Notes: a model not told the origin generated them from the letters alone. Shown: positions 1 to 39,881, counted from the first letter of the stretch. The stretch: 39,881 bases of DNA from an uncultured Saprospiraceae bacterium (GCA_964595615.1 CAZQTE010000004.1:1-39881); one strand, 5' to 3'. A program made the numbers and translations.

Positions 1-56
1 AGGTGCGAGAGTCTTTGGAGGACTTGGTGAATTTTGTGGTAGAACGGAAAAAATAA
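1..56 (+). CDS. 3' end of an upstream gene (partial, product unknown)
   Basis: Frame 3 is open from the window edge (VRESLEDLVNFVVERKK) to TAA at 54-56. A 16-bp hairpin follows 10 nt later. Too short to assign a product. Confidence 0.3.
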   Translation, partial: VRESLEDLVNFVVERKK

Positions 57-66
57 TTTTTAAATT

Positions 67-136
67 ATGAACCTCCTCTCAGCAAGATACTTTACTGAGA
101 CGAGGTTCATTATTAAAAGGTTCATAGTTCATAGTT
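67..136 (+). repeat. Hairpin element copy 1 plus TTCATAG x2.3
   Basis: Arms 67-82 atgaacctcctctcag and 95-110 ctgagacgaggttcat pair at 15/16 positions. The loop contains ctttac. ttcatagttcatagtt lies at 121-136. Confidence 0.75.
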
Positions 137-188
137 ATTTCTCTACCTTTGCCCTTATCATACAAGACATCTCAAAACTTTCCTTTTT

Positions 189-992
189 ATGAACAGAGGC
201 GACATATCAGGTTTAATCAGAAAATTACGACTAAGTCATTTGGTTGATTATCTGCGCTACAACTCTAAAAAAATTAGCAATTCCGCTAAAAATAAAGCTT
301 TTAAAGTAGCTTATCCAGAGGTCAAATTACCGCCTGATTATCTAATTTATGAGAGCTTTCAAATGGATTATGAACGTTATTACGCAGGTGGGCGTAAAAC
401 GGCGGAATGGCTTGTTGACCATTGGAAAAATCATAAAAACTTGGAAAATGCGGTGGTCTTAGACTGGGGCTGCGGTCCTGGACGGACGATTAGACATTTA
501 CCAGATATTTTGGGTGCAGGCTGCTCTGTTTTCGGGACGGATGTTAATGAGAAATCAATTGCTTGGTGCCAAGAAAATATTGATAATATTGATTTTTCTG
601 TCAATAAGTTAGACCCTCCTTTCACTTATTCAGGTGATAAATTTGATGTGGCTTATGCTATTTCTATTTTGACACACTTATCAGAGGCAAAACACCATTC
701 TTGGCTGGCAGAAATTAAGCGAGTTTTAAAAAAGGACGGTATTTTCTTTGTCACTACTCATGGCGAAGTCTTTAAAACTGTCTTAGCTGAAGCAGAAGTA
801 AAAGCCTATGAGAATAACGAAATTGTTATTCGCGGTCATGTGCGCGAAGGTCATCGTGTTTATGGTGCGTTTCATCCGCCAGTGAAAATTCGTGAGATAT
901 TTGAGCAATATTTTACTGTTTTAATGCACGAACCAGGGACGATTCGGGATGGAAAGCCAGGGCAGGATAAATGGATTTTACAAAAGAAATAA
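189..992 (+). CDS. Class I SAM-dependent methyltransferase
   Basis: 267-aa ORF. Motif I VLDWGCGPGR, followed by an acidic post-I residue (GTDVN) and a Rossmann-like DVAYAISILTHL motif. Confidence 0.8.
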   Translation: MNRGDISGLIRKLRLSHLVDYLRYNSKKISNSAKNKAFKVAYPEVKLPPDYLIYESFQMDYERYYAGGRKTAEWLVDHWKNHKNLENAVVLDWGCGPGRTIRHLPDILGAGCSVFGTDVNEKSIAWCQENIDNIDFSVNKLDPPFTYSGDKFDVAYAISILTHLSEAKHHSWLAEIKRVLKKDGIFFVTTHGEVFKTVLAEAEVKAYENNEIVIRGHVREGHRVYGAFHPPVKIREIFEQYFTVLMHEPGTIRDGKPGQDKWILQKK

Positions 993-999
993 TTTTTTG

Positions 1000-1051
1000 A
1001 ACTATGAACGGCGTCTTATCAAAACGCTTTACTGAGACGCCGTTCATAGTT
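1000..1051 (+). repeat. Hairpin element copy 2 (probable 3'-end structure between convergent genes)
   Basis: Perfect 17-bp arms 1000-1016 aactatgaacggcgtct and 1035-1051 agacgccgttcatagtt. It shares ctttactgagacg and gttcat with copy 1. Confidence 0.8.
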
Positions 1052-1100
1052 CATAGTTCATAGTTCATAGTTCATAGTTCATAGTTCATAGTTCATAGTT
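1043..1100. repeat. Tandem heptamer array TTCATAG x8.3
   Basis: Eight perfect consecutive TTCATAG units counted directly. The array overlaps the right hairpin arm and the last 4 codons plus stop of the rep-like gene. Confidence 0.95.
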
Positions 1101-2174
1101 ACTCCTAAATTCTTTTTCCAACAAACTCGTCCGCGAATTCGTATTCTTCTCATCCGCTTCTTTTTCTTCCACTCTTTTTATCATATCACTGATATAATCT
1201 GTCTCTTTTTGCCCTACTTCTTGACGATTATAATACTTTTTTAATAGCGAAAAAGCTGTGGTTTTATTGATACCAAATTCCACCAAACGCAAATAAGCTT
1301 TTACTTGTCCATTCGTTAGATTGAGTAGTGCTTTTTGAGCAAATGCCTTTCCGATATTATGTTCCTTTGTTAGTTTATCAAAAATTTCTTGCTGCTCTGT
1401 GTCGAAGATACCTGCGCGTTGTTCATCGAAAATATCGCGTTGCCCTGTTTCTCCGATTTGAGTGGCGCGGAGCTGTGGACGCAGGTCTAAAAGTACCTTT
1501 GGGCGCACATAAACCGTGAAACAAATATCCTTAATGTTCCTCCCCTGCTTTATTTTTTCAAATGAAAACCAAAAAGGTAAAATATCATTTTCTTCCAGTT
1601 CTTTTTGCGCGATTAATAATACAAAACGCTCAAAATCAAAAAAGCGCAAGTACTTTTCCTCTACCTGAAAATACTTTTTCAATTCATTCAAATCATGGTT
1701 AAAAGTAAACTCAATTTCTGAACTCTGCCCTTCTAAATGACTTTGAAACAAACGGATAATCTTGGCGGTAAACTTGGATTTATACGGTCGTAAATCTTCT
1801 AATAATTGCGCGTGTGGCAATCCTTGATTACGCATAAAATACTCGACAACACGTGGGGTAAATTGCGCATGTATGTGTCCTGCTTTTACTTCTAAATGCC
1901 CCAACCAATTTACGCGCACAAAATCCTGATTATCAGCACTTTCTATGCGTAAAGGGTTTTGATTTAAGTGAATAAAGATTTGATTGATAGGTTCGTGAAT
2001 GTTCGACCATTTTTCACCTGGGGTATTGTTGATAAAACGTAATAAATCATCTGCGTTGACCACAATCTCAGCGGAAGGATTTGCTTTATCGATGAGCGCT
2101 GCGAGGGCGTACACGGTTTGGCGTGCACGTAGATTTATGGACTGTCCGTCGAGTATGTTTTTTTGTTTTGACAA
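1086..2174 (-). CDS. Rep_3/RepB-family replication initiator-like protein
   Basis: 362-aa ORF. The segment YKSKFTAKIIRLFQ...ELKKYFQVEEKYLRFFDFERFVLLIAQKELEENDILPFWFSFEKIKQGRNIKDICFTV matches the typical layout of Rep_3 winged-helix initiators (Y..F.dF..rVl..A..Ein..t.l....e.iK.GR.i..i.F.v). Judged by eye only. Confidence 0.65.
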   Translation of the reverse strand: MSKQKNILDGQSINLRARQTVYALAALIDKANPSAEIVVNADDLLRFINNTPGEKWSNIHEPINQIFIHLNQNPLRIESADNQDFVRVNWLGHLEVKAGHIHAQFTPRVVEYFMRNQGLPHAQLLEDLRPYKSKFTAKIIRLFQSHLEGQSSEIEFTFNHDLNELKKYFQVEEKYLRFFDFERFVLLIAQKELEENDILPFWFSFEKIKQGRNIKDICFTVYVRPKVLLDLRPQLRATQIGETGQRDIFDEQRAGIFDTEQQEIFDKLTKEHNIGKAFAQKALLNLTNGQVKAYLRLVEFGINKTTAFSLLKKYYNRQEVGQKETDYISDMIKRVEEKEADEKNTNSRTSLLEKEFRSNYEL

Positions 2175-2180
2175 GGAGAA

Positions 2181-2213
2181 AAGTTGTAAAGTTGTAGGGG
2201 GTGTAGAGTTGTA
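2181..2213. repeat. Octamer-periodic array AAGTTGTA-like x4 just upstream of the rep start
   Basis: Units are aagttgta, aagttgta, gggggtgta, gagttgta. The array starts 7 nt from the ATG at 2174 (minus strand). Confidence 0.7.
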
Positions 2214-2276
2214 AAGTGCGTAAATTTACGTGATTTTTTTGAAAAGACGAAAAAGGTGGGAATTGTTCTCGTTTTT

Positions 2277-2373
2277 AAGTATCACGGTCGTTCCACGCCG
2301 TGACCATCCACTCAAACTTCGTTTGAGTGCTAATTTATTTTTGCACACACGGCGTGGAACGACCGTGATACTT
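2277..2373. repeat. 26-bp perfect inverted repeat with nested 9-bp hairpin
   Basis: Arm 2277-2302 aagtatcacggtcgttccacgccgtg is the exact reverse complement of 2348-2373. The inner stem is cactcaaac (2309-2317) / gtttgagtg (2321-2329). The right arm abuts the crtY stop codon. Confidence 0.9.
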
Positions 2374-3525
2374 TTAACGTGCGGGATTCATCGTGCTGAG
2401 CATAGCACGGAAAAAAGGGAAAATTTGCATGGTGCTCATTATCTTGATTTCCTCTGGGAAAGAGGTTTCTTCTGACATAAACTTTAATACTTGAGACGGT
2501 TTATTATTTTCAAATAAAGTCCCAAATACCTCTGGCGGTGGCACACGATGATGTTGTAAGACATTCAAAAAAATACGGTCTAACCAAGCCGAACGCCTTT
2601 GTCTAATCGTCTTTTTCACATACGGACTACCCGTTTTTTCCAACTGCGCTACCATTTTCTGTAAATGCTTTTGCAAATAACAAAATGTATATCCAGAGGA
2701 AGCTTTCGTATTGCCACCAGCAGTACCGATATTGACGATATTTTTATTGCCAGCAGAAAATTTAAAATCCGTCATTGGAATAACACCAAACTCTTCATGT
2801 GTGACTTCATACTCTCCTATTCCCGGCAAAAATTCTTGGATGTAATCTGTGATAATGCGGTCGTATTCCTCTGATTGTAGTAAATCTGGAGAGAAAAGAG
2901 TCGCTTCAATTAAAGCTTCATTTTCGCTGGTTGGCAAGACATAAACAAAGCGTGTCTCGCCCTGATGTGGTACTCGAAAATCCATAAGTGTAGCCTTATC
3001 AGGGCTAAAAAACGGCTCTTTTGTACGAATCGTCCAACCTTTAAAGTGCTGGTCTAAATAATGATTTTCTTTTTTATTTATCTTTTCAAATCGAATGCTA
3101 TTGAAGCAAAAATCTGCGGTATAGCTATTTTCGGCTGTAGTTACTAACACTCCTGAGTCCGTATTCACAACTTTCTGGACGTTTTCCACAGACTTATCCA
3201 CATTTGGGCGACTTATCAACATTTCTTTCCCGTATTGATAAAAATCAATACCACGAATCATCTTATATGTATAAGGTTCGATGTTAAGTGTTTGTGAAAA
3301 ATCAGGTGTATGAAAATCCAAATGTTGCCAACGGTGATGCACTAAAAACTCAAAAGGGCTTTTTTCTCGCTCCCAAAAACACCACGTCCGGTCATTTTCT
3401 AATTTTTCGGACTTGTCTATGATTAATATTCGCTTATCTCGCAAAGAAGATTGCTGTAGGAAGTGTACCAAACTGATACCTGCCAAACCGCCGCCAGCGA
3501 TGATATAATCATAATGTCTCTTCAT
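2374..3525 (-). CDS. crtY: Lycopene beta-cyclase (CrtY family)
   Basis: 383 aa. N-terminal FAD fold DYIIAGGGLAGISL. Length fits the lycopene cyclase family, and it lies in an operon position after crtI-crtB. Confidence 0.75.
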   Translation of the reverse strand: MKRHYDYIIAGGGLAGISLVHFLQQSSLRDKRILIIDKSEKLENDRTWCFWEREKSPFEFLVHHRWQHLDFHTPDFSQTLNIEPYTYKMIRGIDFYQYGKEMLISRPNVDKSVENVQKVVNTDSGVLVTTAENSYTADFCFNSIRFEKINKKENHYLDQHFKGWTIRTKEPFFSPDKATLMDFRVPHQGETRFVYVLPTSENEALIEATLFSPDLLQSEEYDRIITDYIQEFLPGIGEYEVTHEEFGVIPMTDFKFSAGNKNIVNIGTAGGNTKASSGYTFCYLQKHLQKMVAQLEKTGSPYVKKTIRQRRSAWLDRIFLNVLQHHRVPPPEVFGTLFENNKPSQVLKFMSEETSFPEEIKIMSTMQIFPFFRAMLSTMNPAR

Positions 3526-3526
3526 T

Positions 3527-3554
3527 AGTTGGAAGTTGTTAGTTGGTAGTTGGT
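3527..3554. repeat. Heptamer array AGTTGGN x4
   Basis: Units agttgga, agttgtt, agttggt, agttggt lie between the crtB stop and the crtY start. Confidence 0.8.
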
Positions 3555-3582
3555 AGCCAAGCGCGACTTGTACTACTCACTT

Positions 3583-4419
3583 CTACAACAAATTTAACTG
3601 ATGCCTCACCGCGGTGCTGAAAAGTAGCGTCACTTTACGACCATTTGGTACTCTGATGCGCTCTTCTTTTACGTGTGCAGCGGTTGCTTTTTTGATTTTA
3701 GCAAACAGTTTTGTGTAATAAACATAAGCTAACATCACGCCTAATCTTGCGCCTGTTGGCAACTTAATAATACCTTGATAAGCATCATCAAAATCTTTTT
3801 TGATGTCGGCTTCGATAGTGATTTTATCCTCATTGGTGAAATTCACAAAATCTACTCCAGGGAAGTAAACACGTCCACGCTCATCAAAATCACTCTTCAT
3901 ATCACGCAAGAAATTTATTTTCTGAAAAGCAGAACCTAAACTGCAAGCCGGTGCTTTTAGACGTTCATATTGTTCTGTATCTCCATTCGTAAATACGCGC
4001 AAACACATCAGACCAACAACCTCTGCCGATCCGTAAATATACTGCTTATACAGACTATCGTGGTAGCGTTCGTGATATAAATCCATTTCCATACTATCCA
4101 AAAATGCATCAATCAACTCGCGTTCGATACCATATTCATGCACTACTGCTTGAAAAGAATGTAAAACAGGATTTAAGCTGATTTTTTCCTTGATAGCCGT
4201 GTAGGTATCTTCACGAAAACGGCGTAATAATTCGCCCTTTTCATAGCCATGAAAGGTATCTACTATCTCATCGGCAAAACGCACAAAACCATAAATTCCA
4301 TAGATAGGCATCTGATATTTAGAGTCAAATACCTTGATTCCCATAGAGAAAGAAGTACTGTAACGATTAGTAATTAATTTACTGCATTCATTGCAAACGT
4401 CGTTGTATAAGGAGAGCAT
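3583..4419 (-). CDS. crtB: Phytoene synthase
   Basis: 278 aa of the squalene/phytoene synthase family. Motifs YGFVRFADEIVD (Asp-rich motif 1 region) and FLRDMKSDFDERGRVYFP. Confidence 0.85.
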   Translation of the reverse strand: MLSLYNDVCNECSKLITNRYSTSFSMGIKVFDSKYQMPIYGIYGFVRFADEIVDTFHGYEKGELLRRFREDTYTAIKEKISLNPVLHSFQAVVHEYGIERELIDAFLDSMEMDLYHERYHDSLYKQYIYGSAEVVGLMCLRVFTNGDTEQYERLKAPACSLGSAFQKINFLRDMKSDFDERGRVYFPGVDFVNFTNEDKITIEADIKKDFDDAYQGIIKLPTGARLGVMLAYVYYTKLFAKIKKATAAHVKEERIRVPNGRKVTLLFSTAVRHQLNLL

Positions 4420-4435
4420 AATATTTTTTTTGTTT

Positions 4436-5944
4436 TTAAATGGTTAGAGACGGAGCCTTGTGTTTATTTTCAGTTGGAAATTTCTTTGCGATTTCCTTCG
4501 CGACAACTTGTCCTGAGATTAATGACGGCGGCATTCCGGGTCCAGGCGTTGTCAATTGTCCTGCATAATAGAGATTATCTATTTTTGGATTTTTCAATTT
4601 TGGTTTTAGAAATGCTGTTTGAAGCAAAGTATTAGCTAAACCATAGGCATTTCCTTTGTATGCATGATAATCATCTTTAAAATCCTTGTGTGCAAAAGAA
4701 CGTTTGTAGACAATCGAACTACGTATTTCTTGCCCAGTCAGGTTTTCTAAACGCTTCATGACCATATCAAAATATTGCTCGCGCAATTCTTCGGTATCTT
4801 CCAAATCTGGTGCTAAAGGTATCAGCACAAAAACATTCTCACAGCCTGCTGGTGCGACGCTGTCATCCGTGATAGAAGGCGCGCAGACGTAGAAAAGTGG
4901 TTCTGTTGGCCACTTCGGCTCCGTATAAATCTCGTGTGCGTGCAACTCAAAATCTGTATCAAAAAACAGATTATGGTGACGCAGATTTTTCAATTTTTTA
5001 TTTACACCAAGGTAAAATAGTAAAGACGAAGGCGCCATTGTGCGTTTGTCCCAATATGCTTCGGTGTATTGTCTATCTTTTTCTTCCAAAAGATGCTGCT
5101 CAACGTGGTGATAATCCGCGCTGCCTACGACTACATCTGGTTGATAAGTTTGCGTGTCAGTAATGATTTCAGTAGCTGTTCCATTTGTCGTTTTAATGGA
5201 GCGCACTTCTTGATTTAGCAGAATTTCTACACCTAATTCTTCTGCCAGACTGACCATTCCCTCGATAATCTTGTGCATTCCGCCCATTGGATACCAAGTT
5301 CCGCCGACCATATCTGCATAATTCATTAGACTATAAAGAGCGGGTGTTTTTTGAGGGGTTGCACCCAAAAACAAAACAGGAAACTCTAAAAGCTCAATCA
5401 AACGTTTATTGGTAAAGAGTTTTCTAATTTGAGAAGAAACAGATGAAAACATCTGTAACTTAAACAAACTGGAAACAACACGCATATCTGCAAACTCGAA
5501 AATTGAATGTCCTGGTTTATGAACAAACTCTTCAATACCAACTTTGTATTTGTATTCTGCCTCTGCTAAGAATTTTTCTAATTTCTTTGCACTGCCTGGT
5601 TCATAGCTTTCAAACATCGCCAACAATTCATCCCATTTGGCAGGTACTTGCATAAATTCCTTTTTATCAAAAATAACTTGATAAGAAGGGTCTAAACGCA
5701 CTAAGTCATAGTAGTCAGAGGATTTTTTACCAAATAATTCAAAAAAATCTTCAAATACATCGGGCATCCAATACCAACTCGGTCCCATGTCAAAAACAAA
5801 TCCTTCTTCCTCAAATTTTCGGGCACGACCACCAGCGATACTGTTTTTCTCCAATATCGTCACATCATAGCCTTTCTTAGCCAAGCAACATGCTGATGCT
5901 AAGCCTGCAAAACCTGAACCTATTACTATTACTTTTTTTGACAC
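4436..5944 (-). CDS. crtI: Phytoene desaturase (CrtI family)
   Basis: 502 aa. N-terminal VIVIGSGFAGLASA...EKNSIAGGRA dinucleotide fold. C-terminal YYAGQLTTPGPGMPPSLISG, typical of CrtI. Confidence 0.9.
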   Translation of the reverse strand: MSKKVIVIGSGFAGLASACCLAKKGYDVTILEKNSIAGGRARKFEEEGFVFDMGPSWYWMPDVFEDFFELFGKKSSDYYDLVRLDPSYQVIFDKKEFMQVPAKWDELLAMFESYEPGSAKKLEKFLAEAEYKYKVGIEEFVHKPGHSIFEFADMRVVSSLFKLQMFSSVSSQIRKLFTNKRLIELLEFPVLFLGATPQKTPALYSLMNYADMVGGTWYPMGGMHKIIEGMVSLAEELGVEILLNQEVRSIKTTNGTATEIITDTQTYQPDVVVGSADYHHVEQHLLEEKDRQYTEAYWDKRTMAPSSLLFYLGVNKKLKNLRHHNLFFDTDFELHAHEIYTEPKWPTEPLFYVCAPSITDDSVAPAGCENVFVLIPLAPDLEDTEELREQYFDMVMKRLENLTGQEIRSSIVYKRSFAHKDFKDDYHAYKGNAYGLANTLLQTAFLKPKLKNPKIDNLYYAGQLTTPGPGMPPSLISGQVVAKEIAKKFPTENKHKAPSLTI

Positions 5945-6071
5945 GTCTTTTATTTTAGTTCTTGCTTATTCATTAAGCAGTTCTGTTTAACTTTCAAGGT
6001 AATTTGTTTAACAGAGATTCACAAAATATGTTGAAGTATAGTATTGTGAAATGAGTATGATATTAAAAACA

Positions 6072-6104
6072 AAGCCCTCTCGGATACTAAATCCGAGAGG
6101 GCTT
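6072..6104 (-). terminator. Intrinsic terminator after the rhodanese gene
   Basis: 14-bp stem aagccctctcggat / atccgagagggctt with a 5-nt loop. On the minus strand it is followed by tttgttttt. Confidence 0.75.
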
Positions 6105-6133
6105 CACCTCTTTTACTGCCTTAAATTAATCTA

Positions 6134-6526
6134 TCATTTCCAATCTCCGTAACCGCCTGCCAGTTCATAAACTTCTGTAAATCCGTCAGTTACAGCCTGA
6201 TTACATGCTTTCAGACTACGTCCTCCTGCTTGACAATAAATGAACAAAGGACGATTCTTATCAAGTTTTGCCATCTCTGCGGCAAAAGTTCTGTCTTTGA
6301 AATTAATCATCTTTGAACCCGCAATATTTCCCTTTTCAAACTCACGCGGTGTACGTACGTCAATCAGCTGAGGATTTTCAACTGTTGCCAATTTTGCTTT
6401 AAAGTCTGCTGCCGACAACTGTGTGTAGGCAGATTTTTCGCTTAATGTTGCTTTTGTTGAGCTACTTGAATTTTGACAAGCAACGAACACAAAAGAGAGT
6501 AGTAAAAGAGAGAATGATAATTTCAT
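6134..6526 (-). CDS. Rhodanese-domain lipoprotein
   Basis: 130 aa. Lipoprotein-type signal LLSFVFVAC. Active-site loop YCQAGGRS. Confidence 0.8.
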   Translation of the reverse strand: MKLSFSLLLLSFVFVACQNSSSSTKATLSEKSAYTQLSAADFKAKLATVENPQLIDVRTPREFEKGNIAGSKMINFKDRTFAAEMAKLDKNRPLFIYCQAGGRSLKACNQAVTDGFTEVYELAGGYGDWK

Positions 6527-6539
6527 TTTGAAAAAATTT

Positions 6540-6581
6540 TAGACTTTAGATATTGGACCTTAGATATTAGACTTTAGACAA
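6540..6581. repeat. Heptamer array TAGAYNT x6
   Basis: Units tagactt, tagatat, tggacct, tagatat, tagactt, tagacaa in strict 7-nt register. The array overlaps the HIT stop codon. Confidence 0.85.
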
Positions 6582-6969
6582 ACTTGGCAGAGATAGCTAC
6601 TGCTAATTTTTGCATTTCATCCTGAGCTATTTCCAATGGTTTAGATTTCACACTCATTTGACTTTCTGTTTGAAAAGGAATGAGGTGGACATGTGCGTGC
6701 GGAACTTCTGTTCCAACCACCAAGACCCCTACTCTTTTGCACTCAACAACAGACTCAATAGCTTTTGCTACTCGCTTAGAAAAAACGCTTAATCCAGAAA
6801 GAACTTCATCTTCCAAATCAAAGATATAATCTGTTTCCTGTTTAGGCACACACAATGTATGCCCTTTAGCTAATGGACGAATATCTAAAAATGCGAAATA
6901 GTCCTCTGTTTCTGCTATTTTGTAGCAAGGAATATCGCCATTGATAATTTTAGTGAAGATGCTTGCCAT
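6574..6969 (-). CDS. HIT-family (HINT-like) nucleotide hydrolase
   Basis: 131 aa with the histidine triad HAHVHLIPF. Confidence 0.9.
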   Translation of the reverse strand: MASIFTKIINGDIPCYKIAETEDYFAFLDIRPLAKGHTLCVPKQETDYIFDLEDEVLSGLSVFSKRVAKAIESVVECKRVGVLVVGTEVPHAHVHLIPFQTESQMSVKSKPLEIAQDEMQKLAVAISAKFV

Positions 6970-6972
6970 AGT

Positions 6973-7449
6973 TTAGATGATTTCGATTTTTACGATTTCA
7001 AATTGCATCGTACCATTTGGCGTTTTCACTTCTGCAATCTCTCCCACTTTCTTTCCTAATAGTCCAGTCCCCATAGGTGAGTTGACTGAAATCTTTTTCA
7101 ATTTCAAATCTGCCTCTGCTTCACTCACTAAAGTGTAAGTCATTTCGCGTTTTGCTCTGGTGTTCTTAATCGTAACACTTGACAATACACGAACTTCGCT
7201 ATTATCTAATTGAGATGCATCCAATACACGAGCTCTAGCAAAATGCTTCTCTAAATCATTAATTTTCGCTTCTAAGTGACCTTGTGCATTCTTTGCGGCG
7301 TCATACTCTGCATTCTCTGATAAATCTCCTTTATCTCTAGCTTCGGCGATAGCAGCAGCAGCCTCTGCACGACCTTTAGTCTTTAAGTGTTCTAATTCGT
7401 TCTTTAATTTTTCATAACCAGCTGGGGTCATGTAGGAATATTGTGACAT
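6973..7449 (-). CDS. greA: Transcription elongation factor GreA
   Basis: 158 aa. Coiled-coil N-terminus with GDLSENAEYDAAK. C-terminal FKBP-like VNSPMGTGLLGKKVGE. Confidence 0.95.
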   Translation of the reverse strand: MSQYSYMTPAGYEKLKNELEHLKTKGRAEAAAAIAEARDKGDLSENAEYDAAKNAQGHLEAKINDLEKHFARARVLDASQLDNSEVRVLSSVTIKNTRAKREMTYTLVSEAEADLKLKKISVNSPMGTGLLGKKVGEIAEVKTPNGTMQFEIVKIEII

Positions 7450-7703
7450 ATTTCTTGGCTTTTATCTTTTTAGAAATTTTACACCTATAGATAATTAGAT
7501 ACTTGTTTTCTCTCTATCATAACACGGTTTAAAATTTCTATATTTTTACAAATGTTTTCTGCATTCTAACCAACAATAAAAATGGGCAATCAGTTCTATC
7601 GTTCCGCTGAGAAGCAGAAAGAAAAATTGACCTGAATGTGCTATTGAAATTAGTGAAGGTCGGAATTGCGAGAGATTTATATCTCTCAAATAGAACGGAC
7701 AAA

Positions 7704-7739
7704 AGGCAGAAACACTTGATAATCAGTGCGTTTCTGCCT
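7704..7739. terminator. Orphan hairpin (possible bidirectional terminator)
   Basis: 10-bp stem aggcagaaac / gtttctgcct with a 16-nt loop. acaaaa lies upstream and ttctgtt downstream. Confidence 0.4.
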
Positions 7740-7805
7740 TCTGTTAGGACAAATATACAGACATTTTAAGAAAAAGTCTAATATTGTTCGTCTCAAATTA
7801 TTGTA

Positions 7806-7844
7806 CAAAAAAAATGCCGCATATTTTCATTATGAAAATATGCG
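7806..7844 (-). terminator. Intrinsic terminator after the PorV-like gene
   Basis: Stem cgcatattttcat / atgaaaatatgcg. The A8 run on the plus strand gives a U-tract on the minus-strand transcript. Confidence 0.7.
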
Positions 7845-7881
7845 ACATTCATGGAGTAATCAAATACTCTAGTCTAATTTC

Positions 7882-8952
7882 TTAGAGGTCAAAACGCAAA
7901 CCTATGTTGTGCGTACCACCTAAGATTTTAGAAGCACGGTAAGCGTAATCAATACCAACTTGAGTACCAAAAAGACCTTTGTCTTTTGCTTCTTTATTCA
8001 ATGGCAACTGAAGAGAAAAACCTCCTGCTAAACCTGAATAAAGTGGTGCTTCATTAATATTAGAAGAACCCACTTCGTAACGGTATGCACCACGTAAGAT
8101 AAAAATATCTTTTAATGAGTACTCTAAACCAGCACCAAACTGATCTTGAGAGAATGCATTAGAAGTGAAATTACCAACCAGTGTTATGCGGTGTGCATCT
8201 GTGAGACGGAAATCATAAGAAGCTCCAATATTCAACTGAGATTGCAATTCAAATTCTGCTGTACGTTCCTCGATAGCTAAGTTGTAAGAAGAACCTCCAT
8301 TTGGAATCTCAACACTACGAACAATACCTTCTCCTTGGAAACGTAAAGTACCACCTACGTTACGTAAAGAGATACCTAATTTAAAATTATCATCTTCACC
8401 AGTTACATACTGAACACCTGCATCTACCGCAAATGTACTTGCGCGCAAGTCGGCAATTCCTTCTGATACTCCACGAAATAAAACACCAACAGATATTTTG
8501 TTTTCGAAAACATGAGAGTAACCAACACCAATATTAATAAAACGTGGAGAGAAATTTGCTCCAGTTCCTTCTGGTTGGTTAGTTGTTGTAATTGGAATAT
8601 CACCAAAATCTAATGCCATTACACTAAATGCAAGGGCGCCATTTTCACCTACCCTTTGAGATAAACCAAATGCGTTTATGTCAATTCCAGAACCTTGCAA
8701 ATATTTTGCGTGACTCAAGTTTACCTGAGTTTTATTAATACGCGCAGCTCCTGCAATGTTTAATCTAAGAGCGTCTACACCAGATACATTTGCTGTATTC
8801 ATGCTGTGTAAACCTGCACTACGTGCCCATGGCATCATCAACAACTCAAATGCTCCTGCCTCACCTTGACGGTCAGGGTTTCCTGCTTGAGCAGTCTCAG
8901 CTAGCATACAAACTAATGCAAAAGACAATATGAAGTAAATATATTTAGTCAT
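7882..8952 (-). CDS. PorV/PorQ-family outer-membrane beta-barrel
   Basis: 356 aa with a signal peptide. The N-terminal segment ELLMMPWARSAGLHSMNTANVSGVDALRLNIAGAAR resembles the PorV/PorQ signature (..pdaRa.gmG.a.vA...d..a...NPAg.a). It shows alternating beta-strand character and ends in an aromatic RFDL-type terminus. Confidence 0.6.
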   Translation of the reverse strand: MTKYIYFILSFALVCMLAETAQAGNPDRQGEAGAFELLMMPWARSAGLHSMNTANVSGVDALRLNIAGAARINKTQVNLSHAKYLQGSGIDINAFGLSQRVGENGALAFSVMALDFGDIPITTTNQPEGTGANFSPRFINIGVGYSHVFENKISVGVLFRGVSEGIADLRASTFAVDAGVQYVTGEDDNFKLGISLRNVGGTLRFQGEGIVRSVEIPNGGSSYNLAIEERTAEFELQSQLNIGASYDFRLTDAHRITLVGNFTSNAFSQDQFGAGLEYSLKDIFILRGAYRYEVGSSNINEAPLYSGLAGGFSLQLPLNKEAKDKGLFGTQVGIDYAYRASKILGGTHNIGLRFDL

Positions 8953-9057
8953 GTTTATGCTGTTACTTTATTTTTGATATCTCCTAATAAAGGAGATTTC
9001 GACTCAAGATAAAATGAATTATCTTCTTTTATCGATTCAAAAAATATTTATTTAAGA

Positions 9058-9095
9058 AGCAGATACTCTTTTTTTTTTGTAAAAGAGTATCTGCT
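9058..9095 (-). terminator. Hairpin after the 1348-aa gene
   Basis: 15-bp stem agcagatactctttt / aaaagagtatctgct with a T-rich loop, 13 nt downstream of the stop. The tail is only moderately U-rich. Confidence 0.5.
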
Positions 9096-9107
9096 AAAAT
9101 TTTATTC

Positions 9108-12100
9108 CTACAAGTTAGACGGGTCAAGAGCACGGTTAGTACCGAACCATTTGAGCACACGCTCACCTAATCCCTCTGCATCTACGTGTATCAAATAAAC
9201 ACCACCTGCAATCGGAATATTCTTACTATTCTTCATATTCCAATCGATATCTGGCAAGATTTGAGTTTTCGCAATACCCGAACCAACAGGTGCCTGACCT
9301 GTTTCATCACGATCATATCTACGAATGAATTTACCATCCAAAGTATAGATTGTAACGACACACTTAGCAGGTAGATTAGTAATCTTAACTACATTATCTG
9401 TATTGTTACCATCGTAGTCAGAGAAACCATAGTAAGGGTTTGGAACAATGTTAATTTCATCTAGTTGACTTTCAATACCTACTGCATCTAAGTCACCAGC
9501 TTGTTTACCATTGATAGCAAACTCATAGGCAGGATTAGTACCACCCTCAGCTTCTGTTCCTTGCATGTAATCGTAAGCATTATTGACACGCAACTTAATA
9601 GTCAAATCTGCAGGGATTAAACCGTCTGCATAAGATTTAAGTGTTGCACCAGGATTTAGGAATGGTACACCAGTCCAAGTTACCTCTTTCAATGCATTAA
9701 CTCTAGCTAAAGAGTTACCATTTAAAGCTTCAGCAATAGCCTCACATTCATCGTATGGTTGCTTCGTCACATAGATAAAGTGTTGTCCACCTAATACTAA
9801 GTTAAAAGCAGTAGGATTTGTCGCATCTGTAAATGGAGAGAAAAATTGAGATGTTGGATTGAACATCATGTCTCCTCCTGTTGGTGTACCGTCAGTGAAA
9901 AAGTCACAATTACTTGGATTGTCTGTACAATCATAAGATGAGTTTTCTCCAAAGAAGATATTCAAACGTTGTCCTGTTTCTACATCAACAGCATAGCCAG
10001 GGAAGTATCCCATTCCCATACCTGTGTTGTCTGCATCAGGCAAACCGTCACCGTCATTATCATCTAAACCTACACTTGGTGATTGTCGTGGATCTAAACT
10101 TTCCGCTCCTCCAATAGCAGGAAGTACTGGAGAAGTTGATGTTTCTACAATAACACAACGAGACCATAGATTCTTATCAGAAGTAAATACAATATTTACA
10201 TTGTTCAAATCTGCATAAGAAGTTGTATTTCTTACCAAGTTGTTACTGTTATTCTGCCATGCTGGAGATACATTACCAAATGGGTAAAGAACTTGACCTG
10301 TACGGTATTCTGCTAATTTGTAAGGGAAAAATCCACTACCAATATTTACAAGACCGCCATCTGGATCTTCTGCATTTAAGTCACCCGCCGCTGCGAAGTT
10401 TAATCCTAAAGATAAGAATTGTGAATTACCAATAAGATCGCCTCCTAAGTTAGGAATACCAACATACCAAGGCGTTGCGTCTTCATCTGCATATTCTTCA
10501 ACTGCCCCGATAGCACCATTCGTATCGTCTAATTGTGCTCCAGGCTCGGAAACTTGACCGATAGATACTGTAAATCCGTACTCTCCAATGATTTGCTCAT
10601 TAAGAGCATCTATTGATTTTTCAGAATCGACCTCAACACTAGAGCCTGAAGTCATTCTCCACTTTTTCAAATCTCCGTCGCTTCCAAAGTCTTCGTCTAA
10701 GATATCTAACTTAAATTCGCCATCTCTAACATCTAATGGGTTATAGACTTTTACATCTATTGGTCCTAGTCCTTCTTTGTACACAATTGGTTCATCAAAA
10801 CGACCTCCATTGCTATTAAAAGAACTTGAGTTTTTGATGTTGTCCAATGTCTCCTCTGTAAGATCTAAGAAATTCCCACCATTACCAACACCGTCCAAAC
10901 GGGTAATTTGAGCACCGTCACCATAAGCAGAATTTAGATTTCTATCTGTAATTGGACGAGGAATACCAATGTAAGTATTAATATTTCTACGACCTTCTAC
11001 ATAAGGTTTTGCTTGACCTTCCCCAAAGGAAGGATCAAAGTTTTGCCAATTGTTGTATCCGTATGCAATAGCAGAGAAATAATACTTCTTATGATTAATT
11101 AAAGTCGCATTATTACCACCTGCAAACTGATCTTTATCTATAACAAATGTATGACGAATACCATTGTCTGCTCCTTCTACTTCTTTTACGGCAGTAAATA
11201 TTGACTCACCAATAAAATCTGGAGTATCATCTAATGCATTCCAATTGTATAATGTAGAAATACCATCCTTGATATCTACTTGTCCAATAATACGGGCTTT
11301 GTCAGGATTATCGTAATCTCCTGTTGATACAAATCCATCGATTAACTGATAAATGATGTAACCTTGGAATTCATAAAATTCATTACCTGGTGCATTGATA
11401 TCAAGTTCAGTGTATAACTCATTTGCATTGTTTGATGTAAATTCATCATTTGTCAAAATCAATACTACCTCACGATCTAATTCGATGATGTCTACATCTG
11501 GAGCATCTGGCCCATCCAAAATATCAAAACAAGAGTTGAAAAGATTTTGAGCCAAATCATCTGCATTGAATAAACGAGACATATCTGGACATGGGTAATC
11601 AAAGTCTGGAACCCATACCGCACCAACAATTAATTCATTAACTGCACCCGGCAAAAGAGTAAATGGTCCTGATGCCTGTACCGTACGACGGTCATACTCA
11701 GGATTATTAGCTGCTGCTGCTGTACACATTGACCAACCTGCTTGATCATCTGGTTCATCAGGGAATACATATTGTACAGGAGTTGTACCTCCATATCCAT
11801 TTCCTCCTTCTGTAAATGGTGTACCATCACGCCATAATCCACTCATGTAACGGTAATACTCAAGAACCGTATTAGGGTCAGTCTCCGCACCTGGAGGAGG
11901 TCCTTCACCTGGGTTATTAAAGTAAGTAAAGGAAGACATTCCTAATTCTACTTCAAGTTGCTCGCCCAATGAATCCAATACAGGGTTACCCATATCGTCA
12001 AATATTGGTTCTTTTGGTCCACGGAAATAGTCAATACCCAATGCTGGAATTGTAGTTCCATAAGTTTCTACTGCTCCACACTGTGTACCAACATCACCAT

Positions 12101-13154
12101 CTTCGGCGTCAACGTTGTAATAATAAGCTAAACTACGTGTCGTATCACAACCGATGTAATCATCAGTAAAACATCCCAAATCGGCATCTACCCACATTGC
12201 AAAGAATGTAGAGTCAATCTTAAGAGAGGCACGGTTAATCAACTTATAACGTTGAAAAGTCATATCATTCAAGGCATCATTTGTTTCATAAGCAAATGAT
12301 TGAACCTGAATTTCCATTTTAATTTTGTCACCATTAGACTCTGTGTGGACATTACCTGCATCATTATATATCCAGAAAAACATCTGGTCAGGGAATTGCG
12401 GAGTCACACATCCTTCAATCTCGATAATCGGAAAATCTCCCATTAATGGATTGTACTTTTCATCTCCATCTTCATCCCAAAATGCACCTAAACCTTGTGT
12501 TGTATTAGGTAGTTCAAAATTGTTGATTTCAACGAAAAAAGGATTTCCTTTACCAGGCCAACCTTTTACTCCTAATGGAATGTCAGCAGGGTCATATTCT
12601 GTTCCTGTACTAATAGCTCTGTTGTAAGTATCCAGGTGTTCCTCAATCTCTGGTCCTGTTACTACCCAAAAACGGTCCCATTGTTCACAAATAGAATCAG
12701 CTGTAGTACCACGTAATACAGGGTCTTCACTTGGATTCAATGGTCCAGTCCAAAAGTCACGTGAATCCGCCCCAGCATTACCATACTGCTGAGCAGCTAC
12801 TTTGTATGCACCCTCTTGGATACCACCTAACCATACACCACCTGCGAAGATAGAAGAAACCTCTCTATCTCCAGCTTCTAGTGGTTTTGGTACAATATAT
12901 TTACCATCAGAACGATCCCACCATACATCACCACCTGTCGTTAGACGGGCACGTACATTATTAACATTCTGATCAATCTGTGCTACTGGCTTCACACAGT
13001 CATTTCTAAAAGAAGCGACACTCTCTGGGTTACTATTCCCCGTATTTGGTGTCGAGTTATTCGGCGAGTTGTTTAAAGGGCTAATGTGTGCATTCGCTGA
13101 AAAAGCGAAGAACAAAGCCAACAAACTCATTAAATACCACTTTCTAAAATTCAT
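9108..13154 (-). CDS. Large secreted protein of unknown function with C-terminal beta-sandwich (FlgD-Ig / T9SS-CTD-like) domain
   Basis: 1348 aa. Signal peptide LLALFFAFSANA. The C-terminus is VPNPYY...VVTIYTLDGKFIRRY...IDWNMKNSKNIPIAGGVYLIHVDAEG...KWFG. I recognise no catalytic motif. Confidence 0.55.
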   Translation of the reverse strand: MNFRKWYLMSLLALFFAFSANAHISPLNNSPNNSTPNTGNSNPESVASFRNDCVKPVAQIDQNVNNVRARLTTGGDVWWDRSDGKYIVPKPLEAGDREVSSIFAGGVWLGGIQEGAYKVAAQQYGNAGADSRDFWTGPLNPSEDPVLRGTTADSICEQWDRFWVVTGPEIEEHLDTYNRAISTGTEYDPADIPLGVKGWPGKGNPFFVEINNFELPNTTQGLGAFWDEDGDEKYNPLMGDFPIIEIEGCVTPQFPDQMFFWIYNDAGNVHTESNGDKIKMEIQVQSFAYETNDALNDMTFQRYKLINRASLKIDSTFFAMWVDADLGCFTDDYIGCDTTRSLAYYYNVDAEDGDVGTQCGAVETYGTTIPALGIDYFRGPKEPIFDDMGNPVLDSLGEQLEVELGMSSFTYFNNPGEGPPPGAETDPNTVLEYYRYMSGLWRDGTPFTEGGNGYGGTTPVQYVFPDEPDDQAGWSMCTAAAANNPEYDRRTVQASGPFTLLPGAVNELIVGAVWVPDFDYPCPDMSRLFNADDLAQNLFNSCFDILDGPDAPDVDIIELDREVVLILTNDEFTSNNANELYTELDINAPGNEFYEFQGYIIYQLIDGFVSTGDYDNPDKARIIGQVDIKDGISTLYNWNALDDTPDFIGESIFTAVKEVEGADNGIRHTFVIDKDQFAGGNNATLINHKKYYFSAIAYGYNNWQNFDPSFGEGQAKPYVEGRRNINTYIGIPRPITDRNLNSAYGDGAQITRLDGVGNGGNFLDLTEETLDNIKNSSSFNSNGGRFDEPIVYKEGLGPIDVKVYNPLDVRDGEFKLDILDEDFGSDGDLKKWRMTSGSSVEVDSEKSIDALNEQIIGEYGFTVSIGQVSEPGAQLDDTNGAIGAVEEYADEDATPWYVGIPNLGGDLIGNSQFLSLGLNFAAAGDLNAEDPDGGLVNIGSGFFPYKLAEYRTGQVLYPFGNVSPAWQNNSNNLVRNTTSYADLNNVNIVFTSDKNLWSRCVIVETSTSPVLPAIGGAESLDPRQSPSVGLDDNDGDGLPDADNTGMGMGYFPGYAVDVETGQRLNIFFGENSSYDCTDNPSNCDFFTDGTPTGGDMMFNPTSQFFSPFTDATNPTAFNLVLGGQHFIYVTKQPYDECEAIAEALNGNSLARVNALKEVTWTGVPFLNPGATLKSYADGLIPADLTIKLRVNNAYDYMQGTEAEGGTNPAYEFAINGKQAGDLDAVGIESQLDEINIVPNPYYGFSDYDGNNTDNVVKITNLPAKCVVTIYTLDGKFIRRYDRDETGQAPVGSGIAKTQILPDIDWNMKNSKNIPIAGGVYLIHVDAEGLGERVLKWFGTNRALDPSNL

Positions 13155-13193
13155 AGCTCCGAGTTTTAAAAAATTTCTAGTTATATTTTTAGA

Positions 13194-13259
13194 GATGTTA
13201 GATTTTAGATGTTAGACTTCAATTTAGTAATTATAGCCTAACATCTAAAATCTAAAATC
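13194..13259. repeat. Inverted heptamer arrays forming a 22-bp stem hairpin
   Basis: Arms 13194-13215 gatgttagattttagatgttag and 13238-13259 ctaacatctaaaatctaaaatc pair at 21/22 positions. It lies between the TBDT-like stop and the 1348-aa start. Confidence 0.85.
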
Positions 13260-13276
13260 TTATCAAGGTGTCCTTC

Positions 13277-16200
13277 TTAGAAGTCTACTCTTGCACCGAT
13301 GTACAATCTGCGCGGTAAGCTCAAAAAGTTCGGATTTAATAAACGCCATTGGTAAGATGCCAAATAGCTTGCTGGATTTGCTCCTGCGGCAATGTTTGTC
13401 TGCGCTTGGTCTGTTTCTAAGAAACCATCAGTAAACGGTGAACCTGTAGCAGAGTAAACTTGGATAATATTAGCCGTATTTAATAAGTTAGCTACACGGA
13501 AGTAAACGTTCAAGTTTAATCCATTGCTTCCTTCTTTCGCTTGACGTAGAGCAAAGTCTTTGTCTACACGGAAGTTTACAGTATTTCTCCAAGGCAAACG
13601 TGAACCATTCAATCCACCTTTTGTCTGACTTCCTGATAAAACCTCAGGTGTTGTAGTAGCAGTATATGGGCGACCAGATACAGCAACTACTTGGATGTTT
13701 GCACCTGCATTAGCAAAAATTTGCTTACCAAATAATTCAGGTCCATTGTATTTTTTACCAGAAGCGTAACGATAATCCAAGTTAAGATTAACTCGGTGAC
13801 GCTCATCAAATGATAATGGATACAATGCACGTAATACTTCACGAGATCCTAAACCACGAGAAGAGTTGGCGTCAGAACCTGTACCGTCTGCAAATTGTAA
13901 TGTGTAAGACGCATTCAATGAAACGTTTCCTGTTCTACGCAAGTCATATTGGAAAGAGAAACCTTTAACAGTACCAAAATCCAAGTTGTCATAAGTATAG
14001 TAATTCGTAATTGCTTCAATATTTTGGTAAATACGAATCTGAATCATGTCTCTCAACTCTTTGTAGTATGCTGCAATTTTCAATGCAGAACTGTTACTAA
14101 TTTTCTGTTGGAAACCAACCTCATAATCAATCGTTTTCTCTGGTCTCAAGTTTGCGTTCGCTTTTGGGCTGTTCGCAGTAAGATTACGACTATCAAAGTT
14201 TAAGTACTCATAAGGACTTGCCACGTTATTAGTTGGTGGACGTTGAACTAAGATATCGTAGTGCGCAAAGAAGTTTGCATCCTCGTTAATCGGGAATGAG
14301 AATGCGATACGAGGCATAAGGTTAACTTGTGGCTTGTAATCTTCAAAAGACGTGTTAATATCAAAGTTTTCATCTCTGATATTTGAGTCAGGGTCTACTC
14401 TCTTTCCGGGTGCGATAGTACCACCAAAAATCTCTGTTGGACTATTTGCTTGTACACCTGAAGGGAAGAACCAAGTATCTCCGTCACGGTATGCTCTCAC
14501 TGAAGTACCTTCTTGAGAGTCTACATAAACGGCAAAGTCGTCTCCAATTGTACTAGGGCTAGCAATACCAAATTTCTCTTGGAAAGAGCTTGCTGTTTCT
14601 AACTCATATAAAGAGTATGGATCTTTTAATACTTTCGTATTAGCATCATAACTATCTACACGTAAACCCGCACGGATAATAATATCTCTAAATTTGAATT
14701 TATCTTGGATGTATGCAGCAGTATAAGTAGGACGGAAAGGTGCAACTGGACGTGTTAAGTTTCCTGCTTCATCTTTTCTTGTAAAGAAGTCCTCAAATGT
14801 ACCATTAAAGTCATTACCTAAGTAATCATATCCGTAGTAGTCAAAACCTAGTCTCGACTCTGTATTTAACTCAGCAGCAGTAAACATTTCTAAGGCCAAC
14901 TGGTCTGGCGTTAAAGCGTCCGTGTTTACGTTTGTAAATCTGTCTACGCCTAAAGACTCTCTGATATTTTCAAAGAAATTATCATTTCCTAATACACCAC
15001 CACCAGCTCCATATAATTGAACAGGAGTCCAACCAGGAACAGGCTCGTTTGATACGTCAGTAAAATCTGCAGGATTAACATAAACTTCATTAAGGGGATT
15101 GCTCGTATCAACACCGTCAAAACCAACGTTTGCTTGTTGTCTTGCTACTGTCCACAATTCACGAGGTGACATTTCATAAGAGCGGTTTGTTCTTTGCTCA
15201 TATAGTAAACCTATTTCGATACTGTGCTTCCCTTTCTCTGATCCGCCTGGCAATAAATCAAAACTAGCATTTACTTGTCCCGTTAATGTTTGTTCATCTC
15301 TAATATTGTAAAAGTTATATACTGTACCTACATTAGTATGAAAATTATAACTATCAGTAAATAAATCTGAAGTACGTCCATTTAATGCTGGATCACCAAG
15401 ACCTGGTTGGTTATAATTTGCTAAAACAGGGTTAATATCACCTGCGACAAATCCACCTTCTCCTGGCTCTTGACGATAACCTTGGTGCTCGATTACTTGG
15501 TTACCAAATTCGTCAATAATTACATTACCTGCGTCATCACGAGCAAGTCCAATCTCAGGTTCGTATGTCGCATCAAAAGAACCAACATAACCATAGTTAA
15601 ATAGATTTTCACCATGTCTTGGATCTCCTAGCTTATAATCAAACTGCTCTAAACCTGCTTGAATAGTATAAGACGCATTACGGATAGCATTTCCTTTGGC
15701 AGCTTTAGCATCGTCTGCATTAGCTGTACCTTCAGATGATTTACCTAAACGGTGACGGAAACGGAAGTTTCCACGGTAACGTTTCTCATCTGTAAAAGGA
15801 TTATTATGCGCATTTAATAAACGCCAGTTTGCCGCTGTTGCACTTGCTTCCCCTGGAGTAAAAAAGTCGATTTCACCAGAATAAGTACCAGTTACTGCAA
15901 CATCAATAGCATCACTCAAACGTGCATCAATTTTTGCAGTTAAATCTAAACGTTCATTTTGTTCAAATGGCTGAATGTCTAAAACATCAACATCTTCTTC
16001 TGTCAAAAAATCAGCGGTAGGACCTCCTACATAAGTAGGTGTTTCTTCCAATCTTGCTAAAGCCTCATCATTAATACGGAAAATATCTACAGCAGATGGA
16101 TCATCATCTTCTAAGTATCTGTACTGACCTGAAATACGATACCCCAATAAAGCATTACCCTCTTTATTTTTAATGATAGGACCGTTCAAGTAAGCAGATG

Positions 16201-16939
16201 CTAAGTTATAACCATAAGGATCTAAGTATCTCGAAGTCTCTATATCAAATCCACCACCAAATTTAGCTGAAGGACCTTTAGTCGTGATAGAGATAACACC
16301 ACCTGTTACATCACCATACTTAGCACCGATACCACCTGTAATAACTTGTAATTGCTCAATCTCTGACTGAGGTATTAAGTTACCCGATACACGAATACCA
16401 TCAATGTAGTAAAAAGTACCGTCAGAACGAGAACCACGTATAGATACCGCATCTCCCTCATCCGCAGAATTAGTACCTGCTACTTGCGAGATGATACCAT
16501 TAATGTTTTTCGACGGAAGATTCGCGATGTCCTTACTCGTCAAAGACGCACCTTGTGTAGTGTTGTCTTGCTCAACTAGAGGAACTTTAAATTCTCTAAC
16601 TACTGCTGTTGCAAGAGTTACTCCTGATGCCAAAGTAGCATCTAAGGTTGTTTCTTTATCAGCATTAATTAATACACCTTCATACTTCACGTCTTCATAA
16701 CCAACATACTTGAAGACAACTTCATAAGTACCAGGGTCAATAGGTGAAATAATAAAGTTACCGTCAAAGTCAGTTTGCTCTCCTGTTACAAGAGCACCAT
16801 TACGATAAAGTACTACATCTCCGAAAAGAATCGGTTCTCCCGTATCAGCGTCGGTTACTTTACCCGACAGGGCGGACTGAGCGGTAGCAGACACCAGTCC
16901 CATTAGTAAAAAAGAAAAAATAAGTAGATAACGTGCCAT
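13277..16939 (-). CDS. TonB-dependent-receptor-like outer-membrane protein with N-terminal CarboxypepD_reg domain (Oar-like architecture)
   Basis: I prefer the start at Met26 (MARYLLIFSFLLMGLVSATAQ signal). Carboxypeptidase-regulatory-like segment GKVTDADTGEPILFGDVVLYRNG...GTYEVVFKYVGYED. Plug motifs SIRGSRSDGTFYYIDGIRV and ITGGIGAKYGDVTGGVISITTK. C-terminus LYIGARVDF. Confidence 0.85.
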   Translation of the reverse strand: MARYLLIFSFLLMGLVSATAQSALSGKVTDADTGEPILFGDVVLYRNGALVTGEQTDFDGNFIISPIDPGTYEVVFKYVGYEDVKYEGVLINADKETTLDATLASGVTLATAVVREFKVPLVEQDNTTQGASLTSKDIANLPSKNINGIISQVAGTNSADEGDAVSIRGSRSDGTFYYIDGIRVSGNLIPQSEIEQLQVITGGIGAKYGDVTGGVISITTKGPSAKFGGGFDIETSRYLDPYGYNLASAYLNGPIIKNKEGNALLGYRISGQYRYLEDDDPSAVDIFRINDEALARLEETPTYVGGPTADFLTEEDVDVLDIQPFEQNERLDLTAKIDARLSDAIDVAVTGTYSGEIDFFTPGEASATAANWRLLNAHNNPFTDEKRYRGNFRFRHRLGKSSEGTANADDAKAAKGNAIRNASYTIQAGLEQFDYKLGDPRHGENLFNYGYVGSFDATYEPEIGLARDDAGNVIIDEFGNQVIEHQGYRQEPGEGGFVAGDINPVLANYNQPGLGDPALNGRTSDLFTDSYNFHTNVGTVYNFYNIRDEQTLTGQVNASFDLLPGGSEKGKHSIEIGLLYEQRTNRSYEMSPRELWTVARQQANVGFDGVDTSNPLNEVYVNPADFTDVSNEPVPGWTPVQLYGAGGGVLGNDNFFENIRESLGVDRFTNVNTDALTPDQLALEMFTAAELNTESRLGFDYYGYDYLGNDFNGTFEDFFTRKDEAGNLTRPVAPFRPTYTAAYIQDKFKFRDIIIRAGLRVDSYDANTKVLKDPYSLYELETASSFQEKFGIASPSTIGDDFAVYVDSQEGTSVRAYRDGDTWFFPSGVQANSPTEIFGGTIAPGKRVDPDSNIRDENFDINTSFEDYKPQVNLMPRIAFSFPINEDANFFAHYDILVQRPPTNNVASPYEYLNFDSRNLTANSPKANANLRPEKTIDYEVGFQQKISNSSALKIAAYYKELRDMIQIRIYQNIEAITNYYTYDNLDFGTVKGFSFQYDLRRTGNVSLNASYTLQFADGTGSDANSSRGLGSREVLRALYPLSFDERHRVNLNLDYRYASGKKYNGPELFGKQIFANAGANIQVVAVSGRPYTATTTPEVLSGSQTKGGLNGSRLPWRNTVNFRVDKDFALRQAKEGSNGLNLNVYFRVANLLNTANIIQVYSATGSPFTDGFLETDQAQTNIAAGANPASYLASYQWRLLNPNFLSLPRRLYIGARVDF

Positions 16940-17168
16940 AAAATCCGATTTTATTAAATAGGCTTGATTTTGAGAATTGAGCAAGCCTAATGTATTATGG
17001 TCCAAAATTTTCACCCGGCAGGGGTAAAAACGTGCAATATTAATAATTATTTAATGTTTCGTTATAAGGATTCAAGCTCTCTTGTCAGCAAACTGACCAA
17101 GCTTGATTGAATCTCTGCAAAAACGGTAAGACTCGGACATTTTACAGCCCTGTTTTCTTTCCATTGCT

Positions 17169-17176
17169 CAAAATTA
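17169..17176 (-). promoter_or_regulatory. Candidate Bacteroidota -7 box TAATTTTG
   Basis: Plus-strand caaaatta is TAnnTTTG on the minus strand, about 230 nt upstream of the TBDT-like ATG. The -33 element is poorly spaced. Confidence 0.2.
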
Positions 17177-17609
17177 GAATTTCAAACACTTTTTTTTGCA
17201 CCGAAATATTTGAATAATCAGGTTTCTGTTTTATTGATAAAAATTTCAACTCTAAAATTGATAAATTTACCGTCCAACAAATTCCTCGCAAGTATCTGTT
17301 TATCAGATAATTACAAGAAAAATATCTTTAAGGTGATTAAAGGGTGTGATGTGTATTTTCGGAATTCTGATAATAATAAACAATGCTTTTTCAGCAGCTA
17401 TAAGTCAGCCAGCTGACATTGCAAAATTCCTAGTTTTCTCAAGATGTATGAATGTGGTAGATTCTCTAATAAAATATAAAGGTAACATATTATAAAAAAA
17501 CTAGTTACCTCTGATAAGGATGCAAAGAAACTTAATTCAATTCGAAAACTTGCAATATTTTCAATCTTTTTCAGCTAGAAATCGTAAAAGTCCCCTTTTT
17601 GTGGGAGAT

Positions 17610-18149
17610 TCAAGTTGTACTATTCTTATTTTCATAGTCAGATATCATTTTTAATACTCTTTTCCCACGACTTTTAAATCCCGCTGACCCGTAATCCAAC
17701 CAATCTTCTATTGTCGCCCTTAGTTCAGGCATCAGTTCAGGAACTTCTTTACAAATATTCCATAAAACGGACATTGAAAAGACTCGAATTGCTACAGCGA
17801 TATTGGGGTCTTCTAACCAAGTAAAGCAAACATCTGCTACTTCACCATAATATTCTTCTGGAATTTCTACGTTTTGTAATATGCGTACAATGTTACGCTT
17901 GACAGCATCATGAATATCAGGCTTGCGTAAGTGTTTAATTATTTCAGGTAAAAAAGGTTGGAGTAAATAAGGATACCTATCATGAATGTGCCCCAATACC
18001 ATAGCTGCTCGCTGTGAAATTCTGTATTCATTTTCTAAAAATAAATTAACTAATACTGCAAACCGGTCTCTATCGGTACCTACCCATTCTTTTATCAAAT
18101 CTGCATTTGCTCTTGAGTGTTCTGCCAATAATTGACTTTTTATATCCAT
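17610..18149 (-). CDS. HEAT/ARM-repeat protein, DNA-alkylation-repair-like
   Basis: 179 aa, all-helical. It resembles the AlkD/DNA alkylation repair enzyme family in layout (RISQRAAMVLGHI..., VKRNIVRILQNV...). The functional call is weak. Confidence 0.4.
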   Translation of the reverse strand: MDIKSQLLAEHSRANADLIKEWVGTDRDRFAVLVNLFLENEYRISQRAAMVLGHIHDRYPYLLQPFLPEIIKHLRKPDIHDAVKRNIVRILQNVEIPEEYYGEVADVCFTWLEDPNIAVAIRVFSMSVLWNICKEVPELMPELRATIEDWLDYGSAGFKSRGKRVLKMISDYENKNSTT

Positions 18150-18447
18150 TTTACTAACTGTTTATACGTATTTTTAAGAGAAAACACATCAAAATTAAGA
18201 TAATTGGACAACTATTTTTTATTTTTGTAATTGTAGATTTAAGTTAAATTTTGAGAATACCCTCCCATCTCAAAATACTCCCCATTTTCAATAATCAAAC
18301 TTCACGTATTAATTATATTGACTTTAAAGAGTCTCCCCCCTTCTTTAATGCAATTTCTATTTTCAATGTTAGTAGTACCAGCTAAACTTGGTATATCTTT
18401 TTTTAGGTATCTCTGAGTGTTCGCTTGTATTAAAAAAAACAAATACT

Positions 18448-21400
18448 ATGTTTTTCATCACTCAACACAAATTGAGGGGCTTACTCTGCGTTGCATTATT
18501 ATTTTTATCTATTTCTATTTTTGCTCAATTTAGTCTGAAAGCCGACCGTACGACAGCAAATTACGATATTGGAGAAACGGCAGAGTTTATTCTAAACTCT
18601 TCACAAAGTGGGACAGCAACCTACAAATTAAAATATGATAATATCACCCCTGCTATTGAAACGGGTAGTATAGCCGTTTTTGCAAACGCCCCTGCTACTA
18701 TTCCATTCCAAGGAGCAAGTGCAGAAGTAGTATTGTGTGAAGTAAGTCTCAATGGAGTTACAAAAACTTCAGCGGCTGTTTTTGATAGTCAAAATATTGA
18801 CTTATTTAGTGAGGAGCCTTCAGATTTTGACCAATTTTGGGACAATCAAAAAAACATATCTGCCTCTATTCCCCTTGATCCTCAATTAACGTATCATTCA
18901 AACGATGGTGAAGTTACTAATTACCGTATCAATCTTGCTAATGTTGATAATAGACGCGTTTACGGTTATATTAGTATCCCCAATAGTGGAAGCAATTTCC
19001 CTGCAATCATCACCTTACCTCCTTTTAGTAGTGCTGCGAATACTGTTAGTCCTCAAAGCTTTGTAGCTAATAGAGCTGGTGTTATCTCTGCTACCATTTC
19101 TGTTCACAATGCAGAACCTGATCAAGTAGACCCTTCCGCTTATGAGCCGAATATTATTAATGATAGAGATAATTATTATTATCGTTATGCAATACTAGGA
19201 ACTTTAAGAATGATTGATTATTTGTACACGAGGTCCGACTTTGACGGTCAAAATATTGGCATCACGGGAGTAAGTCAAGGAGGAGGATTAGCATTAATAG
19301 CTGCTGGTCTTGATGACCGTGTAAAATCTCTTTCGATAAGTAATCCTGCCATGTGTAGACATGCAGGCTATGACCAAGGTAAAGCAAGCGGTTTCCCTTA
19401 TTATGTCCAACGCTCTGACTTTTTGGAGAATAATGCAACTCATTATGCGCAGACTCTTTCAGCATCTCGTTATTACGATGCTGCGTATTTTGCACGTCGT
19501 TACATGGGACCGACATTAGCTATTGTCAGCTATGCAGATGATATTACGCCAGCAGGAACAAGTTTTGCAGCTCTAAATGAATTGCGAGCTAATAAAATAA
19601 TTGCTCACGCCCGAGACTTAGGTCATACGCACCCTTCGGCATACTGGGAAGGACGCTATAATTTATGGCGTCATGAATTTCCTGCAACGATACAACTCCC
19701 TTATCATACCAATACAGGATACTGGGCAGAGGCTGGTGATGATCGCACAGCAACAACGGATACAGAGCTGGACCTTAGTGGACAAGTATTTCAGAATGGT
19801 GTAAACAACTATAGTTTCCCTGTCGAATGGGAACTTATCGAGGGACCAGATGATGTTACATTTAGCAATGAAAACGTTGCCAATCCTTCGGTTGAATTTG
19901 ATACTCCAGGGCGATATTTATTACGTTTCACAGCTTATGATTACGGTAGTCTGATGAATGAAGGAATTTTTCATGAAATTTCGGATTTCATGTATGTAGA
20001 TGTCGAAGGAAACGGTCAACAAGCGGATACGAGCCTACCAACTTGTCAATTAACTTTTGCTGGTTTTAATCCAGGAGGAAGCCTAAGGATTTCAGCTACA
20101 TTTAGTGAGCCTGTTATTGGTTTGACAGCAGATGATTTTCAAGTTACCAATGGAACAGTAGAGTCAATAGTAGGTGGTGGTGCCAACTACACTTTAGATG
20201 TTTTTCCGCTTGTAGTTGGAAATGTTCGTATTAGCTTGCCTTTTGGACAAGCAACGGATACTGCTGGAAACCTAAATTTGCCTTCAAATCAAGTTAGTAT
20301 TTTTATAAGCAGCCCTCCTCCTCCTCCTGGTGGTGGCTGTGATAATGTTTTTTCTGGTGGTGAAATTAGTGGAGATGAAAGTAGATGTGAGGCTTTTAAT
20401 CCAAGTACTATAACTAGTAATTCTTCACCTGTAGGCGGCACTGGAACTCTAGAATACCAATGGCAATCGGCGCCTTCCCTGTCAGGAAATTGGACAAATA
20501 TACCAAATGCGAACTCTGTTACTTTTAATCCAACATTTTTAAGTACAACAAGTTATTTTAGACGTCTTGCACGTCGCGCTGGCTGTGATGACTATGAAGG
20601 GATAAGTAATGCAATTGTTAAAGAAATAATAGAAAACGAAGAACCCGTATCGAATGCGCCTACTGGTTACTGCGCAATGCAGGGAGATAATCCAAATAAC
20701 TTTTTCATCAGAAAAATAGAGTTGGAGAATTTATCTCATGAATCTTCAAGAGAAGGCTATGCGGACTTTACATCAGAGTCTGCCACTTTAGCACCAGGCA
20801 GTGTTTATATAGCTCACTTAACACCTGGTAATGAGTCCGTTACAAATAATTGGGTGGGTTGGATTGACTACAATAGAGACGGAGATTTTAATGACGAGAG
20901 AGAATTAATTATTTTTAAAAGCGACAATACCACTGTTAATGCATTTTTTGAAGTGCCAGCCAATGTAGAACTAGGTGCAACTCGTATGCGTATCGCATTG
21001 CGTGGTAATAGTTTTCCAGCTCCCTGCTATTCGTACGCGGAAGGTGAAGTAGAAGATTATACTATTATTTTGGGTAGCGAAGCTGGTTCTGGTGGAGGTC
21101 CTACGACCAATCCTAGCCCAACAAATCCAAATCCAACACCAACTTACTGTGAAGCAAGAGGTACAGAGCCTTGGTGGCAATGGATTTCACGCGTACAATT
21201 TGCAGATTTAGATCATAGTAGTTTTAAAGAAAGATACGGCGACTTTACAGATAGATTTGCCAATGTAGAAGCTGGAAATACTTATGAACTAAGTCTGACT
21301 CCTGATTTCTCTTGGCTTATTTTTGATATGAATTGGAAAGTTTGGATTGACTTTAATCAAGATGGAGATTTTGAAGATACAGGAGAGTTAGTTGCGGATG

Positions 21401-22140
21401 GAATATCTGGTTCAGAAATAAGTTTTGATGTACAAATTCCGTCCTCTGCCCCTACAGGTACAACAGGAATGCGAGTTGCCTCAAATGTTGATGAAATCCC
21501 AGATGCCTGTACAAACATTGTACGGGGAGAATTTGAAGATTATTCTATTGTTGTTAGCGGTAACGACTGTGGGAATGGAAACAATCGTTTTAGTCCAATC
21601 TTAGATTTAGTAGCACAACCTTACGCACGTGAAGTAGAACTACACTGGACTACAAATACTGAATATAAAAATAAAAATTTCATTATTGAACACTCTTTAG
21701 ATGGTGTCAATTTTGTGGAATTAGGGCAACAGGAAAGTCTTACAGATGGCTATCTACCAAATGTATATCGTATAAAACACGAAAATCCACCTCTTGGAGA
21801 GAACATTTATCGTGTTAAACAAATATATAATAATGGAAGCCATGTATACAGTGAAGCGAAAAAAGTGCTTTTCACGCTAGATTTAGAAGCATTCATCCCC
21901 TATCCTAACCCTTCCTCACAAAAGTTGTATTTACCTCTACAAAAATACGCGGGACAGACCGCGCATGTGAAAATTTATAATAACTTTGCACAACTTTTGA
22001 GAACATCCGTCGTAAACAGTCTGTCGATTGAACCGGAGGAAATTGATGTGTCAGATTTACAGGACGGTATTTATTACATCTCTATAGAGATTGCCGGGCA
22101 AAGAACTATTAGCCGGGCATTCACAGTTTTTCGAATTTAA
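18448..22140 (+). CDS. Multidomain T9SS cargo: acetyl-xylan-esterase-like serine hydrolase, Ig-like domains, 2 GEVED domains, T9SS C-terminal sorting domain
   Basis: Start taken at the ATG at 18448 (signal LLCVALLFLSISIFAQ). AXE1-like N-terminal part with nucleophile elbow GVSQG. GEVED signatures AEGEVEDYTI and VRGEFEDYSI. C-terminal PYPNPSSQKLYL...GIYYISIEIAGQ...FTVFRI. Confidence 0.8.
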   Translation: MFFITQHKLRGLLCVALLFLSISIFAQFSLKADRTTANYDIGETAEFILNSSQSGTATYKLKYDNITPAIETGSIAVFANAPATIPFQGASAEVVLCEVSLNGVTKTSAAVFDSQNIDLFSEEPSDFDQFWDNQKNISASIPLDPQLTYHSNDGEVTNYRINLANVDNRRVYGYISIPNSGSNFPAIITLPPFSSAANTVSPQSFVANRAGVISATISVHNAEPDQVDPSAYEPNIINDRDNYYYRYAILGTLRMIDYLYTRSDFDGQNIGITGVSQGGGLALIAAGLDDRVKSLSISNPAMCRHAGYDQGKASGFPYYVQRSDFLENNATHYAQTLSASRYYDAAYFARRYMGPTLAIVSYADDITPAGTSFAALNELRANKIIAHARDLGHTHPSAYWEGRYNLWRHEFPATIQLPYHTNTGYWAEAGDDRTATTDTELDLSGQVFQNGVNNYSFPVEWELIEGPDDVTFSNENVANPSVEFDTPGRYLLRFTAYDYGSLMNEGIFHEISDFMYVDVEGNGQQADTSLPTCQLTFAGFNPGGSLRISATFSEPVIGLTADDFQVTNGTVESIVGGGANYTLDVFPLVVGNVRISLPFGQATDTAGNLNLPSNQVSIFISSPPPPPGGGCDNVFSGGEISGDESRCEAFNPSTITSNSSPVGGTGTLEYQWQSAPSLSGNWTNIPNANSVTFNPTFLSTTSYFRRLARRAGCDDYEGISNAIVKEIIENEEPVSNAPTGYCAMQGDNPNNFFIRKIELENLSHESSREGYADFTSESATLAPGSVYIAHLTPGNESVTNNWVGWIDYNRDGDFNDERELIIFKSDNTTVNAFFEVPANVELGATRMRIALRGNSFPAPCYSYAEGEVEDYTIILGSEAGSGGGPTTNPSPTNPNPTPTYCEARGTEPWWQWISRVQFADLDHSSFKERYGDFTDRFANVEAGNTYELSLTPDFSWLIFDMNWKVWIDFNQDGDFEDTGELVADGISGSEISFDVQIPSSAPTGTTGMRVASNVDEIPDACTNIVRGEFEDYSIVVSGNDCGNGNNRFSPILDLVAQPYAREVELHWTTNTEYKNKNFIIEHSLDGVNFVELGQQESLTDGYLPNVYRIKHENPPLGENIYRVKQIYNNGSHVYSEAKKVLFTLDLEAFIPYPNPSSQKLYLPLQKYAGQTAHVKIYNNFAQLLRTSVVNSLSIEPEEIDVSDLQDGIYYISIEIAGQRTISRAFTVFRI

Positions 22141-22153
22141 TCCCGTTAGCAAT

Positions 22154-22186
22154 AAAGCAGCCGTTCATTCGGCTGCTTTTCTTTTG
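22154..22186 (+). terminator. Intrinsic terminator of the esterase/GEVED gene
   Basis: Stem aaagcagccg / cggctgcttt with loop ttcatt, followed by tcttttgg. Confidence 0.8.
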
Positions 22187-22207
22187 GTTATTACTGGGAT
22201 AATAAAT

Positions 22208-22246
22208 AAAAGCCCTTCTTATTCAATGAATAAGAAGGGCTTTTTA
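22208..22246. terminator. Bidirectional intrinsic terminator
   Basis: 13-bp stem gcccttcttattc / gaataagaagggc. It is flanked by an A-rich 5' run and a ttttt 3' run. Confidence 0.7.
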
Positions 22247-22355
22247 TTTACTAGTACTGTGAACAGAAGTTTATTAAACTTTTGCTACACGGTATTAGGA
22301 ATGTAAATCGTAATTCTAAAAGACTCTTTACATTTATAAGTATGTAATCCTATTT

Positions 22356-22513
22356 TTAGACTTTGGACGAAAGATTTTAGATATTAGATTACTGAACAGT
22401 AATATTAATGTAATGCGTATTTCTTTGATTATCAATGTTTTTAAAAGTCGAAAGATTGATTTTTCGCTTGAATAGTCTAACATCTAAAGTCTAATATCTT
22501 TTGTCCAAAGTCC
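22356..22513. mobile_element. MITE-like 158-bp element with imperfect terminal inverted repeats and 10-bp flanking direct repeats
   Basis: Left end gactttggacgaaagat and the reverse complement of the right end gactttggacaaaagat match at 16/17 positions. aatcctattt occurs at 22346-22355 and again at 22514-22523. Confidence 0.6.
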
Positions 22514-22534
22514 AATCCTATTTATAAGTTGAAC

Positions 22535-23413
22535 TTACGGAGTAAATACACTATCTGCTTTCTTTTTCAAACCAAACTGATAAGCCATTGTAAAGTTTAT
22601 ATTTTTGAAAGGCTCAAAAGTCTGTTCATTAATATCTGGCGTTTCTTCTAAATCAACAGGACGATTAAAACGATAATCTCTCAAGCCATGCTGATACGAT
22701 AAATTAAAAATCAAATTATCAGAAGAAGTATAAGAAATCCCACCTTTGATACCATAATCAAAAGCATTATAGTTACCTTTTGAATCGTCTATTTCTGTTG
22801 TCACCCCATTCGCTGCAGGCAAAAATAAGTTAAACAAGCCACCTACTCCACCACCAACTTCGCCTAATAATTCTTCAATGTCTATCACCTGTAATAAAGG
22901 AGTCGTTTCCGTTATCGTCGTATTACTTTCTGCGCTCACCATGTAAGCAGCGTAACCACCAAGAGAAAATCCGACCTTCCCAGTCTTCACTTCTACCATT
23001 AATGGAATTTCAATAAAATTAGCTTTGATTGTTCCTTCGTATTGACGATTAACATCTAAGTTGAAGCCTGCACCGCCTATGCCAGAGAGTAATTCTTCGG
23101 CATCAAAGCCACCGCCACCAAAACCACCTAGTGCACCATTGATAACATCTAAAACAGACCCAACAGATGTAGAGTCAAATGATTGGTGTTTTTGAGTAAA
23201 ATAAACACCTGACCTCAAAGAAAATTTATCATTAAAGGCATAGCTCAAACGCAATCCACCATTAACTCCCAATTGGTAGTTTTGAGCATTTCCAGTTTCG
23301 ATTGTAGGCGATAAATTAACGCCCAACTCTGGCCCGAGGAAGAGTTTTTGAGCTGAAATAGAATTGAGATTTAAGAATAAAATACCGCCAAGGAGTAGAA
23401 GAAATTTTTTCAT
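22535..23413 (-). CDS. Outer-membrane beta-barrel protein (porin-family fold)
   Basis: 292 aa. Signal peptide, Gly-rich loops, alternating strands, and a C-terminal FTMAYQFG-type strand. Confidence 0.65.
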   Translation of the reverse strand: MKKFLLLLGGILFLNLNSISAQKLFLGPELGVNLSPTIETGNAQNYQLGVNGGLRLSYAFNDKFSLRSGVYFTQKHQSFDSTSVGSVLDVINGALGGFGGGGFDAEELLSGIGGAGFNLDVNRQYEGTIKANFIEIPLMVEVKTGKVGFSLGGYAAYMVSAESNTTITETTPLLQVIDIEELLGEVGGGVGGLFNLFLPAANGVTTEIDDSKGNYNAFDYGIKGGISYTSSDNLIFNLSYQHGLRDYRFNRPVDLEETPDINEQTFEPFKNINFTMAYQFGLKKKADSVFTP

Positions 23414-23550
23414 GTTTATATTATAAATTTGGAAAATGAAATTAAAGGCGGTTCTCGAAAAGGCGTGTTGCTAAAATAAAGCGCAAAAGTAACGTAATCT
23501 TTTGGATTTCAAGTAGTATAGCGTTTAAGTTCTTTTGTTATTTAAAAGTT

Positions 23551-23646
23551 AAGAGTTGTAGAGTTGAGAGGTTGTGGGTTGTGAGGTCGGTGAACAAGAT
23601 AGAATGGTAATCTCAGAACCCGCAACCTCACAACTCTGCAACTCTT
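23551..23646. repeat. GGTTGNG-type inverted arrays (35-bp imperfect stem)
   Basis: Arms 23551-23585 aagagttgtagagttgagaggttgtgggttgtgag and 23612-23646 ctcagaacccgcaacctcacaactctgcaactctt pair at 31/35 positions. The element overlaps the first base of the stop codon of the LysM-CAP gene. Confidence 0.85.
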
Positions 23647-24854
23647 TAGTAAGCGTATTTCTGCACCCAGCTATTTGGCATCATTCCTACTTTTCCAATT
23701 TTGTAGCACGCTACATATTGCCATTCTTTTTGTAGCATGGTTTTGCGGTGTCCTCGATTGGGGATACCATCATCAATCAACAAAATCATAACTGACTCAC
23801 GAACCGTAGAAGGTCCACCTACAAGGTTTTCATTACCGTCTGTCAATTCTGGGCAAGCACGTAAAACTCTATCCCAAGGATAAGAATCATCTGTACCTAC
23901 ATGATCTACACTGCCTGTTGGGCGTTGGTCTTCGCCGTGATTACGAGCAGCGCGGTAGAGGCATTCTCTTGGTTTTAATACCGAGCGAGCAGGTGTATTA
24001 CGCAATTCTGCAATCAATTCATCACAAACAGCAATAGAGCCAAAACCCTCTCCACGTAAGATTTTTGCTTTATATTCTTCAACATAAGGAATGTAAGCTA
24101 CTGGATTTGAACGAACTAAATTTATCTCATCAATCATTGCCAATTCCTCTGACTTCATATAAGAAGCCGCCGCAGGTTGTGGTGCGTTAGGATTAGTTTC
24201 TGGTTGAGGTTTATTTGTTTGAGTTTGTGTAGATGGGTTATATCGAGGGTCTGGCTGCGGATTGGGTTGTGTTCTTTCTTGTTGTCCCCATGTTCCAGTT
24301 TCAGTATTTCCAACTTTTCCTTTTTCACCAGTGTATCCTTGTTCAAAGTAGCATTCACTGACAACTAAGACAGCACCTGGATTTGGTTGATAGTTTATCG
24401 CTAAGCTATTCATTTCTATCATTCTCTCGGTTGTATAACCATAGAAATTTGCGATACTTTGTAGTGTCTCTCCTGCTGCGACAATGTGTGTACCGCGACT
24501 TGCTGCAAGACGTGAAGCGTAACTTGTTGTATTAGTTTGTGGAGCAATCCGCTGTGTAGGAGAAGTGTATTCTGTTGGTACTGGGCGCGTATTTTGCTGC
24601 GACTGTGTACTGCGTGCAGTGAATTCTAATTGAGGAACATTTAACTCGGAACAAACTGAAATTAAAGTATTATCTGTAAGACGATTTAAACGGCTTAATT
24701 CTGCAACACTAGTACCATACATTTTGGCAATACCGTAAAGTGTTTGACCTGATTGGACGACGTGAATATTTCCACGGGAACTACTTGGACATTGTGCATT
24801 GGACGGAATTGCAAAGAATAAAGCAACTACTGCCAATATTATTTGATTTCTCAT
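23646..24854 (-). CDS. Secreted LysM-LysM-CAP/SCP (YkwD-like) protein
   Basis: Start taken at Met37 (MRNQIILAVVALFFAIPSNAQ signal). Two LysM motifs (HVVQSGQTLYGIAKMYG, HIVAAGETLQSIANFYG), a Pro/Gln/Thr-rich linker, and a C-terminal CAP-like domain (INLVRSNP..., GHRKTML, YVACY). Confidence 0.75.
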   Translation of the reverse strand: MRNQIILAVVALFFAIPSNAQCPSSSRGNIHVVQSGQTLYGIAKMYGTSVAELSRLNRLTDNTLISVCSELNVPQLEFTARSTQSQQNTRPVPTEYTSPTQRIAPQTNTTSYASRLAASRGTHIVAAGETLQSIANFYGYTTERMIEMNSLAINYQPNPGAVLVVSECYFEQGYTGEKGKVGNTETGTWGQQERTQPNPQPDPRYNPSTQTQTNKPQPETNPNAPQPAAASYMKSEELAMIDEINLVRSNPVAYIPYVEEYKAKILRGEGFGSIAVCDELIAELRNTPARSVLKPRECLYRAARNHGEDQRPTGSVDHVGTDDSYPWDRVLRACPELTDGNENLVGGPSTVRESVMILLIDDGIPNRGHRKTMLQKEWQYVACYKIGKVGMMPNSWVQKYAY

Positions 24855-24963
24855 ATTTGTTAGTTTTCTTTTTGGTATAAAATGCTGTCTTATCTTATCA
24901 ATTAAACAGACGGATAATACTGTAAAGTTAAACATTTTTTCCGATACATAAGTACGTGACATT

Positions 24964-25097
24964 ATTTATGTGGATAAATTTGACAGAGAGATTTTTTTGA
25001 TAGTTTTCTCTTAAAAATCGTTGCATGGTCTGCATCACGGAACTATTTTTAAGAGGAAAATAGCGGAAAAACATCCTGTCAAAATGTCCAGATAAAT
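24964..25097. repeat. 134-nt imperfect palindrome in the divergent promoter region
   Basis: Arms about 24964-25022 and 25041-25097. Matched blocks are atttat, tgga, tttgacag and ctcttaaaaat. Confidence 0.65.
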
Positions 25098-25218
25098 AGT
25101 GTTACGTACTTATATTGTTCTAAACGCACACATATTACTCTATATCTGCCAATATTTTAGATTAATACCTTACAGTAAAACCTATTATTATTTTTTAAAT
25201 ATTTGACAAATAAATTTA

Positions 25219-25226
25219 TATCTTTG
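25219..25226 (+). promoter_or_regulatory. Candidate Bacteroidota -7 box TATCTTTG
   Basis: It matches TAnnTTTG about 170 nt upstream of the 1680-aa gene. A TTG lies 13 nt upstream, which is suboptimal spacing. Confidence 0.25.
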
Positions 25227-25398
25227 CAACATCGCTCAAAGAGGATAGAAAATTTAAAATTATACTCCTACCCCATTCTGTACAAATCCTCGTTTAGACA
25301 AAATTCATCGCCTGCAATTAATTGATTATTATTTCTTAAAATGAACCGTTCTTTAAAAACAACACGATACAGGTTTTAAAGAACTAAAAACTATTATC

Positions 25399-28300
25399 AT
25401 GAAAGCGTCCCACTTGCTTTTAATGGCTACTCTTGTCTTTTGCTCTTTCTCCCTTTCAGCACAGCATCAAGAGACTAAGTACAATACTTCTGACAACGCG
25501 ACACTACCAGATTGGGTACAACTCATGTACTCAAATGAAGCAGACCCCGGAGAGGTAAAAACGCTCTACGAAGAATATTATCTCGCCCACGATTTCATCA
25601 AAAATCAACATACGCAATACTACAAACACTGGATGCGGAACATCTCTCGTGATGTCAATGGTTTATTTTGGAATGACGGAAGTATTGACAAGACAAAAGT
25701 CCTTAATAACGAAGCAAAGTACCTGGAACGCCGCGCTTTAACTAAGAGTACAGCCGTGACAGGAACAGATTGGGAATGTATAGGACCAGTAGATTATGAC
25801 CACGATGCAGCAGGACGTAGTTATGCGCCAGGTGCAGGTCATGTTTACACTATTGAACAGTCCGCCTCGGATGCGAATACCATGTGGGCAGGTACGGCAT
25901 CGGCAGGTGTTTACAAATCAACAGACTATGGTCTAAATTGGCTGCCAGTAACAGATGATTTGCCATTGACAAGCTGTCGTGCTTTAGAAATTGACCACAC
26001 GGACGCTAATACGGTTTACTTTTCTGCCAAAGGCGACCTTTACAAAACAACGGATGCAGGTGTATCTTGGACTGTAGTTGGCAATGCGACTTTTAATGCA
26101 GATGATAGATATGCAAATGACATTGTCATGCATCCTACTCAAAATAATGTGCTATTTGTCTGTGCCGATAATGGCTTATTTAGAACGTCAGATAGTGGTG
26201 CAAATTTCACACAATTAAAAGGTGGGGAATGGCAAGAATTGGAATTTCATCCAACAAATAATACTATAGTCTACGCAGTCAAAAAAGAGGGAGAACATAC
26301 CGAGTTTTATAAGTCAACGGATAGTGGTTTGACATGGGTAATGAAAGGGAATGGCTGGCCTGGCATTAGTTCTTCTTCTTCCACTACTTTCAATGCATTG
26401 GAGAATGCAGGCGCTAGTTCTGACTATGTTTCTTTTGCTTCAAATCCTAATTTGGGTGAGGGCGCAAATGCCGATTTTACGATAGAATTGCGTATTAAAT
26501 CTACAGGTTGGTCAGGTGACCCTTCTATCATTTCTAATAAAAATTGGGCAAGTGGAGCTAATGCAGGTTTTGTGGTTGCAGCGAATGGTTCAGGTTGGAA
26601 GTTTAATATCGGCGATGGTTCAAATCGCATTGACTTAAATGGAAATACAATCAATGATAATGAATGGCATCATATCGCGATTAGCTACGACCAAGACGGA
26701 ACTAAAACGCTTTATCAAAATGGTACACAAGTCAGCAGCAGCAACGACATCTTAACCAATAGTACGGCAACAGCATTAGATTTAGCTTTATTTCAAGACG
26801 GTACTTTAAACTATGGTTTTGGTTTGAATGCTCAGGTTTCTGATGTTCGGATTTGGTCAACAGTTTTGGACGCGGCGACTATTGCCAGCAATGTTTGTTC
26901 TACTGTAGACAATACGCATTCAAACTATACAGACTTGCTCCATTATTGGAAGGTAGATGAAAATACAGGCACAACAATAACAGACAGTAAAGGCTCAAAT
27001 AACGGGACGACAAATGGCTCAAATACATGGACTGCAAACAATCCAATGACTTGTAATATCATTAATCTCGGCGCGGATGAACACCAACGTCGGACAGAGA
27101 TTGCAGTCAGTCCTGCTGACCCAAATTTAGTTATTGCTCATGCCTCTGGTGCGGTAAATGGTGGTAGTGGCTTATTTGGTATTTACAAAAGTACAGATGC
27201 TGGCGAAACTTGGACGTTCAACTGTTGTGGTCCTCAACCTGGTGGCGCTGCTTCTACTACTAATCCAAACATGATGGGCTATGCAGATAATGGAGATAGC
27301 GATGGTGGTCAATATTATTATGATATGGCAATGGATATTTCAAAAACCAATGCAGACCATATTTCTGTCGCGGGTATTCAACGTTGGGAAACGCTGGATG
27401 GTGGCGCGACTTGGGACTGCCCAGCCAAATGGAGTCACCCACATAAAGCGACTTATATTCATGCAGATATTCACGATTTACGCTACTTAGCAAATGGAGA
27501 TATTTGGGTCGCGTGTGACGGAGGAATTTATTACTCTGATGACAATGGTGCTTCTTTCACACGTCGTATGTATGGTATTGCGGGGACAGATTTTTGGGGT
27601 TTTGGTGCTGGTTTTCAAGACGGAGATGTCATGGTCGGTGGGACTTATCACAACTCTACGATGATAAAAGATGGTGATACTTATATCAATGGCTGGATTT
27701 CGACAGCGATTGGAGGTGCAGGTGGTGATAATGTGCGGGGTTTTGTTAATCCTGCTAAAGAAAAAACGGTTTATATGGATGCGGGGAAACGTGTCTTGAC
27801 AGGCGATAGAAATACCAATTTCTCAAATTACTCTTTTGCGCAACAGACCAATGCATCTTATGTCACAGGAGCAAGTAGTGATATGCTTTTCCACCCCAAT
27901 AATCCTAATATTATTTATACCGCAACAGAAAATGCTCTTTGGAAAACGGAGGACGACGGTGGTACATTTTCAATGATACATGATTTTGGAGAACAAATAG
28001 TTGCTATGGATATTTGTTTCTCAAATCCTGATGCAATGTATGTCTCTACTTATCCTGGCTGGTGGGACCAGAAAAATCTCTACAAAACAATCGATGCTGG
28101 CGCAACTTGGACACAACTCACTCTTCCTTTCTCTGGTAGTCTGTGGGCGCCTTTAGATGTTGTCGTTGATGCCGAAAACCCTTTGAATGTTTGGATTGCT
28201 CGGACTCCTCAAAGTGGTGGTTACAATTCTTTAGACGGTGAAAAGGTCTACTATTCCGATGACGGCGGTCTAAATTGGACAAACTGGACTACAAGTATTT

Positions 28301-30441
28301 TAGACGGAGAGCACGTGACAAATATAGTCCTTCAACGCGGTACGAATGGAGGTATTTACCTTGGTACGCGCCGTACAGTTTACTACCGCAATCGCGATAT
28401 GACCGACTGGGCTTTATACAGCAATAGTCTGCCTGCATATACTTACTCCACGAAATTAATTCCGTTTTACGGTGGAAATAAGTTGCGTAATGGAACAAGT
28501 CGTTCTGTTTGGGAAGTCGATTTATTTGAAACATCTTCTACCCTCGCCCAGATTTCTGCTGATAAATTAGACGTTTATTGTGCGCGTGAACCTGTGCAAT
28601 TTTATGACCGTTCTGCGGCATTGACAGGCGCGACTTATGCATGGTCTTTTCCAGGTGCAACACCTGCGACATCAACGGACCGCAACCCAAGCGTTGTTTT
28701 TGGTGCAGAAGGTACTTATGATGTGACCCTAACAGTCACCGACGCAAATGGAACGGATACACAGACATTATCTGATTTCATTACGGTTCATCCTTCTGAT
28801 TGTACGCCAGAGAATGTTCCAGACATGGCATTGAGTCCTGGTACTACGGGTTACGTTAATCTTGGTAGACCAGATGATTTAGATTTTAACGGAACCGAGA
28901 GTTTTACTTTTGCAGCATGGATTAAACCTTCGGTTGACAATATGGACGGTTATATCATTTCCAAATTTGACCGTTATGTTACAGGGCAATATTTCTTAGG
29001 TATTGAAGGTGGAAAATTAGTTGTGCATAGAGAAGTTTCACCTTGGGATGCTGTGTCAACGACGAGTTTAGTTGCCGGCGAATGGTATCATGCTGTTGGA
29101 ACTTATGACGGCAGTCAATTGAAAGTTTATCTCAATGGAGAATTGGAAAGCACCGTTAACATGACTGGTAGCATCAATAGTATTGGTCGTGATATTTTGA
29201 TTGGTGCGCGTTATAAAAGTGGTGCAATTGATGACCTTTTTCAAGGAACAATTGACGAGGTAGAATTTTGGAAACGCGCCTTGACACAAGACGAAATCAG
29301 ACAGATGCGACACCTGACTTTAGACCAAGTTTCGGATGCAGATTTAATGGGTTATTTCCAATTTAATGAAGATGGAACGACGGTCTATGACCGCGGACAA
29401 TTCAATAATGGCATAATGAACGGCGATGCCACGCGTAGTACTTCTACTGCGCCTGTCGGAGGTGGAGAAAGTTTTAAAATGGATATTACAACAGGCGGTG
29501 AAAAGATTTTCACTGATACTGATTTGACCTTAACTTTTCCTGCAAGCGGCACATATCCTGACGGGGAATTAGTCGCGACACGCATCGATTTAAATCCTGA
29601 CCAATTACCAAACGCAATGCCTACAGGCGATACTTATTGGGTCATCAACAACTACGGCAACAATGCGATTTTCGACGCCTTAGAGAGCATTAAATTTGCT
29701 GGTATTGAAGTTGCTGGCGGTCAAGATGCTTCTGAGTTTAAACTCTACAAACGCGAGTCTAATGATGATTTGGCAACTTGGGGTACTTCGATTGATTTTG
29801 CGGATGCAGTGACAGCTGGGGCGAGTGGCGATGTTACTTTTAGTACCGATAATGGTATCACAAGTTTTAGCCAATTTGTGGTTGTAGATGAAAGCACAGT
29901 TCTGCCTGTTGAATGGTTGTATTTCCGTGCTGCTCTGACAGAAAAAGGGCAAGTTCAATTAGATTGGGCGACAATGAATGAGCAAAACAATAAAGAGTTT
30001 GAGGTCGAACGGAGTTCTAATGGAGAAGACTTTGAAGTGATTGGAAGAGTACCTGCACAAGCTTCGATTTCAAATACTTTGACTTATCAAATCTTTGACG
30101 AAAAACCATTGCGCGGTAAATCTTACTATCGTTTGCGCCAAGTGGATTTGGACGGTACTGCTCAGTTTTCAGAAGTACGTACCATTATCTTTGAGGCATT
30201 GCCAAATCACTTCGCCATCTTCCCTAATCCTATCGCAACAAATGAAGATTTACAAATTGTCAGTGATTTGAATGAAGATTTAAAAGTTCAAGTTTATAAT
30301 GCAAAAGGTCGCTTGGTGATTAGTACGACTATCGCTGGTGGTATTGGTTCTGTCTCGATGCGCGGACTTTCGAGTGGTGCTTATTTGTATAAAATTATTG
30401 GAAGTGAGAAGATGAAAATGGGGAAAGTGGTGGTGGAGTAA
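25399..30441 (+). CDS. Giant T9SS cargo: BNR/sortilin-like beta-propeller repeats with two LamG (concanavalin-like) insertions, PKD domain, T9SS C-terminal sorting domain
   Basis: 1680 aa with a signal peptide. At least nine S/T-x-D-x-G-x-T/S-W BNR motifs (YKSTDYGLNW, YKTTDAGVSW, YKSTDSGLTW, YKSTDAGETW, YYSDDGGLNW and others). LamG-like blocks ending VRIWSTVLD and VEFWKRALTQDEI. PKD signature FGAEGTYDVTLTVTDANG. CTD IFPNPI...GAYLYKI...GKVVVE. Confidence 0.85.
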   Translation: MKASHLLLMATLVFCSFSLSAQHQETKYNTSDNATLPDWVQLMYSNEADPGEVKTLYEEYYLAHDFIKNQHTQYYKHWMRNISRDVNGLFWNDGSIDKTKVLNNEAKYLERRALTKSTAVTGTDWECIGPVDYDHDAAGRSYAPGAGHVYTIEQSASDANTMWAGTASAGVYKSTDYGLNWLPVTDDLPLTSCRALEIDHTDANTVYFSAKGDLYKTTDAGVSWTVVGNATFNADDRYANDIVMHPTQNNVLFVCADNGLFRTSDSGANFTQLKGGEWQELEFHPTNNTIVYAVKKEGEHTEFYKSTDSGLTWVMKGNGWPGISSSSSTTFNALENAGASSDYVSFASNPNLGEGANADFTIELRIKSTGWSGDPSIISNKNWASGANAGFVVAANGSGWKFNIGDGSNRIDLNGNTINDNEWHHIAISYDQDGTKTLYQNGTQVSSSNDILTNSTATALDLALFQDGTLNYGFGLNAQVSDVRIWSTVLDAATIASNVCSTVDNTHSNYTDLLHYWKVDENTGTTITDSKGSNNGTTNGSNTWTANNPMTCNIINLGADEHQRRTEIAVSPADPNLVIAHASGAVNGGSGLFGIYKSTDAGETWTFNCCGPQPGGAASTTNPNMMGYADNGDSDGGQYYYDMAMDISKTNADHISVAGIQRWETLDGGATWDCPAKWSHPHKATYIHADIHDLRYLANGDIWVACDGGIYYSDDNGASFTRRMYGIAGTDFWGFGAGFQDGDVMVGGTYHNSTMIKDGDTYINGWISTAIGGAGGDNVRGFVNPAKEKTVYMDAGKRVLTGDRNTNFSNYSFAQQTNASYVTGASSDMLFHPNNPNIIYTATENALWKTEDDGGTFSMIHDFGEQIVAMDICFSNPDAMYVSTYPGWWDQKNLYKTIDAGATWTQLTLPFSGSLWAPLDVVVDAENPLNVWIARTPQSGGYNSLDGEKVYYSDDGGLNWTNWTTSILDGEHVTNIVLQRGTNGGIYLGTRRTVYYRNRDMTDWALYSNSLPAYTYSTKLIPFYGGNKLRNGTSRSVWEVDLFETSSTLAQISADKLDVYCAREPVQFYDRSAALTGATYAWSFPGATPATSTDRNPSVVFGAEGTYDVTLTVTDANGTDTQTLSDFITVHPSDCTPENVPDMALSPGTTGYVNLGRPDDLDFNGTESFTFAAWIKPSVDNMDGYIISKFDRYVTGQYFLGIEGGKLVVHREVSPWDAVSTTSLVAGEWYHAVGTYDGSQLKVYLNGELESTVNMTGSINSIGRDILIGARYKSGAIDDLFQGTIDEVEFWKRALTQDEIRQMRHLTLDQVSDADLMGYFQFNEDGTTVYDRGQFNNGIMNGDATRSTSTAPVGGGESFKMDITTGGEKIFTDTDLTLTFPASGTYPDGELVATRIDLNPDQLPNAMPTGDTYWVINNYGNNAIFDALESIKFAGIEVAGGQDASEFKLYKRESNDDLATWGTSIDFADAVTAGASGDVTFSTDNGITSFSQFVVVDESTVLPVEWLYFRAALTEKGQVQLDWATMNEQNNKEFEVERSSNGEDFEVIGRVPAQASISNTLTYQIFDEKPLRGKSYYRLRQVDLDGTAQFSEVRTIIFEALPNHFAIFPNPIATNEDLQIVSDLNEDLKVQVYNAKGRLVISTTIAGGIGSVSMRGLSSGAYLYKIIGSEKMKMGKVVVE

Positions 30442-30442
30442 A

Positions 30443-30564
30443 GGGTTGAGTGGTTGAGGGTTATGGGTTGTGAGGTTTTAAAAATATTGCCTTTCTTTGC
30501 GACAGGAATGCGAGTTAAGGTAATTTATTGAACTCACAACCCGCAACCTCACAACCTCTTAACC
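30443..30564. repeat. GGTTGNG-type inverted arrays, same family as 23551-23646
   Basis: Left arm 30443-30474 gggttgagtggttgagggttatgggttgtgag. Right arm 30533-30564 ctcacaacccgcaacctcacaacctcttaacc. The right arm shares aacccgcaacctcacaac (18/18) with the other copy. Confidence 0.8.
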
Positions 30565-30620
30565 AAATTGAATCATGACTTGCAAAATTAATTTACTCGC
30601 AAGTCTAAAAACAAACCACC

Positions 30621-31262
30621 ATGCTCAACTTCCCTCTTCTCAAAAGAAAGATTTTAAACAATGGCGCGTTGGTCATTTCTTTATTAAAATTACGTCCTTT
30701 ATTGGCGAAAATTGGGGAAGGTTCTATTGTTATTGATTGCGGTGCGAATGTGGGAGATATTACCAATCAATTTGCAAAAACTGGTGCGACTGTCTATTCT
30801 TTTGAACCAGACCCTGCGGCTTTTGCGCGTTTGGAGAAAAGATTTAAAGACTTTCCGAATGTCATTTTACATCAAAAAGCAGTTTGGATTGAGAATACGG
30901 AAATCCCTTTTTATTTTCATGAGTCCCGCTCTGAAGATGAATTAGAATTAACAGTCAGTTCCTCAGTCATCAGCAATAAATCTAATGTCAGCGAAAGCAA
31001 TAAAGTCATGGTAGAAGCCATTGATTTAGTAGCTTTCATTAATGATTTAGATGCTAAAATTGCACTAATAAAAATAGATGTAGAAGGTGCTGAAATTGAA
31101 ATACTCAAACATATTTTAGCACAGGAAACTTATAAGAAATTTGAATTGGCTGTAGTGGAAACACATGAGACAAAAATCCCTGGGCATGTGGAAGAGGTAG
31201 CAAATATTAAAGCTATACTGGAAGAGAAAGGCGTGGAGAATGTGAAGTTGAATTGGATTTAA
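30621..31262 (+). CDS. FkbM-family methyltransferase
   Basis: 213 aa. Motifs VIDCGANVGD, FEPDPAAF and LIKIDVEGAEIEIL are typical of the FkbM family. Confidence 0.85.
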   Translation: MLNFPLLKRKILNNGALVISLLKLRPLLAKIGEGSIVIDCGANVGDITNQFAKTGATVYSFEPDPAAFARLEKRFKDFPNVILHQKAVWIENTEIPFYFHESRSEDELELTVSSSVISNKSNVSESNKVMVEAIDLVAFINDLDAKIALIKIDVEGAEIEILKHILAQETYKKFELAVVETHETKIPGHVEEVANIKAILEEKGVENVKLNWI

Positions 31263-31266
31263 GAAA

Positions 31267-31309
31267 AGATATTAGATGTTAGACTTTCTTTGTCTAACAT
31301 CTAATATCT
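31267..31309. terminator. Perfect 18-bp hairpin made of TAGAYNT heptamers; bidirectional terminator candidate between convergent genes
   Basis: Stem agatattagatgttagac (31267-31284) / gtctaacatctaatatct (31292-31309) with loop tttcttt. Heptamer register continues to about 31326. Confidence 0.75.
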
Positions 31310-31331
31310 AAAGTCTAATATCTTTCAGAAC

Positions 31332-32171
31332 CTACTTCCGACGACCACGCGTCCCATAAGTCGGACAACGCAAATCACCAAAGTAATACAACAAAGTAAT
31401 TCCCGCATAAGCATAAGAATCATTCGTTGAACTATCTCCACGTTGACGTCCCGGTGTACTAATTTCTGATGCACTGACATTCAAAACATCAATACTACGA
31501 TCCGCTAATTCTGCTCCTAACTCACCATGAAATTGCTCAATATCTTCTGGGTCAGCATAAACTGTACTGACATCATCCAAGTAATCTGTAAATAAATTAC
31601 GTGCAGATACGAAAACATCCAAACTCCATTCGTAAGATAATGACATCTTAAAACCGCCACCGTAAGCTAAACCAAGTTTCGTTAATTTATATTCTTCTCC
31701 AAGGAACTGTCCTTCAGTACCTAAAGGTTGCAAGTCAACTAAATCTCCATTATATTCTGTTTGTGGATTGAAGTTATGAATCATCAAACCACCAGACAAA
31801 TAAGGCGTAAACCAAGCATCTTTACTCCCATGTTCGTAGCGTAAAAAGTTAAATTCTAACTCTGCCGCACCATCCATGACCCGAGACTGAAAACTTAAAT
31901 TACGAGCTTGCTCGAAAATATTACGAGAGTCTGCGTCATCGCCTTGTACCTTACCGATATTCGCACTCATTTTGAAACAAACGCGCTCATTGAAATTGTA
32001 ACGCATCGTCGCACCACCTGCTAAACCTGGTTTACTCAAATCTAAACTAGTATTCAAATCACCAAAATACCAAGAGCCGCCGCCCCAAAAACCTGCTTCC
32101 CAACCTTGCTGTGCTTGCAAGGTGAAAGTGCTGACTAAAAGTAAAATACCTACTCGAAGAAAATTTCTCAC
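31332..32171 (-). CDS. DUF6089-family outer-membrane beta-barrel protein
   Basis: 279 aa with an apparent GTG start and a signal peptide. N-terminal GWEAGFWGGGSWYFGDLN is typical of DUF6089. Confidence 0.7.
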   Translation of the reverse strand: MRNFLRVGILLLVSTFTLQAQQGWEAGFWGGGSWYFGDLNTSLDLSKPGLAGGATMRYNFNERVCFKMSANIGKVQGDDADSRNIFEQARNLSFQSRVMDGAAELEFNFLRYEHGSKDAWFTPYLSGGLMIHNFNPQTEYNGDLVDLQPLGTEGQFLGEEYKLTKLGLAYGGGFKMSLSYEWSLDVFVSARNLFTDYLDDVSTVYADPEDIEQFHGELGAELADRSIDVLNVSASEISTPGRQRGDSSTNDSYAYAGITLLYYFGDLRCPTYGTRGRRK

Positions 32172-32233
32172 TATATTATTTTTTTGTTACAGTAAATAAC
32201 TGTTTTTCGGTTTTGGAATATGTTCTATGGAAT

Positions 32234-32268
32234 AAGATTTTAGACAAAAGATATTAGATATTAGACTT
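32234..32268. repeat. Heptamer array TAGAYNT-type x5
   Basis: Units aagattt, tagacaa, aagatat, tagatat, tagactt in strict register. Confidence 0.85.
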
Positions 32269-32470
32269 TCATTTCTTAGCTATTACCATTTTTATCTAAA
32301 ACTGAAGCGTCTGTATAATCTACAAATCGCGCACAAAGGTACGATTAAACGGATAAAGTCAAACTTCAAGTATGTTTTTAAGAAAAAAGCTGTCGTTTTT
32401 CTCCTATTAATAAAAAATACCATGCGAAATCCTTGCCAGCTAAAACTATTGTCTTTTCTAAGTCAAAGGC

Positions 32471-32893
32471 ATGTACTACATTTTTAGGAAAACAAAAAAG
32501 CATATACATTTGTCCTATCAAGTGAGACAATTTATTACTGCCATATTACTTTCGGTTATCTGCTTGTTAAGTTTTCAAGACTTAACAAAATTTGTCTTAT
32601 TTAAAGCAAATCAAACTGCTATTGCGGCTAAATTTTGTGTCAATAAGAATGACAAAGTCTATACCTGTAATGGTAAATGCCACTTGTCTAAAATCATTGC
32701 ACAAAGTAAGGATAGCAATTCATCTGAAATGCCAATGCCTGAAACGGAGCGTCTAAATTTCGTTTATCTTATTGGGAATGAACAACTTAGCTCATTCATC
32801 TTAAAAAATAGCTTCCTTAAACCTATTTTTACAAATAGTAATTTGTTAAATTCTTCTCATCTCTTCAAATTATTACGTCCACCAATTGGATAG
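32471..32893 (+). CDS. Hypothetical membrane protein with Cys/His motif (FCVNKNDKVYTCNGKCHL)
   Basis: 140-aa ORF with one predicted TM helix (FITAILLSVICLLSF). AT-rich, and the start codon is uncertain. Confidence 0.5.
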   Translation: MYYIFRKTKKHIHLSYQVRQFITAILLSVICLLSFQDLTKFVLFKANQTAIAAKFCVNKNDKVYTCNGKCHLSKIIAQSKDSNSSEMPMPETERLNFVYLIGNEQLSSFILKNSFLKPIFTNSNLLNSSHLFKLLRPPIG

Positions 32894-32939
32894 TGTCTTG
32901 ACAATTACATTCATTACATTTTTATCGAAATAAATCAAT

Positions 32940-33092
32940 ATGCAACAAACTAAGTATTTGTTGTGTGCGCTATTATTAACATTCGCGCCACAACAAGTAT
33001 TGGCTTGTGATGCGTGTGGCTGTTCTGCTACAGGAAACGGTATCGGTTTATATGACGGAAAAGCTTGGTACGCTAATGCAGGTTTGCAATAG
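32940..33092 (+). pseudogene. Small secreted ORF with CDACGC cysteine cluster, terminated by a stop created at a MITE-like insertion junction
   Basis: Not in the supplied ORF track (below 60 aa). My translation: MQQTKYLLCALLLTFAPQQVLACDACGCSATGNGIGLYDGKAWYANAGLQ, then TAG made of t33090 plus ag of the element. An open frame resumes at 33252-33371 and ends in ...YRINTSLAFLF. Confidence 0.4.
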
Positions 33093-33249
33093 ACTTTATG
33101 AATGAGGTTGAGTGCGATTTAAACGCCGATATTTTGTTCTTAGTTTAATTTTAAAAGAAGGATAGTTGTTAATACTTTGACTGATTTTAAAAATAAAATA
33201 GGGACAAAAGAGCAAGTTTAAAGCCGCTCAAATCTCATTCATAAAGTCT
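33091..33249. mobile_element. MITE-like 159-bp element with 16-bp perfect terminal inverted repeats
   Basis: The left end agactttatgaatgag equals the reverse complement of the right end ctcattcataaagtct. The arms continue imperfectly to tttaaac. Flanking duplication is either AAT (33088-90 / 33250-52) or TA (33090-91 / 33249-50). Confidence 0.6.
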
Positions 33250-33403
33250 AATACACTAAAAATAATATTGTTTTCGGCATACAAGGCTATTTGCCTTTAC
33301 AACAAAATTATGCTAAAAACACAACAGAAAATCTCTACCGTATCAATACGAGTTTAGCTTTTCTGTTTTGATAAATAAATCACTCTTACTGAATGGGCAA
33401 TTT

Positions 33404-33451
33404 GAGACATTAGACTTATAAAACATATAGTCTAATATCTTAGACGGAGTC
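33404..33451. repeat. TAGAC-type heptamer/hairpin patch upstream of the His-rich lipoprotein gene
   Basis: Sequence gagacat tagactt ataaaac atatagt ctaatat cttagac. Includes the palindrome attagac...gtctaat. Confidence 0.6.
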
Positions 33452-33469
33452 TTTCAAAATTAACAATCA

Positions 33470-34216
33470 ATGAAAAATTTTCTTTTTCTTTCTATTTTAT
33501 TCTTGGGTTTAGGTTTGACATCTTGTAAAGATGATGAAATGCATGACCACAATGATGACGCAGATTATAAGGTAACAGTCACTATCGAAAGCCCAACGGC
33601 AGATGCAGAAGTAACTATGGGCGAACCTATGGAAGTTGCAGTAAAATTTGTACACGACGAAGGTAAAACTGTACACAATGTAAAAATCGAAGTGCAAGAT
33701 GCTGACGGCAATAGCGTCATGGTCTTAGATGAAGGTCACAAACACGAAGAAAGCGGCACTTACACTTACCAAGCATCTGATTGGACGCCAACAGAGCACG
33801 GAACTTACACTTTGTATGCTGAAACAAGCAACGATGCTGGCGAGGCAACAAAATCTGCAACAGCTTCATTTACAGTAGCACACGAAATATCTGATGAATA
33901 CCCTGTGACGGTGACTATCGTTTCTCCAGAAACTGGCTCGACGAATACAGTTAGCGAAGCGGTTCATATCCATATCACAATGGTGCATAACCACTCAGAA
34001 ACTATCCACAATGCAAAGGTAGAGGTAAAAGATGCAGACGGCAATGTTGTTATGACAATGTTGGACGACCACGTGCATGATGAAGACGGTAACTATGAGT
34101 TCCATAGTATGGATTTCGTACCTTCGGCAGCTGGTACATACTCTGTTCACGCAGAGACGACTAATCATGATGGTGCATTGCCTCAGCATGCACATGCGGA
34201 CTTTACGGTGCAATAA
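33470..34216 (+). CDS. Tandem-duplicated His-rich lipoprotein (two Ig-like repeats), putative metal-binding
   Basis: 248 aa. Lipobox LGLTSC. Two ~105-aa repeats share VTVTI.SP, VH(D/N)...T(V/I)HN.K(I/V)EV.DADGN.VM, (GHKHEE/HVHDED)G.Y, GTY...AET.N and A.FTV. Confidence 0.6.
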   Translation: MKNFLFLSILFLGLGLTSCKDDEMHDHNDDADYKVTVTIESPTADAEVTMGEPMEVAVKFVHDEGKTVHNVKIEVQDADGNSVMVLDEGHKHEESGTYTYQASDWTPTEHGTYTLYAETSNDAGEATKSATASFTVAHEISDEYPVTVTIVSPETGSTNTVSEAVHIHITMVHNHSETIHNAKVEVKDADGNVVMTMLDDHVHDEDGNYEFHSMDFVPSAAGTYSVHAETTNHDGALPQHAHADFTVQ

Positions 34217-34268
34217 AATGGAAGTATGAATGAATTCTAAGCAATTCATGTTTTATATTTCAAAAAAA

Positions 34269-34310
34269 GGGATTTTCTGAGTCGTTGCTCGGAAAATCCC
34301 TTTGTTTTGT
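34269..34310 (+). terminator. Intrinsic terminator
   Basis: 13-bp stem gggattttctgag / ctcggaaaatccc with a 6-nt loop, followed by tttgttttgt. Confidence 0.85.
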
Positions 34311-34380
34311 CGTGTTTTGTGGAATTGGGATTAGAATTATTTGATATTTGAATATTCCTTAAAATTAAAAAAAATCAACA

Positions 34381-34695
34381 ATGTTAATTTCAAATATCAA
34401 TACAGTTCCAGACAGAGAAATCGTAGAAGTTTTAGACATCGCACGTGGTAGTACGGTGCGGGCGCGTAATATCGGGCGAGACATCTTCGCAGGTTTGAAA
34501 AACTTGGTGGGTGGTGAAATCTCTGAATATACTAAACTCATGGCTGATGCGCGTGAGCAAGCACTAAATAGAATGATTGCAGATGCGGAAAGTCTGGGCG
34601 CAGATGCGGTGATTAATGTGCGCTTTACGACGGCTATGGTAATGCAAGGGTGCTCGGAGATATTGGCTTATGGGACGGCGGTGCGGTTGCGGTAG
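34381..34695 (+). CDS. YbjQ/UPF0145-family (putative heavy-metal-binding domain) protein
   Basis: 104 aa. Motifs GSTVRARNIGRDIFAGLKNLVGGEI..Y and GADAVINVRF are typical of the YbjQ family. Confidence 0.85.
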   Translation: MLISNINTVPDREIVEVLDIARGSTVRARNIGRDIFAGLKNLVGGEISEYTKLMADAREQALNRMIADAESLGADAVINVRFTTAMVMQGCSEILAYGTAVRLR

Positions 34696-34797
34696 GTGGG
34701 TTTTATTGATTATTGTTATCTTTATTTTTTGAAGTGGATTATGAATGTGTCGAAAGACGTATTGATGTGAATCGTTAGGTGCAAGAAAAAAGAAAAA

Positions 34798-35613
34798 ATG
34801 AAAAAGCGTATTTCAAAAATAGAAAATGATGTTCAAGACAGAAGTTCCATAGCTTGGAAAAAATTATGTGAATATATCAACGAAATTGCGGAAAATGGTT
34901 CAGATGAATTTGTACCAAGAGAAGCACTTGGAAATGAATTATTCGCTGAAATCCATACACTTCCCGAATCAATTTCTAAGTTGAAAAAAGTTACAAAAAT
35001 TGGATTATATGGAAGTCAACTAAAAAGAATACCTCCCGAAATTGGGCAAATGGAATCTCTTGAATATTTTGACCCTTATACATCATATAAACTAAATTGG
35101 TTTCCTTACGAAATCATGGATTGCAAAAAATTAAAAGACAGTCGAATAAGTACAAGAGCTTTATTGGGGAATTATAAAAATAGAATGGGCTTTCCAAGAC
35201 TCGACCACAATCCAGTAAGGTATTTTGGAGAAACTTTAAATTGTAGTATCTGCAAAAAAGAAATGACTTATGAAGAAACAAATCAATTGTGGATAACACT
35301 TAGAACAGGAACAGATACAATCCCACTTCTCGCAAATCTTTGTTCAAAAGAGTGTGAAGAACAACTTCCACAACCTCCTGAGAATTACGTACAACATGCA
35401 CATAAGGGTGGGGCAAATTTAGTTCAACCACCTGATGAAGATGAAATTTGGGAGATGAGAATGGCTGAGCGAGAAAAGAAAAAAGAAGAAGAAAAACGAA
35501 ATAATCCAAATGGAAATAAACAAGAAGAAAATAAGATTTCAGAACCTCAGAAGAAAATTAATTGGTCAAATTTAAAACCGCTTAAATTGATAAGAAAAAT
35601 TTGGGAAAAATAA
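34798..35613 (+). CDS. Leucine-rich-repeat protein with CxxC...CxxxC zinc-ribbon-like segment and Lys/Glu-rich tail
   Basis: 271 aa. LRR units LPESISKLKKVTKIGLYGSQLKRIPPEIGQMESLEYFD. Cys pairs CSICKK...CSKEC. Noticeably more AT-rich than its neighbours by eye. Confidence 0.6.
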   Translation: MKKRISKIENDVQDRSSIAWKKLCEYINEIAENGSDEFVPREALGNELFAEIHTLPESISKLKKVTKIGLYGSQLKRIPPEIGQMESLEYFDPYTSYKLNWFPYEIMDCKKLKDSRISTRALLGNYKNRMGFPRLDHNPVRYFGETLNCSICKKEMTYEETNQLWITLRTGTDTIPLLANLCSKECEEQLPQPPENYVQHAHKGGANLVQPPDEDEIWEMRMAEREKKKEEEKRNNPNGNKQEENKISEPQKKINWSNLKPLKLIRKIWEK

Positions 35614-35699
35614 ATCCTGCACCTAAACAACGTGTATGGCGTTCATTGCCAGCAAAATCTGGCAATGCCGCATACACAAAACCATTAAACAAACAAACC

Positions 35700-36176
35700 A
35701 TGACAAAAAAAGACCAAACTTTCATGAAACGCGCCATCCAATTAGCCGAAAAAGGCATGGACTCCAACGCAGGAGGTCCATTTGGCTGCGTCATAGTCAA
35801 AGACGATAAAATCATCGCAGAGGGCTTTAACCGCGTCACCTCTACCAATGACCCGACGGCACACGCGGAGGTCGTCGCGATTAGAGAAGCTTGTCGAAAA
35901 TTAGGGTCTTTTCAATTAGATGATTGTATCATTTATACTTCCTGTGAGCCATGTCCGATGTGTTTTGGGGCGATTTATTGGGCGCGTCCTAAAATGGTGT
36001 ATTTTGCTTGTGATAAGAAAGATGCTGCCAAAATTAACTTTGATGACCAGTTTATTTATGATGAATTGGAGAAGGACTTTGAGGATAGAGACATCAAATT
36101 TGTCAGACTATCAAGAAAAGATGCAGTGCCTGTTTTTGATAAGTGGGCGGCGAAAGTAGATAAGACGAAGTATTGA
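35700..36176 (+). CDS. guaD: Guanine deaminase (CDA-fold, GuaD-type)
   Basis: Start taken at the ATG at 35700 (MTKKDQTFMKRAI). Zinc motifs HAEVVAIREA and SCEPCPMCFGAIYWARP. By memory, length and sequence closely resemble Bacillus subtilis GuaD. Confidence 0.8.
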   Translation: MTKKDQTFMKRAIQLAEKGMDSNAGGPFGCVIVKDDKIIAEGFNRVTSTNDPTAHAEVVAIREACRKLGSFQLDDCIIYTSCEPCPMCFGAIYWARPKMVYFACDKKDAAKINFDDQFIYDELEKDFEDRDIKFVRLSRKDAVPVFDKWAAKVDKTKY

Positions 36177-36459
36177 TAATGAAGATATTAGATTACCATT
36201 CTAAGGAATGCGAAAATAATAGATTCTGAATCTATTAATCTCACATTCCTAACTCGTTTATTAAGGGTTTTCTCATAAAAATATTTTAGTTTAGGTCTGA
36301 AAAGTCAAAATCACCAAAACGGATTTTCATGAAATATCCCTTTTTGTTGTTATCCTTTTTGTTATTATTAAACTAAAGAATAAACACCTGACCCAACCAT
36401 TCACTAAAAGAAGGCTGTCTAATAAGTAAAGTTTCATATTTCAGCATAAAATTAGCAAA

Positions 36460-37665
36460 ATGAAAAGTTTCAAACTCATCTTATCCTTCGCGTTCTTAGC
36501 ATTACTCGTTAGCTGTTCCAAAAATGAACGGGGCGTTGCACTTGAAGACGCAAGTTCTCCTGGTTTCTTTGATAGTGATAGCAGCAGCGGCAGCAGCCCA
36601 AGTGGCAGTAGCGGTAGTGCAGCAGAGGGCAGCAATAGTAATAATTCGGGATTGATTACAGCAGGCGAATGGAATGATTTAGAAAATTGGACTTATTGGA
36701 TAGACTCTTTACTCAATGGCGAAGAATACGCGTCTATGCCTGAGGTCTGGGGTATGTATCCAAAAAGTAGAGTATCTGTTCTTGTAGAACATAATTTTGG
36801 TCCTGCAATAGATATTGAGGTCGAGTTGCGAAAGAATGGAACAATGGTATGGAAAAATCGCACGGATAATAAGGGAAAAGCAGAGTTATGGATTGATTTA
36901 TTCGATTCTGGAATTGCAACAGACCTTAGCGATTATTCTCTTTACGTCGATGGCTCTTTTTATACTAGTAACTTAGTTCTATTTGAAGACGGTGTAAACC
37001 ATGTTCAATTGTTCTTCTTTCCAAACAATAACCTAAGCAAAGTTGACTTGGCATTCATCGTCGATGCAACTGGTTCTATGGGCGATGAGATTGATTTCTT
37101 AAAGAGTGATTTAAAAGATGTTATACAACGTGTCGAAAATGACAACTCTAGTCTTGACATCTCCACAGGAACGGTTTTCTACCGAGATGAAGGCGACGAA
37201 TATCTCGTCAAACATTCTCCCTTTACAGATAATATCGATAACACAATTGATTTCATTGGCAATCAGAACGCAAGCGGTGGCGGAGACTTCCCAGAAGCCG
37301 TGCATACTGCCCTAGATGAAGCGATTAATACGCTAAATTGGTCGGAAGAGGCACGAACGCGTATTGCATTTTTACTCTTAGATGCGCCACCTCATAAGAG
37401 AGAAGAAGTTATAAGCAGTTTGAACAGTTCAATCGTCAAAGCTGCTCAGCAAGGGATTAAATTAGTCCCTATAACAGCCAGTGGCGTTAATAAACAAACA
37501 GAATTTTTAATGCGCTTTTTCTCTATATCAACCAATAGCACTTACGTCTTTATCACCAATGATAGTGGTATTGGGAATAATCATATTGAGGCGAGTGTTG
37601 GAGAGTATGAAGTAGAATTTTTGAATGATTTAATGGTAAGATTGATTGCGGAGTATACAGATTAA
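36460..37665 (+). CDS. von Willebrand factor A domain lipoprotein
   Basis: 401 aa. Lipobox LLVSCS and a Ser/Gly-rich linker. MIDAS-type motif DLAFIVDATGSMGDEI. GGGDFPEAVHTAL and LLLDAPPH. Confidence 0.8.
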   Translation: MKSFKLILSFAFLALLVSCSKNERGVALEDASSPGFFDSDSSSGSSPSGSSGSAAEGSNSNNSGLITAGEWNDLENWTYWIDSLLNGEEYASMPEVWGMYPKSRVSVLVEHNFGPAIDIEVELRKNGTMVWKNRTDNKGKAELWIDLFDSGIATDLSDYSLYVDGSFYTSNLVLFEDGVNHVQLFFFPNNNLSKVDLAFIVDATGSMGDEIDFLKSDLKDVIQRVENDNSSLDISTGTVFYRDEGDEYLVKHSPFTDNIDNTIDFIGNQNASGGGDFPEAVHTALDEAINTLNWSEEARTRIAFLLLDAPPHKREEVISSLNSSIVKAAQQGIKLVPITASGVNKQTEFLMRFFSISTNSTYVFITNDSGIGNNHIEASVGEYEVEFLNDLMVRLIAEYTD

Positions 37666-37702
37666 TAGAGCAGTTTTTGATAGTCGGTCAAAATAGTGAA
37701 TG

Positions 37703-38010
37703 CTCACGTGGTGACTCCAAGTCGAATGCCGTCAACTTAGTGGAAGCGGCTTGTTTTTTTTAGACCCAGTCGGGCAAGCGAGGATTAACGGGATTACAGG
37801 ATTTCCGCCTTGAAGTGTTCCAGTTTTGACTAATACCTGCTCTGACGTGTTCCTATTTTGTACAAGTCAGAACAGGAACAAGTCAAAATTGGTACTATTC
37901 AAAATAGTAATCCTGTCATCCTGTTAATCCTCGCTTGCCCGACTGGGTCTAAGAATCCAAACAATGTGTTTCCTAAGTTGACGACATTCGACTCAAAGTC
38001 ACCTCGTGAG
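37703..38010. repeat. 308-nt imperfect foldback (144/145-nt arms, 19-nt centre); MITE-like or structured RNA/DNA element
   Basis: The left arm 37703-37846 pairs with the right arm 37866-38010. The terminal 38 nt match 33/38. The internal 29-nt core tagacccagtcgggcaagcgaggattaac (37761-37789) is perfectly complementary to 37923-37951. Confidence 0.85.
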
Positions 38011-38069
38011 TAAAAGTTATGCATCAGTCGTTTTCACTTATTACCCAGTTTTGTTTTGATGCTGTATAA

Positions 38070-38113
38070 CAAAAAAGACCTGACAGGATAGATTTCTTGT
38101 CAGGTCTTTTTTC
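38070..38113. terminator. Bidirectional intrinsic terminator between convergent genes
   Basis: 13-bp stem agacctgacagga / tcttgtcaggtct, flanked by A6 on the 5' side and T6 on the 3' side. Confidence 0.85.
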
Positions 38114-38130
38114 ATTCTAACTTTTCAATA

Positions 38131-39798
38131 TCACCCCACGCCAAACGGACTAAATACAAACCAAAGTAGCAATACTAAAATCACTAATACAACTGTTAAT
38201 ACAACATCCCTCGTCCATGTAAAAGGTGTTGCTTTTGCCCCTCTCTGGAAAGTAACTAATTCTAAAGATGCCTCTGGTTGCGGAGTCGTCATTTTGCTCA
38301 CTATCATCAACACCGCAGCACAGAAAAGAAATAAAAATAAGGCAAAGTGCAAGAAGTTAATACTTAAGAAATAAGCCAAAGGTCCACCTTCTGAAATGAT
38401 AATGCTCCCTGAATTTGACATAAACTCCATGACTAATCTGAATATTCCAACTGCAAATCCTGCCCACAATGTAACAATTGCACCTTTCGCATTTATCCAT
38501 TTGTAGAATAACCCTAACAAAAAGACAGCAGCAATCGGCGGCGAAATGTAGGCTTGAACACTTTGTAAATAATGGAAAATTCCGCCCCCCATCAAAGCAT
38601 TCATAAATGGAATCCAGCCCAAACTAACGACAACTAGAATAATCGTCGCTATTCGCCCAAAACGTACCAAGTCTTTCTCTGACGCATTAGGTTTATATTT
38701 TTGATAAAAATCAATCGTCAATAAGGTCGAACTAGAATTAAAAGCAGAAGACAAAGAACTCATCAATGCCGCCAATAATCCCGCTATCGCTAATCCCTTT
38801 AAACCAGCAGGTAAAAATTCCGTTATCAAAGTCGGCAAAGCTTGGTCGGCATTATCCATTGAGTAAGAAATCATTCCTTTTTGCATTAAAGCATAAGCAA
38901 TTACTCCTGGGATGAAAAATAAGAAAACAGGTAGCAATTTTAAATAACCTGCAAATAAAGCTCCTCTTCGAGCATTACTTACATCTTTGGCTGATAGTAC
39001 GCGCTGCACAATATATTGGTCGGTACACCAGTACCAAACACCCAAAATCGGCGCTCCAAAAAGCATTCCCGTCCACGGATATTCGGTATCTTCCATTGGT
39101 CGCCATAAATTAAAAAATCGGTCAACAGGAGGATTACCTTCTGTCTGTGCTGCTAATGAAATAGTATTTATCATCTCGTCCCAACCGCCCAATTGATACA
39201 ATCCAAAAATCGAAATAACCGCAGTTCCCAATAGCAAAATAAAGGCTTGTACCATATCGGTATAAATCACCGCTTTTAGTCCACCCAATACAGTATAGAA
39301 TCCTGTCGCAATCACCGTAATAATCGCCCCCGTCCAAAATGGAATCCCTAAAACCTCAAACACCAATGCGCCAGCGAAAATGATAAGCGAAATTTTTGTG
39401 ATGATATAAGCCAAAACAGAAACGACAGACAAGTAATTTCGACAAGCCGCAGAATAGCGTTTCTCTAAAAACTCTGGCATCGTATAAACTCCCGTTCGTA
39501 AATAGAAAGGTACAAATACCCAACCTAATAATATTAATACTAAAGAAGCTAATATCTCAAAATTAGCCATTGGCATATTCGCTCGTGCGCCTGCTCCCGA
39601 CACTCCCAAAATAATCTCTGAACCAATATTGGAAGCGAAAAGGGAGGCACCAATGACCAACCAACCTTGATCTTTTCCCGCTAAAAAGTAATCGATGGAT
39701 GAAAAACTGCCGTCTTCCTTTTTTTCAGAAGCCCATTTGGCTATCCAGAGGATTATTCCGAAATAAAGGGCAATAATTGAGTAATCTATAATCGTCAT
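38131..39798 (-). CDS. Sodium:solute symporter (SSF/SGLT family)
   Basis: 555 aa and polytopic. The N-terminal YFLAGK..GW.VIGASLFASNIGSE signature is typical of SSF transporters. Confidence 0.85.
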   Translation of the reverse strand: MTIIDYSIIALYFGIILWIAKWASEKKEDGSFSSIDYFLAGKDQGWLVIGASLFASNIGSEIILGVSGAGARANMPMANFEILASLVLILLGWVFVPFYLRTGVYTMPEFLEKRYSAACRNYLSVVSVLAYIITKISLIIFAGALVFEVLGIPFWTGAIITVIATGFYTVLGGLKAVIYTDMVQAFILLLGTAVISIFGLYQLGGWDEMINTISLAAQTEGNPPVDRFFNLWRPMEDTEYPWTGMLFGAPILGVWYWCTDQYIVQRVLSAKDVSNARRGALFAGYLKLLPVFLFFIPGVIAYALMQKGMISYSMDNADQALPTLITEFLPAGLKGLAIAGLLAALMSSLSSAFNSSSTLLTIDFYQKYKPNASEKDLVRFGRIATIILVVVSLGWIPFMNALMGGGIFHYLQSVQAYISPPIAAVFLLGLFYKWINAKGAIVTLWAGFAVGIFRLVMEFMSNSGSIIISEGGPLAYFLSINFLHFALFLFLFCAAVLMIVSKMTTPQPEASLELVTFQRGAKATPFTWTRDVVLTVVLVILVLLLWFVFSPFGVG

Positions 39799-39881
39799 GT
39801 CCTGTTTGATTTGGTTTTCCGTAATAAATCTAAGAACTCAAAGAAAGAGAATTTTACGGATTTGTCCAATAATCAACGACA

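Follow-up and report, generated by a model that had tools for sequence, protein, structure and literature searches.

Heptamer-type tandem arrays and long hairpins between the genes of a Saprospiraceae bacterium

What are the short tandem arrays found between the genes of an uncultured Saprospiraceae bacterium, and do they have a function? We analysed a window of 39,881 nt (the whole stretch of DNA), in which 13 of the 24 intergenic gaps hold period-7 or period-8 tandem arrays; the initial annotation was thus correct in counting at least ten. A lag-autocorrelation scan found eight period-7 segments in the intergenic DNA of the window (5.6 kb) and not one in its coding DNA (34.3 kb). Each remaining period from 4 to 12 gave zero to two segments, and 100 shuffles of the intergenic sequence that preserved dinucleotides gave a mean of 0.11 segments per period (maximum 1). 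With this excess over both shuffled and neighbouring-period controls, the heptamer periodicity that the initial annotation had described is real. Tandem Repeats Finder (TRF), with de-duplicated rows and ORF-based gene calls, returned 10 period-7 arrays, three period-8 arrays and one period-14 array in the intergenic DNA of the window and no arrays of these periods in its coding DNA (Table 1).

These intergenic arrays are built from 7- to 8-nt units, and a few unit families are reused at many sites: TTAGAYN in seven gaps, GGTTGNG, a mixture of 7- and 8-nt units, in two, and GTTCATA in two, plus TAGTTGG and AAAGTTGT. The motif AGATATTAGAYNTTAGAY, with up to two mismatches allowed, has 15 matches in the window, every one of them intergenic, where 0.04 are expected. 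The pair 22356-22395 / 22475-22513 was missed by TRF at a score of 30 and confirmed by motif search and folding; 33404-33446 and 36182-36195, with about two units per arm or array, were identified solely by family resemblance. The earlier impression of an absence from coding DNA holds within genes but not at their ends, since three arrays touch or provide the last codons or the stop of a gene, namely the Rep-like gene (1086-1100, whose last four codons and TGA stop are array sequence), the HIT gene (6574-6579) and the LysM gene (23646). The arrays are therefore not strictly extragenic.

Judged by sequence, the source taxon is Saprospiraceae, and the CrtI protein of the window is 92% identical to one from a Saprospiraceae MAG. 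Contigs often break at arrays. An assembly artefact was rejected, as independent assemblies from other samples, 99.7-100% identical to the window, have the same copy numbers; among the arrays covered by these assemblies, one carries a single substitution, and the loop of one hairpin differs. Because these strain variants of the window show no copy-number change, slippage is not fast here.

Table 1. Arrays and array hairpins of the window, with TRF calls (period in brackets) and the basis of each assignment
Feature	Position	Strand	Location	TRF call	Basis
GTTCATA x2.4, direct	120-136	+	52 nt 5' of methyltransferase start (189)	120-136 (7)	TRF, lag scan, sequence
Hairpin 998-1053 (arms GAACTATGAAC-GGCGTCT / AGACGCC-GTTCATAGTTC) running into GTTCATA, 8.4 perfect copies (1042-1100)	998-1100	.	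methyltransferase/Rep-like convergent gap	1042-1100 (7)	TRF, fold (dG -34.6, z -6.7), translation
AAAGTTGT 8-mer x4.6; no G on mRNA-sense (minus) strand	2180-2217	.	5 nt 5' of Rep-like ORF start	2180-2217 (8)	TRF
TAGTTGG x4.4 (mRNA sense CCAACTA); unstructured as RNA	3526-3556	-	crtB-crtY gap, adjoins crtY ATG at 3525	3526-3556 (7)	TRF, fold (z -1.6)
TTAGAYN x6, direct-only, 14-nt super-period; unstructured	6538-6581	-	HIT-rhodanese gap; overlaps HIT stop codon, ends 12 nt ahead of rhodanese ATG	6538-6579 (7 and 14)	TRF, fold (z +1.9)
Inverted TTAGAYN arrays 13190-13217 / 13236-13262; stem ~25 bp	13190-13262	-	between TonB-dependent-receptor-like gene and 1348-aa gene	13193-13216 (7), 13238-13260 (7)	fold (dG -34.5, z -9.2)
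Inverted TTAGAYN/TTGGAC arrays 22356-22395 / 22475-22515; loop ~80 nt	22356-22515	.	convergent gap		fold (dG -41.4, z -5.3), motif search
Inverted GAGTTGN/GGTTGNG arrays 23551-23585 / 23612-23646; single-nt mismatch at each unit's degenerate position	23551-23646	-	begins at LysM stop	23552-23575 (8)	fold (dG -45.9, z -8.0)
Inverted GGTTGNG arrays 30442-30475 / 30533-30564	30442-30564	+	begins one base past TAA of 1680-aa T9SS protein gene	30442-30470 (7), 30533-30558 (8)	fold (dG -55.2, z -7.5)
TTAGAYN hairpin plus two extra units; 18-bp stem, 7-nt loop	31266-31326	.	FkbM/DUF6089 convergent gap	31293-31323 (7)	fold (z -6.0 to -6.2)
Direct TTAGAYN array; G-poor in mRNA sense	32234-32268	-	DUF6089 5' leader, 3' of conserved TAnnTTTG-like -7 box (32334-32341)	32249-32265 (7)	TRF, fold (z about +1)
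Short hairpin, ~two TTAGAYN units per arm; weak	33404-33446	+	24 nt 5' of ATG 33470		fold (z -3.7)
Two TTAGAYN units (AAGATATTAGATTA)	36182-36195	+	6 nt past deaminase stop		sequence; below detection thresholds

The phenomenon extends beyond the window to other Bacteroidota, related species included. Across 1.3 Mb of DNA drawn from 80 further Bacteroidota genomes or species, with genes taken from crude ORF calls, intergenic arrays set in abruptly at period 7 (2, 2, 38, 33, 23, 21 and 24 arrays at periods 5, 6, 7, 8, 9, 10 and 14, respectively), period 8 being almost as frequent as period 7 and periods 9-11 occurring too. The arrays are widespread but patchy across the phylum, 44 of the 86 loci tallied being array-free.

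Paired inverted arrays forming long hairpins near gene ends had also been proposed, and they are well borne out. In the window, a search within 200 nt of each array found a reverse-complement partner for eight of the 14, while a reversed-sequence control gave 0 of 14; the corresponding figures for the Bacteroidota loci are 32 and 3 of 95. About a third to half of the arrays are inverted pairs folding into long stable hairpins. Six sites of the window are such pairs (folding z-scores -5.3 to -9.2), and direct arrays are unstructured as RNA. A positional bias is likewise evident, hairpin-type arrays being depleted in divergent, promoter-only gaps: these make up 23% of gap bases but contain 6 of the 85 arrays (p = 7e-5 counted by arm, or 0.005 after halving to allow for paired arms). 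Like intrinsic (Rho-independent) terminators, the array hairpins are stable structures directly 3' of stops, in the same gaps as the ordinary terminators of relatives; unlike the short, GC-rich stems of terminators, theirs measure 18-35 bp and are AU-rich, and a terminator scan of the window found a U-tract after one of the six, 31266-31326 (U-rich in minus sense). Five of the six array-hairpin gaps of the window have no other terminator-like site, and five of six gaps with an ordinary terminator have no array hairpin, counting hairpin 38071-38112, which we recognised from the sequence and which the scan did not list.

Comparison with relatives bears on the same question. The gap that in the window contains hairpin 13190-13262 contains an ordinary GC hairpin in an 84% relative (L005). 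Past the DUF6089 gene, where the window has 31266-31326, two further relatives (L217 and L218) have GC hairpins with T-tracts; in an 86% relative (L216), the FkbM gene directly adjoins the DUF6089 gene and a hairpin is absent. The suggestion that arrays shape transcript ends is supported indirectly by these ordinary hairpins at two gene ends, by the depletion in divergent gaps and by the compensatory changes described below. Against it stand the scarcity of U-tracts, the absence of a hairpin in L216, hairpin 22356-22515, which is an addition to a gap with two ordinary terminators already in place, the only such structures at this site in an 86% relative, and the lack of strand asymmetry: of 40 array hairpins from tandem gaps, 21 fold better as the sense strand and 19 as the antisense strand (Wilcoxon p = 0.78). 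Such equal folding means that there is no RNA-specific G-U signature, so that co-evolution of the arms could be DNA-level concerted evolution rather than selection. A role of the hairpins at 3' ends is plausible, if unproven.

At orthologous loci of relatives with 84-94% protein identity, arrays are missing or replaced, which indicates rapid turnover. The TAGTTGG array of the crtB-crtY gap is missing from three relatives (L005-L007). The HIT-rhodanese gap of a 92% relative (L003) measures 16 nt and has no array, and this genome still has AGTCTAA x3 and TTCATAT-type arrays elsewhere; the 84% relatives have different unit families (TACGATN, TCAACCG, GTTGAANN and GGTACNN). At the site of 30442-30564, a 94% relative has (ATAACCA)n, with eight copies in one sample (L213) and four in another (L214) between identical flanks. 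Copy number thus varies within a related species, in support of slippage, and it changes in one arm alone. The arms of two hairpins co-evolve: 31266-31326 (gap J) is kept in the 94% relative with a compensatory U-A to C-G change, and 23551-23646 (gap H) has a conserved position in the 86% relative, with five pairs changed on both sides.

Fast gain and loss of this kind would be expected of neutral or selfish by-products of slippage and fold-back copying without cellular function, which accumulate at any site where they are harmless and owe their biases of position and orientation solely to purifying selection against disrupted promoters, leaders and coding DNA. The hairpin added beside pre-existing terminators, hairpin stability without strand asymmetry, the patchy distribution and a leader orientation near baseline (see below) all speak for this explanation and give it appreciable weight, but we consider it rather unlikely. 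In gaps H and J the hairpin has kept its place from one species to another, with changes that preserve pairing. Two gene ends have no hairpin other than the array hairpin, where relatives have ordinary ones, and the same few unit families occur at many sites, which purely local slippage of random seeds would not predict.

Eukaryotic Foldback (FB) elements consist of long inverted arms of short tandem repeats with a variable middle, and are mobilised by a transposase with target-site duplications. Our inverted pairs share the arms of short tandem repeats around variable middle segments, but FB arms are far larger. That the pairs are MITE-like foldback transposable elements, with tandem-unit terminal inverted repeats and a transposase encoded elsewhere, seems to us very improbable, even though their loops are variable and unrelated, the same composite arm (TTAGACTTTGGAC) recurs as inverted pairs at sites of the window and of a related species that are not orthologous, presence varies between relatives, gap I of L213 contains nested inverted repeats, and contig breaks at arrays are frequent. 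By inspection, array boundaries have no conserved termini and no target-site duplications, and the window contains no transposase gene; arm length and unit order vary at every site, copy number changes in a single arm, and many arrays are direct-only. REP/BIME sequences of enterobacteria and pseudomonads, known to stabilise upstream mRNA, are also dispersed intergenic hairpin repeats of lineage-specific families, concentrated past genes and between convergent genes. A REP, however, is a single imperfect palindrome of 20-40 nt with a conserved sequence and a link to RAYT transposases, unlike the window arrays with their tandem 7-nt units, and no RAYT gene was seen in the window.

The initial annotation further reasoned that, 7 being coprime with 3, the arrays could combine all-frame translational stops with transcript-end structures. 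The arithmetic is true for TTAGAYN and GTTCATA, which close all three frames on both strands, but it fails for GGTTGTG and GGTTGCG, neither strand of which closes any frame, and for several families on the reverse strand (GGTTGAG, TAGTTGG and AAGTTGTA). At the Bacteroidota loci, all three frames are closed within 42 nt in 31% of the 3' flanks that have an array and in 14% of others (p = 0.006), and three genes get their stop codon from, or beside, an array. Yet 69% of array-bearing flanks leave some frame unclosed, C-termini and native stop codons are conserved with array-less relatives, and neither the near parity of period 8 with period 7 nor the occurrence of periods 9-11 fits the idea. Selection of the arrays for this purpose is scarcely credible, and as a general property all-frame closure is already largely refuted.

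Several arrays are located 5' of start codons instead of past stops. Among direct arrays within 30 nt of a start codon, the sense strand has more C than G in 32 versus 12; some 73-80% of leader arrays are in the G-poor orientation, against a baseline of 68% in ordinary Bacteroidota leaders, and this closeness to baseline points to tolerance, not to a dedicated function. TAACTGA repeats, too, often lie a few nucleotides 5' of start codons and favour one orientation; proteins of the S1, Csp or CsrA type have been proposed to bind them, and CspB is able to bind heptamer repeats with one protein per unit (MacGregor 2015, PMC4679880). The units might thus be binding sites of a lineage-specific nucleic-acid-binding protein, one unit per monomer, candidates being a cold-shock or S1-like OB-fold protein on RNA, a DNA-binding regulator or a nucleoid protein; this would give the arrays a regulatory role in translation, transcript fate or chromosome organisation. 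Each lineage does reuse its own few unit families at many sites, and direct arrays do stand immediately 5' of start codons in a preferred orientation. We nonetheless regard binding sites as improbable: our analysis turned up no candidate protein, the change of unit families between 84-92% relatives outpaces the normal drift of a binding specificity, one genome combines several unrelated families, the units have degenerate positions, and the orientation bias is that of leader composition in general.

With slightly better than even confidence, we lean towards a reading of the arrays as STRR-like families of long simple-sequence repeats (LSSR), grown by slippage and filtered by tolerance, in which the hairpin types probably act as transcript-end or mRNA-protecting structures, mostly without a U-tract. 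Replication slippage on units of at least 7 nt would lengthen and shorten the arrays, and units would mutate and then re-expand, giving composite arrays. Fold-back or template-switch copying from one arm to the other, or selection for pairing, may create inverted partners and keep them in register. Arrays would persist only at sites where the sequence is tolerated: hairpin types mainly 3' of genes, in the slot of ordinary terminator or 3'-stabiliser hairpins, and direct arrays at start codons when G-poor and unstructured, as Shine-Dalgarno-less Bacteroidota leaders would require.

The STRR1-3 units of cyanobacteria are CCCCAGT, TTGGTCA and CAACAGT, of which the window has no tandem copies. The likeness to STRR drawn in the initial annotation is apt, as both systems have tandem 7-nt units, several families per genome, many dispersed intergenic sites and common hairpins; the host phylum (Bacteroidota, here Saprospiraceae) and the AT-rich, degenerate units of mixed 7- and 8-nt length are different. 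[quoted passage not shown] No tandem TAACTGA occurs in the window, where the arrays are similarly intergenic heptamer direct repeats, often just 5' of start codons in a preferred orientation; TAACTGA repeats are essentially direct, with one indirect set, whereas the inverted pairs described here form hairpins at gene 3' ends. As summarised in PMC4679880, the commonest LSSR in most prokaryotic genomes is a heptanucleotide (Mrazek et al. 2007), and some genomes are enriched in LSSR whose units measure 5-11 nt, with polymerase slippage proposed as their origin (Mrazek, Guo and Shah 2007) and units that are not a multiple of 3 excluded from coding DNA. Our arrays agree with that summary in their prominent heptanucleotide class, short units and intergenic location; the sharp 7-nt lower bound, the inverted-pair architecture and the Bacteroidota distribution are observations of the present analysis. 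Together, the arrays belong to the known class of heptanucleotide repeats formed by STRR, LSSR and TAACTGA, and those of Saprospiraceae are a lineage-variable Bacteroidota counterpart of the cyanobacterial heptamer repeats.

The heptamer arrays are real and highly non-random. Tandem Repeats Finder (TRF) gives period 7 at nearly all the positions where the initial annotation had placed them, and period 8 at 2180-2217, 23552-23575 and 30533-30558; its de-duplicated intergenic rows comprise ten arrays of period 7, three of period 8 and one of period 14, and none of these 14 lies inside the 34 kb of coding DNA. A lag scan placed all eight of its period-7 segments in intergenic sequence, which totals 5.6 kb, and left the 34.3 kb of coding sequence free of them, with zero to two segments at each other period and about 0.1 per period in dinucleotide shuffles, so that the intergenic DNA of the window does carry an excess of period 7 over shuffled and neighbouring-period controls (8 against 0.11 expected). 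A motif of two and a half TTAGAYN units, with at most two mismatches, occurs 15 times against 0.04 expected, always between genes. Arrays occupy 13 of the 24 gaps, in line with the earlier count of at least ten, and their families recur over the 40-kb window (TTAGAYN in seven gaps, GGTTGNG in two and GTTCATA in two); those at 33404-33446 and 36182-36195, of about two units each, were identified by family resemblance alone. The remark that coding regions are spared was borne out, save that three arrays each reach into a gene's stop codon or last codons.

The window has a G+C content of 38% and 25 substantial ORFs, which include T9SS-sorted proteins, a PorP/SprF-like protein, crtI/crtB/crtY, greA, a HIT protein, a rhodanese and a sodium:solute symporter; it contains no tRNA gene and no Rfam match at the gathering threshold. 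Its CrtI is 92% identical to a protein from a Saprospiraceae metagenome-assembled genome, with named relatives mostly in Saprospiraceae or Lewinellaceae, and several independent metagenome assemblies contain stretches identical to the window, which together indicate that its source is an uncultured member of the Saprospiraceae (Bacteroidota) and not a one-off assembly product. An assembly artefact as the origin of the arrays was rejected as well, since they are seen again in separate assemblies of several samples. Two further features were recorded: a small ORF of 50 residues at 32940-33092 (plus strand), which begins like a signal peptide, contains a CDACGC motif (MQQTKYLLCALLLTFAPQQVLACDACGCSATGNGIGLYDGKAWYANAGLQ) and was likewise predicted as a gene in the independent assembly L208; and, at 37703-38010 between the VWA-domain and symporter genes, a nested palindrome of about 308 bp that is not built of heptamers, with outer arms of 38 nt (87% complementary) and inner arms of 94 nt (82% complementary) lying 11 nt apart.

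Two array architectures are present in the window, inverted array pairs and direct-only arrays.

Array architectures and their positions in the window
Architecture	Position	Folding
Inverted array pair	998-1100	Long hairpin
Inverted array pair	13190-13262	Long hairpin
Inverted array pair	22356-22515	Long hairpin
Inverted array pair	23551-23646	Long hairpin
Inverted array pair	30442-30564	Long hairpin
Inverted array pair	31266-31326	Long hairpin
Weaker inverted array pair	33404-33446	
Direct-only array	2180-2217	
Direct-only array	3526-3556	
Direct-only array	6538-6581	
Direct-only array	32234-32268	

The hairpins have RNA free energies of -26 to -55 kcal/mol, with z-scores of -5.3 to -9.2, and in the GGTTGNG stems the degenerate position of each unit appears as a periodic single-base mismatch. 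They do not fit the definition of an intrinsic terminator, a GC-rich stem-loop directly followed by a U-tract: five of the six fail a terminator scan, and the sole one followed by a U-rich tract is 31309-31267 on the minus strand. Ordinary terminators with a GC stem and a T-tract are also present, five found by the scan and a sixth hairpin, 38071-38112, recognised from sequence, and with one exception they and the array hairpins lie in separate gaps. Hairpin-type arrays are depleted from divergent gaps, where only promoters are expected: these make up 23% of gap bases but hold 6 of the 85 arrays. The inverted array hairpins tend to sit in the slot of a terminator or 3' hairpin. The last codons of the gene for the 1680-aa T9SS protein (GTGGTGGAGTAA in the window, GGTTGAGTAG in the 94% relative L213) resemble the GGTTGAG unit of the adjoining array (30427-30475 in the window, 3825-3860 in L213), and the 3' end of the gene itself may have been the seed of this array.

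Comparison of orthologous gaps, with relatives denoted by their protein identity to the window, revealed rapid turnover. In the window an array-bearing gap of 47 nt separates the HIT and rhodanese genes; the 92% relative has 16 nt and no array there, and the 84% relatives have 145 nt with an inverted GGTACNN pair. The 92% relative does possess AGTCTAA x3 and TTCATAT-type arrays at other sites, and the 84% relatives have further unit families (TACGATN, TCAACCG and GTTGAANN). Where the window has hairpin 13190-13262, an 84% relative has an ordinary GC hairpin instead. The 94% relative retains hairpin 31266-31326, which follows the DUF6089 gene, and differs from the window there by a compensatory change (U-A to C-G); the hairpin is missing from an 86% relative, whose two genes abut; relatives at 76-77% have GC hairpins with T-tracts after this gene. 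An 86% relative keeps hairpin 23551-23646 at the same site, with related but diverged units and five pairs changed on both sides, and lacks hairpin 22356-22515, having two ordinary terminators alone there; the latter hairpin is therefore a lineage-specific addition of about 250 nt. Inverted pairs of the composite TTAGACTTTGGAC occur both in the window and in a related species, at sites that are not orthologous. A gap of the 94% relative (L213, 3398-3824) displays inverted repeats nested like the layers of an onion, with outer TTATTGG/CCAATAA arrays, then TTGGACTTTGGAC arms, then a CCCCCTAACCCCCAGAATGGGGG palindrome.

The array hairpins may plausibly act at transcript ends. Sense and antisense folding energies of 40 array hairpins in tandem gaps are equal, so there is no RNA-specific signature and the co-evolution of the arms could reflect concerted evolution at the DNA level; for the same lack of strand asymmetry we dropped G-U pairs as an argument for RNA function. 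A purely neutral or selfish reading, in which the arrays do nothing for their host, is a strong rival. The initial proposal that the arrays close all reading frames stood for TTAGAYN and GTTCATA but failed for GGTTGTG, GGTTGCG and several reverse strands, and it does not hold as a general property: no more than 31% of the 3' flanks that bear an array have every frame closed within 42 nt.

The direct-only arrays are G-poor in the mRNA sense and are located directly upstream of start codons or within a 5' leader, and three of them (3526-3556, 6538-6581 and 32234-32268) fold to structure equal to or below that of shuffled sequence. Upstream of the DUF6089 gene, a block kept in the 86-94% relatives (32320-32382, minus strand) holds a Bacteroidetes-type -7 box (TACCTTTG, which fits TAnnTTTG), so that the 5' leader of this gene includes the array at 32234-32268. 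Among direct arrays at most 30 nt from a start codon, C exceeds G on the sense strand in 32 cases against 12, and ordinary Bacteroidota leaders already have a baseline of 68% for the G-poor sense orientation. We accordingly downgraded a dedicated leader function to a tolerance filter, and the best reading is that direct arrays are tolerated in leaders in the G-poor orientation only.

The 8-mer array at 2180-2217 lies upstream of an ORF (1086-2174, minus strand) with a Rep3_C (plasmid initiator WH2) domain and 24-30% identity to "replication initiation proteins" of Flammeovirgaceae, Chondrinema and Spirosoma plasmids; the GTTCATA x8 array at 1042-1100 supplies its stop codon. The stretch around this ORF might be part of a plasmid or of an integrated replicon. 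Plasmid iterons are direct repeats of about 17-22 bp that adjoin a Rep_3-family initiator gene, and we rejected them as an identity for the 8-mers on account of the 8-nt unit size and of the kinship with arrays elsewhere in the window. The neighbouring methyltransferase gene (189-992) has GTTCATA arrays on both sides (120-136 and 1042-1100) in the same orientation.

The pattern extends beyond the window. A survey of 80 loci (1.3 Mb) from other Bacteroidota species, with an encoded CrtI homologue as the sole selection criterion, found intergenic arrays of period 5 (2), 6 (2), 7 (38), 8 (33), 9 (23), 10 (21), 11 (14) and 14 (24), a spectrum with a sharp lower bound at 7 and no lone peak, declining slowly to period 11. 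In these loci, 32 of 95 arrays of period 7, 8 or 14 have an inverted partner within 200 nt, as compared with 3 of 95 in the control. Arrays were found in Pontibacter, Hymenobacter, Algoriphagus, Mucilaginibacter, Chitinophaga, Haliscomenobacter and other Saprospiraceae, with units particular to each, and the trait is patchy, 44 of 86 tallied loci having none and the window and its close relatives being among the richest. A metagenome scan with the TTAGAYN motif returned, among the matches listed, many composite arrays and array hairpins on contigs that mostly lack Shine-Dalgarno motifs, like Bacteroidota, with about ten resembling other phyla when taxonomy is approximated by Shine-Dalgarno motif frequency. 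Six contigs with TTAGAYN arrays (L158, L159, L161, L186, L187 and L198) have such motifs before most genes and a G+C content of up to 59%, which indicates that this unit family occurs also outside Bacteroidota-like genomes. Heptamer arrays are where some contigs break off, both in related genomes and in the population of the window itself (L005 at 13823-13864, and the ends of L211 and L006), so that in short-read metagenomes the arrays act as assembly breakpoints.

[quoted passage not shown] STRR1-3 consist of CCCCAGT, TTGGTCA and CAACAGT, none of which occurs in tandem in the window. The likeness to cyanobacterial STRR suggested initially is hence one of class, and with different units and a Saprospiraceae host, as opposed to heterocystous cyanobacteria, the arrays are an analogue of STRR rather than a strict member. 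REP/BIME units are conserved imperfect palindromes of 20-40 nt associated with a RAYT gene; the arms here are made of tandem 7-8-nt units of variable number and order, and no Y1-transposase domain was found among the window proteins, so we discarded this identity. MITEs and foldback transposons have fixed terminal inverted repeats, target-site duplications and clean filled/empty sites. Inspection by eye of three filled/empty sites disclosed no obvious target-site duplication and no fixed termini, and lends no support to a MITE-like origin. Contingency SSRs of phase variation vary in copy number among close strains within a promoter or reading frame, thereby switching expression. In the gap after the 1680-aa gene of the 94% relative, two samples differ in the copy number of (ATAACCA)n, eight against four, between identical flanks; the change affects one arm only and lies just past the stop codon, with some 400 nt left to the next start. 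Variants of the window that are 99.7-100% identical, from independent assemblies, have unchanged copy numbers in the arrays that these assemblies span.

In cyanobacteria, STRR have units of 7 bp, are able to fold into intergenic hairpins and may influence transcript stability or translational coupling (PMC2670836). The initial remark that no equivalent description was known for Bacteroidota needs qualifying, because TAACTGA direct repeats have been reported in five Bacteroidetes together with other heptamer repeats in the same intergenic regions (MacGregor 2015, PMC4679880). The window differs from that network in having TAACTGA as four single copies and no tandem pair, and a partial literature search turned up no paper that describes inverted heptamer arrays of Bacteroidota systematically. 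Heptanucleotides are reported to be the commonest LSSR of most prokaryotic genomes, for which polymerase slippage was proposed (Mrazek et al. 2007, as cited in PMC4679880). Altogether, the preferred reading is that the arrays are STRR-like repeat families which belong to a Saprospiraceae genome and are driven by slippage.

Some bacterial genomes have long been known to carry heptanucleotide tandem repeats, a trait without an explanation. Our results show that the heptamer architecture, inverted hairpin arrays included, is common yet patchy across Bacteroidota, that it turns over between close relatives and that in places arrays take the slot of the relatives' ordinary terminators. Filled and empty sites, an array versus a GC hairpin at one gene end and the 8-versus-4 copy polymorphism constitute natural comparison sets, and Hymenobacter, Pontibacter and Algoriphagus are culturable, array-rich genera in which function and origin can be tested. 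The arrays also matter for the annotation of metagenome-assembled genomes, as they break short-read assemblies and shift stop codons by a few residues. A more far-reaching proposal, which we regard as improbable, is that lineage-specific 7-8-nt arrays are modular cis-regulatory material of Bacteroidota, in which initiation is not led by Shine-Dalgarno motifs. A biased repeat-generating process, strictly limited to units of at least 7 nt, would supply the arrays and fold-back copying would keep their arms paired; inverted arrays would act as U-tract-independent terminators or 3' mRNA stabilisers able to replace ordinary terminators, and G-poor direct arrays would provide translation leaders free of structure. 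If this were true, the arrays would not be junk but a phylum-wide, fast-evolving layer of control over the ends and starts of genes.

Follow-up and report, generated by a model that had tools for sequence, protein, structure and literature searches.

A gene triad conserved across many Bacteroidota encodes a TonB-dependent transporter, a large type IX sorting-domain protein and a PorV/PorQ-family barrel

In Porphyromonas gingivalis and Flavobacterium johnsoniae, two type IX secretion system (T9SS) surface proteins, PorZ and PorU, retain their C-terminal domains and sit on the barrels PorQ and PorV, respectively (PMC10947112, PMC5562754). A review has proposed that cognate PorV-like barrels shield such domains from cleavage (PMC10202324), and the porU (PG0026) and porV (PG0027) genes carry adjacent locus tags (PMC5445135). 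In the type B systems, such as SprB–SprF and PG1035–PorP, cargo is anchored non-covalently on PorP-like barrels, several of which are encoded beside their cargo genes (PMC9143113). Within the BAM complex of Bacteroidota, a FadL-type barrel of 14 strands, BamG, keeps a large surface protein in place against a bigger barrel (PMC12578637, PMC12611786). TonB-receptor-like outer-membrane proteins have also been linked to protein secretion, among them PorF (PG0534) and Myxococcus Oar. A PorF homologue, the TonB-receptor-like protein CHU_1606 of C. hutchinsonii, co-purifies with PorV (PMC8564354). Finally, SusC/SusD and other “lidded” transporters work with a large surface-exposed partner that is encoded alongside the transporter. 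The putative lids of non-SusC transporters have been described as lipoproteins (bioRxiv 10.1101/2023.03.17.533168).

Here, we analyzed a gene triad that shares elements with each of these systems, encoded in a 39,881-nt stretch of DNA from an uncultured Saprospiraceae bacterium (the window). We found no description of this combination in the literature searched. ORF calling on the window delineated three minus-strand genes for proteins of 1220, 1348 and 356 residues, separated by spacers of 122 nt (13155-13276) and 155 nt (8953-9107), confirming the layout given in the original prediction, which had been made from the DNA sequence. In the direction of transcription, the features are:

17169..17176, minus strand: -7 promoter-like motif of Bacteroidetes type, TAATTTTG, within a 670-nt leader and some 230 nt upstream of where the transporter starts
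13277..16939, minus strand: TonB-dependent transporter, 1220 aa, in which a signal peptide precedes the CarboxypepD_reg N-terminal extension, the Plug and a large barrel that ends in ...ARVDF
13193..13260, minus strand: stable hairpin in the transporter/large-protein spacer (-34.5 kcal/mol, z = -6.4), with no U run after it
9108..13154, minus strand: secreted protein of an unannotated family, 1348 aa; an SPase-I signal peptide and a short disordered linker lead into a beta-rich body of several domains, followed by the C-terminal sorting domain with its tail
9141..9458, minus strand: Ig-like beta-sandwich, T9SS-type C-terminal domain (approximately residues 1233-1338), closest to the PorZ C-terminal domain
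9111..9140, minus strand: tail of 10 conserved residues, TNRALDPSNL, that follows the last C-terminal-domain strand and is the hallmark of triad-linked members
9058..9095, minus strand: 15-bp hairpin in the large-protein/barrel spacer, followed by a weak U-rich stretch
7882..8952, minus strand: outer-membrane barrel of the PorV/PorQ family, 356 aa, of a subfamily distinct from PorV, PorQ and PorV2
7812..7850, minus strand: canonical intrinsic terminator 3' of the barrel gene, where the module ends, with an 18-bp stem and then eight U

When read from a GTG codon, the transporter ORF spans 13277-17014(-) and encodes 1245 aa. The ATG at 16939 gives the 1220-aa protein, which starts with MARYLLIFSFLLMGLVSATAQS, a normal signal peptide.

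The large protein carries a Sec signal peptide without a lipobox. When an AF2 model of residues 940-1348 was searched with Foldseek, the top match was PorZ (5m11; E = 1.1e-5, RMSD = 3.6 Å over 117 columns), followed by FlgD, substrate C-terminal domains from SprA-PorV complexes, and the RgpB C-terminal domain; the C-terminal domains matched include those of NucA and RemZ. By hhalign, the domain aligned with a probability of 99% (E = 4.8e-18) to bona fide paralogue domains, a set that includes P0202 and P0215, both of which pass TIGR04183. The T9SS sorting-domain models (TIGR04183 and PF18962) found no match in the full-length protein; the isolated domain reached 16.5 of the 23 bits that TIGR04183 requires, and E = 0.0042 on the PorZ model. 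TIGR04183 matched 13 of 32 diverse relatives, and two of the three that were inspected individually exceeded the cutoff. Of 14 isolated domains, all 14 matched the PorZ and PorU models in their C-terminal parts, and one matched the type B model, TIGR04131 (E = 0.09). The C-terminus of the large protein is a T9SS sorting domain, and the beta-sandwich of T9SS or FlgD-Ig type that had been noticed earlier was thus borne out by Foldseek, hhalign and the TIGR04183 matches in relatives. The domain does not sit at the very end of the protein, since its last strand is followed by ten conserved residues (family consensus KWFG-x-x-R-x-x-D-x-x-x-(L/F)). This tail lies outside the hhalign match to ordinary C-terminal domains and has low pLDDT in the AF2 model.

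Sequence searches with the large protein against Pfam (even at E ≤ 10), NCBIfam and PDB gave no match or only spurious RRM hits at E = 0.26. The family comprises more than 6600 clusters at 50% identity. Residues 23-1222 were modeled by AF2 with a pLDDT of 77.7, and Foldseek returned only weak matches for this model, to the beta-supersandwich domains of glycoside hydrolases, phosphorylases and lyases (E about 3e-4, TM 0.1-0.18, RMSD 8-16 Å), which we rejected as too weak to indicate the fold or function of the body. PorZ was absent from the best 50 Foldseek matches listed for these residues. The very confident domain at approximately residues 960-1190 had no analogue among the matches listed for residues 940-1348, where only the C-terminal domain was matched. 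The original prediction had named a match to a well-characterised family, such as the PorU sortase, as something that would speak against it. In the event, only the C-terminal-domain parts of the PorU and PorZ models matched: positions 983-1076 of NF033707 (10.8-19 bits, cutoff 420 bits) and positions 671-757 of NF052228 (15.6-24 bits, cutoff 260 bits), and both identities were rejected.

The 356-aa barrel matched the PorV family model (NF033709) over positions 7-326 of 326 with 123.1 bits, above the cutoff of 90, and fell far below the cutoffs of the orthologue models for PorV (53.3 against 250 bits), PorQ (68.1 against 220) and PorV2 (34.8 against 325), PorQ being the best-scoring of the three. 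The PorV/PorQ-like barrel that had been predicted therefore holds as a family assignment; canonical PorV or PorQ was rejected on the equivalog scores, and the protein is not PorV2 either. Whether it is the genome's only, canonical PorV, which the original prediction had named as a point against it, was thereby answered through model scores. The nearest solved structure by sequence was F. johnsoniae PorV (6h3i_F, E = 3.9e-6), and the score on the PorP/SprF model (PF11751) was 20.2 bits, below the cutoff of 22.3. The mature N-terminus, GNPDRQGEAGA, is invariant in 81 barrel orthologues; the BamG N-terminus is likewise highly conserved (PMC12578637).

Like PorZ–PorQ and PorU–PorV, the triad pairs a large Sec-signal surface protein bearing a T9SS C-terminal domain with a PorV/PorQ-family barrel, and the large gene is directly followed by the barrel gene, in keeping with the adjacent porU and porV locus tags. 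Unlike these systems, however, its large protein has neither the PorZ propellers nor the PorU peptidase domain, its barrel fails all three orthologue models, its C-terminal domain is followed by the conserved tail, and a TonB-dependent transporter is a fixed third member. With the type B systems it has in common a private barrel beside its own T9SS cargo, but the C-terminal domain is type-A/PorZ-like and the barrel belongs to the PorV/PorQ rather than the PorP/SprF family. The likeness to BamA–BamG–BamH, in which a FadL/PorV-type adaptor barrel packs against a larger one and uses its loops to hold a large extracellular protein, is architectural only: in the triad, a TonB transporter takes the place of BamA and T9SS cargo that of the lipoprotein, and because the partners differ, a BamG complex was rejected as the identity of the triad.

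The 1220-aa transporter matched PF13620 (E = 1e-13), PF07715 (E = 6.9e-9; 36.6 bits, cutoff 23.9) and PF14905 (OMP_b-brl_3; E = 3.2e-9; 36.8 bits, cutoff 27), and its orthologues matched PF00593. It has the Plug and the C-terminal barrel with a terminal aromatic residue (...VDF) of a TonB-dependent transporter. The Plug motifs are conserved in 73 orthologues, a sequence pattern consistent with a working gated transporter. A possible TonB-box segment between the N-terminal extension and the plug, VVREFKVPLVEQD, is only partly conserved. From its 1220 aa, we estimate a mass of ~135 kDa. NCBIfam searches gave no match to the SusC/RagA model (TIGR04056) or to a PorF-type model. “Oar-like”, as the protein had been called, applies to the domain order, which the two have in common; no Pfam or NCBIfam match names Oar. 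The ORFs scanned in the window included no SusD-like protein, which, together with the Pfam matches, upholds the earlier reading of a CarboxypepD_reg, plug and barrel protein that lacks a SusD partner; the gene downstream of the transporter, that of the large protein, has no SusD domain. A SusCD locus was accordingly rejected, given the lack of a SusC/RagA match and a partner with neither lipobox nor SusD domain. The CarboxypepD_reg extension and the large partner encoded alongside are nevertheless shared with SusC/SusD, and the likeness would extend to a division of labor between capture and import. Unlike SusC/SusD, the partner is neither a lipoprotein nor SusD-like, and it would use the T9SS and a separate barrel. 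PorF is a protein of 92 kDa that reportedly lacks a plug (PMC8564354), unlike the larger triad transporter with its conserved plug.

Full-length orthologues of all three genes occur in the same order in about 80 species-level genomes. Among testable Saprospirales loci, 69/70 and 73/75 have the transporter, the large protein and the barrel in this order, so the lack of synteny elsewhere that the original prediction had named as a point against it is not borne out. Culturable carriers include Membranihabitans marinus, Neolewinella aquimaris, Neolewinella antarctica and Lewinella sp. JB7. The same order was found in distant loci with proteins only ~33% identical (L083, L084, L088 and L091), while the further surroundings differ among lineages that keep the order and orientation of the triad. 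The triad is a conserved unit across many Bacteroidota. The spacers are estimated to have medians of ~37 and 91 nt across loci. The large protein typically shows about 45-54% identity, the transporter 43-54% and the barrel 47-62%, compared to 58-71% for greA; such conservation looks more like that of a fixed machine than that of a variable nutrient locus. The triad adjoins greA or, in L091, skp-murI; greA and HIT are conserved neighbors too, with no obvious functional link. The near-housekeeping conservation and the place beside greA or skp-murI would fit envelope biogenesis as well as uptake. Model T9SS organisms such as Flavobacterium or Porphyromonas were not among the named relatives listed for the large-protein family, which indicates that the triad is not a universal part of the T9SS.

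The tail is present in ~90% of full-length relatives, and its occurrence follows the gene neighborhood. All tail-bearing copies with a visible neighborhood, except one in L092, lie beside the transporter, and all but that one and the copy in L023 also beside the barrel. The copy in L092 (P0352) lies away from the barrel, in a genome that also has one triad. Conversely, the five stand-alone paralogue loci, which have the ordinary tail-less domain, all lack the transporter and the barrel (5/5), while L093 has a tail-less copy inside a triad locus. Because of the exceptions in L092, L023 and L093, the link between tail and barrel is a correlation and not a strict rule.

The motif at 17169..17176 is the sole minus-strand match to TANNTTTG across the three intergenic regions of the triad, but the over-representation of the -7 motif across the window is modest, making it weak evidence for a promoter. 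A sigma-70 scan, which is uninformative for Bacteroidota, gave fewer sites than shuffled controls. An Rfam search yielded no element or riboswitch in the 670-nt leader or across the whole window, and a cobalamin- or TPP-regulated transporter is therefore unlikely. The two spacer hairpins that had been pointed out at 13194-13259 and 9058-9095 are real, by their folding energies, and both are kept in L003, a relative at 85% identity. A 118-nt spacer segment containing the hairpin at 9058-9095 folds at -30.5 kcal/mol (z = -5.2); this hairpin may act as a partial terminator, or else in processing or stability. With a strong hairpin in each spacer, the three genes may not form a single transcript. 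One metatranscriptome run contained no junction-spanning RNA, only four read-length pieces (151 nt) inside the large gene, at 10049-10890. A domain search of the window ORFs also revealed two ordinary T9SS cargo genes elsewhere in the window. Their presence makes a working T9SS in this organism very probable, and would also imply that a standard PorV is located elsewhere in the genome.

We considered how the three products might work together, starting from the gene order, the family assignments, the PorZ-like C-terminal domain and the association of the tail class with its neighborhood. As a tentative model, to which we would give somewhat less than an even chance, the three genes would specify a single outer-membrane assembly for uptake at the surface. 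The large protein would be exported by the T9SS and would keep its C-terminal domain, as PorZ and PorU do, whereas ordinary cargo loses such a domain to the PorU sortase. It would then be captured by the PorV/PorQ-family barrel encoded directly downstream, the 10-residue tail probably aiding this specific and permanent docking; the barrel probably holds the sorting tail of the large protein. In this way, the barrel would tether the beta-rich ectodomain on the cell surface, beside the transporter encoded directly upstream. The ectodomain might capture or process an external substrate, possibly a glycan, which the transporter would import with TonB energy. That the domain is retained, that it contacts the barrel, that there is contact with the transporter and that import takes place are all inferred, as is the kind of substrate, and with no convincing fold for the ectodomain, “substrate capture” and “glycan” are guesses. 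The more general proposition, that Bacteroidota TonB-dependent transporters have a second, lipoprotein-independent way to gain a surface partner, by locking a T9SS-exported large protein via an uncleaved PorZ-like domain and tail onto a private PorQ-type barrel against the transporter, is somewhat more doubtful, and we regard it as possible rather than probable.

The closeness of the C-terminal domain to PorZ, and of the barrel to the PorQ model, could also mean that the large protein and the barrel are a lineage-specific counterpart of PorZ–PorQ in an envelope or T9SS accessory module. The transporter would then be PorF-like, and the module would serve surface assembly, by delivery or recycling of a glycan or LPS component, and not feeding. 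PorF is a TonB-receptor-like T9SS component of unexplained role, its deletion phenotype is like that of porQ and porZ, and it has been suggested to import a glycan for A-LPS biogenesis (PMC12704123). Conservation at near-housekeeping level and the fixed position beside greA, or skp-murI in L091, agree with such a role. We nevertheless consider this unlikely, as the body of the large protein lacks PorZ-like beta-propellers and did not bring up PorZ in the Foldseek matches listed, the transporter has 1220 aa compared to the 92 kDa of PorF (PMC5445135) and matched no PorF-type model, no model T9SS organism appeared among the named relatives listed, and the tail-less paralogues suggest that the ectodomain works alone.

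The original prediction had favored a secretion module over a nutrient uptake locus. The conserved unit, the T9SS-type end of the cargo and the PorV/PorQ-family barrel stand; nothing, however, shows that the transporter exports rather than imports, so the conclusion of a secretion module is not established. In that scheme, the transporter would act outward, helping to release or assemble the large protein, with the barrel as a shuttle. Oar reportedly does so for PopC in Myxococcus, an established precedent. The tight linkage of the three genes and the co-purification of PorV with a TonB-receptor-like protein in C. hutchinsonii (PMC8564354) would agree with this, but the large protein already has a complete T9SS signal, paralogues with the same body and an ordinary T9SS domain occur without the transporter, a folded protein of ~140 kDa is too big for a plugged 22-strand barrel, and the transporter matched no Oar-specific model. 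An export route of this kind is improbable, and a T9SS-delivered partner anchored on a private PorQ-like barrel beside an importing transporter fits the data better. Hardly more credit, and if anything a shade less, is due to the notion that the three genes have no joint function and are kept together by chance, coding for a nutrient transporter of the ordinary kind, a T9SS adhesin or enzyme unrelated to it and a FadL/PorV-type general channel. The strong hairpin in each spacer is compatible with it, as are the missing promoter or transcript data linking the genes and the conservation of greA and HIT as neighbors too, but order and orientation are kept at ~33% protein identity despite differing further surroundings, the spacers are short, and the class of the C-terminal-domain tail tracks the neighborhood.

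The large protein represents a populous and strongly conserved family that has escaped annotation, yet belongs to a fixed three-gene module. If the uptake model is correct, the retention of uncleaved T9SS sorting domains on cognate PorV-like barrels would reach beyond the secretion machinery itself, and escape of such a domain from the sortase would become testable. The triad would also provide a transporter partner that is anchored by the T9SS and not by a lipid. Under the more general proposition, T9SS C-terminal domains and barrels would form cognate pairs of a third class, and type IX secretion would be coupled directly to TonB-powered transport in one conserved three-protein machine. The module also gives a way into the unexplained part that PorF and other TonB-receptor-like proteins play in type IX secretion. 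For Saprospiraceae, which abound as degraders in marine and wastewater systems, a conserved complex for uptake at the surface would have a bearing on how they feed.

The genes for the transporter, the large protein and the barrel are consecutive on the minus strand, and ORF calls and folding confirmed every detail of the predicted arrangement, including spacers of 122 nt (transporter/large protein) and 155 nt (large protein/barrel), each with a hairpin. The features are as follows.

17176-17169, minus strand: Bacteroidetes-type -7 motif upstream of the transporter gene, the sole right-strand match in three intergenic regions
13277-17014, minus strand: transporter, longest ORF, with a GTG start at 17014
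13193-13260: very stable hairpin in the transporter/large-protein spacer (-34.5 kcal/mol, z = -6.4)
9108-13154, minus strand: large protein, ORF of 1348 aa
9058-9095: very stable hairpin in the large-protein/barrel spacer (15-bp stem)
7882-8952, minus strand: barrel ORF
7850-7812, minus strand: textbook terminator closing the triad

The transporter start was taken as the ATG at 16939, yielding a 1220-aa protein with a normal signal peptide MARYLLIFSFLLMGLVSATAQS, in agreement with the length first proposed. Both spacer hairpins are kept, with different loops, in L003, a locus from an 85%-identical relative (L003 6869-7000 and 11060-11200). They may adjust how much of each protein is made relative to the others, or act as sites of processing. 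An Rfam search of the 670-nt leader of the transporter gene gave no match, and a single metatranscriptome run contributed just a few reads, all within the large-protein gene.

The gene order is conserved and family memberships are assigned. Synteny in other genomes, proposed as a check by the original prediction, was found across 80 species-level genomes that all belong to Saprospirales: the large protein has the transporter next to it in 69/70 testable loci and the barrel in 73/75, and the median spacers are estimated at about 37 and 91 nt. Locus L022 accounts for one miss in each count; the best hit there is a second tandem copy, and its triad is complete. In MAGs labelled Sphingobacteriales, Bacteroidia or Bacteroidota, the three genes keep this order at ~33% identity. 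In one such locus, L091, there are two tandem transporters, and the triad sits immediately downstream of skp (OmpH)-murI (L091 1-2176, which also holds a 2-hydroxyacid dehydrogenase gene), a neighbourhood that follows bamA in many Bacteroidota. The triad proteins are conserved almost as strongly as their housekeeping neighbours greA and HIT, which usually lie downstream, in the window beyond the terminator, and which we treated as conserved neighbours only.

In the transporter, a CarboxypepD_reg N-terminal extension precedes a Plug and a barrel, and the sequence ends in ...VDF. The barrel domain matches PF14905 in the window and PF00593 in orthologues, and the Plug motifs are conserved across 73 orthologues. 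Model libraries returned neither a SusC/RagA match nor a match to any model naming Oar; the description "Oar-like" therefore stands for the domain order only.

The large protein has an SPase-I signal peptide, lacks a lipobox and has no match by sequence in Pfam, NCBIfam or the PDB. Its family comprises 6607 clusters at 50% identity (E<=1e-3), or 1692 at E<=1e-30, and where source names are given they read hypothetical or, in occasional cases, "T9SS type A sorting domain-containing protein". The C-terminal domain is homologous to type IX secretion system (T9SS) domains, and the suggested FlgD-Ig/T9SS-like sandwich holds up both in HMM matches of relatives and in AF2/Foldseek comparison. Among 32 diverse relatives, 13 match TIGR04183 and 13 match the PorZ model in its C-terminal-domain part. 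When 118-aa triad-type C-termini were isolated, all 14 matched the corresponding parts of the PorZ (best E 7e-11) and PorU models, and 13/14 matched TIGR04183; the window's own piece reached E 0.0042 with PorZ and 16.5 bits with TIGR04183, under the cutoff of 23. The AF2 model of residues 940-1348 (pLDDT 85.6) has PorZ (5m11) as its top PDB match (E 1.1e-5, 117 columns, rmsd 3.6 Å), followed by FlgD, SprA-PorV-bound substrate C-terminal domains (8glk_D, 8gl8_D) and the RgpB C-terminal domain. Outside this domain, Foldseek matched beta-supersandwich domains of carbohydrate-active enzymes, but only weakly, and we take these matches as a hint at most. Some longer family members match cadherin-like, Big_9 or CshA-type repeat models; the longest relatives in the set scanned for such models were P0174, P0185 and P0205 (1522-1624 aa). 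Adhesin-type repeats in longer relatives would fit a surface-exposed body.

As anticipated, the barrel passes the PorV/PorQ family model, with 123 bits (cutoff 90). PorQ (68 vs 220), PorV (53 vs 250) and PorV2 (35 vs 325) fall far under their orthologue cutoffs, so that by model score the barrel is none of the three, canonical PorV included. The closest solved structure by sequence is F. johnsoniae PorV. Residues 24-34, the mature N-terminus GNPDRQGEAGA, do not vary among 81 orthologues, whereas much of the remaining sequence does. This recalls BamG, in which a likewise conserved N-terminal tail threads the lateral opening of the barrel (PMC12578637).

Among about 460 full-length relatives of the large protein, two classes of C-terminus can be told apart. 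Class A, about 90%, ends in ...W-D-L-K-N...G-V-Y-L-I-H...K-W-F-G and then a conserved ~10-residue tail (N-R-x-F-D-P-S-G-L in Saprospirales, M-R-P-x-D-L-D-x-F in other lineages), whereas class B has an ordinary T9SS domain terminating at the last strand. The two domains are homologous (profile-profile 99%, E 4.8e-18), and since the alignment stops at KWF, the tail is an addition. Nearly all class A loci examined have the transporter upstream and the barrel downstream, while both are missing from all five stand-alone class B loci (L085, L086, L087, L089, L090). The exceptions are L023, a class A locus without an adjacent barrel, and P0352, a lone class A copy in L092, from the same genome as the full triad of L091. 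L022 and L093 contain tandem large-protein arrays around a single barrel, in L093 in the order large protein, barrel, large protein, tail-less large protein, greA.

Elsewhere in the window, a 362-aa ORF (1086-2174, minus strand) with a plasmid-type initiator Rep3 C-terminal winged-helix domain (PF21205, 1.7e-10) adjoins, on otherwise chromosomal-looking DNA, a carotenoid cluster of lycopene cyclase, phytoene/squalene synthase and phytoene-desaturase-type amine oxidase genes (2374-5944, minus strand); the ORF may be an integrated element or remnant. A 248-aa protein of Ig-like repeats (33470-34216, plus strand) has weak Big_7, FlgD_ig and Filamin matches. Two plus-strand genes encode ordinary T9SS sorting domains, one with acetyl-xylan-esterase/S9 hydrolase and GEVED domains (18388-22140), the other, of 1680 aa, with Sortilin-Vps10, Laminin_G_3 and PKD domains (25399-30441). 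These cargo genes imply a working T9SS in the source organism.

In the T9SS, cargo is ferried by PorV to the attachment complex (PMC5562754). PorU and PorZ are substrates with uncleaved C-terminal domains, seated on PorV and PorQ (PMC10947112); PorP-like barrels hold type B cargo, and several are encoded beside their own cargo genes (PMC9143113). Cognate PorV-like barrels have been proposed, in review, to shield such C-terminal domains against cleavage (PMC10202324). The pair of large protein and barrel fits this pattern: its domain is PorZ-like, its barrel leans towards PorQ, and its private tail correlates with the gene neighbourhood. A rival reading, which we consider unlikely, is a PorZ/PorQ/PorF-like envelope module; PorF is a T9SS component that resembles TonB receptors and whose role is unknown (PMC12704123), and a PorF homologue co-purifies with PorV (PMC8564354). 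Outward transport through the transporter barrel, as with Oar, is improbable, and that the three genes have no joint function is, given their synteny, very improbable.

A transporter whose plug is intact is a fixed member of the module, which suggests a surface complex of three parts, and the layout recalls BamA-BamG-BamH, in which a FadL-type barrel pins a large surface protein to a bigger barrel (PMC12578637, PMC12611786). Because the pair fits the T9SS pattern, the intact-plug transporter is fixed and the layout is BAM-like, we favour, tentatively and at somewhat less than an even chance, a partner, delivered by the T9SS and anchored on the barrel, for an importing TonB-dependent transporter. 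The large protein would reach the surface via the T9SS and probably retain its C-terminal domain, the barrel would anchor it through presumed protein contacts as the transporter's partner, and the transporter would import a substrate, direction and substrate both being presumed. Our search of the published literature found neither the triad nor the large-protein family described. Taken singly, the elements are all of known kinds; what is new is their combination, the class of tail and the unannotated ectodomain.

Follow-up and report, generated by a model that had tools for sequence, protein, structure and literature searches.

A 308-nt foldback between two convergent genes of a Saprospiraceae bacterium is very probably a MITE nested in a second small element

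What kind of sequence is a 308-nt foldback that occupies positions 37703-38010 of a 39,881-nt stretch of DNA from an uncultured Saprospiraceae bacterium (GCA_964595615.1, CAZQTE010000004.1:1-39881; this whole stretch is what we call the window)? A preliminary description of the locus had offered three answers: a foldback MITE, a structured RNA, either non-coding or part of the 3' untranslated region of the upstream gene, and an invertible 133-bp segment bracketed by two protein-binding or recombination sites. The foldback is located in the 466-nt spacer between two convergent genes, which encode a 401-aa VWA-domain protein (36460-37665, plus strand; Pfam VWA_4 and VWA) upstream and a 555-aa sodium:solute symporter (38131-39798, minus strand; Pfam SSF, E = 3e-88) downstream. 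Genes for a deaminase, a YbjQ-like protein and Ig-like surface proteins are found in the neighborhood, and the gene content of the locus, with type IX secretion tails and DUF6089, indicates Bacteroidota. A cyanobacterial origin, which the heptamer repeats had brought to mind, was rejected on these grounds, the hosts of the family described below being Saprospiraceae.

In a gapped alignment, the full arms of the foldback pair at 120 of 151 columns. The repeat search returned two pairs of arms. The outer arms (37703-37740 and 37973-38010) are 38 nt each and 87% complementary, and re-measuring gave the same 33 pairs out of 38 that had been counted before. The ungapped inner arms (37757-37850 and 37862-37955) comprise 94 nt, are 82% complementary and lie 11 nt apart, and the 11 nt between them (37851-37861) form the unpaired loop at the center of the foldback, as indicated by both the repeat search and the fold. 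On the left arm, a weakly paired spacer (37741-37759, from the arm alignment) separates the outer end from a core, TTAGACCCAGTCGGGCAAGCGAGGATTAAC, whose left (37760-37789, plus strand) and right (37923-37952, minus strand) copies were delimited by exact match and arm alignment. The two copies of the core are perfectly complementary, as had been stated, over 30 nt instead of the 29 nt given previously. Folded as single-stranded DNA, the foldback reaches -109 kcal/mol (z = -20), a value beaten by no shuffle.

Long palindromes can be suspected of being assembly artefacts, a possibility that the preliminary description had raised. This is excluded because an independent JGI contig (L001, metagenome 3300038671) carries an identical foldback: it differs from the window at 16 positions out of 9974 nt, none of which falls within the foldback. 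Arms, fold and independent assembly thus agree that the foldback is present. A Logan contig with an identical VWA gene (L002, SRR12112858) has its last base at the position corresponding to window 37748, inside the left arm, just past the conserved 38-nt end and ahead of the core. Such an end would fit breakage of the assembly graph by other copies of the family in SRR12112858, and low coverage is also possible.

Orthologues of the VWA protein, 90% and 79% identical, served as anchors in the comparison of the locus with its relatives, and the empty orthologous site that had been proposed as a check was found in three of them (L003, L004 and L005). In L003 and L004, which have a VWA protein 90% identical to that of the window, only about 20 nt (TAGTTTTAGCGCTGTGTAAT) separate the stop codon from the same terminator as in the window, the hairpin itself coming about 25 nt after the stop codon. 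This terminator is a bidirectional hairpin with 18-nt arms, 94% complementary, at 38071-38112. It lies outside the element, as the preliminary description had recognized in placing it at 38070-38113, and the relatives match window 38061-38112 with 96% identity over 52 nt; a simple terminator scan made no call on it. About 380 nt of the window are missing from L003 and L004 between the VWA stop codon and the terminator. In L005, with a VWA protein 79% identical and the same VWA-symporter synteny, the spacer is 80 nt long as compared with 466 nt in the window, and the terminator is a different one. Since the orthologous loci are without the element, the foldback is a lineage-specific insertion upstream of a terminator that already existed. 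In L003 and L004 the gene that follows the terminator is not the symporter gene, and synteny with the window breaks exactly at the terminator.

Mobile DNA is expected to occur in several copies, and on this point the outcome depended on the part of the foldback that was used as the query. The exact 29-mer core had no match in 185,579 species genomes (596 Gb) and none in 241 M metagenome records, a result that misleadingly implied a unique sequence; the family was recovered by outer-arm patterns alone. The pattern AGTCGAATGYCGTCAACTTAG matched three lake metagenome contigs (L009-L011), and the degenerate end pattern TCAYRNGGTGACTNNRAGTCGAATG matched eight loci in three Saprospiraceae MAGs (CALDUB01, CAYGRM01 and JBGCCY01, the last being SGMAG-95). 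The search for further copies that had been suggested previously therefore failed with the core and succeeded with the termini. Ends of the type of the left 38-nt terminal inverted repeat (TIR) of the window are thus present in three Saprospiraceae MAGs and three metagenome contigs, in addition to the window itself.

The end matches were paired into elements with the use of BLAST and a profile HMM of the 38-nt ends. Twenty ends from 12 elements align over 38 nt, and full ends score 37-50 bits. In the window, the left TIR (37703-37740, plus strand, CTCACGTGGTGACTCCAAGTCGAATGCCGTCAACTTAG) scores 45 bits (E = 8e-13) and the right TIR (37973-38010, minus strand) 50 bits (E = 2e-14); both had also been detected by the repeat search. 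The ends begin with YTCAC, and the consensus of the inner ends of the family is YTCACRAGGTGACTYNRAGTCGAATGYCGTCAACTTA. The preliminary description had treated these outer 38 nt as degenerate flank and the perfect core as the specifically recognized site; across the 12 related elements it is the outer 38 nt that the copies conserve.

Sizes in the family range from 34 to 319 nt. Besides the 308-nt element of the window, we found elements of 319 nt (L014 6937-7255), 242 nt (L012 3437-3678), 218 nt (L013 497-714), 207 nt (L010 3251-3457) and 177 nt (L016 7333-7509, L017 1377-1553 and L019 4903-5079). The remaining members are a deletion derivative of about 80 nt (L009), a 34-nt mini-palindrome made of only the terminal 13-14 nt of each end (L011) and solo ends in L015 and L018. 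SGMAG-95 carries three 177-nt copies that are 86-89% identical and lie at different loci, one of them inverted, a sign of recent spread. In this MAG there are four loci on three contigs, and the elements of CALDUB01 are likewise distributed over three contigs; the 39.9-kb window contains a single copy of the family. A second empty site was observed for the 207-nt element of L010 (also present in L026), which is absent from L020, L022 and L025, the loci of an 85%-identical relative. There the corresponding spacer measures 207 nt as compared with 416 nt, and the junction is too diverged for a single TA to be read. The right end of the L014 element (7203-7255) contains a 14-nt insertion, CCTTACGGACACCT, and a GTGTCCGTA / TACGGACAC motif borders the interior of that element on both sides (6975-6990 and 7190-7205), which suggests a yet smaller repeat nested within the MITE.

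The dinucleotide TA stands just outside 15 of the 20 ends (background 0.076, P = 2e-13), and the remaining five ends are one substitution away from TA. Instead of a duplication, this TA may represent the terminal base pair of the repeat itself.

The boundaries of the insertion were supplied by a second small element, in which the foldback sits; no nesting had been suggested before. The similarity among the window, L012 and L014, and on the left also L018, extends beyond the 38-nt ends, with GGTAATGGGTCAAAACGGTGAATA on the left and TAAAAGNGATGCATCRGTCGTTTTCACCCATTACC on the right. In the window, the left end of this outer element (37679-37702, plus strand, GATAGTCGGTCAAAATAGTGAATG) is a decayed form of GGTAATGGGTCAAAACGGTGAATA, as found by alignment with L012, L014 and L018 and by BLAST; its last two bases are TG, where the other copies have TA. 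The right end (38011-38045, plus strand, TAAAAGTTATGCATCAGTCGTTTTCACTTATTACC, from alignment with L012 and L014) runs from the flanking TA to the outer inverted repeat CGTTTTCACTTATTACC, both included. Over their outermost 17 nt, the two outer ends form an inverted repeat, GGTAATGGGTSAAAACG. The composite of foldback and outer element thus spans 37679-38045, that is 367 nt.

Directly outside the composite lie two copies of an 8-bp target-site duplication, CAGTTTTT (37671-37678) on the left and CAGTTTTG (38046-38053) on the right, which match at seven of eight positions. The composites of L012 and L014, which belong to one MAG, are flanked by perfect 8-bp duplications (GATTATTT and TTCATTAA, respectively, 8/8 in each case), and the relative L004 has a single TAGTTTTA at the position of the duplication. 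Since the duplications bracket 37679-38045, the inserted unit is 367 nt long, which matches the size of the sequence missing in L003 and L004. The bounds 37703-38010 that had been given for the element accordingly hold for the foldback and not for the unit that was inserted. An earlier candidate for the duplication, GTTTT(T)GAT, was dropped when the alignment with L012 and L014 set the outer boundary, which gave CAGTTTTK. The window copy shows signs of decay: about five mismatches in 20 positions of the outer left end, one base of the duplication, and the change of the left TA to TG.

The window, L012 and L014 also have inner-end variants in common, a GACTCAAAGTC-type left end with GACTC(A/C)AAGTC and the right end GACTTTGAGTC. 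These shared variants point to what would be a single nesting event, after which the composite spread. The interiors of the composites, however, are unalignable despite ends of a single apparent origin, and a single nesting event would need an extra assumption, either turnover of the interior or the existence of old subfamilies.

We conclude that the foldback is very probably a non-autonomous DNA transposon (MITE) that resides inside a second small element and was moved with it, as a composite, into the spacer downstream of the VWA gene. The first of the three answers proposed originally is upheld by the multi-copy family, the target-site duplications and the empty orthologous site. In the mechanism that we propose, the recognized parts would be the two 38-nt TIRs (37703-37740 and 37973-38010): a transposase encoded elsewhere, presumably a DDE enzyme acting in trans, would bind them and then transfer the MITE by cut-and-paste. 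The TA flanks suggest an enzyme of the IS630/Tc1-mariner type for the inner element. The MITE would have inserted at a TA inside a tiny outer element, roughly 57 nt long and bounded by GGTAATGGGTSAAAACG-type ends, for which we predict the form GGTAATGGGTCAAAACGGTGAA-TA-AAAG...CACCCATTACC when the MITE is taken out. The composite would then have moved as one unit and generated 8-bp target duplications, and the enzyme acting on the outer ends may belong to a family that duplicates 8 bp. One composite would have inserted downstream of the VWA gene, in the spacer sequence ahead of the existing terminator, where it would now be decaying. Its present effect is probably that the 3' untranslated region of the VWA gene has become longer and structured, and little else.

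Both the foldback (308 nt) and the composite (367 nt) are shorter than 500 bp and carry no transposase gene. The preliminary description had reported neither ORFs nor a transposase or recombinase nearby. Small ORFs do exist within the element, the longest being 51 and 41 aa; they are without homologues, the 41-aa ORF having no match in a word-indexed protein search and the 51-aa ORF none among 1.84 billion representatives. The second part of the statement stands for the 15 window ORFs that were scanned, a set from which the four largest ORFs and those of about 60-150 aa were left out: no transposase or recombinase domain was detected in them. We looked for the partner enzyme also at the other loci. 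The fetched loci, 8-kb pieces of MAGs, contained no transposase or autonomous element with these ends, and a Pfam survey, considered for the best 25 of 92 families, revealed no transposase among 64 ORFs of the family loci. Next to the solo ends of L015 and L018, the adjoining ORFs are MarR, YceI, DUF3575 or domain-less, and none is a transposase. Neither the 177-nt copy nor the window composite had a BLAST match among the PLSDB plasmids, and viral contigs gave no match for the core 18-mer, the outer 21-mer or the end of the outer element. Three viral contigs that matched a 19-nt degenerate end pattern were rejected as chance hits, given that they matched the pattern only and in GC-rich sequence.

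A reading that is compatible with the MITE concerns its interior, which might be a functional module in which the core and the mirrored GGAT motifs are bound by a transposase-accessory or host protein; the patchy conservation would then reflect selection, with GGAT repeats at helical spacing. We consider this reading improbable, though less so than the alternatives to the MITE discussed below. Three GGAT motifs start at 37782, 37791 and 37799 of the window, with spacings of 9 and 8 nt (array 37782-37802, plus strand), and are mirrored by three ATCC motifs starting at 37910, 37918 and 37927 (array 37910-37930, plus strand); both arrays were found by motif scan, and the left one overlaps the inner end of the core. 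Each of the three composites (window, L012 and L014) has three to four GGAT motifs per arm, 8-10 nt apart, mirrored as ATCC. When 194 kb, i.e. the window plus the fetched loci, were scanned for arrays of at least three GGAT/ATCC at 7-12-nt spacing, five were found, all of them in the centers of these three composites, whereas permuted control motifs gave 0-3 arrays anywhere. Additional support comes from the 10-mer CGAGGATTAA, which is present in the window core and in the centers of the 177-nt copies, and from the length of the perfect run in the core.

When the alignment columns were shuffled, the mean longest run was 16.7, and a perfect run of at least 30 had, given the arm identity, P = 0.013. 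The 30-nt core is therefore modestly unlikely to arise by chance; it is only moderately unusual and not striking. The absence of exact 29-mer matches from the genome and metagenome collections described above speaks against a conserved module, as does the fact that the centers of the other members cannot be aligned with that of the window. The other copies have no counterpart of the core except the 10-nt CGAGGATTAA / GGAT motif, and L013 is devoid of any GGAT. Slippage alone can make short tandem repeats in MITEs, and function is not required. Because the centers of the members are unalignable with that of the window, the core does not define the family; neither the long hairpin nor the 30-nt perfect run is a family-defining site, both being traits of the palindromic interior of this particular copy.

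The GGAT arrays of the composites may be binding sites or slippage-prone short repeats. A more specific version, to which we give slightly less credit still, is that the composites keep a module within their otherwise unalignable centers, consisting of mirrored GGAT motifs at a spacing of one helical turn with the core as its outer edge, and serving a dedicated DNA-binding protein. If true, this would describe a MITE subfamily with internal periodic binding sites, in which the sequence turns over while the architecture stays, and the nesting, with its two sets of ends, would allow a single small element to be carried by two different transposases.

We see little chance that the foldback is instead a structured RNA, produced either as a separate transcript of about 300 nt or as part of the VWA mRNA at its 3' end, and selected for stability, processing or antisense function. 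The foldback with its flanks folds as RNA to -231 kcal/mol (z = -19.8, beaten by no shuffle), but a good RNA fold is expected of any DNA palindrome. VWA transcripts reading past the stop codon would presumably have to cross the element to reach the only terminator-like hairpin; the sequence is, however, absent from the orthologous loci. No Rfam family matched at the gathering threshold, and the best sub-threshold score, 43.5 bits as compared with a threshold of 113, was obtained with a generic model of long-hairpin microRNA precursors. In addition, some copies of the family lie upstream and others downstream of genes, and among the three near-identical copies one is inverted. The earlier proposal of a non-coding RNA or VWA 3' untranslated region therefore receives no support from Rfam.

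It is even less likely that the family consists of REP or REPIN elements moved on single-stranded hairpins by a RAYT, an IS200/IS605-like tyrosine transposase. The 34-nt mini-palindrome of L011, which retains only the terminal 13-14 nt, is REP-like, and every member of the family is a hairpin. The family nevertheless has target-site duplications (of 8 bp, and TA), and to our knowledge transposition of the IS200/IS605 type makes none. The 38-nt end is not self-palindromic, and the ends begin with YTCAC and not with the GTAG or CGTC tags of the REP superfamilies (PMC3733652).

An invertible switch, in which the 30-bp cores would be recombinase sites that flip 37790-37922, can practically be dismissed, since it has as its sole support the perfect 30-bp inverted repeats 133 bp apart, whereas the segment between them is about 80% palindromic and would change little on inversion, a flipped promoter would drive nothing between convergent 3' ends, a sigma-70-type scan detected no promoter-like site in the segment, no recombinase domain was found in the set of window ORFs scanned as defined above, both independent assemblies have the same orientation, and the cores are not conserved across the family.

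Returning to the MITE, the element meets the defining features listed for prokaryotic MITEs in a review (PMC10969869), with the exception of a cognate IS. Like other prokaryotic MITEs (PMC10969869; Delihas 2011, PMC3184786), it is shorter than 500 bp, non-coding and multi-copy, has TIRs and flanking direct repeats, resides in an intergenic region of the kind, often AT-rich, that such elements target, and is predicted to give stable-hairpin transcripts. It differs from them in that its TIR is 38 nt long (the review gives roughly 4-30 nt), in that the whole element is a foldback, and in its nesting within another small element, which would supply the active ends. It resembles MITEs derived from IS630/Tc1-mariner in the TA that flanks 15 of the 20 inner ends and in a series of sizes with internal-deletion derivatives, as is typical of cut-and-paste families; however, the 8-bp duplication left by the window copy is no signature of IS630, and neither an IS630-family transposase nor a full-length IS with these ends was present in the fetched loci.

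The closest published parallel is BrickBuilt of Porphyromonas gingivalis (PMC4596501), a Bacteroidota MITE that is always intergenic and has conserved end units and a variable, repetitive interior. BrickBuilt contains a minisatellite of 23-nt direct tandem repeats, and its inverted ends are small, whereas the element described here has a palindromic interior with an 8-10-nt GGAT periodicity and long ends; it is by these descriptions that the two are set apart. REPINs and the REP-RAYT system (PMC3116915, PMC3733652) resemble the family as short, hairpin-forming, multi-copy intergenic repeats that occur as inverted doublets, and differ from it in that the family has target duplications, is without the GTAG/CGTC tag, has ends that are not self-palindromic, and was seen with no RAYT.

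In the literature searched we found no description of this MITE family and nothing relevant on MITEs in Saprospiraceae. The MITE family is undescribed, its hosts belong to a bacterial family that has been little studied, and it has two less common traits: a MITE within a MITE that travels as a single unit, and an interior with GGAT periodicity. In practical terms, a conspicuous 308-nt palindrome is explained as mobile DNA and should not be annotated as an RNA gene, an inverton or an assembly error. The end consensus sequences, YTCACRAGGTGACTYNRAGTCGAATGYCGTCAACTTA for the inner and GGTAATGGGTSAAAACG for the outer element, can be used for masking and tracking in Saprospiraceae MAGs, where such elements are likely to break short-read assemblies. 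The scientific value is modest and lies in a clean example of a MITE that became nested in another and then moved as a unit.

Several other repeats were observed in the window. An ORF on the minus strand (1086-2174) encodes a Rep3_C domain (plasmid initiator, WH2; E = 2e-10), and its 3' end overlaps 8.4 perfect GTTCATA heptamers (1042-1100). A unit consisting of a hairpin and heptamers, 73% similar, recurs at 50-119 and 987-1056 (within regions 50-140 and 987-1056). The ORF and the heptamers look like an initiator with iterons, yet carotenoid genes adjoin them. A perfect 26-nt inverted repeat with a 45-nt spacer, AAGTATCACGGTCGTTCCACGCCGTG (2277-2302 and 2348-2373), lies in the intergenic region that separates the Rep-like ORF from the lycopene cyclase gene. 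Heptamer-based repeats of the TTTAGAC, AGATATT and TCTAATA types recur in intergenic spacers of the window (6531-6582, 13193-13264, 22358-22521, 31267-31325, 32227-32280 and 33414-33441) and often form hairpins, such as 13193-13224 with 13229-13260 (88% complementary). Comparison revealed no sequence relation between these heptamer families and the foldback, as had been noted before.

Finally, a stretch of about 95 nt at window 25013-25105 (AAAATCGTTRCRTGGTCTGCATCAC...GGAACTATTTTAAGAGGAAAATAGCGGAAAAA...CAAAATGTCYAGATAAATA) is about 90% identical to L018 3291-3423. In the window it is located upstream of the gene for a 1680-aa surface protein, and in L018, which comes from a Saprospiraceae MAG, upstream of a MarR gene. 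The L018 copy contains two extra inserts, one of 22 nt and one of 15 nt; the latter gives rise to ATCCTCGCTTGCCCG, a sequence that the foldback core also contains. This stretch may represent a further family of repeats, or else it may have a regulatory role.
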